The notes: generated by a model not told the origin, from the sequence alone. A stretch of 64,000 nucleotides of DNA from a virus (IMGVR_UViG_3300025168_015970:11056-75055); one strand, 5' to 3'; counted from the stretch's first letter, positions 1 to 64,000 are shown. Numbers and translations are program-made.

Positions 1-87
1 CAACGTCATATAGAGCAAAGGCTCACATTATATGATAATGAAAAAATAGAATATACATTTACTAAATTCAATGAAACCAAAAAGTAA
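1..87 (+). CDS. uvsW: 3' end of probable UvsW-like helicase (partial)
   Basis: Frame 1 reads QRHIEQRLTLYDNEKIEYTFTKFNETKK*, resembling the UvsW C-terminal H..eR..lY..E motif; uvsW often precedes gp55 in marine T4-like phages. Confidence 0.6.
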   Translation, partial: QRHIEQRLTLYDNEKIEYTFTKFNETKK

Positions 88-517
88 AAAGAAAAAGAAA
101 AATAAAAAAACTTATTATGTTAGTCCTAAGGAGTTTTTACAACTTTTAAGAGACTACTATGAATCAGATAATTTAGTAGACGAACTAGCTGAATCAACCT
201 ATAAGATAGCAGTCGGTTTAAGTTACTCTCCAAACTTTATAAACTATAGCTATAAAGATGAAATGATTGGAGACGCAATAGTTAAAATGATTGCAGCAGT
301 AAAAAACAAAAAATTTAATTTAGAATCCACCTCTAACCCTTTCTCATATTTTACAACTATTGCTTATCATGCATTTATTAATAGAATTAAAAAAGAAAAG
401 AAATACAGAGAGACTATTACTGCATATCAAGAACAACTATATAGTGATTTAGATATAAATGAACCAACACAAAATACTGCCCCTGCTAAAGATTACGATA
501 AAGAATTATATACGTAA
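71..517 (+). CDS. gp55: Late-transcription sigma factor (T4 gp55-like)
   Basis: NFINYSYKDEMIGDA and NPFSYFTTIAYHAFINRIKKEKK motifs; directly upstream of gp47/gp46. Confidence 0.92.
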   Translation: MKPKSKKKKKNKKTYYVSPKEFLQLLRDYYESDNLVDELAESTYKIAVGLSYSPNFINYSYKDEMIGDAIVKMIAAVKNKKFNLESTSNPFSYFTTIAYHAFINRIKKEKKYRETITAYQEQLYSDLDINEPTQNTAPAKDYDKELYT

Positions 518-1566
518 TGTCAAAAGAATCTGACAATAAGGTTGGTTTTTTCACCGATCTACATATAGGGATGCATCAAAACAGTGAGAAGTGGCATGAT
601 GTTACCTATAAATGGGCACAATGGTTTACTAAAGAGCTCAAAAGTAAAGATATTAAAAAAATAATATTTGGAGGAGATTTATTTCACTATAGAGATGAGA
701 TAAATGTTAAAACATTATATTTTACAAACTCTTTATTAGATCTATTTAATGATTTTGAAATATTAATGATACCAGGTAATCATGACGCTTACTATAAAGA
801 TAATTCAACTGTACATTCTTTATCTATTTTAAATAATAGACATAATATAACTATTTTCGATAAGCCTCATGTAGAAGAGATATGTGGCAGGCAGGTTGGT
901 TTCTGTCCATGGGGCACTTCATTAGAGGATATTCCTGAAAATTGTGATTTGATAGTTGGTCATTTTGAATTACAAAATTTTAATTTTAATTCTTTTAAAG
1001 TATGTGAGTGGGGAATATCTTCAACTGATATTCTTACTAAATGTAAACTTATATTTTCTGGTCATTTTCATAAAAAACAGCGAAGACTATATGATAACGG
1101 AGAAATAGTATATGCGGGTAATCCGTTTGAGATGGATTTTAATGACATTAATGACAAAAAAGGATATTATATATTAGATTTTGCAAAAGATAAAATAGAA
1201 TATGATTTTATTGAAAATCCTATTTCTCCTATACATGTTAAAGTATGTTTGACAAATCTAGAAGACCTTAAAGGGATTGCAAAGAAATTAGGGTGGTCCA
1301 AGCTAGCAGTAAAGATTGTTATTGATAAGGATATAAAATCTAATTTATTAGATAAAATTATTGCATCAATAAATTTTGAAGCTCCATTTTCTTTAACTAC
1401 AGATTACTTACACAAATTTAGTATAGGAGATAATATAAACATACCTAACGAATTTGGAGACTTGAATATAAAACAATGTATTATAGAATATATTGATTCT
1501 CTTGATATAGAGGATAAACCAACAATTATTAACAAAACCTTACAACTATATAATAATTTTTCATGA
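517..1566 (+). CDS. gp47: Recombination endonuclease subunit (Mre11/SbcD-like, gp47)
   Basis: Metallophosphoesterase motifs DLH, GD, GNHD, GH, SGHFH. Confidence 0.93.
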   Translation: MSKESDNKVGFFTDLHIGMHQNSEKWHDVTYKWAQWFTKELKSKDIKKIIFGGDLFHYRDEINVKTLYFTNSLLDLFNDFEILMIPGNHDAYYKDNSTVHSLSILNNRHNITIFDKPHVEEICGRQVGFCPWGTSLEDIPENCDLIVGHFELQNFNFNSFKVCEWGISSTDILTKCKLIFSGHFHKKQRRLYDNGEIVYAGNPFEMDFNDINDKKGYYILDFAKDKIEYDFIENPISPIHVKVCLTNLEDLKGIAKKLGWSKLAVKIVIDKDIKSNLLDKIIASINFEAPFSLTTDYLHKFSIGDNINIPNEFGDLNIKQCIIEYIDSLDIEDKPTIINKTLQLYNNFS

Positions 1567-3389
1567 AGTATGTAGAGTTTAGCTCAGTAAAGATACGTAA
1601 TTTTCTCTCTATAGGTACAGAGCCAGTAGAGATTAATTTCCGCGAAGGTTTAAACATAATTACCGGAGTTAATAAAGATAAAGAAGATAGGAGAAATGGA
1701 GTAGGTAAATCAACAATTGCTGACGCAATACATTTTGCAATTTTTGGAGAAACTATTCGAGAATTATCTAAAGATTTTATAGTTAATTCTATTAATAAAA
1801 AAAATACATATGTAGAATTAACCTTTTGTGTTAATGAAAATAATAAAGTAGATCGTTACAGAATAGTTCGTAAGTTAAAACCTACAAAGTGTTATCTTTA
1901 TGTAGATGATGTTGACCTTACTGAAAGTACTATACCTAATACAAATAAGAAAATAAAAAAAATACTCAATAGTTCTCCTGAGGTATTTCAGAACTGCGTT
2001 ATTATGTCTCTTAATACAACTTTACCTTTTATGGCTCAGCGTAAAGTTGAAAAGAGAAAATTTATTGAAGGAATTTTAAATTTAGAAATATTTTCTGATA
2101 TGTTACTATCTGCTCGATCAGAGTTTAATGAAGTACAGAAAAAATATGAACATATTACAAAAGATTATGATCATGCAAATAATATATGTAAGTTGTTAAA
2201 TGAACAAAAAGATAATATTATTAGTAATGTTAAAGAGCAAAAAAATAAAATTTTAACTAGGGTTGAAGTTATTAAGATAGATGTAGAAGAAAATAAATCT
2301 AAAATCAAAAATATTAATAAAATATTATTTGAGAAAAGTAAAGAAAAATTTAAAGAAATAAATGAAAAGATTACTAATATTTCTACACAAATGTCTAGTG
2401 TAAAAACTAAAATTACAAGACATGAGACTGAAATAGACTTTCATACAAAAAAATTAAACAACATTGGTACAGGAGAAGATGTATGCCCTACATGCTTACA
2501 TCAAATCACTAGTAATGATAGAGATCATATTGAGAATGAAAAGAAAGACATAAACAAAGATATAGAAAACTGTAAAGATGATATTGAAAGTTTAAATAAA
2601 CAAATTGTTACTATAAAAGAACTAAAACAAAATAATTTAAATGCTCAAAATCAAATTAAAGAATATATTTCTAACATTAAGACTGTAAACAATAATAATA
2701 AACTTACAAAATCATATATTCAAAATTTAAATACAGATCTAGATAAAAACAATAAAGATCTCGAAGATTTAGAGAAGCGAGAGACTAGTGTAGAGATACA
2801 AGAATTAAATAATAAAATAAAACTCAATCTTGCAGAGGTAACTGATTTAGAGAATACCTCGAACTCTATTCACAAGGATTTATCTATACTAGAAGTAGTA
2901 AAGTATATTTTATCAGAAGAAGGAGTTAAGTCTTTTATAGTAAAGAAGGTACTAGATGTTTTAAATAAAAGACTATTATTTTATTTACAGAAAATGGACG
3001 CAAATTGTATTTGTAGATTTAATGAATATTTTGAAGAAGAGATAGTTAATGAAAAAGGAGAAGAGTGTTCTTATTTTAATTTCTCAGGAGCAGAAAGAAA
3101 AAATATTGATTTAGCGATATTATTTACATTTATGGACATGAGAAGACTACAAGGAGACATAGCGTACAATTTAGTTATGTTTGATGAGCTTCTCGATAGT
3201 TCGTTAGATGAAAAGGGAGTTGAATTAGTACTTAATATAATAAAAGAACGAGTAGATACTTATAATGAAAGTATCTATATTATTTCTCATAGAAAGGAAT
3301 CTGTCAAAGCAGCAACTGGAGATGTAGTTGTTTTAGAAAAGAGAAATGGTATAACAACAAGAGTGGACTTACTCGACAAAACAGAATAA
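1563..3389 (+). CDS. gp46: Recombination ATPase subunit (Rad50/SbcC-like, gp46)
   Basis: Walker A NGVGKST, coiled coil with CPTC zinc hook, FSGAE signature, FDE Walker B, ISH. Confidence 0.95.
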   Translation: MKYVEFSSVKIRNFLSIGTEPVEINFREGLNIITGVNKDKEDRRNGVGKSTIADAIHFAIFGETIRELSKDFIVNSINKKNTYVELTFCVNENNKVDRYRIVRKLKPTKCYLYVDDVDLTESTIPNTNKKIKKILNSSPEVFQNCVIMSLNTTLPFMAQRKVEKRKFIEGILNLEIFSDMLLSARSEFNEVQKKYEHITKDYDHANNICKLLNEQKDNIISNVKEQKNKILTRVEVIKIDVEENKSKIKNINKILFEKSKEKFKEINEKITNISTQMSSVKTKITRHETEIDFHTKKLNNIGTGEDVCPTCLHQITSNDRDHIENEKKDINKDIENCKDDIESLNKQIVTIKELKQNNLNAQNQIKEYISNIKTVNNNNKLTKSYIQNLNTDLDKNNKDLEDLEKRETSVEIQELNNKIKLNLAEVTDLENTSNSIHKDLSILEVVKYILSEEGVKSFIVKKVLDVLNKRLLFYLQKMDANCICRFNEYFEEEIVNEKGEECSYFNFSGAERKNIDLAILFTFMDMRRLQGDIAYNLVMFDELLDSSLDEKGVELVLNIIKERVDTYNESIYIISHRKESVKAATGDVVVLEKRNGITTRVDLLDKTE

Positions 3390-3398
3390 ATCTATATA

Positions 3399-4631
3399 GT
3401 GCTCACACCATTTCAACCCCCAGGTAGTCAGTTACCATTTAGCCAACAAAACCCTCTTATGAGCGGTTTAAAAACAGTGATTACAGGTCCACCTAAAGTA
3501 ACTTCTAAAATGGCTACTCATTCTGCTCCTGATTTAGCACGAGGTATTAATTTTTATGCCGATTATTCTGGGTGTGGTCATTGGAGAATGATATGGCCGG
3601 AAAACTTACTCAATTGTTACGGTAAAGCTAATGTACAAGGCGGTACAGTAATGATTGGGGATAAAAATTTCTATAAAGGTATTAAGACTATACGTATACA
3701 AAGACAAGCTACAGACAGTCAATTATCATATATTAAATGGTTAAAACAAGTACAACCTGAGTGTGGCTTTAAGATAGTATATGAAATAGATGATTTAATT
3801 TTTAATGAAGATATACCTCATTATAATAAATTTAGATTTGCTTTTGAAGATCCAAGTATAAGAAAGACTAGTATGAATATTATGCAAATTTGTGACGAAA
3901 TTACTGTTACAAATAAATTCATGAAAGAATACTATATGGAAAAAACTGGTAATAAAAATATTACAGTTATTCCAAATTTTATACCAAAATTCTGGATGGA
4001 TAGATATTATAACTTAGAGAAAATAAGAGATAATTATCAAAAATTTAAAGGTAAACCTCGGGTAGTATATTGTGGTAGTGGAGCTCATTTTGATGTAGAA
4101 AATAAAATCGGACAAAAAGATGATTTTTTTCATGTAAATGATATTATAAGACAAACTGTAGATGAATTTCAATGGGTATTTGTAGGTGGTTTTCCGCTTA
4201 CTTTAAGAGATTTGATACACCAAAAGAAGGTTGAATACCATGAATGGTCTAACTTAGTAGAATATCCAGAATACATAAGCAAGTTGAAAGCAACTGTATT
4301 TTATGCGCCGCTAGAGGATAGTAATTTTAATAAAGCAAAGAGTGATTTAAAATTTATTGAAGCGTGTGCATTTGGTATACCTTCTGTTTGTCAAGACTTA
4401 TGTACCTATGAAACAGCTTTCCATAAGTTTAAAACTGGTGATGATTTAGTTAATAAAATTAGACTTATAACTGGAGATTCTAAAAAATATCTAAAAGAAG
4501 TAAAAAGAGCTAGAGCTTATATTGAAAAGCGATGGATGGAGACAAATATCGATTATTATACAGAGTTATATTCTTTACCGTATGGTCATAAGAACCGCAA
4601 ACTACTCAATCTCGAAAACGGAATCACTTGA
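3399..4631 (+). CDS. Putative glycosyltransferase (GT-B-like)
   Basis: SGCGHWR start, YEIDD, VIPN and APL..s.FN.aKSdlKfiE motifs typical of phage GT-B-type glycosyltransferases. Confidence 0.72.
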   Translation: MLTPFQPPGSQLPFSQQNPLMSGLKTVITGPPKVTSKMATHSAPDLARGINFYADYSGCGHWRMIWPENLLNCYGKANVQGGTVMIGDKNFYKGIKTIRIQRQATDSQLSYIKWLKQVQPECGFKIVYEIDDLIFNEDIPHYNKFRFAFEDPSIRKTSMNIMQICDEITVTNKFMKEYYMEKTGNKNITVIPNFIPKFWMDRYYNLEKIRDNYQKFKGKPRVVYCGSGAHFDVENKIGQKDDFFHVNDIIRQTVDEFQWVFVGGFPLTLRDLIHQKKVEYHEWSNLVEYPEYISKLKATVFYAPLEDSNFNKAKSDLKFIEACAFGIPSVCQDLCTYETAFHKFKTGDDLVNKIRLITGDSKKYLKEVKRARAYIEKRWMETNIDYYTELYSLPYGHKNRKLLNLENGIT

Positions 4632-4656
4632 TTTATTTTGAATAATCCTGTATACT
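4628..4656 (+). promoter_or_regulatory. Sigma70-type promoter for DNA polymerase
   Basis: TTGATT-17 nt-TATACT, 7 nt upstream of GTG at 4664. Confidence 0.6.
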
Positions 4657-4663
4657 CGTTGGA

Positions 4664-7321
4664 GTGTATAGAAACTTAGCATACATACCCAATCAGCGAG
4701 TCATGAGACTCTACACATGGGATGAAAATGGGGAGAGAATAGAAACAGATTGCCCATATCAACCTTATTTTTATTATGAAACAAATTCAAATAGATATGA
4801 TGGGGTGTCTTTATACGGTACTAAATTAAGAAAAGTCTTTGCTAATAGTAATCTTGACCGCCGTAAAAAAATTGAAGATTTAAATGATCATAAAATTTAT
4901 GAGAACATTACACCCTATCAACAGTTTTTAGTAGATAGGTTCTGGGAAGTAAATGAATCTAATGATTTTAGTAAATTTCCATTAAAGATATGGTTCTTTG
5001 ATATTGAGACATATTCCCCCGACGAATTTCCAAAACCAGAGGAAGCTAGTCATATGATAAATGTAATCACTATATATGATACAGTAAAGGAAACGTATTA
5101 TACATGGGGAATTAATCCATATACCCCTAAAACAGATGATGTTGTTTACGTACATTGTAAGAGTGAAGTTGAGCTGTTACAGAAATTTTTAGACTTTTAT
5201 TGCAATGATCGCCCTGATATACTATCTGGGTGGAATAGTGAGATATTTGATGTCCCGTATGTAATAAACCGGGTCAGAAATCTCTTAGGAGAAGATGCTA
5301 CAAGACTGTTTTCTCCAGTCCATGACGAAATTATGAAGCCAATATACCAACGAGTGTATCGTGGTAATTTTGGTATGACAACTACGAAATATGTAGTAGA
5401 AGGGGTGTCTATGCTTGATTATCTCGATGTGTATAAAACCTTCAGCATGGGCATGAGAGACAGCTATAAGTTAGATAACATAGCTCATATAGAACTAGGA
5501 GAGAACAAGGTAGATATAGGAGAAACTAACCTTGCTACACTGTCTATAGAGGATTGGGACAAGTTTGTTGATTACAATATACATGATGTTAGATTGCTAG
5601 TACGACTGGAAGCTAAGCTTATGTACATGGATCTTGCTCGTATGTTGTCTTATATTGGACTAACCCCGTTTAATGCGGCTTTAGGTACAATCAGCACTGT
5701 AAACGGTCGAGCAATCGTTGAAGCGCGAAAGCTAGATACCCCTAGAGTTATACCAACTTTTGTGAAAGGAGATGACCGCACCGGGAAATTTGAAGGGGCT
5801 TATGTTGGTGAACCGAAACGAGGGTTTCAGGAAAATGTTATATCTTTTGACGCTAACTCCCTGTACCCTAGTGTAATGGTAACTCTTAACTTGAGCCCAG
5901 AAACTAAAGTAGGTAGCATTGTCGGTACTGATAATGGTAAGGTGTTTGTAAAGACAGTCAATAACAAGGATATTGAAATGTCTTATGAAGACTTCAACAA
6001 ATGGTGTGCAAAAAATGAGATTGCAGTCACTAGAGCAAAAAAACTTTTCTCTCAAAAAACCAAAGGTATCTTCCCTAGAATTACAGATCACTTCTATGAT
6101 ATACGAAAAGTAAAAAAACAAGAATGGAACGAAGCTAGGGAGGCTTTACATCAATTATCATTGAAATTAGAAAAAGAAACTGACAGTAAAGAGCGTATCA
6201 AAATAGAGCAAGATATGAAAGATATGCAATTCAAAATTGATCAGCTTTGGATTTGGCAGTTTACTTTAAAGATTCTTATTAACAGAATTTACGGCTATTT
6301 TGGCAATAAAATATCTCAAATGGGGGATGGAGACATCGCAAGATCAATTACGTTAACTGGTAGAGACGTAATTAAACAAAGTAATATAATTCTAAGAAAC
6401 TATATTAAAAAGATTACCGGGATGTCTGATAAAGAATTGGATGGTAATGATCCAATCATATATAATGACACAGATAGCTCTTATTGTACTATAACCCCTA
6501 TACTAAAACATCTAGGTATACCCTTACATGATAACAATAAAATAGATGACCGAGTATATAAATTAGTACAAGATATTGAAGACGATTTAAACGTTCATAT
6601 TGATAAATGGGCAAGAGATACCCTATTAACTAAGGATCCTAGGTTTGTTTTTAAGAGGGAGTCAATTTGTGACAAAGGTATATTTCTACAAAAGAAACGT
6701 TACGTGTTACATAAACTTGACGATGAAGGAGTAGTTTGCAATAAATTTAAATACACCGGGGTAGAGGTAGTTAGAACCACTATGCCTAATGCAATCAAGC
6801 CATATGTTAAGAAAATTATTGAACATATGATTATGACTGAAAATCAAAATACTACTAACGAACTGTTTGAAGAGACGTATGAAATTTTTAAGTCCTTACC
6901 AATTAAAGATATTGCATTTGTGATGGGAGTTAAAGAATATGAGAAATATAGCATATATACTAAAGATTGGCAGGTCAAAAAAGGAACACCGATTCACGTT
7001 AAGTCCTCTATATATTACAATAAACTTTTAGAGCATTATGGTATTGACAAGAAATATGAAAGTATTAGTTCAGGTGATAAAATCCGGTATTTTTATACTG
7101 TGACCCCTAATAAGTTTGGTTTAAATAGCTTAGGTTTTAAGTATGACTTACCTCAAGAATTCGAACAAGACTTTAAAATAGACTACGAAAAAATGTTCGA
7201 CAAGATTGTTTATAGCGTTATTGATAGGTTCTATGATAACGTGAATTGGAAGTCCTTTAAACCTGGTCAAGCAGTAAATGTAGATTTATTTGATTTCTTT
7301 AAAGTAGATGTTGCAAATTAA
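4664..7321 (+). CDS. gp43: Family B DNA polymerase (gp43)
   Basis: Exonuclease DIET and GWNS..FD motifs; DANSLYPS, KILINRIYG, YNDTDS, KKRY. Confidence 0.97.
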   Translation: MYRNLAYIPNQRVMRLYTWDENGERIETDCPYQPYFYYETNSNRYDGVSLYGTKLRKVFANSNLDRRKKIEDLNDHKIYENITPYQQFLVDRFWEVNESNDFSKFPLKIWFFDIETYSPDEFPKPEEASHMINVITIYDTVKETYYTWGINPYTPKTDDVVYVHCKSEVELLQKFLDFYCNDRPDILSGWNSEIFDVPYVINRVRNLLGEDATRLFSPVHDEIMKPIYQRVYRGNFGMTTTKYVVEGVSMLDYLDVYKTFSMGMRDSYKLDNIAHIELGENKVDIGETNLATLSIEDWDKFVDYNIHDVRLLVRLEAKLMYMDLARMLSYIGLTPFNAALGTISTVNGRAIVEARKLDTPRVIPTFVKGDDRTGKFEGAYVGEPKRGFQENVISFDANSLYPSVMVTLNLSPETKVGSIVGTDNGKVFVKTVNNKDIEMSYEDFNKWCAKNEIAVTRAKKLFSQKTKGIFPRITDHFYDIRKVKKQEWNEAREALHQLSLKLEKETDSKERIKIEQDMKDMQFKIDQLWIWQFTLKILINRIYGYFGNKISQMGDGDIARSITLTGRDVIKQSNIILRNYIKKITGMSDKELDGNDPIIYNDTDSSYCTITPILKHLGIPLHDNNKIDDRVYKLVQDIEDDLNVHIDKWARDTLLTKDPRFVFKRESICDKGIFLQKKRYVLHKLDDEGVVCNKFKYTGVEVVRTTMPNAIKPYVKKIIEHMIMTENQNTTNELFEETYEIFKSLPIKDIAFVMGVKEYEKYSIYTKDWQVKKGTPIHVKSSIYYNKLLEHYGIDKKYESISSGDKIRYFYTVTPNKFGLNSLGFKYDLPQEFEQDFKIDYEKMFDKIVYSVIDRFYDNVNWKSFKPGQAVNVDLFDFFKVDVAN

Positions 7322-7338
7322 TTTCAATCATCTATAAT
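7311..7338 (+). promoter_or_regulatory. Sigma70-type promoter
   Basis: TTGCAA-16 nt-TATAAT, 6 nt upstream of ATG 7345. Confidence 0.7.
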
Positions 7339-7344
7339 ACTTGC

Positions 7345-7701
7345 ATGGACATTATCACATACATTGATAGTATAGGTAGGACATGTTTCGGAGAACTAGA
7401 GTCTCGTACGAAGAACTCTATTAAAGTTAAATCACCCGCTATGATTATGGTGACTCCTAACGACGCTGCGAACATGAAGGTAGACGTTATGCCTCTATTT
7501 TTTACAGAATTCTCTAACGGAAAACCACCGGTTTTTATTTATAAAGACCCTCAATTCGTAGAGGTAGAAATTGAGATTTCTGAGAAAATCTTACAGCATT
7601 ATTATGCAAAGATAAACACTACAGAGGAACCAAACCCTGCAGGGGTAACTGAAGCCCTTGAGGAAGAAGTACCTGAAGTAACATTATTCGAAGAGAAATA
7701 A
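7345..7701 (+). CDS. Hypothetical protein between gp43 and uvsX
   Basis: Intact ORF with its own promoter and an acidic tail. Confidence 0.6.
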   Translation: MDIITYIDSIGRTCFGELESRTKNSIKVKSPAMIMVTPNDAANMKVDVMPLFFTEFSNGKPPVFIYKDPQFVEVEIEISEKILQHYYAKINTTEEPNPAGVTEALEEEVPEVTLFEEK

Positions 7702-7703
7702 TT

Positions 7704-8792
7704 ATGTCATCTCTCGCTGATAAAGCTTTTGCTAAATTACAAAAGTTAAATTCAAACGCTACTACTCTCGAAAATAATACACTTAGTAACGTAACTGAGT
7801 GGATTGATACAGGTTGTTTAGTATTAAACTCTATAGTATCAGGTTCTATATATGGAGGGGTACCTAAAGGTAGAATTACCATTTTTGCTGGAGATTCCGG
7901 TTGTGGTAAAACGTTTATTTTAAATAAAATTTTAGCAAACGCTCAGCGAATGGGTATGATACCTATTATTTTTGACACTGAAATAGCTGTTGAAAATGAA
8001 GGAGCAGAAAACGTCGGCTTAGATACATCTAACGTAAAATATGTACCGGTCGATACTGTAGAAAATTGTCGTAATCAGATTATGACATTTTTAGATGAAG
8101 TAGAAAAAGAACCAGAACTACATGGTAAATTTATTATTTCAATAGACTCTTTAGGCAATTTAGCATCAGAAAAAGAAATAAATGATGCTCATGCTAATAA
8201 GGGCGCCATGGATATGGGTTTAAGAGCTAAGCAGCTGAAGTCCATGATGCGTATCATTACTTTTAAAGCAGCCGTGACTGGTACAACAGTTATATGCAGT
8301 AATCATACTTATGCGAATCCCGCAGCATTACATCCTACCTTAGTTAAGTCTCAAGCTGGTGGCTCGGGGCCTATATACATGGCGTCTATATTAGTTCAAA
8401 TGGCAGCTAAGAAAGAAAAAACTGATGCATCTAACGATGAGGATGAAGCTTTAACTGAAAGCAGAAATTACTCAGGAGTTACTCTCCGTATGCTTACAGT
8501 AAAAAATAGATTCATTCCAGCATTCTTACAAGGGGAAGCTTATTTAAATTTTAAAACTGGTCTAGATAAATATTCTGGTTTAAAAGATATTGCAGTTGCT
8601 CATGGGATTGTTCAACAAAATGGTTCTACCTATAGCATGGGAGATAAAAAATTAGGTTATTATAAGAATTGGCGCAATGACGAAGAGACGTGGAAAAATA
8701 TCTTACCTAAGTTAGAATCTTCTATAAGTGAAAAGTACCGATACGGTAAGTCCTTAGATAAATCTGCTATATTAGAACAAGATGAAGAGTAA
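7704..8792 (+). CDS. uvsX: RecA-like recombinase UvsX
   Basis: IDTG, GDSGCGKT Walker A, FDTE, IDSLG, NHTY. Confidence 0.95.
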   Translation: MSSLADKAFAKLQKLNSNATTLENNTLSNVTEWIDTGCLVLNSIVSGSIYGGVPKGRITIFAGDSGCGKTFILNKILANAQRMGMIPIIFDTEIAVENEGAENVGLDTSNVKYVPVDTVENCRNQIMTFLDEVEKEPELHGKFIISIDSLGNLASEKEINDAHANKGAMDMGLRAKQLKSMMRIITFKAAVTGTTVICSNHTYANPAALHPTLVKSQAGGSGPIYMASILVQMAAKKEKTDASNDEDEALTESRNYSGVTLRMLTVKNRFIPAFLQGEAYLNFKTGLDKYSGLKDIAVAHGIVQQNGSTYSMGDKKLGYYKNWRNDEETWKNILPKLESSISEKYRYGKSLDKSAILEQDEE

Positions 8793-9471
8793 AGCTGTAG
8801 TACCTATTTCAGGTGGTTTAGATAGTTCCGTAATATTAAGTTTTGCTGCTGAAAAGCATGATGATATATATGCAATAACTTATGACTACGGTCAAAAGCA
8901 CAATAAAGAATTATTATATGCAGGTCTTCAAATTGATTATTATGATAATATTGAAGAGCATAACATAATTGATTTACCGTTTTTTAAAAATCTAGCTCCA
9001 ACCTCTTCTCTTACAAATAATAATATACCTGTTGCTCATGCGCGAGATGTATTAGGAGACGCTCAGACTGTAAACTATGTTCCCTTTCGTAATATGATGA
9101 TGTTATCTATTGCGTGTTCATATGCAGAGGCGGTAGGAGCGGAGACTGTATATCATGGATCTGCTTTGGTAGATAGTCAGGCTGGTTATTGGGATGGTAG
9201 TAGTGAGTTCTTACAAAAGATAAATGAGACAACTTCTTTAAATAGAAAGCATTTAGTAAAAGTTGAAGCCCCTTTAATTAATTTATCAAAAGCAGCAATT
9301 GTTGAGCTTGGTATAGATAATAAAGTTAACTTTGAAGATACGTGGACTTGTTATGAAGGAAAAGATAAGGCGTGTGGTTATTGTACAGCTTGTAGTTCTC
9401 GTATACAAGGCTTTTTAGAAAATAATCTTAAAGACCCGGTAGAATATTCAAGAACGGATATTCCATGGTAA
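8782..9471 (+). CDS. queC: QueC-like PP-loop ATPase (7-cyano-7-deazaguanine synthase family)
   Basis: SGGLDS PP-loop, YDYGQKH, VPFRN, C-terminal zinc motif TWTCY-x6-CGYCTAC; the usual GYPDC reads GYWDG. Confidence 0.88.
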   Translation: MKSKAVVPISGGLDSSVILSFAAEKHDDIYAITYDYGQKHNKELLYAGLQIDYYDNIEEHNIIDLPFFKNLAPTSSLTNNNIPVAHARDVLGDAQTVNYVPFRNMMMLSIACSYAEAVGAETVYHGSALVDSQAGYWDGSSEFLQKINETTSLNRKHLVKVEAPLINLSKAAIVELGIDNKVNFEDTWTCYEGKDKACGYCTACSSRIQGFLENNLKDPVEYSRTDIPW

Positions 9472-9486
9472 AAATATAATATTAAT

Positions 9487-10122
9487 ATGTGCGGTATATT
9501 TGGATCAAATAATATAAAAACATTCAGGGAGTTATATAATAAAAACTCAGAGAGAGGTAATTTTGTACGTAGCATTACTAAGTTATTTCTACCAAACACT
9601 AAACATAATGGTGTAAATGTAACAACAGAATACTCCCAAGACTTTAATAAGAGTATAGAAGAAGATGATTTATGTGTTTATTATCTTGGCCATGTTCAAT
9701 CTCCAACAACAGAAGTAAGAGAGTTTAATACAGATACCTCTCACCCGTTTCAATTTAAAGATACATACATTGCTCATAATGGGGTATTAGAAAATTCTAA
9801 CGAATTAAAAGAGAAATATGAGTTACCAGCAAATGATGTAGATAGTAGTATTATACCTTCTCTCATATATAGACTAGGTTATAAGGAAGCTCTATCTGCA
9901 TTAAAAGGAACATTTGGTTGTTGGGCATATGATCAACAATTGGGACAACTCCGTATATTTAGATCTGGTTCTACATTATGCCTGAGAGGTTCCTCTTTTA
10001 GTTCTGCTTATAAGCCTGATTATGAGAGAGTAGAACAAGGAGTTATATACGAGTGTAATTTTAGTACTAATACGTTCTTTAAAGTAGATAGTTTTAGTAG
10101 TAACTCACCGTTCTTTTTATGA
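9487..10122 (+). CDS. Class II (Ntn) glutamine amidotransferase
   Basis: N-terminal MCGIFG (Cys2 nucleophile), ERG, GH..SPT, HPF, HNG, DS motifs. Confidence 0.85.
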   Translation: MCGIFGSNNIKTFRELYNKNSERGNFVRSITKLFLPNTKHNGVNVTTEYSQDFNKSIEEDDLCVYYLGHVQSPTTEVREFNTDTSHPFQFKDTYIAHNGVLENSNELKEKYELPANDVDSSIIPSLIYRLGYKEALSALKGTFGCWAYDQQLGQLRIFRSGSTLCLRGSSFSSAYKPDYERVEQGVIYECNFSTNTFFKVDSFSSNSPFFL

Positions 10123-10820
10123 AGACTTTAATCGCAACAGCTACCAAAGCGGGGGCGACAGAGTTCTCTAATACAAGGTTAGCAAAAAGTTTACAATATC
10201 ATAAAGATAATACTATAACTAAGTTCGATTTAAAGGTTACATATAATAATACTGCCGGTCTATGTTCTGTTTACAACAAATACTTGACCCCTAAATTTTT
10301 AGATAAGTATGATTGTATTTTGTTTGTACATGATGATATATCTATAGATAGCTTATTCTTCCAAAAATGTATTCGTAATTTATTCAAAAAGGGTTTTGAT
10401 GTTGTCGGATTAGCAGGCGGTAGTAATATACAAGTTAAAAAACCTGCTCTATGGCACTTGTTATGTAAACAAGAGTCTTTATCTGGAGTAGTATCTCATT
10501 ATACTAATAAAGAGGACTACGGTCAGACAATATTCGGACAAGTACCTAAAGAGGTAATTTTGCTTGATGGATTATTTTTAGCAGTAAGAACAAAATCTAT
10601 AAAACAAACAAAAATAAAGTTTGATAGAAATATAACAGGCTTCCATCATTATGACTTAAAATTCTGTTTAGATTGTCATTTAGCTGGTTTGCGTTTAACT
10701 ACTGCCCCTATTCATGTAATACATGACTCCCCTGGCCTAACCCAAGTCACTGAAGACTATAGCAAATCAGAGGACTACTTCTATAATACTCTTGTCGAAC
10801 ATGCTAACAAGCGAAAATAA
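10119..10820 (+). CDS. GT2-like glycosyltransferase (Glyco_tranf_2_5-like)
   Basis: LFVHDD, VVGLAG, LDGLFLAV, FD....GFHHYD..FC motifs. Confidence 0.8.
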   Translation: MKTLIATATKAGATEFSNTRLAKSLQYHKDNTITKFDLKVTYNNTAGLCSVYNKYLTPKFLDKYDCILFVHDDISIDSLFFQKCIRNLFKKGFDVVGLAGGSNIQVKKPALWHLLCKQESLSGVVSHYTNKEDYGQTIFGQVPKEVILLDGLFLAVRTKSIKQTKIKFDRNITGFHHYDLKFCLDCHLAGLRLTTAPIHVIHDSPGLTQVTEDYSKSEDYFYNTLVEHANKRK

Positions 10821-12147
10821 TTACTTAGATATAGATCTTGATTATTTAGAAAAGATAGTCTTTAAGAATTGTCTCGAAGATGATATTTACTTAAATTCTA
10901 TTATTGATAATCTTAATTATAAGTTCTTTAAAAATAAGGACTTTCAACAGATTATTAAATTAATACAAGCTTTATATAAAAAGAATAGTAAGAGACCTAC
11001 TCGTACTGAATTAGAATTATATTTAAATACTGATCAGTTAAAAGATCATTATAGTAAAAGTAAAACTTTAATTAATGATATAGAGTCAGATTTAACTTCT
11101 GATGATTTATATTCGTATACTGAAAAATACTTACAAGAGCAAGCTGTATTTAATACCTTTTTAGATATTGTTGATAGTAAGGAAAGAGATGTAAAGAGTA
11201 TTCACGAAAAGTTTAATAAGGCATGCAATATATCAATTACTACAAATGTTGGGCATGATTATTTTAACGATCTAGAACAACATATAATAAACCTAACTAC
11301 TAGAGAACATAAAATTAAAACCGGATGGGATTGGTTAGATGAAAGATTAGGTGGAGGTTTCCTTGAAGATGGTCGTAGTATGTATGTATTTGCTGGTCCT
11401 ACTAACGTAGGTAAGTCTATATTTTTAAGTAATATAGCTACTACTGCTGCAGCTGAAGGTAAAAATGTTTTAGTAGTCTCTCTTGAAATGTCTGAGATGA
11501 TATACAGTAAACGAATTACTTCAAGACTTACTGGTTTACCTATAAATCATTTAGACGAACATATTGAAAGCTTAAGAGAGAGTGTAGGTAAGTTTAAAAT
11601 GCTTCACCCGCGCGCTAATATGATAATTAAAGAGTTTGCTCCTAACTCTATTACTCCACCTCAATTAGAAGGGTTCATTAAAAAGCTTATTAATAAGGAT
11701 TTTAAACCTGATATTATTGTATTAGATTATTTAAATTTAATGGCTAGTACTCATGGTAATAATTCATATGAAAGAATTAAAAGTATATCAGAGCAAGTAC
11801 GAGCTATGTCTTATACATTCGAATGCCCTGTAATATCAGCTACTCAGGTTAATAGAACTGGGTATGGTAATAATGCAGGTGGACCTGGGCTAGAGTCTAT
11901 TGGAGAGAGTTATGGTTTAGGAGCTACTGCAGACGCTATAATTAGTATATGGAGGACGGAAGAAGATGAAGAAGACAACGCTCTGCATATAGGTATTATT
12001 AAAAATCGCTTTGGTTCTAATACCGGTAGTACTCGTCTTGGTATAGATTATAATACTTTAACGCTAACCGAAAATAATGAATTAAATGTTAATGACGATA
12101 TAAATGCAGCAGAGGATGATGCTGTACAATTCGGAAGAGTAGTGTAA
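10801..12147 (+). CDS. gp41: Replicative DnaB-like helicase (gp41)
   Basis: GPTNVGKS, SLEMSE, LDYLNL, SATQVNR, KNRFG; start is ATG 10801 or TTG 10792. Confidence 0.95.
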   Translation: MLTSENNYLDIDLDYLEKIVFKNCLEDDIYLNSIIDNLNYKFFKNKDFQQIIKLIQALYKKNSKRPTRTELELYLNTDQLKDHYSKSKTLINDIESDLTSDDLYSYTEKYLQEQAVFNTFLDIVDSKERDVKSIHEKFNKACNISITTNVGHDYFNDLEQHIINLTTREHKIKTGWDWLDERLGGGFLEDGRSMYVFAGPTNVGKSIFLSNIATTAAAEGKNVLVVSLEMSEMIYSKRITSRLTGLPINHLDEHIESLRESVGKFKMLHPRANMIIKEFAPNSITPPQLEGFIKKLINKDFKPDIIVLDYLNLMASTHGNNSYERIKSISEQVRAMSYTFECPVISATQVNRTGYGNNAGGPGLESIGESYGLGATADAIISIWRTEEDEEDNALHIGIIKNRFGSNTGSTRLGIDYNTLTLTENNELNVNDDINAAEDDAVQFGRVV

Positions 12148-12156
12148 ATATATACA

Positions 12157-13041
12157 ATGGCTAAGGAGGAACTAATATTTACAGACTTAGACTTAGATGG
12201 GTGTTGTAGCTATCTTGTATATGCTTGGCATACTCAAACTAAACCTAAAGTCATAACATTAAAAGTTTCTTCTTTGCGAGAAAAGTTTTTAGCGTGGTTA
12301 AAAAAGAATAAAATTAGTGATTATAAACGTATATACTTTTTTGACTTAGATACAACTGAAATAAAAGATCTTATAGATAAAAAGAATGTAACAATTTTTG
12401 ATCATCATAAATCTCATGAAGAAGAATATAAAAATGCTACAGCTATAATAGACAAAGAGTGTTCATCTTGTAGCAAGTTATTATATGCTCACTTTAAAGT
12501 AAACGCTAACTTAACAACTGAACAGAAAAAACTAGTTGCTCTTGTTAATGATTATGATTGTTATGAACTAAAATTTCCAGAAAGCAATAAATTAAATTTT
12601 TTGTTTTGGTATAAGAACGGAAATAAATTACAAAATTTCGTTCAATATTTTGAGTCTGGTTTTCACGGATTTACAACTGAGCAAAATAAAATAATTAGCT
12701 TTCATTTTTATAAATTTAAAAAACTCAGAGAAGAAGTTGCGTTGTATAAGTCTACCCTCACTATAGCTAAAAAAGAATATAAATTTATTAGTACATTTGC
12801 TAATGAATATGTAAATGATTTATGTCAGTACATTATTGATAATAATGATTGTGATGTATGTTTAATGATAAATTTAAAAAACAATAGAGTATATTTGCGC
12901 AAAAACAGAAAGTGTGATCTTAACTTAGGAAAGTTTGCTAATAGAGTATGTGATGGTGGAGGACATGAGTATGCTGCTGGTGGAGAATTAAATGATAATG
13001 TTCTAGCTTTAAGTAAACAATTTACCCCGATAAATGGATAG
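12157..13041 (+). CDS. DHH/DHHA1 family phosphoesterase
   Basis: TDLDLDG, FFD, FDHH, DYD and GGGHEYAAG motifs. Confidence 0.85.
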   Translation: MAKEELIFTDLDLDGCCSYLVYAWHTQTKPKVITLKVSSLREKFLAWLKKNKISDYKRIYFFDLDTTEIKDLIDKKNVTIFDHHKSHEEEYKNATAIIDKECSSCSKLLYAHFKVNANLTTEQKKLVALVNDYDCYELKFPESNKLNFLFWYKNGNKLQNFVQYFESGFHGFTTEQNKIISFHFYKFKKLREEVALYKSTLTIAKKEYKFISTFANEYVNDLCQYIIDNNDCDVCLMINLKNNRVYLRKNRKCDLNLGKFANRVCDGGGHEYAAGGELNDNVLALSKQFTPING

Positions 13042-13309
13042 TCCGTATACAATTTTAGAGAAAAAAGATATAGTACATAAGTTTTTATCCTTATGTAGTT
13101 TTGTATCTATTTGCGAGAATAAGAAATTAAATCTCGCAAATGTTTTTTTATTAGTTTTAAAGGAAAAAAATTATAGAGATTTATTTAAGGAATCTCTTAT
13201 AATAGATAGTAACTTTAATTTAGTGAAGCTATTTTTACAACATGATCCTTACCTTTATAAAAGTAAGTATATTACAAAATTTTTAAAAAAACATACCCTT
13301 GATTTATGA
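13034..13309 (+). CDS. Hypothetical protein
   Basis: Overlapping, translationally coupled ORF. Confidence 0.55.
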   Translation: MDSPYTILEKKDIVHKFLSLCSFVSICENKKLNLANVFLLVLKEKNYRDLFKESLIIDSNFNLVKLFLQHDPYLYKSKYITKFLKKHTLDL

Positions 13310-13953
13310 GTACAGTTGGTGAGCTGAGTTTATACGAACAAAACATATATAATACATTTCTTAAAACAGCTCGACAGCAAAAGGGGTTTACTCCGAGAAG
13401 AAACTTTAAGAATATAGATAATGAGCAATATGTTTTAATCAAAAAAGTATCAAAGACATTAAAAAATAAAAAAATTAACCCCGACTTATTTTTCAATGCC
13501 CCATATCAGCTTTATGCCGAAAAATATGTACCTTTACAGTTCTATAGTACATTTAACGCTATCTCTACTTACAGAAAGTATGTCGAAGAAATTGAATTAA
13601 CAGAACCAGATCACCCGTTTAATGTTACTCAGCTAAGAAATAGCATGAAATATATTTATCAACAATGTGCAGATAATAATATTAAATTCTGTAAAGATTA
13701 TCTATTATTACAAAAAGGAATATACCCAAACTATATTTTAGACTTAAAAGAAGGTAATGTGAGTTTTTATAGTTTAATAGCTCTCGACTTGTGTGAAACT
13801 AAAATTAATCTAGAAAAAAATATAGTTGAATTTGCTTGCAAGAGGTTTTATAATACTTTGAGCAGTTTGAGAACGAGATTCACTTTCTCGAAGAAAATCA
13901 AACCGTTGAGTATAAAACTTATAAAAACTATAAATAAAATAATAAAATTATGA
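13306..13953 (+). CDS. Hypothetical basic protein, possible gp59-like helicase loader
   Basis: 215 aa, basic, immediately upstream of gp32 as T4 gp59 is; no diagnostic motif recognised. Confidence 0.4.
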   Translation: MSTVGELSLYEQNIYNTFLKTARQQKGFTPRRNFKNIDNEQYVLIKKVSKTLKNKKINPDLFFNAPYQLYAEKYVPLQFYSTFNAISTYRKYVEEIELTEPDHPFNVTQLRNSMKYIYQQCADNNIKFCKDYLLLQKGIYPNYILDLKEGNVSFYSLIALDLCETKINLEKNIVEFACKRFYNTLSSLRTRFTFSKKIKPLSIKLIKTINKIIKL

Positions 13954-14813
13954 CGACGAGTATGTTTGCATCAATCAAGGACGCGTTGGCCAAGCCTTCG
14001 CAAGGAAGTAACACAACTAGCAATATTATGCGGTTGAAGACAGGTAATACATATGTATTGCGACTAGTGCCTTTCGTGAAAGACCCTAGTAAGACATTCT
14101 TTCACTATTATTCTCATGGATGGGTAAGTGAAGCAACTGGACAATTCCAAAGTGCTATTAGTCCTCAGACTTGGGGTGAAAGAGATCCAATTGCTGAGGC
14201 TCGCTATAAACTTTCTCGTACTGGTACTGAGGAAGAGAAAGAGAAAGCAAGGGCGTTAAACCGTAGAGAGAATTGGTTAATTAACGTTTATGTTGTAAAA
14301 GATGGAGATAATCCAGAAAATGAAGGTAAGGTTAAAATTCTTCGATTCGGTAAGCAATTACATAAGATTGTGATGGATGCTATTGAAGGAGAAGACGCTG
14401 ATGAATTTGGTGAGCGTATTTTTGATCTAACTGATAATGGTTGTAGCTTAAAGGTCAAAGTTGAAGAACAAGGTGGTTATCCTACTTATGTAAGTTCAAG
14501 ATTTGCAGCTCCCGCCGCAATCCCTGGTGTTACTGCAGATAGCGTAAAGGATGTATATGATAAGGTCTTTGATCTTGAAAATGTATTCCCAGTGAAGAGT
14601 TATGAAGAACTGCAAACAATGTTAAATGAGCATTATCATGGTATTGAAGGAGGGTCAGCTCCAGCAGAAGCTCCAACCTCAAGCACAGCGTCCACTAAAG
14701 TAGATGATGACGATGATGAAATTAGCTTTGACGATATTGAGTCAACTTCAAAAACCCCAGGTACTCCAGTAGACGATAGTAAGGTGAAAGAGTTACTTGA
14801 TAGCTTGGATTAA
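13950..14813 (+). CDS. gp32: Single-stranded DNA-binding protein (gp32-like)
   Basis: LRLVP, NVYVV.D..NPENEGKV.I.RFG, IFDL..G..LKVK, Y..S.F motifs and acidic C-terminal tail. Confidence 0.9.
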   Translation: MTTSMFASIKDALAKPSQGSNTTSNIMRLKTGNTYVLRLVPFVKDPSKTFFHYYSHGWVSEATGQFQSAISPQTWGERDPIAEARYKLSRTGTEEEKEKARALNRRENWLINVYVVKDGDNPENEGKVKILRFGKQLHKIVMDAIEGEDADEFGERIFDLTDNGCSLKVKVEEQGGYPTYVSSRFAAPAAIPGVTADSVKDVYDKVFDLENVFPVKSYEELQTMLNEHYHGIEGGSAPAEAPTSSTASTKVDDDDDEISFDDIESTSKTPGTPVDDSKVKELLDSLD

Positions 14814-14822
14814 ACAACTATG

Positions 14823-14845
14823 GGGGAGGGCAACCTCCCCTTTTT
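14823..14845 (+). terminator. Rho-independent terminator after gp32
   Basis: GGGGAGG-GCAA-CCTCCCC followed by TTTTT. Confidence 0.85.
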
Positions 14846-14853
14846 ATAATAAA

Positions 14854-15261
14854 ATGACACCACAAGAAAGGGAAGAAGCTATAATTGAAAAAATGATGCT
14901 ACATCAGGTAAATGCTGATGTAAAATCCGTCAACCGAAATATTGTACAAGAGGCTTCTGCTTTAAAGCAAATACCTATTAATAATCAAATTTACCAAAAA
15001 GGACCTATCGGTGCGCCAGCACCAGCTCCTCAGCCTCCTCAGCCAGTCGCACCTCAACAACAACCCCCTCCACCAATACCACAAATACAACAAATTGTAC
15101 AACAAGACCTAACTCCATTAATTGACAGGGTTACAAGTCTTGAATCCCAAATTACAAAATTTGTTAATCTCATTGAACGTAACGTTGCAAAGAACGCTAA
15201 AGAGATTAATATAAGAATCAAATTAAAAGACCAATATTACGCCGACGAAGGCGATGAGTAA
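14854..15261 (+). CDS. Pro/Gln-rich hypothetical protein with C-terminal coiled coil
   Basis: The track start at 14797 would run through the terminator, so ATG 14854 is preferred; PAPAPQPPQP linker. Confidence 0.6.
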   Translation: MTPQEREEAIIEKMMLHQVNADVKSVNRNIVQEASALKQIPINNQIYQKGPIGAPAPAPQPPQPVAPQQQPPPPIPQIQQIVQQDLTPLIDRVTSLESQITKFVNLIERNVAKNAKEINIRIKLKDQYYADEGDE

Positions 15262-15992
15262 TGATTCTACCAATAAAGAGTAAAGATAATTTTATCAAAA
15301 GCTTTCTCAACCCTGTGTCGAGATTAGCACCATCTTCAACATTAGATATTAATGATAAAATAACTACAGTCGTACATAACAACTCAAACATTTTCTTACG
15401 GGCAGAGTATGAAGTAAAGTGGCCTGATCGCTCAGAAGAAGCTGTATTGTGTTTGCCAGATACAATAAAATTAATTAAGATATTATCTTGTTTAGATGAA
15501 GATTCTATAGATCTAAAAGTAGGTGGGAATTGTATTACTTACAGTAACAATAATAATAGATTTAAATATCACTTATTTGATGATAGTTTAAAATCTAAAA
15601 GTGCCTTTGATTTTGATAAAATTGATAGTATAAAGTTTGGTACTAACTTCGAATTGACTCAGCAAAAGAATAGCGCCCTTTTGAAAGCGTTACCATTTGT
15701 TACAGAGACGAGCAAGGTTTATTTAAAGACGGAAGGTAAAAGTGTTTATGCAGAGCTTTCTGATAAGAAAATACAAAATGTAGATAGTTATACCGCTTTA
15801 ATTGCAGATGAATTTCAAGGAGATGATTTAGATTATGAGCTCATTCTCGATGTAGAATTATTCAGATTAATATCAACATTGAGCTTTGAGAGTGCAACAG
15901 TGTATATTAATAATGAATATAAAATGCTAATGATACGGCTTGAAATAAATGAGAGTCGTCTTACATTCGTTAGTACGAGTTATAAGAATTAA
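15261..15992 (+). CDS. gp45: Probable sliding clamp (gp45-like)
   Basis: 243 aa, two-domain alpha/beta repeat pattern, replication-operon context. Confidence 0.65.
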   Translation: MILPIKSKDNFIKSFLNPVSRLAPSSTLDINDKITTVVHNNSNIFLRAEYEVKWPDRSEEAVLCLPDTIKLIKILSCLDEDSIDLKVGGNCITYSNNNNRFKYHLFDDSLKSKSAFDFDKIDSIKFGTNFELTQQKNSALLKALPFVTETSKVYLKTEGKSVYAELSDKKIQNVDSYTALIADEFQGDDLDYELILDVELFRLISTLSFESATVYINNEYKMLMIRLEINESRLTFVSTSYKN

Positions 15993-16294
15993 TGAAAAAT
16001 AAGGTAACAACCTGTGGTTATTTTATTAAACGGTTGAGAGACAACGGTTATACTGTTAACAGAATCTTCAATGAATACTCGAGGGATGATTGTCGCAAAT
16101 GGACTGTAATGATTGACCCTAGAGTATCTTCTCTATATATCACATGCTATGTAAATAGAGATTGGCACGGAGATTTAATGTTCGAATTAAATGACGGAAA
16201 TAAATTTAAAAACTTACAACTAAAAACTGATAGTATGGAGGTTATTTTAACCAAACTAATAGACAAAAATATAATACCAAGTGAAAAAAAATAA
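15992..16294 (+). CDS. Hypothetical protein
   Basis: Coupled ORF. Confidence 0.55.
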   Translation: MKNKVTTCGYFIKRLRDNGYTVNRIFNEYSRDDCRKWTVMIDPRVSSLYITCYVNRDWHGDLMFELNDGNKFKNLQLKTDSMEVILTKLIDKNIIPSEKK

Positions 16295-16571
16295 ACCAAA
16301 GAATTTTGATAACTTATTAAAAACAAGTATTAACGCTGCTGATGATATGATCAACGGCAATGAAGAAGATTTATCTATGATAAATGATTATTTATCCGAG
16401 TATTTAAAATCTTTCTGTCTATTAGGTTATGATACTAAAGGTGAGAGTGTAGTTATACTCGCAGGTAAAACTGCTCAAGATTACGACGCTATAGAGACAT
16501 TATTACGCAGAATAAGTAATGTAGATTTTTTTAACAACATACAAGAAGAAAAAAGTAAATCAAATGAATAA
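16281..16571 (+). CDS. Hypothetical protein
   Basis: Coupled ORF. Confidence 0.55.
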   Translation: MKKNKPKNFDNLLKTSINAADDMINGNEEDLSMINDYLSEYLKSFCLLGYDTKGESVVILAGKTAQDYDAIETLLRRISNVDFFNNIQEEKSKSNE

Positions 16572-17475
16572 AATAATTGTTTTAGGCAACGGTTATATAG
16601 GTAAGCAGGTGTACAAACACCTTGTAGGTACAATTATAGATAGGGATGTAAAACTACTCAATAGTTATGAGTATAACAACCCGGGTTCTCTAAGAGGAAC
16701 TCTCTTTAATAGTTTAGAGACAGAGTTTAAAACGAGTTCCCCAGATCATGTTAGTCAAAAATGGCTAATAAATTGTGTTGGTTATACTGGTAAACCGAAC
16801 GTTGATGCCTGTGAAGAAGATAAACAAAATTGCTGGGATTTAAACGTAACTTTCCCTACGCTATTAGCAAATGAGTGCGCAAAATATAATGTAAAAATTA
16901 TTAATATTAGCTCCGGTTGCATATATGATGATATAGATAAATCTAGTGTTCCGTTTACAGAGGAGGATGAACCTAACTTTGGTGTAGAAAACGGTAACAG
17001 TAGTTGGTATAGTAAGACAAAACACGCAGCAGAACTATGTCTTGCTGCTTATCTTAATGTATATACCTTAAGGATACGTATGCCTGTATGTAGTGACTTT
17101 AACTCGAGTAAAAACTATCTCACAAAGCTTTTGAAGTATAACAATTTACTACAAGAAGTTAATTCAAAAACAATTATTGAAGACCTAACGACTGTAGTAG
17201 GTAATATAATTTATAGACAGGATATACCTACTGGAATTTATAATTGTGTTAATCCAGATCCACTAGATACAAAAGAGGTAACTAAGATATTAGATAAATA
17301 TGGTATGTGGAACCCAAATTGGAAATTTATCGATTATGAAGGGCTTAAAGAACATATTAAGACCAATAGGTCTAATTGTATTCTGTCTACTGAAAAATCC
17401 AAAGAAGTAGGTATAGAGTTCCCTACAGAAAGAGAGTCCTTACATCGCATTCTTTCTCCAGAAAATGAAGAATAA
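16564..17475 (+). CDS. RmlD-family SDR of the NRS/ER type (probable NDP-4-keto-6-deoxyglucose 3,5-epimerase/4-reductase)
   Basis: GNGYIG, GYTGKPNVDACE, SSGCIY, FTEEDEPNF, YSKTK, LRIRMP, RSN motifs match the plant RHM C-terminal/NRS-ER pattern. Confidence 0.78.
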   Translation: MNKIIVLGNGYIGKQVYKHLVGTIIDRDVKLLNSYEYNNPGSLRGTLFNSLETEFKTSSPDHVSQKWLINCVGYTGKPNVDACEEDKQNCWDLNVTFPTLLANECAKYNVKIINISSGCIYDDIDKSSVPFTEEDEPNFGVENGNSSWYSKTKHAAELCLAAYLNVYTLRIRMPVCSDFNSSKNYLTKLLKYNNLLQEVNSKTIIEDLTTVVGNIIYRQDIPTGIYNCVNPDPLDTKEVTKILDKYGMWNPNWKFIDYEGLKEHIKTNRSNCILSTEKSKEVGIEFPTERESLHRILSPENEE

Positions 17476-18469
17476 AAATATATTAGTCACCGGCGGTTTA
17501 GGTTTTATAGGTAGTCATTTTGTAGAATTACTCTACAAAGAATGTTCTAATTGTAAAATCACAATTTTAGATAATTTCTGTTATTGTGTAGCAAAAAGTA
17601 CTGACGATTACCTGTTTAACATGTTTCAGAATTCAACCAATAAATTTAATATCATATATGAAGATATTAATAATTTTACTAATGTTAAGGGTTATGATTA
17701 TGTTATTAATTTCGCCGCAGAATCTCATGTAGATAATAGTATTAAAGATGGTACTCCGTTTATCACCTCTAATTATACCGGGGTTTATAATCTATTAACT
17801 CAATTAAATGATAACCAGCGTTTTATACAGGTAGGTACAGATGAGGTTTACGGTAGCTTACAATTTAATAGTTCACCAAGTGAAGAATATGACCGCTTAG
17901 AACCATCGTCAGTTTATTCTGCAACAAAAGCTGCCGCAGATTTGTTAGCATTATCTTTTAATAAAACCTACAATAAAGATATAATAGTAACTAGATGTAC
18001 TAATAATTTTGGACCCAGACAATACCCTGAAAAATTAATTCCGGTTGTTATTAATAAGGCTCTTAACAATGAAGAAATACCAGTTTACGGTAAAGGAGAA
18101 AATATACGTCAATGGATCTATGTTACAGACCATTGCAGAAAGCTTTTCGATATATTAAAATACGGTACATCTGGAAAAATTTATAATATTGCTCCGGACT
18201 ATGATTCTGAAGTTACTAATAATTCTATTATTGATCAGATTTTAGAAGTTTTAAAGAAACCAAAAAAATTAATTACATATGTAGAAGATAGAAAAGGCCA
18301 TGATTTAAGGTATTCTTTAAGAGCGAGTCAATATCGAGGTATGATGTTTGCTAACGATCAACAATTAGACCTACCTGGAACTGAAAAAACATTTGCCGAT
18401 GATTTGAGATACACTATAATGTGGTATAGTGAAAACAAAAACTGGTGGAAAAAGAAATCTAATAATTGA
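17465..18469 (+). CDS. rmlB: dTDP-glucose 4,6-dehydratase
   Basis: GGLGFIG, NFAAESHVD, TDEVYG, YSATK, QYPEKLIP, DRKGHDLRY. Confidence 0.93.
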   Translation: MKNKNILVTGGLGFIGSHFVELLYKECSNCKITILDNFCYCVAKSTDDYLFNMFQNSTNKFNIIYEDINNFTNVKGYDYVINFAAESHVDNSIKDGTPFITSNYTGVYNLLTQLNDNQRFIQVGTDEVYGSLQFNSSPSEEYDRLEPSSVYSATKAAADLLALSFNKTYNKDIIVTRCTNNFGPRQYPEKLIPVVINKALNNEEIPVYGKGENIRQWIYVTDHCRKLFDILKYGTSGKIYNIAPDYDSEVTNNSIIDQILEVLKKPKKLITYVEDRKGHDLRYSLRASQYRGMMFANDQQLDLPGTEKTFADDLRYTIMWYSENKNWWKKKSNN

Positions 18470-19394
18470 CGGTAATAATTTACTTTACCGTATATTTTGG
18501 ACTAGTAATTATAAACTTGAAGAATCTTCTTCCCCGGGAGAAGTTTTTCTGTTTTTACGTTCGTTAAAATCTTACGTTGATAAATTCCAACCAAAAAACG
18601 TTTACTGTACTTGGGATAAAAAACTCGAATGGCCTTCTACTAATTTCCGTAAAGAAGCAACCACTGTAGAATATAAAGCAGGTAGAGATGATGATAAGTT
18701 TAAAAATGTATTTAAATACGCAGAGAAGATACAAGAGCTTATTTCTTGCTTAGGGGTTCATAATATATACCCTCTTCGTATGGAAGCAGACGATCTAATG
18801 GCTTATTTAACTCATAAACTACCTGGTTTAAATATTGTTATTACAACAGATAAAGACTTACTACAAACTGTTTCCAAGAATACTATTGTATATAATCCAA
18901 TAAAAAAGAAAGAAGTAACTTTAAATAATTTTGAGGATTATACAGGAGTAAAAAAAGAATATTATATTTCGTTTAGAGCAATTACTGGGGATAAATCTGA
19001 TAACATACCAGGTATACCTAGATATGGTATAAAGCGTTTTCTTAAATTAGAGCATAAGCTAGTAGACCTTGAAGGAGAAGAGACAGCTCTAGTAAAAGGA
19101 GATGCTATAACAGAAGAGCAATTTGAAATATATAAGCGCAACTGGAAACTAATGGATCTTAAACAAGGCTATACTCATTATGAGGACGAGGTACCTGCCT
19201 ACGAAGAACAATTAAAAGAAATAAAAGAAAATGATACAACTAACTTTACTACTTTTCTCAAACAAGCGAAAGAGTTAAATTTATGGTCTATAGTGAGAAA
19301 CTATACCTCATGGAGAAATTCGTTCGATAACAACGAACATTTATTAAATACTATTAATAAGGCTATACAAAATGCATGTACCAACACAACCTAG
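18429..19394 (+). CDS. rnh: RNase H / 5'-3' flap exonuclease (T4 rnh-like)
   Basis: IIDGNN, YKAGR, EADD, TDKDLLQ, GDKSDNIPGI. Confidence 0.9.
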   Translation: MKTKTGGKRNLIIDGNNLLYRIFWTSNYKLEESSSPGEVFLFLRSLKSYVDKFQPKNVYCTWDKKLEWPSTNFRKEATTVEYKAGRDDDKFKNVFKYAEKIQELISCLGVHNIYPLRMEADDLMAYLTHKLPGLNIVITTDKDLLQTVSKNTIVYNPIKKKEVTLNNFEDYTGVKKEYYISFRAITGDKSDNIPGIPRYGIKRFLKLEHKLVDLEGEETALVKGDAITEEQFEIYKRNWKLMDLKQGYTHYEDEVPAYEEQLKEIKENDTTNFTTFLKQAKELNLWSIVRNYTSWRNSFDNNEHLLNTINKAIQNACTNTT

Positions 19395-19548
19395 AGCTAT
19401 TGTAGCTCCATCAGGAGAAACTGCTAGACCTGTCATTAAAAATGTCAGAGTCGGAGACGAGATACGAGTGGAAGCTCATTATACTGACCCTAAAACTGGC
19501 CAGTTTATAACTAAGATTCCTGTATCTGTTACAAAAGTAGATGATTAG
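19372..19548 (+). CDS. Small 58-aa protein missing from the ORF track (MHVPTQPRAIVAPSG...VTKVDD)
   Basis: Open frame filling the rnh-primase gap and overlapping both; TAAATA at 19345-19350 and AAGG upstream. Confidence 0.6.
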   Translation: MHVPTQPRAIVAPSGETARPVIKNVRVGDEIRVEAHYTDPKTGQFITKIPVSVTKVDD

Positions 19549-20572
19549 CGAATTAGTACCTCAAGAGTACGTAGTAGAAAAGTTTTTTCAGTATGCAGGT
19601 TATCCTAAGTACAAGAAAATTACTAACGTATATGAAGGTGGGTGCCCTACGTGTAGAGAGGGCAAATCTTGGGGTAAGAAGCGCCGTTTATATTTTGTAG
19701 TAAAAGAGGATTATATTTTCTGTCATAATTGTGGTTGGTCTGGTTCACCAGTAAAATGGGTACAAGAAGTAACTGGGAAGAATTATGTAGAGATTGTTCA
19801 AGAATCTAAATCATTTAATTCCTTCACTGTTCCTCATTTTGAGAAAGAAAATGATTTAACTATAGCTGAGCCTCCTCCTTCTTTACCTGGAGATTGTATT
19901 AATTTATATGATAAAACTCAATGTAGTTTTTACGGTCATGAGACAATGGTAAAGCATGCAATTAGTACATGTAAGACAAGACGACTATTTACTGCAATAA
20001 ACAAACCTAAATCTCTATGGTTTTGTAGAAATGATTTTGTACATAAGAATAGAATAATAATACCATTCTATGAGGATAAAGATATTTTATTTTATCAGTC
20101 TCGTAAATTAGAAGAGAATAAAAAAGATACTAAGCCCAAATATCTATCTAAGATTGGAGCAGATAAAACTGTTTTTAATTTTGATAATATACAAAATAAA
20201 GTAGAAAATATATTTATATTTGAAGGACCTATTGATAGTTTTTTTGTAGAGAATGGAGTAGCGGTAGGAGGTATAAGTAGAGGTAGGGCTCTTTTTACTA
20301 AAAGACAAGAAAAGCAAATATCTCAAAAACCGTTTCATAAAAGAATATGGGTATTAGATAATCAATGGTGCGATACTACCGCTAAAGAAAAAACAAAGTC
20401 TTTATTAAGCCAAGGTGAGAAGTGTTTTATATGGCCTGAAGAATTTAAAACGTTTAAAGACTTTAATGATATATGTCAAAAAATAAACCGAGACTCAATT
20501 GAATCTCAGTTTATTGTAAAAAACAGTTATGATGAATTAAAAGGTAAACTCCTTCTGACTAAGATCACCTAA
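19541..20572 (+). CDS. gp61: DNA primase (gp61)
   Basis: Zinc finger CPTC...CHNC, RIIIPF, KY, FEGPIDS, KDFND. Confidence 0.93.
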   Translation: MISELVPQEYVVEKFFQYAGYPKYKKITNVYEGGCPTCREGKSWGKKRRLYFVVKEDYIFCHNCGWSGSPVKWVQEVTGKNYVEIVQESKSFNSFTVPHFEKENDLTIAEPPPSLPGDCINLYDKTQCSFYGHETMVKHAISTCKTRRLFTAINKPKSLWFCRNDFVHKNRIIIPFYEDKDILFYQSRKLEENKKDTKPKYLSKIGADKTVFNFDNIQNKVENIFIFEGPIDSFFVENGVAVGGISRGRALFTKRQEKQISQKPFHKRIWVLDNQWCDTTAKEKTKSLLSQGEKCFIWPEEFKTFKDFNDICQKINRDSIESQFIVKNSYDELKGKLLLTKIT

Positions 20573-20855
20573 ATACAATTAATTTCTTCGCATCAGCTGC
20601 AGTTGCGCATTTTACAGAAGCAAGCCGTATGTTATACGTACCAGCGGCAGTACTGGCTGGGAACTCTAAACCAGTTGTAAATGGAATCGTATGACCATAT
20701 TCGTCTACTTCATCTTCCGTTGCCATGTAGGCGGTAACAACACCAGTCAGACTAGACGTAATAATGAGCCCATCATATATACCTAGATCAATTTTATCAG
20801 TAGAATTACCAGCGCTAGCTCTTTTTGCTTCTGTATGTGTGTTACGTGTTAACAT
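20565..20855 (-). CDS. Small hypothetical protein, possibly virion-associated
   Basis: Thr/Ala-rich, beta-type composition. Confidence 0.5.
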   Translation of the reverse strand: MLTRNTHTEAKRASAGNSTDKIDLGIYDGLIITSSLTGVVTAYMATEDEVDEYGHTIPFTTGLEFPASTAAGTYNIRLASVKCATAADAKKLIVFR

Positions 20856-20867
20856 GATATATTAGTA

Positions 20868-21158
20868 TTAATTATTAATTTTAAAATCACCCGGAATTGG
20901 TTTAGATCGATTAAATCCAAAACGAATACAATGTCTGTCCCAAGCTGCTTGTAAAGCTTCCTGATCTACTGAAGTACTTTTATTTGTATTTACCGGAGTA
21001 CCAGCTTCAGCAGCAACTCGCTTCGCGAGAGCTTCTTTAGCAGCTTTCAATTCTTTTTCTTCCTCAAGAGCTTTTTGTTCTGCTTTAGCAGCTTCTGCAG
21101 ATTCTTTCTCCACAATCGCTTCTAATTCCTTTGTTGTTTTTTTAGTTGAATCAGCCAT
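20868..21158 (-). CDS. Hypothetical coiled-coil protein
   Basis: EAKA-rich helix; TAAATA upstream (21168-21173). Confidence 0.55.
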   Translation of the reverse strand: MADSTKKTTKELEAIVEKESAEAAKAEQKALEEEKELKAAKEALAKRVAAEAGTPVNTNKSTSVDQEALQAAWDRHCIRFGFNRSKPIPGDFKINN

Positions 21159-21166
21159 AGTTATAA

Positions 21167-21559
21167 TTATTTATGTTTTTCTATATAAAGGTTCTTGAAT
21201 ATTTGATTAAGACTAGCAAGTCTTTCACAGACATCTAAAATTTCACTTTTAGTAGCATCAGATACATCATCAAAGATTGTACCTGTTTTATTATCTGTTC
21301 GCAAATAACCTAAAACACTATCAGTACCACCATTCAAATACTCAATGACTTCGTCAATGTTACCGACCCATTCTTGTAACTGCTCAAGTTCATGAGCCGT
21401 GTTAGGTTGATTGTCTTGTACATCTTCGAAGTCCTCAGCATTTTCTGGTTTATCTAAGCTTCCTGCGAAAGACTGGGCATCATCCTCAGGTCCCGCATCA
21501 ATTGCTGGTACTTCATCTTCTTTTAATAAAGATAAAAATTTGTTTTTAAACTTTCCCAT
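21167..21559 (-). CDS. Acidic hypothetical protein, possible internal head protein
   Basis: N-terminus KFKNKFLSLLKE followed by an acidic region; late-promoter motif 5 nt upstream. Confidence 0.55.
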   Translation of the reverse strand: MGKFKNKFLSLLKEDEVPAIDAGPEDDAQSFAGSLDKPENAEDFEDVQDNQPNTAHELEQLQEWVGNIDEVIEYLNGGTDSVLGYLRTDNKTGTIFDDVSDATKSEILDVCERLASLNQIFKNLYIEKHK

Positions 21560-21560
21560 G

Positions 21561-21581
21561 TAAGTATTTATTAAATACTTA
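21561..21581. promoter_or_regulatory. Divergent late-promoter pair
   Basis: Inverted repeat TAAGTATTTA-T-TAAATACTTA places TAAATA on each strand between divergent ORFs. Confidence 0.7.
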
Positions 21582-21949
21582 TGATGAAAGGCATACTTTT
21601 CGAAGATTTATATATGTACACAAACAAGTACTGGAAGGACGTGAAGTCTAGACACGTTCGACCAACTACAAAAACTCTTGCTGACATCGCGAAAGCCAGT
21701 CCAGAAACCTACAATAAAGTAAAGGCTACCCTAGTACCGTTTCCAGGAGATCACGCGGTAGAACAATTAGGATCAGCGTTTAAGAGTATATCTGACGCTA
21801 CCAATCTTTTAAATCAATTATTCGAAAACCCTACAGTTACTTCGGATGAAAAAACTCAGGTATCTGTAAATAATAAGTTGCAAAAAATTCAGGATCTTAT
21901 AAAATCGGTAGCTGACGATTTAGATCATGATGGCACAAATAATTCGTAG
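21581..21949 (+). CDS. Hypothetical protein
   Basis: Intact ORF after late-promoter motif. Confidence 0.55.
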   Translation: MMKGILFEDLYMYTNKYWKDVKSRHVRPTTKTLADIAKASPETYNKVKATLVPFPGDHAVEQLGSAFKSISDATNLLNQLFENPTVTSDEKTQVSVNNKLQKIQDLIKSVADDLDHDGTNNS

Positions 21950-22313
21950 TTTAATTTTCCTTATAGTAATTTCAAGTAGTATAGGAGGTATATATTATTT
22001 CTTTTACCCTACTATACCTTCTTTCATAAAAGCTACTATTTTAACAGCAGCTTTACAAATAATATTTTTTATATTGTATAATAATATTCTTAGATATATA
22101 GCTCGCTTACAATTAGAAAAAGAAGCATTATTAGCTGCGCAATTAGCAGCTAAAAATACAGTACTTATAGAGTGTCAAGGTTGTAAAAAAGTGAATAATG
22201 TTGATATAGATCTATCAATAGAAAATGATTTTACGTGTACGTGTGGAGCAGAGAATAATGTACTAATTGATATAACTTCAATATTACCAACAAATATAAT
22301 ATATGACAAATAA
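21927..22313 (+). CDS. Membrane protein with two TM segments and a C-terminal Cys cluster
   Basis: Two hydrophobic stretches; CQGC...CTC zinc-ribbon-like motif. Confidence 0.6.
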   Translation: MMAQIIRSLIFLIVISSSIGGIYYFFYPTIPSFIKATILTAALQIIFFILYNNILRYIARLQLEKEALLAAQLAAKNTVLIECQGCKKVNNVDIDLSIENDFTCTCGAENNVLIDITSILPTNIIYDK

Positions 22314-22542
22314 CACAACGACGGACTACTCACCACTCGCGAGGTGGTTATGCTTATATGAAGCAGTAAATATTATTTCTGAAAAAGCAGAAAAAATGGG
22401 ACATAATAAGGATTGTTTAAAACCTATTCCTATAAACAAATATATAAGTGAGAGGTTTCATTCAGTATTGAAGGATATAGAATACGAATATAAACAAGAA
22501 CCAGAAACTATTAATAGTAGTCCCCGTATACATCATCGTTAG
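22303..22542 (+). CDS. Hypothetical protein
   Basis: Coupled ORF. Confidence 0.5.
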   Translation: MTNNTTTDYSPLARWLCLYEAVNIISEKAEKMGHNKDCLKPIPINKYISERFHSVLKDIEYEYKQEPETINSSPRIHHR

Positions 22543-23245
22543 AACCATAATCAAAATATGATTCCTGTTCGGTATCTAAGTCATTTATATAATCAGTTTC
22601 AATAGCAGTTAAAGGACCAACACCTGAAGTATCTGAAACCATAGTAGACTTAGCTTCAGCGTCCATACCTGGTAAGAAGGTATGGTCGTTTCTTCTGGCT
22701 TTTAATTTAAATACATAGTGCCCTTGTAATGGATTTATTTCATTAATCATCTCATCCATCCGTTCGGTGACTTCGAATATTTTACCGTTTTTACCGCCGG
22801 GTCGATCTATAGAACCATATTCAATTAATTGAAATGCATCTCCTGATTTAGGCATGGCTGCAGATACAGAACCAAACGTTGATGATAAATTTTCTTGAAA
22901 AGTACTAATATCAATTACAGCATCTATTTCATCGTCTGACACGAGACCATATTGAGAGTAAGTAAGAGAACCATCAGTCAAATTCATTAACATAACAAAT
23001 GTAGCTTTTGGATGGTATCCTTGATGAGTATTTTCTCCGTATACTTTATCGGTTGCACTTAACTCAAAATTCCGGGAATAATAATCTATCTCAGTACCAT
23101 ATAAGCGGATTTGTTCTTTCCACCAAACTTTATATGTCTGATCTCTCTCATTAGTACCGTTTAATTTATAATTAAAACGAGTAGTATTTTCTGCATCCTC
23201 ATAATACTTTATAGCACTAATAGTTGTTGTGAGAAAAGCTCCCAT
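22511..23245 (-). CDS. gp14: Neck protein (gp14-like)
   Basis: EQIRLYGTEIDYYSR, YGE, SQYGL..DE, P.sGD, IFEV motifs of the gp14 family. Confidence 0.75.
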   Translation of the reverse strand: MGAFLTTTISAIKYYEDAENTTRFNYKLNGTNERDQTYKVWWKEQIRLYGTEIDYYSRNFELSATDKVYGENTHQGYHPKATFVMLMNLTDGSLTYSQYGLVSDDEIDAVIDISTFQENLSSTFGSVSAAMPKSGDAFQLIEYGSIDRPGGKNGKIFEVTERMDEMINEINPLQGHYVFKLKARRNDHTFLPGMDAEAKSTMVSDTSGVGPLTAIETDYINDLDTEQESYFDYGSNDDVYGDYY

Positions 23246-23583
23246 TATTTTTTAATATAATATTTGTTATCAGCAATATAAAATGTTATACCAGTGTTAC
23301 CTAAATTACGAGAACCTCTTTTTTCAAGGTCTGTAATTTTAAATAGTTCTTTTATTATTTGTACTTCTTTATCACTTAACAAAAACATCCCAGACTCCAT
23401 TTTTTTAAGTTGTTTTAATTTATGTGGATAATTAGCTTCTGCTCTATGAACATCTGGTAATAGGTTCATCTTACCCCCTTTTCGCCCTTGTAAACCAGTA
23501 GATCCTTTGAAACGTCTACTATTTAACACATTTTTTGTCTTATGAGGCTGTCTAAGAAGTTCTAGAAATATCTTTTTAAACAT
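23245..23583 (-). CDS. Basic hypothetical protein
   Basis: TAAATA 6 nt upstream; coupled to gp14. Confidence 0.55.
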   Translation of the reverse strand: MFKKIFLELLRQPHKTKNVLNSRRFKGSTGLQGRKGGKMNLLPDVHRAEANYPHKLKQLKKMESGMFLLSDKEVQIIKELFKITDLEKRGSRNLGNTGITFYIADNKYYIKK

Positions 23584-23597
23584 TTTAATTATTTAAT

Positions 23598-23624
23598 AAA
23601 AAAAGCCCCCTGCAAGCAAGGGGC
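23598..23624 (-). terminator. Rho-independent terminator
   Basis: Minus strand GCCCCTTGC-TT-GCAGGGGGC then T7. Confidence 0.75.
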
Positions 23625-23652
23625 CCTTTAAAGGTATTGTTATATTTATCGG

Positions 23653-24615
23653 TTACACTGCTTGCTTACCAGGCTTACCTGCGTTCTTAGCATGACCTGG
23701 CTTCTTACCTTCACCAGTATCTTTACCACCGTCGATTTCATCGGTAACAGGTTGCGAGCCATCACCAGAAGATTTTCCACCTAGACCATCTTCATGAGCT
23801 TTAGCAGTTATACCGCCACCATCAGATGGATCAACTCCAGGTTTACTACCGTCTTTAGTGTGGGTTGTGTCTTCTTGAAAATTTTCATCTTCAGTATCAG
23901 CTAGTGGGTCTTCGTCTCCAACATCACCAGCTTCTTCTTCATCGTCACCTCCACCGAGTTGATCGATAATTGCTCTCAAGCAATCTGCTTGATCTGCTGT
24001 TAATGTAACTGTAACGTCTCCGCCTTCTTCTGAACCAGCGTCGTCGCCCATATCAAGACCGTCATCATCACCTGGGATACCAAGTTCAAAATCGTCGTCT
24101 TCTCCCATTACGCTCTCATAGAGCTTGTCAAATATTGATTTATCTTCCGACATAATATTACCTTTGTTAGAATTATTTATACTCTCCTTAGCCAATTTCT
24201 CCTCTTTCTTAGTCTTTTTTTCCTCTCCAGCATCTCCTGCTTCAACAGGTTCCTGTAATTCTCCTTTAACATCTCCAACATCCTTACTAACATCATCAGC
24301 TTTTACTTCGTCTTTTGGGCGCTGGTCTGTAGCTTTTTCTTGAATAACTCCTGTACCATTACACTTCGTACAGTCTTCTTCTCCATGCTTACCTGTACCA
24401 TTACAGTGATCACATTTTACTTCTTCTGAAGTTTCTTTAGTATCTTTCTTTTTTAAAGCTTTTTTCGCCAAACTAACTGCAGCAGCTCTACCTACTGCTT
24501 TAGCTGCTCCAACACCAAGCGCTACTAATGGCGCTGCTTCATTTACAGGCTCTTTAACGGCCTTTTGGGTAGCCGCATAGGCCTCATTAATAGAGAGTAA
24601 ATCTTTATCGGTCAT
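23653..24615 (-). CDS. Acidic low-complexity protein with DnaJ-type CxxCxGxG pair; possible scaffold/internal head protein
   Basis: CDHCNGTG and CTKCNGTG repeats, D/E/G-rich, several [ILVF]xE sites. Confidence 0.6.
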   Translation of the reverse strand: MTDKDLLSINEAYAATQKAVKEPVNEAAPLVALGVGAAKAVGRAAAVSLAKKALKKKDTKETSEEVKCDHCNGTGKHGEEDCTKCNGTGVIQEKATDQRPKDEVKADDVSKDVGDVKGELQEPVEAGDAGEEKKTKKEEKLAKESINNSNKGNIMSEDKSIFDKLYESVMGEDDDFELGIPGDDDGLDMGDDAGSEEGGDVTVTLTADQADCLRAIIDQLGGGDDEEEAGDVGDEDPLADTEDENFQEDTTHTKDGSKPGVDPSDGGGITAKAHEDGLGGKSSGDGSQPVTDEIDGGKDTGEGKKPGHAKNAGKPGKQAV

Positions 24616-24616
24616 G

Positions 24617-24628
24617 TAAATATTTATA
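24617..24628. promoter_or_regulatory. Bidirectional overlapping late promoter
   Basis: Palindrome TAAATATTTA in the 13-nt gap between ATG 24615(-) and GTG 24629(+); the minus strand reads full TATAAATA. Confidence 0.75.
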
Positions 24629-26335
24629 GTGCCGAGGCAAAAAAAAGAAGATAAATTTTATTTAGGTAATAAAAACTTACCTAACGCTAATATGGAGTTC
24701 GAATGGACTCCTGAGATGGTAAAAGATCTCAAAAAAGCAAAACAAAATATTTTACACTTCGCTGAGAACTTTTTTTATATTGTAAATTTAGATCAAGGTA
24801 AAATAAAAATAGACTTATACCCTTGTCAGAAAAGAGTTTTACGTAGTTTAAGAGATAATAGATTTGTAGCTTGTCTTGCTTCAAGACAGACCGGTAAAAC
24901 TACAATGATGACAATCTACGCTCTTTGGATCGCATGCTTTCAACAAGATCAACGTATATTAATTGTAGCTAACAAAGAACAAACTGCTATTAATATATTT
25001 TCAAGAATAAGAACTGCTTACGAAAAATTACCTAACTTCTTAAAACCAGGAGTATTAGAATACGGCAAAACTTCTATGAAGTTAGCAAACGGTAGTAGTA
25101 TTGGAATCAGTACTACGAGTTCGGACGCTGGTCGTGGTGAATCTGTTAATGTTTTAATTCTAGATGAGCTTGCGTTCATCCCTAATAATCTAGTTGATAG
25201 TTTTTGGAAATCTGTTTACCCTATTATTTCAAGTTCAAAAAAATCTAAAATATTCGTTGCTTCAACCCCTAATGGGAGTAATAATTTATTTTTTCATTTG
25301 TACACTGATGCTATTAACGGGAAGAGCAATTGGAGAGGTGAGAAAATATTATGGGATGAAATTCCTGGGAGAGATGAAGAATGGAAACGAGATACTATAC
25401 AGTCGATAGGTAGTACAGAAGCCTTTGCGCAAGAGTTTGAATGCAAGTTTCTTGATACTGGCGACTCTTTTATTGATGAATCGTTTTACGCCAAGCTAAC
25501 AAGTGAGACAAAGGTACCAACTCATTTGTTTGATGATGGTTGTTATAGTGTTTGGGATGAACCAAATAAAGAACATTTATATACTATAGGTGTTGATGTT
25601 GCAGAAGGAGTTCAACAAAATTATAGCGCTATACAAGTATTAGATATTACTGACTTACAAAACATAACTCAAGTAGCAGAGTATGCTAGCAATGAAATTA
25701 ACCCATTTGAGTTTACTACTAAAGTAAGAGATATTTGTTATCATTGGGGAACCCCTCCTGTATGTATAGAAAGAAACAATTGTGGTGGTCAGGTTGTAGA
25801 TAATTTATATCACCAATACAATTACAAAAATATTGTTAATTATTCCCCTAAAGTTGGTCAAGTTAAATATGACAGGCTTGGTATTTATGCTCATACTAAT
25901 ACAAAATATAAAGGTATTACTAATATGAGATACTGGGTAAATGAACTTAAATGTGTTCATTTAAAATCTACAGCTGCAGTAGAAGAACTTAAGAATTTCG
26001 TAAGATATCCTAATGGTTCTTGGGCGGCCCAACCTGGGTTTGATTTTGATGACAGGGTTATGTCTTTAGTATGGGCCTTATTAATATTAGAAAATAGTGT
26101 AGTACAAAGATATTATAATGTATTAGAAATAGATGATAATCAACGACCTGCAAAGTTAGAGTTAGGAGCATATATAGATCAAAAGTTTAGTAATTTTCTA
26201 CAAGACTATAAAATGCAGAATATAGATGATTCATGGAATCCCGCGCCAGTTTACTTTGAAGACATAAATATTTTTGGCGACGGTGACCTAACTGATATGG
26301 ATTTATTAGAACAAGAAGGGTATGTTAAATTATGA
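24629..26335 (+). CDS. gp17: Terminase large subunit (gp17)
   Basis: SRQTGKT Walker A, LILDELAF Walker B, ASTPNG, QEFEC, GVDVAEG, DDRVM. Confidence 0.96.
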   Translation: MPRQKKEDKFYLGNKNLPNANMEFEWTPEMVKDLKKAKQNILHFAENFFYIVNLDQGKIKIDLYPCQKRVLRSLRDNRFVACLASRQTGKTTMMTIYALWIACFQQDQRILIVANKEQTAINIFSRIRTAYEKLPNFLKPGVLEYGKTSMKLANGSSIGISTTSSDAGRGESVNVLILDELAFIPNNLVDSFWKSVYPIISSSKKSKIFVASTPNGSNNLFFHLYTDAINGKSNWRGEKILWDEIPGRDEEWKRDTIQSIGSTEAFAQEFECKFLDTGDSFIDESFYAKLTSETKVPTHLFDDGCYSVWDEPNKEHLYTIGVDVAEGVQQNYSAIQVLDITDLQNITQVAEYASNEINPFEFTTKVRDICYHWGTPPVCIERNNCGGQVVDNLYHQYNYKNIVNYSPKVGQVKYDRLGIYAHTNTKYKGITNMRYWVNELKCVHLKSTAAVEELKNFVRYPNGSWAAQPGFDFDDRVMSLVWALLILENSVVQRYYNVLEIDDNQRPAKLELGAYIDQKFSNFLQDYKMQNIDDSWNPAPVYFEDINIFGDGDLTDMDLLEQEGYVKL

Positions 26336-26901
26336 ATCAAGCACCACAGAATAAAAATAGACAAGATAAATTTATTTTAGTTTTAAATGTACCAGAAGGT
26401 ATAAAAGAAATTACAGATAATGTAGATAGAAATACTAACCGTATACATGCTAATAGTTTGGAAATTAGTATTGCAGGTACTGTGACTCCATCTATTAGTG
26501 TACCAGAACAAACCTTACCATATGGTGCGCAAAGTATTAAAATAAGTTCACATGCTCGCCCGGCTTATGGGTCATTAAATTTACAATTTAGAATTGATAA
26601 CGAATATAAAAACTACTGGGCTATATTTAAATGGTTAGATGTAATTAATGATGTAAAGACTGGTACTGTTAATGCAGATGAAATTATTGCCTACCAAAAA
26701 CCAGGAACTGTGTTACCAATATATTCTTCCAATTTAACAGTTTATGGTTTAGATGAATATGATAATAGAAAAATTCAATGGGATTATATTGGAGCATTTC
26801 CAACCCAATTGTCTGAAATACAATGGGACTATAATAGTGAATCTGAAATTGCAGCAACCGCTACGTTTGAATTTACAAGACTAGAATCTAAATTAATTTA
26901 A
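26332..26901 (+). CDS. Tail-tube-family protein (gp3/gp19-like)
   Basis: YGSL...F.IDN.Y.NY..IF.W, GAFPT.L and ATF.F motifs. Confidence 0.7.
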   Translation: MNQAPQNKNRQDKFILVLNVPEGIKEITDNVDRNTNRIHANSLEISIAGTVTPSISVPEQTLPYGAQSIKISSHARPAYGSLNLQFRIDNEYKNYWAIFKWLDVINDVKTGTVNADEIIAYQKPGTVLPIYSSNLTVYGLDEYDNRKIQWDYIGAFPTQLSEIQWDYNSESEIAATATFEFTRLESKLI

Positions 26902-27131
26902 TCTCCGTCCTTACCGATTGCTTCAACAGGACAATTTTCCATAGCTGTCACACAATCAGCATGTTGTTCATCATTTTCTGGTTGTTTGAAGACATATGAA
27001 TATCCTTCTTCTTTTTGACGAGTAAAATTATTAGGAGCTTCTTCTCTACATAGATCGCAGTCTATACAGTCTTCATCTACGTAATATTGACCAGAAACAT
27101 TTTCAGGGTGTTTAGCGTCTTTATCAGCCAT
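26898..27131 (-). CDS. Single-cluster [4Fe-4S] ferredoxin
   Basis: CIDCDLC...CPVEAI. Confidence 0.92.
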   Translation of the reverse strand: MADKDAKHPENVSGQYYVDEDCIDCDLCREEAPNNFTRQKEEGYSYVFKQPENDEQHADCVTAMENCPVEAIGKDGD

Positions 27132-27139
27132 AAGTGTAA

Positions 27140-27370
27140 TTACTTATCTATTAAAAATTTATCCACAGTAAATTTGAAGGAGAAAAAACCACAGGCAAAC
27201 AAACTCATAAAAATAAGAATATTAAACCAAGCTTGAGATTGTAAGCTATCAGGGTTTATATTAGTATTACCTGTAGCAGCCATAAAGATACCTATAACAA
27301 AACCAGTACCAAATAAACTGGCTATAACTAACACGATAAATAATGCATATGCTTTAATATATTCTTTCAT
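27140..27370 (-). CDS. Small two-TM membrane protein
   Basis: Two hydrophobic helices. Confidence 0.6.
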   Translation of the reverse strand: MKEYIKAYALFIVLVIASLFGTGFVIGIFMAATGNTNINPDSLQSQAWFNILIFMSLFACGFFSFKFTVDKFLIDK

Positions 27371-27381
27371 AATTTTTTAGG

Positions 27382-27471
27382 TTACACTAAGTACTTGGCT
27401 GCAAGCAAACAATTTAATATTACAACTCCTAATATAACGATACCCCATATAATTTTCTGTTTTTTACTCAT
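27382..27471 (-). CDS. 29-aa single-TM peptide (MSKKQKIIWGIVILGVVILNCLLAAKYLV)
   Basis: Manual translation; fills the operon gap; basic N-terminus plus hydrophobic helix. Confidence 0.45.
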   Translation of the reverse strand: MSKKQKIIWGIVILGVVILNCLLAAKYLV

Positions 27472-27472
27472 A

Positions 27473-27553
27473 TTAATCTAGATACGCTATTAGTATCATA
27501 AAAACAACAATCGCTACTGCTTCTTTATACGTCAAGCAGATATGATCGTTCAT
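27473..27553 (-). CDS. 26-aa hydrophobic peptide (MNDHICLTYKEAVAIVVFMILIAYLD)
   Basis: Manual translation; tightly packed between rmlA and the next ORF. Confidence 0.4.
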   Translation of the reverse strand: MNDHICLTYKEAVAIVVFMILIAYLD

Positions 27554-27561
27554 ATTATTAC

Positions 27562-28422
27562 TTAACCCCAAAAGTAACTCATTGCAACGTTTGTCTTATA
27601 AGAACAGTCAGGCATTTTTTTAACAATTTTTTTAAATTCTTCTTCTGTAATATTTCCTTGCCTCCAAGATTCTCCTTCAATACAACCTATCATTGAGTTA
27701 GTTCTCTCCTGAATAGACTTTACATACATAGAAGCAGCAAACATCTCATCTGGATTACCAGTATCAAACCATGCGTAATTGCTATCTAATCGAGTATGAG
27801 TTAATTCTCCGTCATTTAAGTAACTCTTATTTAAATCTGTTATTTCTAATTCCCCTCTAGCTGATGGTTTTAATGCTCTTGCTCTCTCTCCTGCAGTATC
27901 ATCATAGAAGTAAATACCAGTAACTGCGTCATTACTGAGTGGAGAATCTGGCTTTTCTTCAATAGAAATTACTTTATCTGAATCATCTACTTTAATTACA
28001 CCATAATCTGATGGATTAGATACTCTGTAACTTACTACTCCAGCTCCATATTTTATATTAGGTTTCTTAATACCAGTGAAAATATTATCCCCTAAAATTA
28101 AACAAACATCATCTGAACCTTGCCATTTTTCTGCTATAATAAGAGCCTCAGCAATACCCTTTGGAGTTACTTGAACCTTGAAAGTAAAATTAATACCAAG
28201 ATAAGCCTTAATAGTACTAGTTTGATTAAAGAGACTACACAAGCTCGAATACGCCAAGCCGTTTGTTACAATCATTATATCAGTTATACCTAATTTTATT
28301 AAAGTAGTAAGCGGATAATAAATTGTAGGTTTATCATAAACCGGTAGTAGTTGTTTGGAAGTAGTTTTAGTACTCGGATATACTCGAGAGCCTGTACCCC
28401 CAGCTAAGATAATTCCCTTCAT
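27562..28422 (-). CDS. rmlA: Glucose-1-phosphate thymidylyltransferase
   Basis: GIILAGGTGSR, SKQLLPVYDKP, LGDN, EEKP, SARGELEITD, WFDTG. Confidence 0.95.
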   Translation of the reverse strand: MKGIILAGGTGSRVYPSTKTTSKQLLPVYDKPTIYYPLTTLIKLGITDIMIVTNGLAYSSLCSLFNQTSTIKAYLGINFTFKVQVTPKGIAEALIIAEKWQGSDDVCLILGDNIFTGIKKPNIKYGAGVVSYRVSNPSDYGVIKVDDSDKVISIEEKPDSPLSNDAVTGIYFYDDTAGERARALKPSARGELEITDLNKSYLNDGELTHTRLDSNYAWFDTGNPDEMFAASMYVKSIQERTNSMIGCIEGESWRQGNITEEEFKKIVKKMPDCSYKTNVAMSYFWG

Positions 28423-28505
28423 GTATTTATATTATAACGCCTATTTTAACAATTCAACTAATTTATTAAGCTGGAAATCAATAAATAATTGTAAAGGTAT
28501 ACAAT

Positions 28506-31109
28506 ATGAGTAGACGAACAATTCAATCACCAGGAGTAGAAATTAGGGAAATTGACTTATCCCAGCGTCCCGCAGCCGCACTAGGGACGAGCGTATTCAT
28601 TGCAGGATTCTCAAACCAAGGGCCTACAGATGAAATTTTCAACGTTGGTACCTTTGCAGAATTCGAAGAAATTTATGGAAGCCCTACAACCGCAGCTGAG
28701 AGATATTTTTATCACTCCGCTAAGCAAGTTTTCGAGAGTGATGCAAATGTTTATGCTTCTCGGTTACCGTATGGTTCAACAGCAGGTGATTACACTTATT
28801 CTGCTCTAACTTATCCAGTTGTCGGAGCAAAAACCTCAACTGTTTCTGCCTTATCAACAAACGTGGACGCTGGTGGTCTTGTCCTAAAAACTAACAGAAC
28901 TGAAACAGCTGTAGTTACATCAACTAATGTCGGTATTGAGATAATTTTAAAAGACAGTAATGATGAGTTTATTTATATTAACTACAGTGGTGGTAGTTTC
29001 ACTCCGACCATTGGCTTTCAAGGAGTTAGTGCAACGGCAGCTGTCCTAGCAGCAAACACAGAATTATGGCCATTAACTGCAACAGGTAATACATTAGTGT
29101 CTGGTCAATTTTATGCCTCTCTCACCGGTTTGAGCGGTCTTAATACCGGTACTACTGATTTAAGTTCTAGTAATTATTATGTTATTGGTCAGCCTACTTT
29201 AGTAGATTTAAATAAGGATGAATATAATGCTATTAACGAAGGTCAAATTACATGGAATAAATCCGGGAATGGTGGTGCTGATGCAGGATTTACAGGTGGT
29301 TCCACAGATCTAGCGAAAGCTGGTATAGTTATTTTAAATAAATCAAGTGTAACAACTAACGAAGGGTTTGAAGGGTATTATGTCGGTATTTCTGATAACT
29401 CTCATAGTAATCCTGCGACACCATTTGACGCCGTTAAACATGTCTATACTACAACATCAGCTGACGACAAACAGCCCGCTGATTTTACAACAATTCCAAA
29501 TTCGAGATTAGAATTTACCCTATCAGCCGCGGCTACACAAGATATAGATAGTACTAGTAGATCTCTTGAAGATTTATCATCATTTGAACTCGGTCCAGAA
29601 TTTATTGATTCTATTAACTTAGGGATATTTAAAGTACGAAACACTCCGTTTAATAAATCATCCGTTGAGCTAACTACTTTCTTAGCAGAAAAACATACAG
29701 GATCTTTAAACTCGGCCCGGAAGATACAAAATCAAAACGGTGGTTCAAAGTTACCATTTTTCATAGGTAGTGTTGAAGATAATTCTGCTAATATTAAAAT
29801 TCTAGTCAATGAGCATATTAGTGTTAGCAATACCGATACAGAGTGGACTGCTGCAGGAGGCGCTCCTAAAAAGTTTGTAAGAACGATTCACGATAATAAT
29901 ACTAATGCAGGTATTTTAAAGGCTCTTCGTACAGATATGACTGCTACTGGTCAAACAACTGCGCATAAAAATTATACTGGAACTCAAGGATTATTTCCAT
30001 TAGGTAATTATGGTACCTCTTTGAATACAACATCTAAGAATATTGGTCAAGTTGGTACAAAATTAGATAGAATATTTAATATAGCTTCAAATATTGATTT
30101 ATTTACAATTGACGTTACAGTAGAAGCTGGGTTAGGTACAATTCATGCTTTTGGTAAAGATAGTAATTATGATGATACCTCTTTCGTTAATATTGGTGAT
30201 AGTACCAATTCAACTGGTTTCTATACAACTGATGCTACTATGAAAGATCCCACTGGGGTATTCGCGGGGTACAGAGATGATTATAGAACTATTTTCAATG
30301 CATTTGAGACATTTGCACGTCAAACTAGAAAAGATCATATCTTTATCGCAGATGCTCTGAGACCATTAGTTGTTCAAGGAGCTAATCAGAAGGTACTTGA
30401 TGATAAAGCTAAAACATTTAGCCAACACGTCTATTGGCCGTTAAGGCATCAGTTCGGTACTGCTAATAGTAATTATGCTGCAACGTATGGTAACTGGGCA
30501 AAAGTCAATGATGGAGCTAGCGGTAAGCAAGTATGGATTCCGTTCTCTGGTGTCGTGGCTAAGATATATGCTAACAATGACGCAAACTTTGCTCCTTGGT
30601 TCGCTCCTGCTGGTTTTAATCGTGGGATTGTATCAGGAGTAAATGATATCGCAATAAGTCCAACTCAACGTCAAAGGGATCAATTATACAGGATCGCAAT
30701 TAACCCTGTTACACAATTCCCTGCAGAAGGTATTGTTGTATTTGGTCAGAAGACCTTACAAAGAAAACCAACGGCATTTGATCGAGTTAATGTTCGTCGA
30801 TTGTTCCTCGATTTAGAAAAAAGAACGCGGCAGACATTGAAATTCTTTGTCTTTGAACCTAATACGTTCTTAACAAGAAATAAGGTTGTTAATACATTAA
30901 CACCTATATTTGAAAACTGTAAGCAAACAGAAGGTGTTTATGATTACCTTATTGTTTGTGATGACAGGAATAATCCTGCTAGTGTTATTGACCAGAACGA
31001 GTTAAGAGTAGACATCTACTTAAAACCAGTTCGCGCTGCAGAGTTTATCTTAGTTAACTTCTACGCTGTTAACACAGATGTTAATTTCGAGGAGATAGTA
31101 GGTCAATAA
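28506..31109 (+). CDS. gp18: Contractile tail sheath protein (gp18)
   Basis: SPGVEIREIDLS, PWFAPAGFNRG, GQKTL, DRVNVRRLF, KPVRAAEFI. Confidence 0.96.
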   Translation: MSRRTIQSPGVEIREIDLSQRPAAALGTSVFIAGFSNQGPTDEIFNVGTFAEFEEIYGSPTTAAERYFYHSAKQVFESDANVYASRLPYGSTAGDYTYSALTYPVVGAKTSTVSALSTNVDAGGLVLKTNRTETAVVTSTNVGIEIILKDSNDEFIYINYSGGSFTPTIGFQGVSATAAVLAANTELWPLTATGNTLVSGQFYASLTGLSGLNTGTTDLSSSNYYVIGQPTLVDLNKDEYNAINEGQITWNKSGNGGADAGFTGGSTDLAKAGIVILNKSSVTTNEGFEGYYVGISDNSHSNPATPFDAVKHVYTTTSADDKQPADFTTIPNSRLEFTLSAAATQDIDSTSRSLEDLSSFELGPEFIDSINLGIFKVRNTPFNKSSVELTTFLAEKHTGSLNSARKIQNQNGGSKLPFFIGSVEDNSANIKILVNEHISVSNTDTEWTAAGGAPKKFVRTIHDNNTNAGILKALRTDMTATGQTTAHKNYTGTQGLFPLGNYGTSLNTTSKNIGQVGTKLDRIFNIASNIDLFTIDVTVEAGLGTIHAFGKDSNYDDTSFVNIGDSTNSTGFYTTDATMKDPTGVFAGYRDDYRTIFNAFETFARQTRKDHIFIADALRPLVVQGANQKVLDDKAKTFSQHVYWPLRHQFGTANSNYAATYGNWAKVNDGASGKQVWIPFSGVVAKIYANNDANFAPWFAPAGFNRGIVSGVNDIAISPTQRQRDQLYRIAINPVTQFPAEGIVVFGQKTLQRKPTAFDRVNVRRLFLDLEKRTRQTLKFFVFEPNTFLTRNKVVNTLTPIFENCKQTEGVYDYLIVCDDRNNPASVIDQNELRVDIYLKPVRAAEFILVNFYAVNTDVNFEEIVGQ

Positions 31110-31140
31110 TAATAAGTAAACACTAAATAATTATAACATC

Positions 31141-31731
31141 ATGGCTGATATTAAACAAACAATTCAAGACTTTTATAAGGTAGCTCAAACGAGAGACTTT
31201 GCACGTGACTTTCAGTTTCGTGTATTAGACGTCTCTAACAAAGGTGTACCTGTTTTTACGGAAGACGACCTAGTGTACGCAACAACAGCAACACTTCCTG
31301 GAAAGCAAATCTCACCTAAAGAGGTTCCATATAACGGTTTTACCTTCCGTATCCCTGGTACGGTATCTTATAATAACAGTGCTGGGTTTACTATTGACTT
31401 CTATTGCGACGCTACAACTAATACTAGAGTTGCCATGGAGAACTGGATCACAGAAACATTTAATGATGAAACAACTACTGGTGATGGTGTTATTCACAAC
31501 AATAGCACCATTACTTTAGTACAACTTGATACTAAGTTTGAGCCATTACGTACATATAAATTGTTTGGTGTATTTCCAGTTAACAGCGGTGATATTAGTT
31601 ATTCTATGTCAGGTAGTGGAGAAGTTGCAACAACAACCATTACTATGGCTTATCAGTTCTTTAGAAGAGATAACGAATTAAACACAGCAGTCAATGCAAT
31701 TGGTAAATTAGCTGGTGCAGTATTAGGTTAA
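31141..31731 (+). CDS. gp19: Tail tube protein (gp19)
   Basis: Follows sheath; ATLPG, VPY.G, YKLFGVFP motifs. Confidence 0.85.
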   Translation: MADIKQTIQDFYKVAQTRDFARDFQFRVLDVSNKGVPVFTEDDLVYATTATLPGKQISPKEVPYNGFTFRIPGTVSYNNSAGFTIDFYCDATTNTRVAMENWITETFNDETTTGDGVIHNNSTITLVQLDTKFEPLRTYKLFGVFPVNSGDISYSMSGSGEVATTTITMAYQFFRRDNELNTAVNAIGKLAGAVLG

Positions 31732-31749
31732 TTACCCTAAATACTTTAA

Positions 31750-32514
31750 ATGAGTTTATTTGATCTATTTTTAGGCTCCTCCGGGCGCCCAAATGTTACT
31801 CTTCCTTCTCTTGAAAAAAGGAATTTAAGAGAATCTTTCTTCGAACTATTACAAGAATTCTCTACCTTTCCTGCTTCCCAAAATTTATTCTTAGTAAAGA
31901 TAGATAATCTACCGCCTGCTCTTACTGATCAGAACCAAAGAGATTTAGGTATAACTCAAGGTAGTAAGCCTTTAGGTATTGATAAGTCTAAATCAGTATA
32001 TGAAAGATATATATCAGGTAGGGAGTTTATGTATCTGGCAACCGAGGTTGTGTTAACTACAGAGCAATTAGCTGTAACTAATAAAGGAAAATTAATTAAC
32101 GGTTTATTACCTGTAGGTCCTTTTGTTGATAATAGAGATTACCCTGACACAGGTTTAAATATTGCATTTTCTGAAACTAACGTTAGTTTTGTAGATACAA
32201 TAATAAGACCATGGATTCAATTATATAGCGTACATGGTAACTTTGATGATATTGATTTGACTACAACTGTAACAATATATTTTATAGCTAAAGAAGAATT
32301 AACTAATCGAGCTACTTTTAAGTCAATATTATTTGGTTCCTCTGGTGGCTCTCCTGTTGTTCGTAAAATATATCAATACAAAGACTGTATACCATATAAT
32401 ATTGTTAGTGCAGATTCTGCGCAATATGCTTCTGATACTAAAATTGGTTCTATAGGTACACGATGGAGATTTTCTACGTATGACGTAATTACTCCTATAA
32501 ATGGTAAGCTATAA
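31750..32514 (+). CDS. Tube-family baseplate protein (gp54-like)
   Basis: F.ET...RPW and Y.YKDCIP tube-fold pattern; position. Confidence 0.55.
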   Translation: MSLFDLFLGSSGRPNVTLPSLEKRNLRESFFELLQEFSTFPASQNLFLVKIDNLPPALTDQNQRDLGITQGSKPLGIDKSKSVYERYISGREFMYLATEVVLTTEQLAVTNKGKLINGLLPVGPFVDNRDYPDTGLNIAFSETNVSFVDTIIRPWIQLYSVHGNFDDIDLTTTVTIYFIAKEELTNRATFKSILFGSSGGSPVVRKIYQYKDCIPYNIVSADSAQYASDTKIGSIGTRWRFSTYDVITPINGKL

Positions 32515-33193
32515 TCATGTTGCAGATCTAACTTATTTATCTGAAAATAACAGAAATAAGGAATTCCTAGATCTATTTATATCTATATGCAAATCTAATA
32601 ACATATTAGATATATTAGCTTTTATTAAGGAAGAACGGTTTGTAGAAGAAAATAGTAATATAAAAATATTATATGACAACAAAGAGCTACTCATCTTCAA
32701 AGAAAATTTTATTTTAAACCTACCAGAACCAAACCCTACAACATGTACAGTAGGGGATTTTGAATTTGCATTAGATTATCCAAATATAATAGATTATACA
32801 TGTAAACCAATGCATTGTATTAAGAGTATACAATATCAAAATGACATTCATTATATAAAAACTAATGATGATTTTAATTTAATACCTAAAACTTTATATG
32901 ATCAATTACAACCTTATATAAATCCATATATACAAGAGTTAAATAAAACTTTAATATATGAAGTAGGCCCTGTGACTAGTGGATTTATACTAGATATTGA
33001 GTTAATAATTAAAATAATATATTTAGCTTTTGTTACTTCGTTCAAAAATATAATTGATGAGCGGTTGTTTTTAATGAAAGAATATAATTTTACGTATGAA
33101 GCTTTTGATAAAATTTCTTTCCTACAAGCTAAACAATATTTAACAAAAGGTATTAAACTAATTAATGAACGCAATAATCCAGAAACTCAGTGA
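32501..33193 (+). CDS. Hypothetical baseplate hub assembly protein (gp26/gp51-like)
   Basis: C-terminal LMKEYNFTYE...ISF resembles gp51; position. Confidence 0.4.
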   Translation: MVSYNHVADLTYLSENNRNKEFLDLFISICKSNNILDILAFIKEERFVEENSNIKILYDNKELLIFKENFILNLPEPNPTTCTVGDFEFALDYPNIIDYTCKPMHCIKSIQYQNDIHYIKTNDDFNLIPKTLYDQLQPYINPYIQELNKTLIYEVGPVTSGFILDIELIIKIIYLAFVTSFKNIIDERLFLMKEYNFTYEAFDKISFLQAKQYLTKGIKLINERNNPETQ

Positions 33194-33809
33194 GTTAAGT
33201 AAATTAAATTTTACTTTACCTATTAGTAATCAGTCTGTTGAAATCAGTAAGATTAACTTAGAACTACAATCTAAGTTTGAAGATTTTGCGAGGAGCGTAG
33301 ATAATCAACTAACAGCTAGTACGAAATATCTACAGTTTATTAATAACCATATACGGAGAGAAGCAAAAGGAAATATCGGGTATTTAGATAAACTATATAT
33401 ATTACAACAATGGTTTAATGACGTAAAGCCTGATGAACAAGTAGAGTGCGAAATTACTGACATTCAAATACCAGATTACACTCTTACTATAGAAGGAGCT
33501 GACTTTATATTTAAATTTGAACTACCAGAGATAGCGAAAGAATTAGCATATTTAAAATATATTATTGAAACAAAAAAAGACGAAATGAAGTCTGTTGATG
33601 CCTTATTTTATTTTATTTTTAGATTTGTACATACAATTGAAGTAGATACCGATGAGTTGAAAGCAGAAGATATTGAAACTGCTGAGACTTTATACAGGTA
33701 TTTGAGTATGAATAAGATAACATCTATCACTAATCACATAGATAAAGCTCTAGAACCAATACAACCTGTAAGAAACTTCGAAGTAGATCCACGTGTATTC
33801 TTTGCCTAA
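33165..33809 (+). CDS. Baseplate hub assembly protein (gp26-like)
   Basis: N-terminal FTLPIS and C-terminal FF reminiscent of gp26; position. Confidence 0.45.
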   Translation: MNAIIQKLSELSKLNFTLPISNQSVEISKINLELQSKFEDFARSVDNQLTASTKYLQFINNHIRREAKGNIGYLDKLYILQQWFNDVKPDEQVECEITDIQIPDYTLTIEGADFIFKFELPEIAKELAYLKYIIETKKDEMKSVDALFYFIFRFVHTIEVDTDELKAEDIETAETLYRYLSMNKITSITNHIDKALEPIQPVRNFEVDPRVFFA

Positions 33810-33824
33810 TAATTAAATAATTAT

Positions 33825-35396
33825 ATGGCAGAGTTAACTGCAGAACAACTCAAGGCTTTAATGGGTAACCAAGCGAGCCTTGAGGCTAATAGATCTCAGA
33901 TGGAAGAATTCCGTCAACAAGATATACCCGCGATTATTCACAGGTTAGGGGATATCAGCACGAATATTCGGGAGCTTCTAAAAACAAATCTGTCCATCGC
34001 GGTAATCGGGTCAAAAGAAAAAGGAAAAACAACTGATGGTACAGCGCAAGCCCAAATTGGTGAGAACCCATTAGACAGTATATCATCTCATTTAAAAGAT
34101 ATAAAAGATTTCCTTGTGGAAACGTTTAAGAAGGGCCCTGAGAGTAATTTTAAAGATAAAATATCAACACCTCCAGGTACAAAGGATTCAGTAACAGAAA
34201 AGCTAGGAGAATCAATGGACTCTGGTTCAAAAACAGCGATGGGTTGGTTAGGTGGATTGTTTGCAGTAGGTGCTCTTGGTGAGCTTAGTAAAGTATTAGG
34301 TATAGGAGCCGCTGGTGGTACTGCTGGTTTACTAGCTAAAGTTGCCGGTAAGATATTTAAGTTTACTGGCCCAGTACTGAGGAGGATACCAATTCTTGGT
34401 TCTCTATTTTCATTTTACGAAGCATACAAAAAGATTAAGGCTGGTGGTATTGATAATACTATATTTGGTTTGATGGATTTAGCTGCTGGTTTTGCTTATG
34501 CGGTACCTGGTCTTGGAACTGGTATTGGTATTGGTATAGACGTATTACAATACTTCCTCAAAAACAAAGCTGATGAATTTAAAAAAGAAAGTGGAGATAC
34601 AAGTTTCTTTGGAAGTATGTATGAGAAATTGATCGATTATTTATCTGAAACTCCTATGATTAAATGGATGGCAGAGCTAGGAACTAAATTCTCTGCTATT
34701 TGGGATAACCCAAGTTTGGAAACACTTGGAGCTTTTGCAGGTCACTTAGCATATGGACCTCTTATGCCGCTTATAACTGCATTGTCTATGCTGAACGATG
34801 CAAGTTCAGTTTTAGGTCTTACAGATAAAAGTGGTAACCCTCAAAAACTTTTTGGATGGTTATATAATAAAGTAGAGGATTATATAATTACCCCTGTTAA
34901 AGATATGTTTACTTCAGTATTTGATTTTATAAAAAATACAATTAACACTGTACAAGATAACATAGCAGATATGATATTATCAATAGTAGACAATTTACCA
35001 GAAACTTTTGGTATAAGGGAAAAGATAAAATCCTCTCTTGGGTTAACAACTGATCCAGACCCTGGTGGAGAAAAGAATAAATTAAGAAACGATATTAAAA
35101 AGAAATTATCAGATGTCTATAAGGGAGATAGAGAAGCAATGCTAAGAGCAGAGCAAAAAGCTGACACGGGTGATTTACCTGCATTAAAACAGCAGCTTAA
35201 AGAAATGGACAATCAGTTATTAAAAGATGCTACTCCTATAAATCAGCCAGAAAAATTACCAACGTTAGAACAGATAGATAAAGAAATAATAAACAAGGCA
35301 TTTGGTCTCGCACCAAATCAAAGCACTGTAAACCAAACTCAAGTAAATACATACGTTGCACCATCCGCACCTTCTCGTAGATACAGGAGACGTTAA
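33825..35396 (+). CDS. Tape-measure/baseplate hub protein (gp29-like)
   Basis: Helical, with Gly/Ala hydrophobic stretches RRIPILG and VPGLGTGIGIGID. Confidence 0.6.
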   Translation: MAELTAEQLKALMGNQASLEANRSQMEEFRQQDIPAIIHRLGDISTNIRELLKTNLSIAVIGSKEKGKTTDGTAQAQIGENPLDSISSHLKDIKDFLVETFKKGPESNFKDKISTPPGTKDSVTEKLGESMDSGSKTAMGWLGGLFAVGALGELSKVLGIGAAGGTAGLLAKVAGKIFKFTGPVLRRIPILGSLFSFYEAYKKIKAGGIDNTIFGLMDLAAGFAYAVPGLGTGIGIGIDVLQYFLKNKADEFKKESGDTSFFGSMYEKLIDYLSETPMIKWMAELGTKFSAIWDNPSLETLGAFAGHLAYGPLMPLITALSMLNDASSVLGLTDKSGNPQKLFGWLYNKVEDYIITPVKDMFTSVFDFIKNTINTVQDNIADMILSIVDNLPETFGIREKIKSSLGLTTDPDPGGEKNKLRNDIKKKLSDVYKGDREAMLRAEQKADTGDLPALKQQLKEMDNQLLKDATPINQPEKLPTLEQIDKEIINKAFGLAPNQSTVNQTQVNTYVAPSAPSRRYRRR

Positions 35397-35413
35397 CATT
35401 AAGATATTAATAA

Positions 35414-36523
35414 ATGAATAAATTATTTAAATTTGTAAGAGATGAACAATCTCAAATAGGGATAGGAGGAGACGATGTTGACCGAACATTCGGAGTTGCA
35501 GCAGCCGCAGCGTCAGCAACTGTTGAGGGTAAAAGTGATCGACTAGTACCAGATGGTGGTAAAGTAATAGATGTAGTAAAGAATTTTAAGTGGACAAAAA
35601 CTAAAAGAAATAGTGTTGGTAGAGAAAATACCCCTACTTTAGAATTACAAGAGTTTCAAGTTGCTCTACCAGCTTTTTATAGTAATTTAAATGTAGCAAA
35701 ACAAATAGCTGATTCTGCAGGTAAAGGAATAGGTGGATTGTTAGATCAAATAACTAAAATAGCAGGTGAAGGAGAGAGTGTAACAACTGTAGTTAAAGAT
35801 GCAGGGAGTAAGGTTAGTTCTACAGCTCAAGGTACCATAGATAAGGCTCGAGCACAATTTGGTGTTGAAACGATGAAAATGCCACAGTATCTTAAATCTT
35901 ATGAAGAACTATACGGTGTAAAAAGAACTAATTTTATTTACAAATTACCATATTTAGAAGACAAATATAAAAGTATATCAAACAACTGGCAAATGGGTGG
36001 TGGTACTCTTTCTACAGCAATAACAGATGGTGTTTCTTCATTAACAAATTTACTTGGTAGTTTAGCAGCTCCTGGAGTAGGTATTGATTTTTCTAAATCG
36101 TTTAATTACGATAATTCTGGACCTGAGCATACCATGTCATTTTTTCTAGATAATACAAGAGACTCTGAATATGGTAATAATATGTACGAGATGAACTATC
36201 GTTTAATTTTCTTATTGTTATATCAAAATATGCCTAATAAATTAAATCGAGTTGCTTTAACTCCACCTGTAATTTATAGAGCTAAATTACCAGGGGTGTT
36301 TAGTTATAGATATAGTTTTTTGAGTAGTTTAGCAGTAAACATGATAGGTACTCGTAAAAATAAAACAATCTCCGGTTTTATTAATACAGAGAACAATAAG
36401 AGTGTTCAAGCAGTTATACCCGAAGGTTATGAAGTAACCCTTACTTTAAAGAGCTTAGTACCAGAAACCCAAAACTTATATTTTGATGCAGTAAATAACC
36501 CTGTATTTTCAACCCAAGTATAA
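35414..36523 (+). CDS. Baseplate tail-tube cap (gp48-like)
   Basis: Position before gp53; PP.iY...PG motif and C-terminal beta strand. Confidence 0.5.
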   Translation: MNKLFKFVRDEQSQIGIGGDDVDRTFGVAAAAASATVEGKSDRLVPDGGKVIDVVKNFKWTKTKRNSVGRENTPTLELQEFQVALPAFYSNLNVAKQIADSAGKGIGGLLDQITKIAGEGESVTTVVKDAGSKVSSTAQGTIDKARAQFGVETMKMPQYLKSYEELYGVKRTNFIYKLPYLEDKYKSISNNWQMGGGTLSTAITDGVSSLTNLLGSLAAPGVGIDFSKSFNYDNSGPEHTMSFFLDNTRDSEYGNNMYEMNYRLIFLLLYQNMPNKLNRVALTPPVIYRAKLPGVFSYRYSFLSSLAVNMIGTRKNKTISGFINTENNKSVQAVIPEGYEVTLTLKSLVPETQNLYFDAVNNPVFSTQV

Positions 36524-36525
36524 TT

Positions 36526-36897
36526 ATGATTACAGACTTAGAACAATATCAAAATCAAATAAAAGATTTACCTAATTTAGAAGATGTAAGATATGAAAAT
36601 ATTTTTAAAGTTGCGAAGTCAGACAAATTCTTCTTCTATAATATTACAAAAAAGATATCTATACCAGATGATTTACAGTCAGATGTTTATTATGAATTAA
36701 GAATTAACAGCAAAAAACCATGGACAACTTTATCGAATGATGTATATGGTACTCAAGATTTATGGTGGTTGATTTGTTTAGTAAATAATGTCTTTAACCC
36801 TATAGGTAACCCTGAATTAGGAGCTGTATATAAAATAATAAGACCCGATTTTGTTAACCCTATTTTAGCAGAAATAAAAAGACTTACTAATGGCTAA
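36526..36897 (+). CDS. gp53: Baseplate wedge LysM-like protein (gp53)
   Basis: LS..VYG..DLWWLI...N...NP. Confidence 0.85.
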   Translation: MITDLEQYQNQIKDLPNLEDVRYENIFKVAKSDKFFFYNITKKISIPDDLQSDVYYELRINSKKPWTTLSNDVYGTQDLWWLICLVNNVFNPIGNPELGAVYKIIRPDFVNPILAEIKRLTNG

Positions 36898-38326
36898 TAT
36901 ACCTCAAGCAAAAATGAAAGCAGCAACTGACTTTCCTTTTGTATCTATTAATGCAAATGGTACAGAATATGAAGTTACAGTTTTTCTGTTTAATAGTAGA
37001 GGAGAAGCTAGGTATATAGACTCTACTTCTTTATTTCAAATAGTACTAGAAACAAACCACGATACTCCTTTCCTATTAGGGAGCGTGTCAATAAACGATG
37101 AGCAAAATTCAACCACTATTAACAAAGTAGATTTTGGCCCTAACGCCGCAGCTTTGTCTGAGATAAACAGCTACGGAGATGGAGAAGAATTTATAAAAAT
37201 ATTAATTAAATCTAATAATCAAAAAATATTAGAAAAAATATTTATTATAACTAACAGTGAAAAAACAGTACAAGATAATAATAAACTTACTGTGTATTTT
37301 TTTATAGATGTAGTTTATTCTCATTTTGCCAATAAGAGAAAAATATGGACTACAGATTTATTAAATGAAAAATTACAACAAAAAGTTATAATTAATACAG
37401 GGCGAGATAAAGTAAACTCTGGTAGAGCTCTTAAAGATGTTCTTACATACTTTTCTGATGACCCTAATATTATAGATGAGAAAAATTGGGATGATGGTAT
37501 AGGTACTGTTTATTATTCTTTACCAGCTGGTGAACCAGCTCTTACTGCTATAGAAGAAATAATGAAAACATATGTTTCATCAGACGAAAGCGGAGGAGTA
37601 CTTACATATTATAACGGACAATTTCAACTACAATCTATAAGAAGTAAAACAAATAAAATTTTTAAAAGTACTAATAAACATCCAGGTATACCTCAAACAA
37701 TACTAGGTGATAACTTTGCAGGAGGTTTTAAGGTGTCTTCAGGAGATAATAGAGTAAGTTATACAAATAAAGAAGCAAGCTCTATATTAGGTAATTATTA
37801 CTCTTATATACCTATAGATATTAATGAGATACTATTTACAGATGTTAACTTCAACGCTACATTAGAAGAGCTAGACAAAAAAGAAATAATACAATTTGAC
37901 GCTGAAGCAAAACAAATTACAATTCATAGCGACCAAGGCACAATACCTGCTGTACAAGCCAGAAGTGGTGTTGAGTCTTTACCAGATGGAGAAAATATTC
38001 AATTAAATATTGATGAAAATAAAAAATTCAATAATACTAAAACTAAAATTTTCACAATGGCGGATGAAAGTACAACAAGGTATCATGGGACTATCCAATT
38101 ACAAAAACAATTACTAAATAGTTTAACTAAAGCTAATTTTAGTTGTTTTGGAGATATTAATATAGCGGCAAACAAGTTTATTTATATGACATTAGATTTA
38201 AATACTAGAAATAAATTTGCTAATAAAATACCAGGGTTTTGGTATGTAACTAAAAACCTTACAACTATAAGTGCAAGTCAATTTTCAAGTGCAATAGAAT
38301 GTGTGAAATTAGATAAACCGAAATGA
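36890..38326 (+). CDS. Baseplate hub protein (gp27-like)
   Basis: Follows gp53; C-terminal GD...G.WYVT pattern. Confidence 0.5.
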   Translation: MANIPQAKMKAATDFPFVSINANGTEYEVTVFLFNSRGEARYIDSTSLFQIVLETNHDTPFLLGSVSINDEQNSTTINKVDFGPNAAALSEINSYGDGEEFIKILIKSNNQKILEKIFIITNSEKTVQDNNKLTVYFFIDVVYSHFANKRKIWTTDLLNEKLQQKVIINTGRDKVNSGRALKDVLTYFSDDPNIIDEKNWDDGIGTVYYSLPAGEPALTAIEEIMKTYVSSDESGGVLTYYNGQFQLQSIRSKTNKIFKSTNKHPGIPQTILGDNFAGGFKVSSGDNRVSYTNKEASSILGNYYSYIPIDINEILFTDVNFNATLEELDKKEIIQFDAEAKQITIHSDQGTIPAVQARSGVESLPDGENIQLNIDENKKFNNTKTKIFTMADESTTRYHGTIQLQKQLLNSLTKANFSCFGDINIAANKFIYMTLDLNTRNKFANKIPGFWYVTKNLTTISASQFSSAIECVKLDKPK

Positions 38327-39399
38327 GCGCAATACCATCTAAAACAGGAGTACCAGATATTGTTAATAGTAAATTAACAAATACAGTAGATTTTCATATT
38401 GCCTCAACAAACTTTAACTCTATATTAAGATCATATATTAACTTTCTAGCTCTTAGTAAGTACTATGACAGTTTAAAATATGAAGCTGACCCGATTACAG
38501 CTGAAGCAACGTTCTGGGAACAATTAGCAAACTCTAATATAAATTTACAAACCTTCGCTAAGAACCCTAAAGCTACAAAATATCTATCTCGGCTACAGTT
38601 AGAATTAAACGATGGAGAGTTTTTAAAGTTAACTGAAAATGGTGACCCGTTAGTTTATATAAGTGCAGCTGGTAACTTAATAGCAGAAACAACTGAAGGT
38701 AGAGAGATACCTCTTACTAAAGATGATACTGATAAAGTAAATGAACAGTTATCTGAGATAAAGACTTCTTTTGATATCGCTAGCGAAGATCAAAATGGAG
38801 AATTTATAGCATGGTGGTTAGATAAGTATCGTAAGTCTCATAATAAAGTTAAAGAAGTATTACAAACAAAACTTAATATTGAAGATACAATTCTACAAGA
38901 AATATCTGAAAGCATAGGTTTTATCTCTTATCAATATCTCACCCCTCAAGGAAGATATATGCATTATGCAGATGAAGATTCAGACCCAACTCCTTACCCA
39001 TTTAATAGTATTATAGATGACAAATTGGAATTAGATACTCGAAAAAATATCTTAGGTTTAAGTCGGAGAACTGAATCAATTTTCAAAAGAAATATACAAC
39101 AAGTAATTAATACTACAGATCTTGGAGATTCGGCTCATAAAGAAAACTTAGTAACTGATCATTTTTACTACAAACGATTAAAAGAAAATCAGTCTGAAAT
39201 AAGCGAAGTTATAAGCGTTACGTTAGGCGGGGCATTTAACTTACTAGGTTGGCTAACTACAAATAAAGTAAGTAACAAACAAAAGACTGTACCTGGAGTA
39301 TTTGAGTTAGTTGTAGAAAATTCAAAAGAAGAAGTAGACTTACTTTTAAATAAGATTCAAACTCTTAAACGTCCGTTTAGTATGGATATACTTAGTTAA
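38323..39399 (+). CDS. Hypothetical protein in tail cluster
   Basis: Coupled ORF. Confidence 0.5.
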   Translation: MSAIPSKTGVPDIVNSKLTNTVDFHIASTNFNSILRSYINFLALSKYYDSLKYEADPITAEATFWEQLANSNINLQTFAKNPKATKYLSRLQLELNDGEFLKLTENGDPLVYISAAGNLIAETTEGREIPLTKDDTDKVNEQLSEIKTSFDIASEDQNGEFIAWWLDKYRKSHNKVKEVLQTKLNIEDTILQEISESIGFISYQYLTPQGRYMHYADEDSDPTPYPFNSIIDDKLELDTRKNILGLSRRTESIFKRNIQQVINTTDLGDSAHKENLVTDHFYYKRLKENQSEISEVISVTLGGAFNLLGWLTTNKVSNKQKTVPGVFELVVENSKEEVDLLLNKIQTLKRPFSMDILS

Positions 39400-39865
39400 G
39401 TTTTTCTGGATCATTAACTTCTGCATCAACATTTATAACAGATTTATCATTTATAAGTTTAGCCATAATTTCTTCCCTACTCATAGTTAACGCATGACTT
39501 TGATCTGCAGTTTGAAGTTCTCTCCTAGATTCAATATCCATTTTCTTTGATGCAATAGTAGTATTAGACTTTTTATCTTGTATAACAATTTTGTTTAATG
39601 TTTCTATAGCTCCAGAAGATGCTTTAATTAACTCCGCAAGGGATGATATATTTTCTGCTTCTGGCATATGATGAACCACTTCTTTCATATTGTCGATTAA
39701 CTCTAGACTATCTTGAATTAACTTCGAAGATTTTTTAATAACAAACTCCTCTACATCTTCTTTATTCAATTCTGGATGATCTTGAGCAGCTCGTTCTAAC
39801 ATTTTACTATCTGCAGGTATAGACTTAAGTTGCGAAATTAAATCATCCGGGTTAATATCATCCAT
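39392..39865 (-). CDS. gp16: Probable terminase small subunit (gp16-like)
   Basis: 157 aa; central helix pair (KLIQDSLELIDNMKEV...SLAELIKA...LNKI) and C-terminal SREEIMAKL parallel T4-type gp16. Confidence 0.6.
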   Translation of the reverse strand: MDDINPDDLISQLKSIPADSKMLERAAQDHPELNKEDVEEFVIKKSSKLIQDSLELIDNMKEVVHHMPEAENISSLAELIKASSGAIETLNKIVIQDKKSNTTIASKKMDIESRRELQTADQSHALTMSREEIMAKLINDKSVINVDAEVNDPEKLN

Positions 39866-39877
39866 AAAAATATTTAC

Positions 39878-39905
39878 TTGAAAAATCTCTATTATATACT
39901 ATATT
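39878..39905 (+). promoter_or_regulatory. Sigma70-type promoter for dut-gp44
   Basis: TTGAAA-16 nt-TATATT, 6 nt before ATG 39912. Confidence 0.5.
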
Positions 39906-39911
39906 TTATGT

Positions 39912-40418
39912 ATGAGTTCAAAAGAACAGCTTAGTATGAAGTTTGTAAAGACCCACACTGACGCAAAACTCCCGGAACGAGCCCATGATAGTGATTCAGG
40001 ATATGATCTATATAGTGTATCAGAAGTTATTGTTCCTGGGGATGGGTCAGTTGTAGTTCCTGTTGGTTTAACTCTTGGTTATTTGACTCCAGGTTGGTGG
40101 TTCCGTGTTGAACCTAGAAGTGGTTTAGGGTTCAAACATAACTTACAACCTCACTTAGGAATCATTGATAATGGTTATAGAGGAGATCTAGGAGTAAAGT
40201 TATATAACTTCAGTAATGTTAATATTACTTTAAATAAAGGTACAAAAATTGCACAATTGGTTTTATATCCTCATATAACAGCTGAAGTAAGTTTTATTGA
40301 TGAAGTCGTTGAAGCTGATCGAGGGGATGCTGGTTTCGGTTCTACTGATTATAAATCAGATATGGATACTGATAAAATGTCAATTTATGATAATTTTAAA
40401 GAATACCCGTCTGCATGA
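39912..40418 (+). CDS. dut: Trimeric dUTPase
   Basis: All five motifs: SGYDL, PRSG, GIIDNGYRG, IAQL, RGDAGFGST. Confidence 0.96.
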   Translation: MSSKEQLSMKFVKTHTDAKLPERAHDSDSGYDLYSVSEVIVPGDGSVVVPVGLTLGYLTPGWWFRVEPRSGLGFKHNLQPHLGIIDNGYRGDLGVKLYNFSNVNITLNKGTKIAQLVLYPHITAEVSFIDEVVEADRGDAGFGSTDYKSDMDTDKMSIYDNFKEYPSA

Positions 40419-41323
40419 ACGTATCTGATATATGGTGTGAGAAGTACAGACCAAGTACTTTAGAAGAAATAGTACTCAATCCAAGTACTCGTAATTACTT
40501 TAATAAAGTACGAGAGGATAAGAACATACCTAATGTTATGTTCGTTGGAAGACCTGGTATTGGTAAAACTTCTTTAGCAAAGATTATAGTATCTGATGTT
40601 CTCAATTGCCAGTATCTCTACATCAATGCGTCGGATGAGAACGGAATAGATACTATACGTACAAAAGTTCTAAACTTCGCGCAGACAAAGAGTCTCTTTG
40701 GGAGCATTAAGGTTATAATACTTGATGAGTGCGATGGTTTGTCTATTGATGCTCAAAAAGCTCTCCGTAATTCTATAGAAGAGTATCACGACTTAACTCG
40801 ATTTGTACTTACAGCTAACTATAAACATAAGATTATTCCAGCTCTTCAGAGTAGATGTCAACTATTTGATCTCAATCATGATAAAAACGAGTATATTACT
40901 AAGTTGATATCAATTGTTAAAGCTGAAGAAGTAAAGATTAATAAAGAAGATTTCACTAATATTGTTAATAGTTGTTATCCAGATTTTAGAAGAGGTATTA
41001 ACGCTCTACAAAAGTATGCTTTATCAGGAGGAAAAGAAGGTATATTTGGAGATATATCTGAACTTTTCGATGGTTTAATAGATCTTCTACGAAATAAAAA
41101 ATATACAGCTATAAGAAAGTTTATTATCGAGAATGAAACTGTCTTTAATAACGATTATGATGTTTTATTTAAAAAGTTATTTGATTATATATTTGAATCT
41201 TCTATAGATGTAGACAAAAAGAAAGACTGTCTTTTAACAGTCTCTAGATATTTTTATCAGAATAGTCAATGTATTGATCAGGAGATCAACTTCTATTCTT
41301 GTATCCTTGAATTAAGCGTTTAA
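40415..41323 (+). CDS. gp44: Clamp loader AAA+ subunit (gp44/RFC-like)
   Basis: WCEKYRP, GRPGIGKT, INASDE, ILDECD, LQSRC. Confidence 0.93.
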   Translation: MNVSDIWCEKYRPSTLEEIVLNPSTRNYFNKVREDKNIPNVMFVGRPGIGKTSLAKIIVSDVLNCQYLYINASDENGIDTIRTKVLNFAQTKSLFGSIKVIILDECDGLSIDAQKALRNSIEEYHDLTRFVLTANYKHKIIPALQSRCQLFDLNHDKNEYITKLISIVKAEEVKINKEDFTNIVNSCYPDFRRGINALQKYALSGGKEGIFGDISELFDGLIDLLRNKKYTAIRKFIIENETVFNNDYDVLFKKLFDYIFESSIDVDKKKDCLLTVSRYFYQNSQCIDQEINFYSCILELSV

Positions 41324-41809
41324 ATACTTCGCAGTAGTTAACTTATAATCTCCGTTAGGTACTTTAGTTGGTTGACCAACATCAGTAGCTACGTCTTCTA
41401 CTTCTTCTGGCTTCAATGTAGTAGGATCTTTTTGATCATTAGTTGGATCTTTTTGAGTACCACGAGCATCTGCAGAAGATATATCAAACTCTAATAGTTC
41501 TAAGGGAATAGTTAAGTTATTTTGATATAAACCAGGAGCATATTCTACTGCAATATCTGCTAATTGAGCTTGAGAATCTGTTGTACCAGTCTCATATACA
41601 GCTTTTTTAATAGTAGATAACATAAGAGGTTTACCTTGCTCTGATAAAGTTTTTACCTCTTGTATATAGTTTTGTCTAGCTTCATCAAGAGATTTATACC
41701 AATCTGAAGATTCGCAGTTGCCTTTGATCTTAACATAATCACCAGCGATAGGCCCGGATTTTACAAATCGACCAATTTGTTGTTCAAATATAGTATCGAA
41801 TTTACTCAT
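41312..41809 (-). CDS. Hypothetical late protein
   Basis: TAAATA 6 nt upstream; N-terminus MSKFDTIFE. Confidence 0.55.
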   Translation of the reverse strand: MSKFDTIFEQQIGRFVKSGPIAGDYVKIKGNCESSDWYKSLDEARQNYIQEVKTLSEQGKPLMLSTIKKAVYETGTTDSQAQLADIAVEYAPGLYQNNLTIPLELLEFDISSADARGTQKDPTNDQKDPTTLKPEEVEDVATDVGQPTKVPNGDYKLTTAKYLNA

Positions 41810-41855
41810 TTAAATTATTTATTCTATTAAGCCTTTTAAAATTAAATAATTATAC

Positions 41856-42338
41856 ATGGCTCTTAAATTAGATATCCTAAAAGATGTAAAGAATAGGGAT
41901 AGTTACCGTAATTATTCTTATGCAGACTTACATTTAGATATAGAACTTAATAGTTTTCTCTCTGATAAAACTGTTGGGGCAGAGAAAAATAAGCAAGATT
42001 TGAAATTAAGTTATGATGAATCCGCTATTTACAACTCTATAAGAAACACTTTTAATACTAAAAAAGGACAAAAAATACTAAACCCTAATTTTGGATTAGA
42101 TCTAGAACAGTATTTGTTTGAGAATATATCAAAAGATAATGGAGATTTAATAGGTACTACAATTTATGAAGAGTTAGCGTTGTATGAGCCTCGAGTTATA
42201 GTGAATAGTGTAGATATAATTGCACGACCTGATCAAAACGAATATAAAATTAGTATATCTATCACAATACCATCATTAAATAATAAAAAAGGGACTGCTA
42301 ACGGATTACTAACAGCAACAGGGTTTACGTACACATAA
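41856..42338 (+). CDS. gp25: Baseplate wedge protein (gp25)
   Basis: YADL, AI.NSI.N...T..G....P.FG...YLFE, YEPRV. Confidence 0.9.
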   Translation: MALKLDILKDVKNRDSYRNYSYADLHLDIELNSFLSDKTVGAEKNKQDLKLSYDESAIYNSIRNTFNTKKGQKILNPNFGLDLEQYLFENISKDNGDLIGTTIYEELALYEPRVIVNSVDIIARPDQNEYKISISITIPSLNNKKGTANGLLTATGFTYT

Positions 42339-42340
42339 AA

Positions 42341-44176
42341 ATGGCAAAATATACACAATTCGATTTACCGACAGATGCATATGCAAGCTTTGATGCCCAA
42401 AGCTTGCGCGATCTAATCATATCTAGAATTAATAAAGACACGAACATTAATTTTACAGATCAAAATTTCGAAGGTAGTAACATCTCTGCTCTTATAGATA
42501 TTATTTCCTACTCATACCATACTTTATTATTCTACTTAAATCAAACTAGTTCAGAGAGTAATTTTAATGATGCAGAGTTGTATGAAAATATAAACCGTAT
42601 AGTAAAACTTATTGATTATAAACCTGTAGGTAAGCAGTCAAGTGTGTTACCCGTAAACATAAAAGGTACCTCTGATTTGTCTGCTGGTTATTATACAATA
42701 CCTAAATTTACATTCGCAAGCTCTGGTGGTAAGACATTTACATTTACTAATGATCTCACGTTTGAAAAAATAACATCTGAAACTGAAACTATAACAGCAA
42801 CTGGTAACCAATTATTATATGAAGGTACAGTAGAAGAATATCCAGTTATTAATCCTATCGGTGAAAAATTTGAAACAATAAATCTTCTCCCAGGAGGGGA
42901 TGTAATAATTGATCACTTTAATATATTTGCTTACGTAAAAGAAACAAACGAAGATGATAAGTGGTATGAATGGAAAAGAGTTCCAAGTATATTTTTAGCA
43001 AATGCAAATGAAAGAGTTTTTGAAATCCGATATAATGAAAATAAAAACTATGAATTTAAATTTGGTAATAGTGTAAATGGTAAAAAGTTAAATGACGGGG
43101 ATCAAGTTGCTATCTATTATATTAAATCAACTGGGGAGTCTGGTAAGGTAACTAAAAACACTTTTGTAGATAGTGGAATTAATATTTTTAATACATCTCA
43201 ATATGACACCATATGGGCTGATATAAAAGATACATCCTTAAATTATCTTGCTATCGAAACTGCTCCGAATGTTAATATTAATAATACTGAAGACAGTACA
43301 AACTTTGGAGAAGAAGAAAAGGTATCAGAAATAAAACAAAACGCACCTCGATTTTTTAGTTCAGAATACAAACTAACTACGAAAGGAGATTATAAAAGTT
43401 TTATACAACGAAACTATAAAAACTTAATTTACGATGTAACTGTACAAAATAATAGTGATTATACTAATGATTATTTAAAATATGTTAATGAAGAGTTAGG
43501 TCTAACAGATTATACATTAGATACAAACGCCCTTTTTAATCAATTTTATTTTGCTGATAGCGCAGACGCAAACAACATATATCTAACTATTGTACCGAAT
43601 TTGCGTAAAAATAAAACAGTAGTCACTCGTTCTAATTATCTTTCTAATTCTCTAAAAGAAAAAATACGGAGTGAGATTGAAGATTATAAATTACTTAACA
43701 GCGAAATTGCTTTCATTGATCCAGTATACTTAAACTTAGATTTATCTTTGTCATTCTCTGGTGAGATAAATAAAACATCTTATAAAGATTACACATGCCT
43801 AGAAATAAGCAGAAGTTCCCGTTCTCTAATAAACGAAGAAGATTTAAAAACAAAAGTATTTAATACTATAACAAACTATATTAATTCTATAAAGCTTGGA
43901 GGCTTAATAGATGTGAGGTTTTTAAATAACGAACTTGAAAAAATTAAAGGTATTGAAAAAATAGAAACAATAAGAACTGATGTAGAAAACCTCGGCGTTC
44001 CTGGTCTTTCTTTATGCATTTTTAATCCAATATATAATGGGAGGGATATTAAAAGTATCGATACTAGATATCAGTTAAAACCATATCAAATACCTTATAT
44101 TGAAAATTCCACTTTATTTAAAAATAAAATTAAAGTTAAACCCTTAACTAGTAACAATAGAGTCGTTGAATATTAA
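42341..44176 (+). CDS. gp6: Baseplate wedge protein (gp6)
   Basis: FTDQNFEGSN...LIDI, FGN...GK, E....IK.NAP, T..DY. Confidence 0.88.
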   Translation: MAKYTQFDLPTDAYASFDAQSLRDLIISRINKDTNINFTDQNFEGSNISALIDIISYSYHTLLFYLNQTSSESNFNDAELYENINRIVKLIDYKPVGKQSSVLPVNIKGTSDLSAGYYTIPKFTFASSGGKTFTFTNDLTFEKITSETETITATGNQLLYEGTVEEYPVINPIGEKFETINLLPGGDVIIDHFNIFAYVKETNEDDKWYEWKRVPSIFLANANERVFEIRYNENKNYEFKFGNSVNGKKLNDGDQVAIYYIKSTGESGKVTKNTFVDSGINIFNTSQYDTIWADIKDTSLNYLAIETAPNVNINNTEDSTNFGEEEKVSEIKQNAPRFFSSEYKLTTKGDYKSFIQRNYKNLIYDVTVQNNSDYTNDYLKYVNEELGLTDYTLDTNALFNQFYFADSADANNIYLTIVPNLRKNKTVVTRSNYLSNSLKEKIRSEIEDYKLLNSEIAFIDPVYLNLDLSLSFSGEINKTSYKDYTCLEISRSSRSLINEEDLKTKVFNTITNYINSIKLGGLIDVRFLNNELEKIKGIEKIETIRTDVENLGVPGLSLCIFNPIYNGRDIKSIDTRYQLKPYQIPYIENSTLFKNKIKVKPLTSNNRVVEY

Positions 44177-47061
44177 TGTCTGAACCAATAACTAACACTC
44201 CAGATAGTATACCAGTACCAGTAACAGTTACTGTTGATACATCAGTTTCTGTACCTCCATTGGTTGAGAATGTGCACTTATTATCTGCTTCCCAAGCTGG
44301 TTTTACTAATATATCTAATTTTACTTTTACTGCAGATTTAACTGGTACAGTTTATAGTATTATAGATAATTTTGAACCTAAAATATCTAATACTAAAGCG
44401 GTATGGGATTTTGGAGATGGTTATACTCTTAGTGCTGCTAATAGTACTACAACTACCCATAGATATAGAGTACCAGGTATATATAAAGTGTCAATGTATT
44501 TCTTCAATGAAGAAGGAAACACCCATCTTAATACAGTTACTAAGTCAGTATCAGTTTATAATTATGTACCAACAAATGTAGCTATTAGTAATAATTTTGT
44601 TGCTTCTGTTTCAGCTGCGCAATTCCCAGCCGGAACAAAAAACAATTCGTTTAATGCTGGTGTTTCTGCTTCATGGCAAGATATACCAGAGGATGGCAAA
44701 TTTACTTTGTATCTCACAGCGAGCGGTAGTAAAGCTAAACCATATGATACTAAAAGTAAATATGCTCACTTAGTACCGTATAATGCTTTTTACAATCCAC
44801 AAGATGGTAATCTGATTAATAGTGTGGAAGGTTTAAATTTTAAATTAAACAATCAGTATTATGTAGTCAATCCTTCTACTAATAAAATAGAACCAATTTT
44901 AGAAGATAAAGTAGAAGAGTTTACTGCAGTTGGAATGACTCCTTATTTGTTAGGAGCTACAGTTAGTACGTTCCAAGGTTATGATAATACATCTACAAAT
45001 TCAGCTGGAGTTACATCAATGCGACCAGGGAAGCCATATTCTGTATCCGCCCATGATATACCAGCATTTATATATTATGATGATATACCTAATATCGACC
45101 CGGGAGTGAGATTATTGTTTAAGCTTGATACAAGTAAACATAAAGTAAGAAATTTTTATGTAGATGGTATCGATTCAGATATTAACAGTAGTGGGTTAAC
45201 TTTTTTAGAAACAAATCAAGTAGGAGCATTTGTAGGTAATACAACTACAGAGATTGGTTACCCGATAAAAATATCTAAACCAACTACTACGAGACTCTCT
45301 TTCACATCTACAGGTATGAAAGAAATGTCTGGTATACAATATAAAAGACAAGGAGATAAATTTCAATTGTTTATAGCACTAGCAGATAGGGAGTTAAATA
45401 TTGCTAAATATTATCCTCAATATTTATGGTCTTCAAGTCAAAATCCTGCTCAAGATAATCAATTTTACTTAGAATGGACTGATGGTACTACAACAACAAC
45501 TTCTAACATAAGTAGTATTAGTACAAATAAGTTTCCGTACGATACTTCTACAGGTAAAACAAATTTAAGTAGTTTTCTATATACTAATATAAATCCATTA
45601 AGTGCCGGAACATGGACATTAAATGTTACTGGAAGAATAGATTCTTTTACATCAGCAATTGGAGTTTCCGGGTATAACGCCATAATTGATTACGATGGTT
45701 CAGGTCCTTTAGGTCCGGTTTCATTAACTGCCTCCGGGGGTAATATTATAGAAGGGTCATATACGTTTACAGTCTTACCTTCTACAAATGATGTGGAAAT
45801 TTATAAAATAAATGAGGATATAGATTATTCTCAAACAATAAAAGGTTACAGATTCCAATCATTTTTACATGAGTATGATAATTTATTTGACGGTATATTT
45901 ACTTCGTTTGTTGGTGAAGCGAGCTCAAGTCCTACTGTTTTTGGTAAAACGGTTTTTGAAAAGATAGCAAACTTTGTTGCAAATAATAACGATGTAGATT
46001 ATTGTAATCTAGATAACTTACAATCCTTCTATGATTTCTTCAATGAAGATATAGATATTGTATTACCGACCCCACCACCAGAGCTGAAGCGATTGTATGA
46101 TTTGTTTAGTATAAAAATAACAAAATTATTAGGAGGATATGAACAAAATAATGAGCGATTAACTACAGACTTTTATACTAATTCTGCTAATGGACGGAAC
46201 GTAGACTTTAATAATAAAATAGATACTTCCACTTATACGGTTACTGCCTATACTAATATTGTAGCAAGACAAAAATTTAACAATGAGTTTGTTTTAATTA
46301 AACCTCAAAAAATTGCTAGCTTATCTTTCCAAACAGCAAATGAGCTTTGGGACTTAACTACAACGAATTTAAATTTCGCGACTACAACTGGCTGGCAAGC
46401 TACTGTATCAGATCAAATAAACGAAACTGGTAGCTCTCCAATAAGTGGTTGGGTACTTACTGGTTCTGTTGCAGGACATAACCCATATACTGGTACCCCA
46501 GCCACAAATAATTTATTTCAAGCTATAAACGCTAAATCAAATTCTAGCTATAAGGTTACTGTAACTGTCGCAAGCTGTACAGCCGGTACATTAAGAGTAA
46601 TAATAGGGCAACATAGTAACGGGGTTGCATTACCTCAAACAGGAGGGGTTACTAATAATGGAACTCATTCTGTAACGATAACAAACACAGGAATTTATGA
46701 TACCCTTTCATTGGAAGTAAGTCAAGACTTCAACGGTAATATAGATAACATTATTATACAAGAATTAATTTCAAATCAATATCCTCTTTCAGCTTATAAT
46801 AAATATAGTAACTGGGGTTGGTCGTTAGATACTTCTGTATCAGGTGCTAGTGGTTTAGATAGTTTTTATGACTTTTATCCTTATACGACATATGACACTA
46901 CATCGGCAGATGAAAATATAAAAAACAGTATTGTAGATTTTAATAATACATATACGTCTATAACTCGTGGAAATTCTTCCCTGAGCGCTAATTGGGATAA
47001 TACAGGTGGCATTGTATATAAAAATGTGGATTATCAAATCCGGAAAGGACTTAATATATGA
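44176..47061 (+). CDS. Large virion/baseplate protein with PKD domain
   Basis: WDFGDG...H.Y..PG.Y.V PKD motif; follows gp6; Ser/Thr-rich. Confidence 0.65.
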   Translation: MSEPITNTPDSIPVPVTVTVDTSVSVPPLVENVHLLSASQAGFTNISNFTFTADLTGTVYSIIDNFEPKISNTKAVWDFGDGYTLSAANSTTTTHRYRVPGIYKVSMYFFNEEGNTHLNTVTKSVSVYNYVPTNVAISNNFVASVSAAQFPAGTKNNSFNAGVSASWQDIPEDGKFTLYLTASGSKAKPYDTKSKYAHLVPYNAFYNPQDGNLINSVEGLNFKLNNQYYVVNPSTNKIEPILEDKVEEFTAVGMTPYLLGATVSTFQGYDNTSTNSAGVTSMRPGKPYSVSAHDIPAFIYYDDIPNIDPGVRLLFKLDTSKHKVRNFYVDGIDSDINSSGLTFLETNQVGAFVGNTTTEIGYPIKISKPTTTRLSFTSTGMKEMSGIQYKRQGDKFQLFIALADRELNIAKYYPQYLWSSSQNPAQDNQFYLEWTDGTTTTTSNISSISTNKFPYDTSTGKTNLSSFLYTNINPLSAGTWTLNVTGRIDSFTSAIGVSGYNAIIDYDGSGPLGPVSLTASGGNIIEGSYTFTVLPSTNDVEIYKINEDIDYSQTIKGYRFQSFLHEYDNLFDGIFTSFVGEASSSPTVFGKTVFEKIANFVANNNDVDYCNLDNLQSFYDFFNEDIDIVLPTPPPELKRLYDLFSIKITKLLGGYEQNNERLTTDFYTNSANGRNVDFNNKIDTSTYTVTAYTNIVARQKFNNEFVLIKPQKIASLSFQTANELWDLTTTNLNFATTTGWQATVSDQINETGSSPISGWVLTGSVAGHNPYTGTPATNNLFQAINAKSNSSYKVTVTVASCTAGTLRVIIGQHSNGVALPQTGGVTNNGTHSVTITNTGIYDTLSLEVSQDFNGNIDNIIIQELISNQYPLSAYNKYSNWGWSLDTSVSGASGLDSFYDFYPYTTYDTTSADENIKNSIVDFNNTYTSITRGNSSLSANWDNTGGIVYKNVDYQIRKGLNI

Positions 47062-49361
47062 CGATAGATTTAAATACAACTAACCCATTATCTTTTATTG
47101 AATGGAAAGCTTATTATGAAGATGTTTCTAGCGCTACTGAGCTACCTGTAATTTACAATAACTATCTTATTGAGTGGAAAAACCAAAAAGAGACAAATAC
47201 TAATTATAATAACGATTATACTAAAAACATTTACATACAATTTTTAAAGAATTTAAATTTATCAACTTTAGATACTAATGTACAGCGGTTTCTCGAGAGA
47301 ATAGATACCGATGATGTATATGAACTAGAATTATCAGTTCACTATTTTATTGAAATAATACAAAACCAATTAACTAATGTTCGAGATTTAAGAGAAGAGG
47401 TTAAGTTTTCTACATCAAAAAATAAACTTAAAACTTCAAAAGCAGGTATACAAAAATATTTAAAAAATTATATAGCTAGATTACTTAGTAGTAAGGAATT
47501 TGTAAAAGAAAATACTAACACCGCTATAGAAGATATTAACATACAAAAAATAGCGAACAATATAGAAATAAATTTAAAGAGTTATGTTTCTGATGAGTTT
47601 TTGTATAACATCCACACAATAGACAAAGATTTAATTTTAAGTGTTACCCGCAAGGTACTTAACGAAGTACCTAATGTTTTACAGGCAATATCAATAAACA
47701 AAGATGGTAAGAAACTAAAAATAGAAACCAACAATATATCAACTCCAGAAAGTATATTGAGCATTAATCAACCGTTTACAAATTTTGAAAGGTTACCTGG
47801 TAGGTACTTTAGAGGAGAAGAAAAAACATTAAAAAATTTAAAATTTACGTACGAAAAGGGATTAATAGAAAAATATTTAGCAAATGATTTATATCATGTA
47901 TCTGGTAATAAACAATCTGCAAAAGTAGAACAGCTGTTTAATAATACTAACCCTACAAATAGTTTAAATCAAAGATATAATCCGAATTTATACAACAAAC
48001 CTGTTAACATAAAAAGTACAGAAATTTACCCGTATCAATTATCCTTTAAAAATACTGGAACAACTAATTTTTATTCTTATGGGTTAACATTTAATATAGA
48101 TTTATCTGCGTTCAATGGAACAGATTATGTAGTTCCCAACCCTAATAAATATGAACCTGGTATTAAATGTGTTGGTTATATTAAAAATAGCAATACTGGA
48201 GAGATTCTTCGTAATATAAAAATAAAACAAAGAACTCCGCTTATTTTTAAAGCAAAAACAAACGAATACAAAAACAATGATCAAAGTGCTTCTATAGGTT
48301 TTTACAATAATAAAATATTACGAAATTATGGATATCAAAGTCAAGAAAATAGCTTAGAGTACTCTTCTACAGGTATTAACAAAAGAGAAGATAATATTAG
48401 TTTCTGGGAAGATGAAATTGGTCATATAGATTGGAAGAATACTGACACATACCCAATAAGCGTTTTAAACATATATCCTGAATCTCAAAGACTTACGGAT
48501 TTGTTGATAACTAACAAGACTGGCATCAAATTACGGAGTGACATATATGGTAATGAGTTTTATTTTATAAAGCCGGTATACCCAAAGAGATACGCAGGAA
48601 CCACATATATAAGCAGTACATCAGATTCAAGTACCTCAACTAGTTGTATAACAGCTGCAGAATATTATGATGGTTTGTTTTTTGAACCTTTACTGTCTGC
48701 AATATCTGCAGCTGAGTATATAGCTACAGGAACTTTGTATTCTAGTGTTACTGGTATGTATGATGAGTTTATAGTTAATGATTCTACATTATGTGATGTC
48801 GCAGGTACAGCAGAATCAGCAACATTCTTAGCTCCTCTAACAGACTTTTCGTGTTCTGATTTGCATAGTCAAGCTTTGTCTTGTGGTTCAGTTTCTGCAG
48901 TGTCTGCTGTTGATGGTGGGCCATTTGCTGGACACCCTGGAGTGGGTAGTGAACTAGTAACTCATTATTTTACGGAAACTACAATACCATATTTAACAAT
49001 TGATACTTCCGCTATATATACAAACTCTACTACTACATATGAAGCGTCAGCAACTAACGATCCAACAACAACCACTGTAAAATTGTTTGATCAACAGTTT
49101 ATCAGCGCCGGTGAAGTATTTGTTAGAAATATACATACTCAAACGGTAGATCCACTTTCAACAGCCTTTGCAACAGTGTTTAATAAACACACAACAGGTC
49201 TTACTAAAGCTAATATACTTACAACAAGTAATATATTAGATTTTGATATTATCGAAAATACAATTTATGTGCAAACGTCAGCAGAGACAGTAACAGAATT
49301 ATATGATTTTGTAGATGGTACATTTAAAAATAAAGCTAGTTCGAAATCCATAATAACGTAG
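47058..49361 (+). CDS. Large virion structural protein
   Basis: Coupled to the previous ORF; Ser/Thr/Cys-rich C-terminal third. Confidence 0.55.
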   Translation: MTIDLNTTNPLSFIEWKAYYEDVSSATELPVIYNNYLIEWKNQKETNTNYNNDYTKNIYIQFLKNLNLSTLDTNVQRFLERIDTDDVYELELSVHYFIEIIQNQLTNVRDLREEVKFSTSKNKLKTSKAGIQKYLKNYIARLLSSKEFVKENTNTAIEDINIQKIANNIEINLKSYVSDEFLYNIHTIDKDLILSVTRKVLNEVPNVLQAISINKDGKKLKIETNNISTPESILSINQPFTNFERLPGRYFRGEEKTLKNLKFTYEKGLIEKYLANDLYHVSGNKQSAKVEQLFNNTNPTNSLNQRYNPNLYNKPVNIKSTEIYPYQLSFKNTGTTNFYSYGLTFNIDLSAFNGTDYVVPNPNKYEPGIKCVGYIKNSNTGEILRNIKIKQRTPLIFKAKTNEYKNNDQSASIGFYNNKILRNYGYQSQENSLEYSSTGINKREDNISFWEDEIGHIDWKNTDTYPISVLNIYPESQRLTDLLITNKTGIKLRSDIYGNEFYFIKPVYPKRYAGTTYISSTSDSSTSTSCITAAEYYDGLFFEPLLSAISAAEYIATGTLYSSVTGMYDEFIVNDSTLCDVAGTAESATFLAPLTDFSCSDLHSQALSCGSVSAVSAVDGGPFAGHPGVGSELVTHYFTETTIPYLTIDTSAIYTNSTTTYEASATNDPTTTTVKLFDQQFISAGEVFVRNIHTQTVDPLSTAFATVFNKHTTGLTKANILTTSNILDFDIIENTIYVQTSAETVTELYDFVDGTFKNKASSKSIIT

Positions 49362-49373
49362 TAAATAATTTAT

Positions 49374-52100
49374 ATGTTCAGTACTAAACAATCAGACGTA
49401 TTTTACAACGACGAAACAAAAGAAATGTTTGTTTGTACTGTGAGCTCTCTCTCTGCTGATAGATGTGATGGTACCTCAGAAATTGTATATGGAGCTGTTC
49501 CTTTAATATACAAAATAGATAAAAACACTAATTATAAAAGTAGAGTATATCCTAAAGACTTGACATCATTTAGTTTGAGTTCTAATTCTGATCTATTTGC
49601 AGTAACCCCAACTTGCCCTGAAGGTACAAATTTTGATTCCATAACAAAACCTCTTATTAATTATAATAAAACTACATCAAGATATTCAGTAACATTCTTA
49701 GGAAGATATACTTCTGACTCAGACGGTCTTGGTCTTAATAATTTTATATTTGAAGATGTAAATTCATATTTCCATTTACTTGATTCAAAAATTTATATCC
49801 CCAAAGATAAATTTACTGATGATCAATTTACATTTGAATCTGGTCATTTAAATTCTGATTTATATATTGTAGGTAATACTGTTCGGAATGGTAAACCATC
49901 ATGGTTCAACCCTAGTACCGGAGCTGAGATAGAAAGATCTCCTGACTACTCAATCGGACCTATGCACGTACAATCTACAAGTAGTTTAGGTTTTAATTTA
50001 GTACTTGACCAAACAAACACTACTATAGACGCCATTACAGGAGATAAATTTTACCCAATGTTGTACAGTGGAGGATTTATAACATATAATCCAAAATACG
50101 TTGCATTTGATCCAGAGTATACAATACGGGTAGATTTTAGAGCAAGATCGTTTAATGTACCAAGTCCAACTGCATATGGTGGAACTCAATCTGTAGGCGT
50201 TAGCGCTACGAGATGGGTACAACAATGGGCCCCTGCAGGAGCAGGAGAAGGGTTCTGTCTTTCGTTCTTTAGAAACCCAGAAAGAAATTCGTTTGTAATT
50301 CCTAATGGTATAGGTTCTACTCTAGGTTATGCTATAGCAGATTTTAGCCCTAATGAGGTAGCTGGTACAGCGCATTCGACAGTTGGATTGTTCAAGCGAA
50401 AGAATTGGAACCCAAATACTGGGTATACGGGTAGCCTTCCCTCCGGGGCAACTATTGATATGGGGATTGGTAATGTAGGTCAGCAAGGAGAAGGTTCTCC
50501 TGCAGATAGTTTCCTAGGGGTTGGTTTTGATATTGGTGGTAACTTTGCATATACATCAGAAGATAAAACTGGATGGTATGACGGTACTACTGCTACAATT
50601 TCTCCATGCTCGGTAGGTATAAGAGGTAGTAAGTTTTACGATACTCAGATACTCACATCTGTAGACATGAGCGCTACAGCAGGTGCAGCAGTACCAATGC
50701 ATACTTCTGCAATGTCAGCTCAGTTTGTAGATTATAGAGTTGATTTGACTAATAGAGGTACGAAAGTAACAATTTACAATAAACTTACTAGTGAAACAGA
50801 TTATAATACAATATTAGAATTAAGGCTGAATGCCGAAGTTGGAGTAAGTAATACTACAGGAGAAAAATATAACGCATGGAGAGGTTTTCAAAATAACCAA
50901 CAAATAAAAAATGAAGAATTACCTCCTCTGAATGTAGGTTTATCTTTTACTACAAGTGATAAAGCTAGTCAATTTGAACTCCATAAGTTCGAAGTTACAG
51001 GAGTTAAAGTACATAACCCATGGGCTAGTGTTCTTCCAAAACTTAGAGAAGAAACAGTAACTGAAAAAATAGATTATTTACAAGAGTCTTCAAAAAATTT
51101 ACGCAAGAAATTAATTAATGTTGATATTGGAGATACTAATGAGTATAAAGCTGGAACAAGCACAGTAGATATAGAAATGGTGATTCCTGCAAAATCGAGA
51201 ATAGCGAAAGCGGTCTCTGAAATATCAGACCCTGAAATCACATTATGTGATGATAATAATCCAGAAATAATTGAACAGGATGTAGATATAAGGATTACAA
51301 AACTAAACCCTAATCAAATTGATAAAACAATTGAAGTCGCTGAACTTGGAGGTAACCTTAAAATCCCAGGCTCAGTAACGGCTATTAAAAAGGATGGAAG
51401 AAATATTACAGGAGATACAATAACAGTACCGGAACCGATTATTATTAATCCACCAGTTAATCTTATTACAGAATTAACTGCTCACTGTCGTTCAAGATTT
51501 GATAAGAACATTTTCGATCGTGAAAGTGATATACCAGCTTTTGTGTGGTTGAGAAGTAATAAAATAACAATTAATAATAAAGATTATTATCTCTTTATAG
51601 ATAGTCTTGTATATCATGGTACGGGTACAAAATCAAACCAAGGGTGGAAAAAAGATAAAAGTACATCAACTATTTTATTCAAGCCTGAGAATAGAAAAAA
51701 AATAGAGAATAGATTTATACAATTAGTAACTACTCCGGGCGTTGAGTACAAGAAATACTGGGAAATACAACAAAACATGGGTGGGATAGGAATAACCCGG
51801 GGCTGGAAAAACACGGGAGGTAAATACGGTACCGACATAGATTTAACAAAATTTTATACTAAAGATGTAGATAATTGGGATTTTGCTCCGTTAGGGGATG
51901 AGTTGGATAGGCACGGGGTCGACGAGAAGAGATTAAAGGAGTTGGGAACCACTTTCTTCGGTACTCCAAAAGGCATAACATGTATTGAGATTGAATATGA
52001 AAATGATGAGTATGGTGTCTATGTCTCAGAGGCTGGTACAAATAAAATTAAATTCTCATACACCGGTATCGCCGAAACTGGTGAGGGAGGAGGCGCGTAA
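49374..52100 (+). CDS. Virion protein with L-type (legume) lectin-like domain
   Basis: GEGFCLSF, G..LGY, FLGVGFD and VGLSFT pattern of L-type lectins. Confidence 0.65.
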   Translation: MFSTKQSDVFYNDETKEMFVCTVSSLSADRCDGTSEIVYGAVPLIYKIDKNTNYKSRVYPKDLTSFSLSSNSDLFAVTPTCPEGTNFDSITKPLINYNKTTSRYSVTFLGRYTSDSDGLGLNNFIFEDVNSYFHLLDSKIYIPKDKFTDDQFTFESGHLNSDLYIVGNTVRNGKPSWFNPSTGAEIERSPDYSIGPMHVQSTSSLGFNLVLDQTNTTIDAITGDKFYPMLYSGGFITYNPKYVAFDPEYTIRVDFRARSFNVPSPTAYGGTQSVGVSATRWVQQWAPAGAGEGFCLSFFRNPERNSFVIPNGIGSTLGYAIADFSPNEVAGTAHSTVGLFKRKNWNPNTGYTGSLPSGATIDMGIGNVGQQGEGSPADSFLGVGFDIGGNFAYTSEDKTGWYDGTTATISPCSVGIRGSKFYDTQILTSVDMSATAGAAVPMHTSAMSAQFVDYRVDLTNRGTKVTIYNKLTSETDYNTILELRLNAEVGVSNTTGEKYNAWRGFQNNQQIKNEELPPLNVGLSFTTSDKASQFELHKFEVTGVKVHNPWASVLPKLREETVTEKIDYLQESSKNLRKKLINVDIGDTNEYKAGTSTVDIEMVIPAKSRIAKAVSEISDPEITLCDDNNPEIIEQDVDIRITKLNPNQIDKTIEVAELGGNLKIPGSVTAIKKDGRNITGDTITVPEPIIINPPVNLITELTAHCRSRFDKNIFDRESDIPAFVWLRSNKITINNKDYYLFIDSLVYHGTGTKSNQGWKKDKSTSTILFKPENRKKIENRFIQLVTTPGVEYKKYWEIQQNMGGIGITRGWKNTGGKYGTDIDLTKFYTKDVDNWDFAPLGDELDRHGVDEKRLKELGTTFFGTPKGITCIEIEYENDEYGVYVSEAGTNKIKFSYTGIAETGEGGGA

Positions 52101-53185
52101 TGAATACCTTTACGTACACATTAACAGCAACCCCAGCAGCCGAAGGCGGTACAAAGACTAAATCTCAGTCTTTAACAGGTACCACTGATGTAACATTTTC
52201 CTTATCTGGATTAAACACTTTATACGAAGTTAACAATGACTATAAAATAAATAAGGTTGTTGTTGATTTTGATGACGGTAAGGAATTAGTTTTAACCAGA
52301 TCTTTATCAGGTACAACTATTGCATCTTTATCTAGTGAAGCCTTTAATCATGTAATACAAACAGACTTTACCGACCAAGCAAAAAGACATGTATACTTTA
52401 CCCTTTACAGAGACGATCAAAAAGTAGATGTAATAGATCTGAAGTTTACAATGTTTAAACCCCCTATTACTACTTACGAAGATGTAAACTTATTAAAAAC
52501 TGACTACTTTAATAATGATGTAGATAATGAAAAATTACTATTAACATTTATTAATAAAAACCCTGAAGTATTAGGTTTAAGTTTATTAGATATTAATGTA
52601 CCAGGGAAAGCTGGTTATGATCCATCTCTTACAACTAGTCAAAGTACTAGTACCAATTCATTTACTGTAGGGTTTACAACTGATTATATACATACTCACG
52701 CATCAGAATCTAATACAGGTAATACAATTCAAGTAAGTCTAGGAGATACTATTAACCCTAACACAGGTTTGCCTAAAGATAATGGAAAAATCTCTTTTAA
52801 ATATAGAACAAGAGCCCCGGAGACTGCAGAATCAGGTAATAGTAATGCAGTAGTAAATTTACCTAACAACCCTCATTTATTTTATGTACCATTAACTGCT
52901 AATTCCAGCTTTATACACTTAAGCGGTTTCTTGACTTGGAATTGTAGTGATATAATGAAGGATATAGATTTAACTACTAAGACAATAACGATACCTCTTA
53001 TAGATATTACAGGTACTAAGACTTCATTAACTGATTATTATTTTACTAATGTTAATACAGGGGTCGGTACATCAATGACAGGGTTAGCATCTGGAGGATA
53101 TTTTTACTTAGATTTATATGATGTTACAGGATGTGACTCAATAACAACAACAACAAGTACAATTACAGCGTTTGTAAATTACTAA
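52100..53185 (+). CDS. Virion structural protein
   Basis: Thr/Ser-rich beta protein in the structural operon. Confidence 0.55.
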   Translation: MNTFTYTLTATPAAEGGTKTKSQSLTGTTDVTFSLSGLNTLYEVNNDYKINKVVVDFDDGKELVLTRSLSGTTIASLSSEAFNHVIQTDFTDQAKRHVYFTLYRDDQKVDVIDLKFTMFKPPITTYEDVNLLKTDYFNNDVDNEKLLLTFINKNPEVLGLSLLDINVPGKAGYDPSLTTSQSTSTNSFTVGFTTDYIHTHASESNTGNTIQVSLGDTINPNTGLPKDNGKISFKYRTRAPETAESGNSNAVVNLPNNPHLFYVPLTANSSFIHLSGFLTWNCSDIMKDIDLTTKTITIPLIDITGTKTSLTDYYFTNVNTGVGTSMTGLASGGYFYLDLYDVTGCDSITTTTSTITAFVNY

Positions 53186-53202
53186 TTGAAATAAATAATT
53201 AT

Positions 53203-54066
53203 ATGGCCATAGAAGACGAAATTATTAATATATCAGATATTGATGTTGGTACTGAAATACTAAACAACGATAAGCTCATTATTGAGACCAATAACGGGAC
53301 CAAACTACTAGCTTTTAAAGACTTAGTTATTGGTGAAGAGAATATTACGTTTAAAGATAAACTAGTGCAAGGTGCCCGGTCAGGTAAGTCTACTATGGAT
53401 ACTGATCTAGTAGAAGGTTATAATATATTAACATCAGATACTACAGCTGGCCATGTAACGAAGTATTCTGATATTAGCGGTACTGTAGAACTAGGGAGAT
53501 TTAATTATATTGCAGCAACAGAATTTGCTGGATTATCTACTACAATAACAGCTAACCAACTTGCTATAGGTGACGCAAATATCGAGATCGCGAAGATACA
53601 GTCGCTCCTGGCTAGTACTGATAATGATGCATTAAATACTATTTCCTTAATTACTAAGCCTGTAAACTTTATAGTTACTCAAAATGGAGCTGGTACTTTC
53701 GGTCCCTCTCCGGTCTTCACTGACAAGACTCTTGATCCTACAACCACAAACTCTAACGTATCATTTGCAAACAGTCCGTTCAAAATCACATACCCATCAG
53801 CAGCATCCGGTACGTATGCCGATGGTTTTGTTTTATTTATATTAGAAGCCTTTCTCGGTGGTCAGGGGACATCCGCGGACATGAAAATATATTTACTACT
53901 CGACGGTGATACAGTAGCTGAGGCAGATTTTTTTGGAGCCGGTGTCTCGAAAGCTACTATAAATAAAGCTTTATATGTTAAAAGAGGACAGACAGTAACA
54001 CTTGCTTTTAATAAGGATGCAGCCTTAGAAGATGGTTCTAACTTTTCAGGTATAAGATTCTCATAA
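53203..54066 (+). CDS. Fibre-like protein with coiled coil and C1q/TNF-like C-terminal head
   Basis: G.Y, LYVKRGQTVTL and SNFSG terminal pattern. Confidence 0.5.
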   Translation: MAIEDEIINISDIDVGTEILNNDKLIIETNNGTKLLAFKDLVIGEENITFKDKLVQGARSGKSTMDTDLVEGYNILTSDTTAGHVTKYSDISGTVELGRFNYIAATEFAGLSTTITANQLAIGDANIEIAKIQSLLASTDNDALNTISLITKPVNFIVTQNGAGTFGPSPVFTDKTLDPTTTNSNVSFANSPFKITYPSAASGTYADGFVLFILEAFLGGQGTSADMKIYLLLDGDTVAEADFFGAGVSKATINKALYVKRGQTVTLAFNKDAALEDGSNFSGIRFS

Positions 54067-54069
54067 ATA

Positions 54070-57000
54070 ATGAAAGTTAATTCTATAGATACAGAAAATA
54101 TTGTACCAGTTGAATATAGCCATACTCACGATGCTAAAATTCTGTTTCGTAAATATAGAGAGAACTTCGATTTTGGTTTGACAGTTGATCAATATTATTT
54201 TAATCAAGATGCAAAAGACAAAAAAACTAATTACAATACTCAATATACTCTTACTGAGTTAAACTCTTTATCTACAATAGCAGAATTAGATATTCCATTT
54301 ACTGAATCAGTTGTAAATGTATTTTCTTCTCCGGTACAACACGGAGGTAAATATTTAAAAACATTTAATACATTAAGTGCGAACTATTTAAGTAGTATGT
54401 TTGTTGCCTCGTCGGAATTTGACCCTATTAGTAGTGAATTTTTATTTACTTTTACATTAACATCAGTTCCTGCTACTGCTAAATCAAGTACTCTTAGCGG
54501 TAGTATACCTACTAACAAACAAGGTAGTGAAGATAGAATTTTAGTAAGTACTGTTTCTGGTGCTACTACATATTATCTAGTAGCGTTATCAGCAACCAAT
54601 ACTGTTGCAAAATGGACATCAACAGATAGTTTAAAAGAACAATGTTATTTTAGATATGGTATCGCAGATAATAAAATTACTCTATTAAACCCAGCATCTG
54701 GGTTTGCCTCAAAAATATGTATAAATAGTGGTCTATATACAGACCTTGATGATGTTTTAAGCTTGTCTACTTCTCCTGGTTCATTTACTACTGCTGCAGC
54801 TTTAAGTACAGCTAGTTTTGATATTACTAGAAACGTATTAACTAAAGCTTTTAAAACTATACCTAATAGTTATACTAAATATATTTCCTCATATAATACA
54901 GATACAGTTGACTTAAACACATCTACTGTTGTAGACCATATAAGTAATAATTATTTTGTATTTACTAATAATTACAATTTTTATGATAGTAAGACTAGTA
55001 GCAATGAGAATAAAATAAAAGCGCATGCTGATTTCTTCCCGTTAAAGAACCAAGCTACTTTGCACGAATATTATTCAGAGAATAATCATTTTAACTCTCA
55101 ACCTGCTCATTTAAATCGAGTTTACGAAAAAGTAAACGCTGGAACAAACCAGCAACGCGGTTATGATAAAATAGGTTTATCTTATAATATCGGTACATAC
55201 GACATAGTATTTAAACCAAACAAACTTACATATTTTACTACCCCTGACTCAATGTCTCCTTATACAGTTTTAAATATAAAAGATGCAAAAATAGAAAATC
55301 TAGGAACTGTTGCAGGAGATAATCCATTAATGTCGGATAAAGTTTTTAAGCGCCGTGAGGATGTAAAAAATAATTCGTACAGTGATAATACTGATCCGGT
55401 CTATTTATGTAGTTGGTTATCTGGTAATGATATAGGAGATACAAGATGGGTAGATAGATATTATAATGCTTATGTTTCTAATTTTGCAAACGCGCTTTCT
55501 GGTACATCTTTTTATAATGTTGTAACTGCTGCAGGAGCTGAATCTACTGAAACATTTGATGTATCTTCTAGCTTAACTTTTGAACCTAATAATGATTATA
55601 TTTTCTATCATATAGGTAGTAATGATTATCAAAATTTATTTAAAGCATATAATACAGTTTATAATGTTGCATCAGGAGTGGAGTATAAAAATTTTAAAGG
55701 AGTACCTACAACCCCTAACAAAGTAAAAGAAGAAGATGAATTAATTTTAAATGGAGAGAATTTCGGTAAATTTAATACTGATATTACAGGAGATTTTAGT
55801 ACTAGCTTCTGGTTATACAATACAGATAATACCCAACCATTTGGTTACCAAATCGCAGGTAATTATTTTGAAGAAGGGTTTGGCATTTTTAATACTGATC
55901 TAGTTACTCCTAATATTATTCTTCCAGTAGAAAATATAGACTCTGGACTAACTAGTAAATTATTATTCCTTAATAATGACTTTGAGATATATGACGAAGT
56001 TATTGTCATGGATGGTCCTACAGAAATAGAAATACTAGGTATTGGACGTAAAGATAATTTTTCTGAATTTTATGTGTTAGGTAGTAATTATATTATATAT
56101 GTTTATAATGCGAATAATAATTTAATCGGTCAGATTGATAATTTAAAAGATAATACATCTACAATAGATGACTTCGAAGTTGGAGAGGATAAGCTGCATG
56201 TATTGTTTAATCCAATTCAATCTAACCCCAACTGCTTTACCTATAACTTTAAAAATAATACAACCAGCGGCGCGGTATCTAGTACGTATGTTGATAAAAT
56301 AGGAGAAAAGGGCAAAGTAGTTGAAACAAGCTCAGGTCATACTTTTTATTCTGTAGATTCAAAAACCGGTTTTGGTAATGAAATGTCTTTTAATAATTCT
56401 AGTGAGGCATATGCAGTGAGACAAAGTAATAAATCTGCAATAGGAGATACTCGTAATTATTTACAAAAAATATCCCCTAGCAATACTCTTGATTATGATA
56501 ATAATAATAACCTAATAAAATCTGGTTTAAATTTAGAATCTAAAATTAACGGAGTACAGATAGATGATGATAACAATACAATTGTATTACATGATAATAA
56601 TATTATCTCTATCCTAGACAGTAATCGTATTTTGAAAAGGACAAGAGAATTTTGTCAGTTAGAAAATTATCCATTCCAGCAATCATATCTAGATATGATA
56701 TATGATTTTGAAGACGGAGTATATAAAAAATATATTCTTTTTGTTCAAGAGTATAATGACGGGTTCCGGTTAACAAAAATTAATGATAAATTAAAAATTA
56801 TCTCTACCAAGAAATTTAAAGACCTTAATCTTGCAAGTTTAAAATTAACTAAATCTATTACTTCATTTTATTATCTCAGGAAGGTTGGCGCGAACAAAAA
56901 TAGATTAAAAGTTTTATTAAAAACTAAACCTCAATTCTCTTCTTCTGGGGTAATACCAAGAACAAAGACTGAAATTGACTTTGATTATAGCCAATTAAAC

Positions 57001-57534
57001 CCAGGTTACAACCATTTCTTTGTTAATGTATCTGTACGGAAAGGTTATATGGAATTATATGTTAATAGTAAACGTTACAGTAAAGTAGAATTTCCTGCAG
57101 GGGTATTTGCTTTAGATAATGTTTTAGGAACAGGTACTTATATTGGTGCTGTAAGTACTCCGTTCTACTTAACTCTTGCTAATAGATTATTACAACCGAA
57201 GAAGTACTTTATTAAGAATGCTAAAATAAAGAGTTTTAAAATGTATAATAAAGTAATGACATACTTTGATATGTTAGCTCATTACAATTATCACTTTGAA
57301 GATAAAAATTTAATCTGGTCTTATCCAATCGGGCAACGCACATATGTAGATACAATTGATAAGTTAATGAAGTTTAACTACCCAGAAAAAATTACTAATA
57401 ACTATAAAGTTGAAATCGAAAATACTGGCATTACAGACGATAAACTCAAAGACAAGCTTAAGGATAGAATTACTGAAGAGTTACAGAAAATAACTCCATA
57501 TTTTGATGAGGTAAAAGATATTGTAATATCTTAA
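54070..57534 (+). CDS. Large virion protein with LamG-like domain
   Basis: FSTSFWL ... YNHF...LYVN...YIG...IKSFKMYN LamG-like elements. Confidence 0.55.
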   Translation: MKVNSIDTENIVPVEYSHTHDAKILFRKYRENFDFGLTVDQYYFNQDAKDKKTNYNTQYTLTELNSLSTIAELDIPFTESVVNVFSSPVQHGGKYLKTFNTLSANYLSSMFVASSEFDPISSEFLFTFTLTSVPATAKSSTLSGSIPTNKQGSEDRILVSTVSGATTYYLVALSATNTVAKWTSTDSLKEQCYFRYGIADNKITLLNPASGFASKICINSGLYTDLDDVLSLSTSPGSFTTAAALSTASFDITRNVLTKAFKTIPNSYTKYISSYNTDTVDLNTSTVVDHISNNYFVFTNNYNFYDSKTSSNENKIKAHADFFPLKNQATLHEYYSENNHFNSQPAHLNRVYEKVNAGTNQQRGYDKIGLSYNIGTYDIVFKPNKLTYFTTPDSMSPYTVLNIKDAKIENLGTVAGDNPLMSDKVFKRREDVKNNSYSDNTDPVYLCSWLSGNDIGDTRWVDRYYNAYVSNFANALSGTSFYNVVTAAGAESTETFDVSSSLTFEPNNDYIFYHIGSNDYQNLFKAYNTVYNVASGVEYKNFKGVPTTPNKVKEEDELILNGENFGKFNTDITGDFSTSFWLYNTDNTQPFGYQIAGNYFEEGFGIFNTDLVTPNIILPVENIDSGLTSKLLFLNNDFEIYDEVIVMDGPTEIEILGIGRKDNFSEFYVLGSNYIIYVYNANNNLIGQIDNLKDNTSTIDDFEVGEDKLHVLFNPIQSNPNCFTYNFKNNTTSGAVSSTYVDKIGEKGKVVETSSGHTFYSVDSKTGFGNEMSFNNSSEAYAVRQSNKSAIGDTRNYLQKISPSNTLDYDNNNNLIKSGLNLESKINGVQIDDDNNTIVLHDNNIISILDSNRILKRTREFCQLENYPFQQSYLDMIYDFEDGVYKKYILFVQEYNDGFRLTKINDKLKIISTKKFKDLNLASLKLTKSITSFYYLRKVGANKNRLKVLLKTKPQFSSSGVIPRTKTEIDFDYSQLNPGYNHFFVNVSVRKGYMELYVNSKRYSKVEFPAGVFALDNVLGTGTYIGAVSTPFYLTLANRLLQPKKYFIKNAKIKSFKMYNKVMTYFDMLAHYNYHFEDKNLIWSYPIGQRTYVDTIDKLMKFNYPEKITNNYKVEIENTGITDDKLKDKLKDRITEELQKITPYFDEVKDIVIS

Positions 57535-57547
57535 CCAAAGTAACAGA

Positions 57548-57760
57548 CTAATTACCAGTAATAAATACTCTTTTTATATTCTCAAGATCAGCAACCATTT
57601 GTTGTGCTAATGCAATGCGTTGCGCATCTGCACTCTCCATTATTAATTGTTGACCGTTGTAAGTATGTTCTGTGACCATTTGACGATACTTAGCTATAGC
57701 GCTGTCTAGTGCAGCATATGTTTGAGTAGGTTTGGTTCTTTCGAATTCTGATGGGTTCAT
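57548..57760 (-). CDS. Hypothetical protein
   Basis: Preceded by TTGAAA-16-TATAAT (57772-57799). Confidence 0.55.
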   Translation of the reverse strand: MNPSEFERTKPTQTYAALDSAIAKYRQMVTEHTYNGQQLIMESADAQRIALAQQMVADLENIKRVFITGN

Positions 57761-57790
57761 AAATTTTTATTATTATATTATATCCTGAAC

Positions 57791-58279
57791 TTATTTCAAG
57801 TCAGGTTTGTCGGATAATTTATCAAGCACATTATATAAATCTATAAATTCTTTTTTGTAACGACGCTCAAATCTACGAGCATCAACTTCCCATTTATTGT
57901 AATAATATTTAGGGCGAAATTTCTCACAGTCTTCATCTGTGTAATTTAATTTACCTTCATCTACGTTGAGCATATTATCTTGTATCCAATGTCTCATTTC
58001 ATGTAGTAAGTGTCCAACGAAGGTATCCATTTTTTTCTCTCTACTCCATCCAGCTTGGTTTAAATATTTGGTGATATGTAATTCGTCGAAACCAAAATAG
58101 TAACCACTACTATAATGGTCACAATTCATAATTTGTATTCGAGTTGTATCTGGTATATCAAAATCGCGAATAGAGTTGAGAAATATATTTAAACATTTTT
58201 CTACAACCTTAAAATTTATATCATGCAATTTTAACCACTTTTTGACTTTTGGTTTTGCTCTCAACTCCACCGAAATCAT
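57791..58279 (-). CDS. HEXXH zinc-metallopeptidase-like protein
   Basis: LLHEMRH plus downstream N.WEVDA; start placed at ATG 58279, 5 nt below TAAATA. Confidence 0.65.
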   Translation of the reverse strand: MISVELRAKPKVKKWLKLHDINFKVVEKCLNIFLNSIRDFDIPDTTRIQIMNCDHYSSGYYFGFDELHITKYLNQAGWSREKKMDTFVGHLLHEMRHWIQDNMLNVDEGKLNYTDEDCEKFRPKYYYNKWEVDARRFERRYKKEFIDLYNVLDKLSDKPDLK

Positions 58280-58382
58280 GTAAATATTTAGTCGAGTCAA
58301 CTAGTTTATTATTACATATCATACTGCGTTTCCCAAAGGCTCTGTCCTATTTAAAACATTAACCTATATAGGATTTGGGGAC

Positions 58383-58407
58383 AAAAAAACCCCCGTTTCC
58401 GGGGGTT
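58383..58407 (-). terminator. Rho-independent terminator after DUF932 gene
   Basis: AACCCCCG-GAAA-CGGGGGTT then T-run. Confidence 0.88.
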
Positions 58408-58427
58408 GCTAGACGTTATGAGATTTA

Positions 58428-59453
58428 TTACCCTGCGAAGGTAATTTCAGCTGATTTGACAACCGGTTTCTTGAACGTAGGTGTACCTGTAAGCAAATTT
58501 AATGCCCGGCGTTTAAACCTATCCATCTGACCACCTGGGGTATTCAAGCTACCAATTCGGTTCTGGATATAAGTGTGATTCTTATTCTCAATCGCATTAG
58601 CCATTCTAGCAGCATGCTGATGGTGATCTACATATTCGGTTACTGCATTAAATGCATCCCAGCGCGATTTTCCGAGATTACCATCTCCTCGGCTAAATAG
58701 AGTAGCAATATCATTGTGACGATTTACTGTACGCTCATCTTCATCATTCTTCATCGGATATAGTTCACCCAAGAAGTTGTAGAGCTGCTCTTTAGTAATT
58801 ACTGTACTATCAAGTTTAGCAAAATCAGTATACATGTTCTTCAAACTATCAATATTCTTAGCGAATACATCCTTAACAAGATCTAACCTATTACTGTAAT
58901 TCGAAAAATGCTGAATTCGATAATCTCTTGTAGACTCTTTAGTCATTGCTACGAACTGATTATTACATGCACCTCGCATTGATGTCGGGAAAATACAATT
59001 TGATATAATGCCATCATGGCCGATCAACATTGTAATCATTGAGTTAATTTTATCACCTTGACGGTTAGGTAACTCAAAGGTATAATCTTTAGGTAACTCA
59101 GCTTGCACCCAAATACGACTACCACCGCGCATAACACCAGCAGCTTTATATTCTCCACCATACATCTTACGAACTTCATCAAATGCATCGATTAATTCCT
59201 CGTTCTGGATGGGAGTATACTTTTTACCTGTAACAGTATATATATCTTTGGTTCTACTATTACGCAAACCGTAAAACCTCTTGAAACCTTCATCTCCGGT
59301 TGCTTCTCCAAGATTTACCTGCTCTACCTCAAAATCTAGTCCAGCTTTAGTGAAAAGCTCTTTTTTATTTGAGATCTGATGAACACCTTCCACTGCTATG
59401 GCTGAATGTTCGTTAATGTCCTGTAATGCTACGTTTCTATCGTTGATTCTCAT
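58428..59453 (-). CDS. DUF932 family phage/plasmid protein
   Basis: AGLDF.V, Y.PIQN, HDG, R..C.N, W.AFNAVTEY.DH. Confidence 0.85.
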   Translation of the reverse strand: MRINDRNVALQDINEHSAIAVEGVHQISNKKELFTKAGLDFEVEQVNLGEATGDEGFKRFYGLRNSRTKDIYTVTGKKYTPIQNEELIDAFDEVRKMYGGEYKAAGVMRGGSRIWVQAELPKDYTFELPNRQGDKINSMITMLIGHDGIISNCIFPTSMRGACNNQFVAMTKESTRDYRIQHFSNYSNRLDLVKDVFAKNIDSLKNMYTDFAKLDSTVITKEQLYNFLGELYPMKNDEDERTVNRHNDIATLFSRGDGNLGKSRWDAFNAVTEYVDHHQHAARMANAIENKNHTYIQNRIGSLNTPGGQMDRFKRRALNLLTGTPTFKKPVVKSAEITFAG

Positions 59454-59462
59454 AACTCCATT

Positions 59463-59491
59463 ATTATAGACTGTCTTACTCTTCTTTGCAA
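59463..59491 (-). promoter_or_regulatory. Sigma70-type early promoter
   Basis: TTGCAA-17 nt-TATAAT, then GGAG and ATG 59453. Confidence 0.75.
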
Positions 59492-59586
59492 CTCCTTTTC
59501 TTCCGGATATAGGAGCCTTTACCCTTTTTTGGTGAATGAACCCGGGTTCCTGTGTTGAACCTTATTATTGCTCTTGGTTTTTTCAT
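59476..59586 (-). CDS. 36-aa ArfA-like basic peptide (MKKPRAIIRFNTGTRVHSPKKGKGSYIRKKRSCKEE)
   Basis: Manual translation contains KKGKGSYxRK, the hallmark ArfA motif. Confidence 0.65.
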   Translation of the reverse strand: MKKPRAIIRFNTGTRVHSPKKGKGSYIRKKRSCKEE

Positions 59587-59690
59587 CTTTCCATACTCTT
59601 ATGCGGTATCCGTCGGTGAATTGCGTAATTTTCATTTTTACTGCCATAACAGACATTATTATAGGTATTTATATGAAGACAGTCAAGCTT

Positions 59691-60401
59691 TTACTCTCTA
59701 GTTACACCGAACTCGTCAAGTCTAACGAATGGACCACTTTCACCAGTGGCTCTAGGGGTCCCTGTACCGTTATGCCCTGTACCTCGTTGGATTGTTGTAA
59801 ATCTCGGGTCTACGGATACAGGCCATGGATATAACTCTTCAAGAAACGGAAAGGTATTGGTCTTTAAAAACATATCAGCGGCTGTAGTGGTTCTCTTTGC
59901 TTGCTCTATAAGGGCTCTAGCTCCAACAGGTTTTATTGCATATGCATGGGTACCTTTGAATTGACCCCCGGACGAAAATAGTAAATCTACACCTGTAAAC
60001 TTAGGTATTTTATACTCATCATGTCCAGGTACACCTATATTAACTAATTGATTGAATCCTGTACCATCTAATATATAAGAAGGTATTTCATCAATTATAA
60101 CTGCATCATGTTCAAATATAAGTATAGGTATGTTTAATTCTATAGATTTCTCCCACAATGTGAGATGAGAGAGAAAACACCCAGCTGCAGCATCTCCATG
60201 ACTGTGTTGTTCTATGTCTTTAAACCCATTAATATTAATTCCTTTATTTTTTAATATTTTTAATGGGTTATGAGTAGGGGTATACGCCTCAAATGTATTA
60301 ATATATAGCCCGAATTTATTACCTGTGGATATACACCTTTTCGCAGCTAATACTGATTCAGTATTTGTATTAATTGTAATTATATAACATTTAGCTAACA
60401 T
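59691..60401 (-). CDS. Glycosyltransferase family 25-like
   Basis: GCFLSH..LW, ILIFEHDA, GTHAY.I...GA..L. Confidence 0.82.
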   Translation of the reverse strand: MLAKCYIITINTNTESVLAAKRCISTGNKFGLYINTFEAYTPTHNPLKILKNKGININGFKDIEQHSHGDAAAGCFLSHLTLWEKSIELNIPILIFEHDAVIIDEIPSYILDGTGFNQLVNIGVPGHDEYKIPKFTGVDLLFSSGGQFKGTHAYAIKPVGARALIEQAKRTTTAADMFLKTNTFPFLEELYPWPVSVDPRFTTIQRGTGHNGTGTPRATGESGPFVRLDEFGVTRE

Positions 60402-61011
60402 TTAAGATCTGCTTACATTTATTTATAAATGGTACTTGTTGTTCTGTTAGTCTAATTTGATATTGATGGTATACTGTATCTTCGAAAACAGTACCATGAC
60501 CAAATTTTAAATCTAAAGAAGGGCTTTCCCAGGTAATATCATTACTTTGAGTTACATCCCAAAATTTTAATGTTTTCCCTAGCTTACGACACTGATGAGT
60601 GAAATTTTGACCAGTATCTGCATTTTTATCAGACATTAAATTAGGAGAATTACAGTCATAATATAATGACCGTTTAAACCCGAAAAAACATGGATGAATA
60701 TATGCTGTGTGTTTATCTATATGAAGAGCGCACCCTTTAGCTCCACTTAATGTATTACCATCTTTAATCTGACGTAATAATATAGTATAAAAGGAACTAT
60801 CAAGCGGTATACAGTCAATATCAAAAATAACTATATAATCATTAGTAGAGTCTTGTATTATTTTGTTTAATATTTCTCCATGACCATACTCATCACAATC
60901 TGCAACAATTTGGGTTATATTTAAATCAAACTTACGGAAAACTTCCTTCTGATAATATAATATCTCTTTATTTAAATCTGTTCGAGCAAAACTATATATA
61001 CCTACACTCAC
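60391..61011 (-). CDS. GT-A fold glycosyltransferase-like protein
   Basis: HG..LN, IVIFDIDCIP (DxD), HPCF, DTG. Confidence 0.65.
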   Translation of the reverse strand: MSVGIYSFARTDLNKEILYYQKEVFRKFDLNITQIVADCDEYGHGEILNKIIQDSTNDYIVIFDIDCIPLDSSFYTILLRQIKDGNTLSGAKGCALHIDKHTAYIHPCFFGFKRSLYYDCNSPNLMSDKNADTGQNFTHQCRKLGKTLKFWDVTQSNDITWESPSLDLKFGHGTVFEDTVYHQYQIRLTEQQVPFINKCKQILNVS

Positions 61012-61511
61012 GAGTTTATTCTCTGGATGATATTCGTAGTCGATCTCCCGGTCAACTCCGGCAAGATCTGAATATCTAATGTATGCTCTTCTAAAACCGC
61101 GCGCTCACATTCCGGCAAGGCATCTAATGAATAATCTCCACCTTTAACGTAGACGTCTGGCTTGATCGCTTCTATAAAATTGGAAACTCTTTTCTCATGG
61201 AATATTACTACTAAGTCAACATATCTAATACTTGACAATACCTTGACTCGATCCTCAAGATGATTAATGGGTCTCCCTTGTCCCTTTAGGTCTCTCACAG
61301 TTTCGTCGTCATTCACACCAACTACTAATATGTCGCCTAACTCTCTGGCTAGCTCGAGATAGGATACATGACCGGCATGAAGAATGTCAAAGCACCCGTT
61401 TGTTGCAACTATCTTCTTTCCGGCATGTACCTCCCGGAATTTTATAATATCTTCTACACCAGTAATACTATCTGGCAAGCCTAAATCAACTAACACACTC
61501 CGGCCCGTCAT
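61008..61511 (-). CDS. HldE/RfaE domain II-like nucleotidyltransferase (heptose-1-phosphate adenylyltransferase-like)
   Basis: TNGCFDILHAGH, LKG..RPIN, VKGGDY, STT. Confidence 0.88.
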   Translation of the reverse strand: MTGRSVLVDLGLPDSITGVEDIIKFREVHAGKKIVATNGCFDILHAGHVSYLELARELGDILVVGVNDDETVRDLKGQGRPINHLEDRVKVLSSIRYVDLVVIFHEKRVSNFIEAIKPDVYVKGGDYSLDALPECERAVLEEHTLDIQILPELTGRSTTNIIQRINS

Positions 61512-61726
61512 GTAGATTTAGATATATCTTTAAGCTTAGGTTCGGGTACTGGTGGATCTAGTCTACCAATCAATTTCTTGGCTTCTGCAACGACTTTTAC
61601 GTTGATCTCCCGGATCGCTTCCGGATCATTAGCTGAAACTAGCTCTGTTCCGTGATAGATTAGCATATTTGCTAAATCCATGTAGAAACACTTATAATCT
61701 TGTTTATTTCGTGACGTTGAAGGCAT
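61508..61726 (-). CDS. Hypothetical protein
   Basis: Coupled ORF; start uncertain. Confidence 0.45.
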   Translation of the reverse strand: MPSTSRNKQDYKCFYMDLANMLIYHGTELVSANDPEAIREINVKVVAEAKKLIGRLDPPVPEPKLKDISKST

Positions 61727-62222
61727 CGAGTAATAATTGTAATGTATCTTTCTCCACTTCCACTACTACCTCTGGTTCGGCGGCCTCTGTGACTCCTGTA
61801 GAATCATAATCCCCATATATGTCATCTCCGTCTTCTTCGTCGAATATACTTGTATCTAGGATTGGTGATACTGCAGTAGAGGCAGACTCTAGTATGTTCT
61901 GCTTCTTAATGTCTAGGATAATTAAATTTAATAATTGATTAGTAACTAAGTCTTTCTTAGCCCTTGCTATTAAGCCTGTGCAATCTGCCTTCGAGAACAC
62001 ACCTTCTAGCATTTGTATAGGATTCTTTAATTGTGAGTATATTAAATGCGGTAAATATAGTTCTGTGATCTTCGCACAGTCTCTAATTACATAATATGCA
62101 CCTTTCTTGAGTATCTTAACTCCTGTATCGGGTGACTTAGCAGCAACTTTAGCAGCTCTAAGTAATTTAGCCTCTTTACTCTTAGATTCCTTAAGTAGCT
62201 TCTCTTCAAATGTCATATACAT
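61704..62222 (-). CDS. Hypothetical late protein
   Basis: TATAAATA at 62226-62233; N-terminus MTFEEKLLKES. Confidence 0.55.
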   Translation of the reverse strand: MYMTFEEKLLKESKSKEAKLLRAAKVAAKSPDTGVKILKKGAYYVIRDCAKITELYLPHLIYSQLKNPIQMLEGVFSKADCTGLIARAKKDLVTNQLLNLIILDIKKQNILESASTAVSPILDTSIFDEEDGDDIYGDYDSTGVTEAAEPEVVVEVEKDTLQLLLDAFNVTK

Positions 62223-62246
62223 TAATATTTATAACTTTGCTCGTCC

Positions 62247-62429
62247 TTAACCTATAATTAAAATCAATACTAGCACTTTATTGACTCCCTTTATAGTCTT
62301 CTTCATGTTACATCCAAATAATACACATATATAACTCAACACTGTCACAAATAACGCTATTGGCAATGCGATCAAGATAAAAAATGGATTAACTGGGCGA
62401 TCGATTAGCTGTTCTTTGTTCTTCTCCAT
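62247..62429 (-). CDS. Small membrane protein
   Basis: Hydrophobic helix; ATG 62429 reduces overlap with the upstream ORF. Confidence 0.45.
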   Translation of the reverse strand: MEKNKEQLIDRPVNPFFILIALPIALFVTVLSYICVLFGCNMKKTIKGVNKVLVLILIIG

Positions 62430-62566
62430 ATATCTATTGCTTTCTTTATATCTCCTTTTGAAAATACTGATAACCTCTTGAAAGCCTCCCACCCAGGCTT
62501 AGGTTCTTTTAAAGATTTCCATGTAGCTAGGAGCTCCTGTCGTTCGTCTTGTTCATATGTATCCAT
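62405..62566 (-). CDS. Hypothetical 53-aa protein
   Basis: ATG 62566 downstream of the tRNA and of a TAAATA motif. Confidence 0.45.
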   Translation of the reverse strand: MDTYEQDERQELLATWKSLKEPKPGWEAFKRLSVFSKGDIKKAIDIWRRTKNS

Positions 62567-62589
62567 TGTATCTAAGTATTTAGTAAAAT

Positions 62590-62665
62590 TGGAGCACGTC
62601 CAGGGTACCGCCCCCTGCTTCAATGGTTTTGCAGACCACCCCGTTCACTTGCTCGGTCGACGTGC
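62590..62665 (-). tRNA. tRNA-Cys(GCA), non-canonical T- and D-loops
   Basis: 76-nt cloverleaf: GCACGTC/GACGTGC acceptor, CCG/CGG D-stem, GTGGT-CTGCAAA-ACCAT anticodon arm, CAGGG-GGCGGTA-CCCTG T-arm, U73 discriminator, encoded CCA. Confidence 0.88.
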
Positions 62666-62666
62666 A

Positions 62667-62888
62667 TTATAATCCTGCGATATTAAGATGGGTATATGTT
62701 GACTCAACTTGCTCCTCTGTTACATCTACCTCTTCGTTGATCTTTATATAGTCACCTATATTTCCATTATCCAGGATTCGCTCTAATTCTTGTTCTATTA
62801 AATGAGAACCTCTCTCTACCATACCTGAGTCATCTAAATCGATTGCGTATTCTAACTTGAACTCTAACATGGCTTTGCGTATCATCAT
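62667..62888 (-). CDS. Acidic hypothetical early protein
   Basis: Downstream of a sigma70-type promoter. Confidence 0.55.
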   Translation of the reverse strand: MMIRKAMLEFKLEYAIDLDDSGMVERGSHLIEQELERILDNGNIGDYIKINEEVDVTEEQVESTYTHLNIAGL

Positions 62889-62899
62889 CGTAAAAACCT

Positions 62900-62927
62900 A
62901 TTATAGCTTCTCGAGAGAGTTTTGCAA
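62900..62927 (-). promoter_or_regulatory. Sigma70-type early promoter
   Basis: TTGCAA-16 nt-TATAAT. Confidence 0.7.
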
Positions 62928-62999
62928 AAAATATTTCCCATGCACCTCAGACCCCGGTTTACGGTACCTCTATATATACCGGATTCTCGTACTTAACTC

Positions 63000-63053
63000 T
63001 ATAGAGAGAGAGTATAGAGAGAGAGACTATATAGCTCAATACTATATAGTCTC
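63000..63053. repeat. Tandem 13-mer plus perfect 12-bp inverted repeat
   Basis: TATAGAGAGAGAG x2 (63000-63025); GAGACTATATAG-7 nt-CTATATAGTCTC (63023-63053). Confidence 0.85.
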
Positions 63054-63096
63054 AATTAATAGATAGCTCTAAACTATCCTTGTTGTTGTGGGGGGA

Positions 63097-63546
63097 TTAA
63101 GCTTGCACCTCTTGTAGTTCAGCCAATGCTTCGTCGAAGGTAGCAGCCTTAACTGGCTCTGGTTTAACTTCCATCTTCTTCTCTGCCTTCGATACTACAT
63201 CATCGATTGTTACTGGCATCTCTTCTCTCTTCTTAGGTGCAGGTTTAGCTGTGTTATATACTCCATCTTCAAACCAGAAGTTAGTAACACGGCTCTTACT
63301 ATTCTTCTGAAGTAACTCTTTAAGCTGCTCATCACTAATAGCATTGTCTGTATTCTTAAGATCACTTAGCGATCTACCAGCACGAAGCTGACTACATACG
63401 TACTTGCTTACATAGTTGGTAAGCAACCAATCACTACTAACTCCAAGACGCTTTGCCTTATCATTTAAGTAGTTGTGTGATGTCTTTCTAGATTGACCAG
63501 AAATGACACATGCGAGGACGGGGGCTGGGTTTTTCTTAACTGCCAT
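63097..63546 (-). CDS. Hypothetical early protein
   Basis: AAAGGA Shine-Dalgarno-like sequence upstream; intact 149-aa ORF. Confidence 0.6.
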   Translation of the reverse strand: MAVKKNPAPVLACVISGQSRKTSHNYLNDKAKRLGVSSDWLLTNYVSKYVCSQLRAGRSLSDLKNTDNAISDEQLKELLQKNSKSRVTNFWFEDGVYNTAKPAPKKREEMPVTIDDVVSKAEKKMEVKPEPVKAATFDEALAELQEVQA

Positions 63547-63567
63547 AATATTAATTCCTTTCTTTTT

Positions 63568-63717
63568 TTAGTTTAAAGCTTTTTTCAAAAACTGCTTCTG
63601 TGGCTCAATCTCACGATGGATAGCCTTCAACATCTTCATCATTGCTCCCCATCGCTTCCAAGCATTGAGGTTCGCAATTTGTTTCTCGTTCATTTGTATG
63701 TCGCAATCAGCGTTCAT
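63568..63717 (-). CDS. 49-aa hypothetical protein (MNADCDIQMNEKQ...KKALN)
   Basis: Manual translation; ATG 6 nt below a TATAAT. Confidence 0.5.
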   Translation of the reverse strand: MNADCDIQMNEKQIANLNAWKRWGAMMKMLKAIHREIEPQKQFLKKALN

Positions 63718-63723
63718 TCCAAT

Positions 63724-63751
63724 ATTATATATGCTTTTCTAGAATCGTCAA
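63724..63751 (-). promoter_or_regulatory. Sigma70-type early promoter
   Basis: TTGACG-16 nt-TATAAT; 20-nt core repeated (19/20 identical) at 63980-63999. Confidence 0.75.
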
Positions 63752-63754
63752 GCT

Positions 63755-63955
63755 TTAATTTCCAGCTACCAGCTCGTCCATCATATGCTGGTTCCCAGCT
63801 GTGTATGGCATTGCCATATCATCACCACGAATGATGATCCCGAGATCATGCGTCAATGTCCTGAAGACATTTGTGTCAAGCTTGTCTCTGTTCTCGAAGA
63901 CAAATCCAAAGATTCCCTTCGCCACGTTAATTGTATTTTCATTCATATCTCTCAT
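63755..63955 (-). CDS. Hypothetical early protein
   Basis: Downstream of the repeated promoter core at 63980. Confidence 0.5.
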   Translation of the reverse strand: MRDMNENTINVAKGIFGFVFENRDKLDTNVFRTLTHDLGIIIRGDDMAMPYTAGNQHMMDELVAGN

Positions 63956-64000
63956 CTTATCTATCTCAACAACACCATAATTATATATGCTTCTCTAGAT

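Follow-up and report, generated by a model that had tools for sequence, protein, structure and literature searches.

An ordered aliphatic-hydroxyl-small tripeptide marks outer tail, baseplate and neck proteins in a clade of marine T4-like phages

Our analysis revealed that an ordered tripeptide, [L/V/M]-[S/T]-[A/G], is a clade-wide, order-specific signature of outer tail, baseplate and neck proteins. It was followed here in a window of viral DNA, by which we mean the whole analysed stretch of 64,000 nucleotides, and in the genomes of its relatives. The excess could be a structural signature of beta-sandwich domains or a signal for the attachment of sugars. Pooled over six distal tail proteins, the class [LIVM][ST][AG] occurred 56 times against 21.0 expected (z 8.1) and ranked first by over-representation among 729 reduced-alphabet triplets. 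A broad set of structural proteins held 92 sites against 47 expected (z 7.0) and the remaining, non-structural proteins 46 against 37 (z 1.5). Expectations for single proteins were derived from 500 shuffles of each protein, and in the motif-rich proteins the excess over chance is about 2.7-4.8 fold, that is three to five times. The same three residue classes in the five other orders reached a z of 2.9 at most. The pooled count also exceeded a first-order expectation that accounts for neighbouring residues (34.6), and when shuffling was confined to windows of 15 and 30 residues z was still 5.4-5.6 for the 961-aa and 361-aa proteins. The recurrence of such tripeptides, noticed in the sequence-only reading, thus holds after correction for composition by per-protein shuffles, the pooled test and the dipeptide and local-window controls. 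The most over-represented exact tripeptide was LSA (10 against 1.4, p 2e-6). Residue preferences were L>V>M>>I, then S>T, then A>G, with Ala at the first position also in excess (10 against 4.3); at the centre Ser was enriched 4.0 fold and Thr 2.3 fold, and Asp and Asn were not enriched. The sites are encoded by a variety of codons and thus do not stem from a DNA motif; the signature acts at the protein level. The following features of the window carry the motif:

22511-23245, minus strand: gp14-like neck protein (head closure Hc2, PHROG 460) with 4 sites
28806-29796, plus strand: insertion domains of the tail sheath, spanning roughly residues 100-430 of a protein of 867 aa (gene 28506-31109)
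44176-47061, plus strand: 961-aa protein with 17-18 sites, directly after the gp6-like baseplate wedge gene
47058-49361, plus strand: 767-aa distal tail protein, 9 sites against 2.9 expected (z 3.6)
49374-52100, plus strand: 908-aa distal tail protein, weakly enriched at 7 against 4.0 (z 1.6)
52100-53185, plus strand: 361-aa distal tail protein, in which the motif is densest, with a predicted N-terminal Calx-beta-like sandwich
54070-57534, plus strand: 1154-aa distal tail or fibre protein, moderately enriched at 8 against 3.8 (z 2.1)

All occurrences that the sequence-only reading had listed for the gp14-like protein, the sheath and the 961-, 767-, 361- and 1154-aa proteins were present. The 961-aa protein, in which Pfam detects an N-terminal PKD domain, had 17 sites against 5.1 expected (z 5.6 in shuffles), LSA five times and VSA three times among them, and the 361-aa protein, with 9-10 sites, had 9 against 1.9 (z 5.4). 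LSAISA and VSAVSA are found in the 767-aa protein, LSA twice, LSG three times and VSG in the 1154-aa protein, and ISA, LSA, VSA and LTA in the gp14-like protein (4 against 0.9, z 3.3). Within the sheath, the insertion of residues 100-430 was enriched (7 against 2.7, z 2.7, p 0.019), with two VSA, LTA, VSG, LTG, LSG and LSA between residues 113 and 339; the conserved C-terminal part had 2 against 1.9, and the whole protein 8 against 4.9 (z 1.4). The suggestion that the motif recurs across unrelated virion proteins held insofar as the bearers are mutually unrelated by BLASTP, and the 361-aa and 961-aa families by profile comparison too; it was too broad insofar as the excess, found in at least five mutually non-homologous families, is confined to a peripheral subset of tail and neck proteins rather than being virion-wide. 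No excess was seen in the major capsid protein (4 against 3.2 in relative G001), portal (1 against 1.5), tail tube (0 against 1.0), tape measure, gp6 or gp25. Other three-residue Ser/Thr sequons were not enriched: the Bacteroidota general O-glycosylation motif D-[ST]-[ALIVMT] occurred 15 times against 20.5 in the distal tail proteins, Asp at the first position of X-[ST]-[AG] once against 6.1, and N-x-[ST] was depleted (46 against 72.5, z -3.65). The tripeptides GSP, DGY and [ST][GAS]S likewise showed no enrichment in this phage. The turn-like tripeptides AGT, NTG and ASG were enriched in the same tail proteins as the motif.

The phage belongs to an uncultured marine T4-like lineage with genomes of about 200 kb, a clade without a known cultured member. 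Orthologues retained the motif excess down to 33-37% identity, and it was replicated in genomes at 36-57% identity; [LIVM][ST][AG] ranked first of the 729 triplets in three divergent genomes, namely the phage itself (z 8.1), G012 (z 7.7) and G009 (z 4.7). In the 961-aa family, 51 homologues had 5-23 sites against 3-6 expected, and the 64 homologues of the 361-aa protein had a mean z of 4.7 (minimum 2.4), with LTG25, LSG274 and ITA355 near-invariant. Orthologues of the 767-aa protein gave z values of 1.0 to 4.2, those of the 1154-aa protein 1.9 to 3.9 and those of the gp14-like protein 3.0-3.9, and the 908-aa orthologue in G012 had 8 sites against 2.4 (z 3.7). Throughout the clade, gp14-like and gp15-like neck proteins contained 4-5 sites against about one expected. 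In T4 there was no motif excess (about 1.1 fold), and its gp14 (against 0.4 expected) and gp15 contain one site each. Conserved columns of the alignments account for most sites: for the 961-aa family 10.2 of the 13.6 per sequence fall there, for the 361-aa family 7.7 of 8.7. Lineage-specific inserts were not enriched (19 against 13.7, z 1.6). Motif columns were no more conserved than their flanks (the entropy z over the motif was +0.13, and no island of conservation stood out); the retention of Ser/Thr was 0.79 within the motif and 0.66 at other positions (p about 0.1), and the conserved sites freely tolerate S/T, A/G and L/V swaps.

Evidence on the fold context comes from two AF2 models of medium confidence, for the 361-aa and 961-aa proteins, read for secondary structure only. 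Foldseek searches with these models point to a Calx-beta-like sandwich at the N-terminus of the 361-aa protein and, through matches to Ig-like arrays, to such an array in the first half of the 961-aa protein in addition to its PKD domain. In the two models the motif Ser/Thr showed no significant tendency to lie nearer to strand C-ends (8 of 23, against 48 of 204 for other Ser/Thr; p 0.17). Their contexts were heterogeneous: some sites lie inside strands, some at strand ends, others in coil and one at a helix N-cap. Beyond the one PKD domain, Pfam detected no Ig-like family even at E = 10, and neither internal repeats nor cross-family homology were detected in the motif proteins.

Sugar genes of the kind invoked for the proposed glycosylation system are indeed present, among them RmlA, RmlB, an RmlD-like protein, HldE domain II, a GmhA-like protein and at least five glycosyltransferase-like genes (3399-4631, 10119-10820, 59691-60401, 60391-61011 and L001:1837-2673). 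The main ones are:

3399-4631, plus strand: 410-aa GT-B-type glycosyltransferase, with gp46/47-like nuclease genes on one side and the gene for DNA polymerase on the other
10119-10820, plus strand: 233-aa Glyco_tranf_2_5 glycosyltransferase in a uvsX-queC-gat-GT-gp41 run, conserved in G001 and G002
16564-17475, plus strand: RmlD-like reductase, in a run of replication genes
17465-18469, plus strand: RmlB, dTDP-glucose 4,6-dehydratase, in the same run
27562-28422, minus strand: RmlA-like glucose-1-phosphate thymidylyltransferase, in the tail cluster on the opposite strand
59691-61511, minus strand: variable island of sugar genes that follows closely downstream of the tail module; one gene is GT25-like, one weakly GT2-like and one codes for an HldE domain II adenylyltransferase

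RmlA matches Pfam NTP_transferase (1e-50) and scores 288 bits with TIGR01207 (cut-off 361); it was found in all eight relatives checked (G001, G002, G006, G009, G010, G011, G012 and G013) at 61-78% identity. The late-promoter motif TATAAATA has a perfect match 9 nt before its ATG and occurs at -26 of the GT25-like gene, in both cases as a sequence match only. RmlB scores 322 bits with TIGR01181 (cut-off 365) and the RmlD-like protein 51 bits (cut-off 224), both with orthologues in G001 and G002, and RmlC was not found among the ORFs scanned. HldE domain II reaches 177 bits with TIGR02199 (cut-off 181.5) and the GmhA-like SIS protein is weak at 43 bits (cut-off 209); the kinase and phosphatase of the ADP-heptose pathway were not found in the 75-kb contig (about 37% of the genome), leaving the pathway incomplete there. 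The 410-aa glycosyltransferase has weak Pfam matches to Glyco_trans_1_4 and 1_2, atlas clusters named viral 'glycosyl transferases group 1' and 24-25% identity to actinophage glycosyltransferases, and is conserved in G001 and G002. These two relatives lack the GT25-like and GT2-like genes, yet they keep the motif excess. Three glycosyltransferases shared with them, together with RmlB and the RmlD-like gene, are located in replication-type operons without the late motif, a context that fits DNA hypermodification alongside folE, queE, queC and gat, or remodelling of the host surface. None of the glycosyltransferases resembles a known protein O-glycosyltransferase, and T4 has no GT1 or GT2 genes.

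To our knowledge the only well-described phage case of virion glycosylation is the mycobacteriophage system, in which capsid and tail-tube subunits are the acceptors and the glycosyltransferase genes lie with the structural genes. Freeman et al. are said to have described, in Cell Host Microbe in 2023, mycobacteriophage virions that are O-glycosylated by phage-encoded glycosyltransferases. Our phage is likewise a tailed phage with its own glycosyltransferases and sugar genes, and its virion Ser/Thr would be candidate acceptors. It differs in that capsid and tube lack the motif, the sites being spread over tail, baseplate and neck proteins, and in that the conserved glycosyltransferases lie in replication operons. 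Flagellins of Campylobacter, Aeromonas and Pseudomonas are O-glycosylated at many Ser/Thr sites in the cytoplasm before assembly, and the rhamnose-linked glycan of P. aeruginosa a-type flagellin illustrates that a deoxyhexose can be the linking sugar. The sole common context would be hydrophobic residues just upstream of the acceptor; the target here is a phage tail rather than a flagellum, and no Maf-type or FgtA-type enzyme was detected. The mycobacteriophage work is mentioned in PMC11256854, and glycan hypermodification is described for viral DNA (bioRxiv 10.1101/2023.12.21.572611). As in phage DNA hypermodification of the T4 glucosyl-hmC kind, our glycosyltransferases are found among replication genes near queC, gat, queE and folE; the 75-kb contig yielded no DpdA/TGT-type transglycosylase, and DNA hypermodification would account for the glycosyltransferases but not for the tripeptide excess. 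Parallels in protein type are Flavobacterium phage immuto gp064, with 23 sites of [LIVM][ST][AG] against 8.1 expected and three per Ig-like repeat of about 85 aa, and the 5195-aa P-SSM2 gp7 with 54 against 35. Both are, like our proteins, peripheral virion beta-sandwich proteins of marine T4-like phages. In immuto gp064, however, the sites occupy fixed positions of an obvious tandem repeat and I/V-S/T-G dominates, whereas here no repeat is detectable and L-S-A dominates.

The explanation that we consider the best of those available, at slightly less than even odds, is that the motif reflects protein architecture rather than modification. Small sandwiches of the Ig-like, PKD-like or Calx-beta-like kind, together with hairpins, would make up most of these carriers; in such folds a buried aliphatic, a hydroxyl and a small residue may recur where strands end or turn, and each family would then have inherited its own set of such sites. 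We infer the fold as the cause of the excess, the beta-sandwich nature being supported by predicted models for two proteins (the Calx-beta-like sandwich of the 361-aa protein, the PKD domain and Ig-like array of the 961-aa protein). The architectural explanation is consistent with sites that mostly lie in conserved columns and evolve like their neighbours, with unenriched lineage-specific inserts, capsid, portal, tube, tape measure and gp6, with the companion turn-like tripeptides, and with the same class being a repeat hallmark in immuto gp064 and over-represented in P-SSM2 gp7. It is strained by the preferences L>V>>I, S>T and A>G, which are odd for beta structure since I, V and T are the residues typical of strands and G of tight turns, and by a centre without enriched Asp or Asn. 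The excess is also larger than in non-repeat controls (about 1.1 fold in T4, 1.5 fold in P-SSM2 gp7), the gp14-like and gp15-like proteins share T4 core folds and yet have several times the T4 number of sites, the motif Ser/Thr of the models lie in mixed contexts with no significant bias to strand C-ends, and a single PKD domain is the sole Ig-like family in Pfam searches. Chance or composition is effectively refuted for the pooled set by its z of 8, its first rank, the surviving dipeptide and local-window controls, the replication in divergent genomes and the unenriched other orders; what speaks for it is that the evidence from the gp14-like and gp15-like proteins and a 77-aa ORF consists of 2-5 sites each, in a test that covered about 90 ORFs. 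It is very improbable that the sites are cut by a protease. The pattern [L/V/A]-x-[A/G] does resemble what signal peptidase I recognises under its -3/-1 rule, and also the (V/L)-x-A|S sites at which assemblin-type prohead proteases cut, and Ala is in excess at the first position, but neither enzyme type requires the strict S/T at the centre, and the head proteins are unenriched. The proteins concerned are large, folded tail components whose assembly does not take place in the head; the sites are dispersed along them, and ten to eighteen cuts in one protein would be destructive.

Possible, though we doubt it, is that [L/V]-[S/T]-[A/G] serves as an O-glycosylation sequon of tail, baseplate and neck proteins and is recognised by a phage glycosyltransferase that is active in the cytoplasm during late infection. 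A sharp, ordered motif with only hydroxyl residues enriched at its centre, its first rank in three divergent genomes and its restriction to peripheral, non-homologous families, down to the outer sheath insertion and not the sheath core, would be expected of such a sequon, as would free swapping within residue classes at conserved sites and their heterogeneous structural contexts. RmlA inside the tail cluster behind a predicted late promoter, conserved in every relative checked, and at least five glycosyltransferase-like genes, including those of the variable island adjoining the tail genes, point the same way, as does T4, which has neither the excess nor GT1/GT2 genes. A sequon is harder to reconcile with unenriched major capsid and tail-tube proteins, the acceptors in mycobacteriophages, with new exposed inserts that do not gain the motif, and with the lack of extra conservation. 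The shared glycosyltransferases, RmlB and the RmlD-like gene are not under late promoters, the island glycosyltransferases are missing from two relatives that retain the motif, no enzyme is of a known protein O-glycosyltransferase type, and the presence of RmlA in every relative checked offers no co-loss with the motif. The sharpness, order-specificity and peripheral restriction would serve equally for a tag that is read by something other than a glycosyltransferase, either for another Ser/Thr modification (phosphorylation, acylation, ADP-ribosylation) or as a clade-specific docking site for an assembly chaperone or decoration protein; such a tag would be independent of the glycosyltransferases, for which the genomic context suggests other roles. 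No enzyme or partner emerged as a candidate, though, and the motif again lacks extra conservation; we regard such a tag as unlikely. If, instead, O-glycosylation takes place, the virion would be coated on its tail and not on its head, with a glycan containing a 6-deoxyhexose of the rhamnose type or a heptose that is supplied by the phage's own NDP-sugar enzymes.

Our analysis revealed a marked excess of the tripeptide class [LIVM][ST][AG] in proteins of the tail and neck of this uncultured marine T4-like phage. An unbiased scan over every reduced-alphabet triplet placed the class first for the six distal tail proteins (56 sites seen versus 21.0 expected, z 8.1), whereas the non-structural set held 46 versus 37 (z 1.5). 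Every occurrence listed in a sequence-only reading of the window was present, and these counts agree with the structural versus non-structural enrichment that it had proposed to check. The individual proteins with an excess under per-protein shuffles were the following (sites seen versus expected).

22511-23245 (-), gp14-like neck protein: 4 versus 0.9, z 3.3
44176-47061, 961-aa distal tail protein: 17 versus 5.1, z 5.6
47058-49361, 767-aa distal tail protein: 9 versus 2.9, z 3.6
52100-53185, 361-aa distal tail protein: 9 versus 1.9, z 5.4
54070-57534, 1154-aa distal tail protein: 8 versus 3.8, z 2.1

For the whole tail sheath (867 aa, gene 28506-31109) the excess was non-significant under the same shuffles; its insertion domains (residues ~100-430) carried 7 sites versus 2.7 and the conserved sheath core 2 versus 1.9.

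The statistical excess is real beyond doubt. It persists under shuffles confined to 15- or 30-residue windows, and it remains in the distal tail proteins against a first-order expectation of 34.6 derived from neighbouring-residue (dipeptide) counts. Placed in any of the five other orders, the three residue classes were weakly enriched at most, a result which together with the local-window shuffles rules out local heterogeneity of composition. The diversity of codons at the sites excludes a motif acting at the DNA level. Among exact tripeptides, LSA was the most over-represented (10 versus 1.4). At position 1, leucine (4.0 fold), valine (3.2 fold) and methionine (5 fold) were enriched, isoleucine only 1.6 fold and aromatic residues not at all; at position 2, serine was enriched 4.0 fold and threonine 2.3 fold, with no enrichment of Asp or Asn; at position 3, alanine was enriched 4.2 fold and glycine 2.2 fold, and no other residue was.

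Other short patterns also deviated in the distal tail proteins (window 44176-57534). AGT (10 versus 1.5), NTG (10 versus 2.5) and ASG (7 versus 1.2) were over-represented and look like turn motifs. N-x-[ST] (x not Pro), one among eight patterns tested, was specifically depleted in the six proteins (46 versus 72.5, z -3.65), also under local-window shuffles, while N[ST], [ST]N and N..[ST] showed no depletion there. The depletion was absent from the non-structural proteins, and the orthologues in the relative G002 had 45 versus 59. GSP, DGY, [ST][GAS]S and [ST]GS were tested here as well and none was enriched.

The window represents bases 11056-75055 of a viral contig of 75,055 bp with a GC content of ~32%. 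The contig encodes a T4-type structural set (large terminase, tail sheath, two tube-like proteins, gp6-like and gp25-like baseplate wedge proteins, gp14-like neck protein) and a T4-type replication set (family-B DNA polymerase, UvsX, gp41-like helicase, gp32, clamp loader). The two tail-tube (gp19-like) paralogues lie as follows.

26332-26901, paralogue 1, directly 3' of the terminase gene
31141-31731, paralogue 2, after the sheath gene

Megablast returned no match and there is no close cultured phage; the gp6-like protein shares only 24% identity with cyanophage counterparts. Syntenic relatives were found in IMG/VR, five of them (G001, G002, G006, G010, G012) 116-132 kb long and rated ~60% complete. 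A further relative, G009, is a complete genome of 200,819 bp with terminal repeats, so that the contig comprises roughly a third of a ~200-kb genome. Tail-protein homologues abound in Tara and other marine metagenomes. Many late genes (those of TerL, tube, tape measure, gp25 and the 908-, 287- and 1154-aa proteins) carry TAAATA 6-17 nt 5' of the start codon, and many replication genes have TATAAT-like upstream sequences instead.

The motif-carrying proteins showed no mutual similarity in all-against-all BLASTP, and hhalign between the 361- and 961-aa families gave a probability of 0.3%; these results and the differing contexts of the sites rule out a longer hidden repeat unit or paralogy among the tail proteins. 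Orthologous families in the relatives keep the motif excess at 36-84% identity. Among distal tail proteins the class triplet again took first rank in G012 (47 versus 15.8, z 7.7) and in the complete genome G009 (36 versus 16.6, z 4.7), the 361-aa family had a mean z of 4.7 (n=64 homologues), and members of the 961-aa family (n=51 homologues) held 5-23 sites versus 3-6 expected. Outside the window, the relatives encode three further enriched proteins, namely a gp15-like sheath stabiliser, a 1165-aa protein and a 159-180-aa protein, the last with 5-8 sites versus 1.3-1.8 expected in G001, G002 and G012 and with site positions that differ between the G001 and G002 orthologues. Its location in G001 is given here.

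L018 (a piece of G001):11375-11905 (-), 159-180-aa protein, between the gp15-like and portal genes; orthologues in G002 and G012

No excess was seen in the major capsid protein, portal, gp13-like adaptor, tube, tape measure, gp6, gp25, terminase or replication enzymes. The motif had been described as sparse in the replication enzymes, which agrees with this result, and as recurring across virion proteins, which is too broad: since the inner proteins are not enriched, the signature belongs to peripheral tail, baseplate and neck proteins and not to the virion as a whole.

AF2 models of the 361- and 961-aa proteins were of medium confidence (mean pLDDT 70 and 64). The former is predicted to have a Calx-beta-like sandwich at its N-terminus, the latter a PKD domain and Ig-like array, with a helical region and further sheet after them. 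Motif Ser/Thr residues fell at strand ends, in strand interiors, in coil and, in one case, at a helix N-cap in these models. Strand C-caps as the sole structural context were unsupported, since 8/23 motif Ser/Thr lay near strand C-ends versus 48/204 other Ser/Thr (p 0.17, non-significant), and a helix N-cap motif was ruled out by the lack of Asp and Asn enrichment at the central position. At the class level several sites are near-invariant, with S/T, A/G and L/V interchanging freely. On average, the conservation of motif columns does not exceed that of their flanks or of the whole protein, and Ser/Thr retention is slightly higher at motif sites than elsewhere (0.79 versus 0.66, p ~0.1). Lineage-specific inserts, which should be exposed, were not enriched (19 versus 13.7). 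Ordinary conservation and non-enriched inserts indicate that the excess consists mainly of positions inherited within each family and not of continuing accumulation.

No excess was seen in the structural proteins of T4, all fibres and Hoc among them (~77 seen versus 72 expected, rows summed by hand), and a general trait of T4-like tail proteins is ruled out by z values of ~0 for T4 fibre and baseplate proteins. The motif class is over-represented in the 5195-aa gp7 of cyanophage P-SSM2 (54 versus 35), in a gp7-like ORF of a related marine virus (48 versus 33) and in one protein of Flavobacterium phage immuto, gp064 (23 versus 8.1).

L072 (a piece of the immuto genome):598-2238; NC_055915 128874-130514, immuto gp064, 546 aa

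This protein is built of tandem Ig-like repeats of ~85 aa with three fixed [LIV][ST][AG] sites per repeat; its N-terminus has four cysteines in succession. The gp064 and gp7 counts imply that Ig-like repeat domains can have this tripeptide class as a hallmark. For motif excess, the present clade's non-repeat proteins nevertheless lie at the top of the observed range.

The sugar and glycosyltransferase genes named by the earlier reading were essentially correct and are given below.

3399-4631, 10119-10820, 59691-60401 and 60391-61011, glycosyltransferase-like genes, with one more upstream of the window (L001, the same contig:1837-2673)
16564-17475, RmlD-like
17465-18469, RmlB
27562-28422 (-), RmlA-like
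61008-61511 (-), HldE domain II
59691-61511 (-), sugar island with GT25-like, weak GT2-like and HldE domain II genes, just downstream of the tail module
Upstream of the window, GmhA-like protein (weak match)

The RmlA-like gene is flanked by the terminase/tube-like genes on one side and the sheath gene on the other, stands on the strand opposite to these, and is preceded 9 nt 5' of its ATG by TATAAATA, which reads as a perfect T4-type late-promoter sequence. RmlA occurs in 8/8 relatives examined at 61-78% identity, so that none of the eight offered a genome without sugar genes for a test of co-loss, and its placement beside the sheath gene is kept in G001 and G002. RmlB, RmlD-like and the three glycosyltransferases shared with G001 and G002 stand within runs of replication genes and lack the late-promoter motif. 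A GT2_5-like glycosyltransferase, queC and a stand-alone amidotransferase (gat) are found between uvsX and the gp41 helicase gene (window 8782-10820), and queE-like and folE genes 5' of the window (L001:4488-6550). The queC, gat, queE-like and folE genes look like a 7-deazaguanine DNA-modification set, possibly with a glycosyltransferase coupled to it; the contig showed no DpdA/TGT. The placement of the three shared glycosyltransferases within replication runs, one of them beside queC and gat, fits DNA hypermodification. The GT25-like and GT2-like genes of the tail-adjacent island are missing in G001 and G002, which both retain the motif excess and have other GT2 genes at different loci. No tie of the glycosyltransferases to known protein O-glycosyltransferases was found, nor a useful sequence link to solved structures or named families, and a literature search for marine-phage virion glycosylation or an [L/V]-[S/T]-[A/G] sequon gave nothing relevant.

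Whether the tripeptide excess is a structural signature is nearly an even question, leaning slightly to the negative, but this is the most probable of the readings. Inherited sites of ordinary conservation, the lack of excess in inserts, the co-enrichment of further turn-like tripeptides in the same proteins, the beta-sandwich folds and the precedent of Ig-like repeats all argue for it. An O-glycosylation sequon is a minority possibility. It would account for residue preferences that are un-beta-like, for the enrichment of hydroxyl residues only at the centre, for the occurrence of the motif across unrelated folds, neck proteins with motif-less T4 counterparts among them, and for its presence in outer and not in inner proteins, and the late-promoted RmlA within the tail cluster points the same way. 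A tag for some other modification or for docking is improbable, protease sites are very improbable, and chance is practically negligible.

In its full form, which we consider rather unlikely, the glycosylation reading holds that an uncultured, widespread marine T4-like clade with ~200-kb genomes has its own O-glycosylation with an undescribed sequon, [L/V]-[S/T]-[A/G]. Outward-facing tail, baseplate and neck proteins would be decorated and the head spared; the glycan would be of rhamnose type, made by phage-encoded dTDP-sugar enzymes and diversified by variable glycosyltransferase islands, with RmlA co-expressed late from inside the tail gene cluster.

If the excess is structural, it serves as a warning: a Ser/Thr tripeptide excess in peripheral phage proteins can then reach z 8 clade-wide without showing signs of extra constraint, and such excesses are therefore not readable as sequons without chemistry. 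If the sequon is true, this would be the first described protein-glycosylation system for a phage whose hosts are marine and probably Gram-negative, with a simple and searchable acceptor motif, and a role could be assigned to some of the numerous glycosyltransferase and NDP-sugar 'auxiliary' genes of ocean phages that lack an explanation. In seawater, a sugar-coated tail could then alter how the phage adsorbs, how stable it is, and how it fares under grazing or enzymatic attack.
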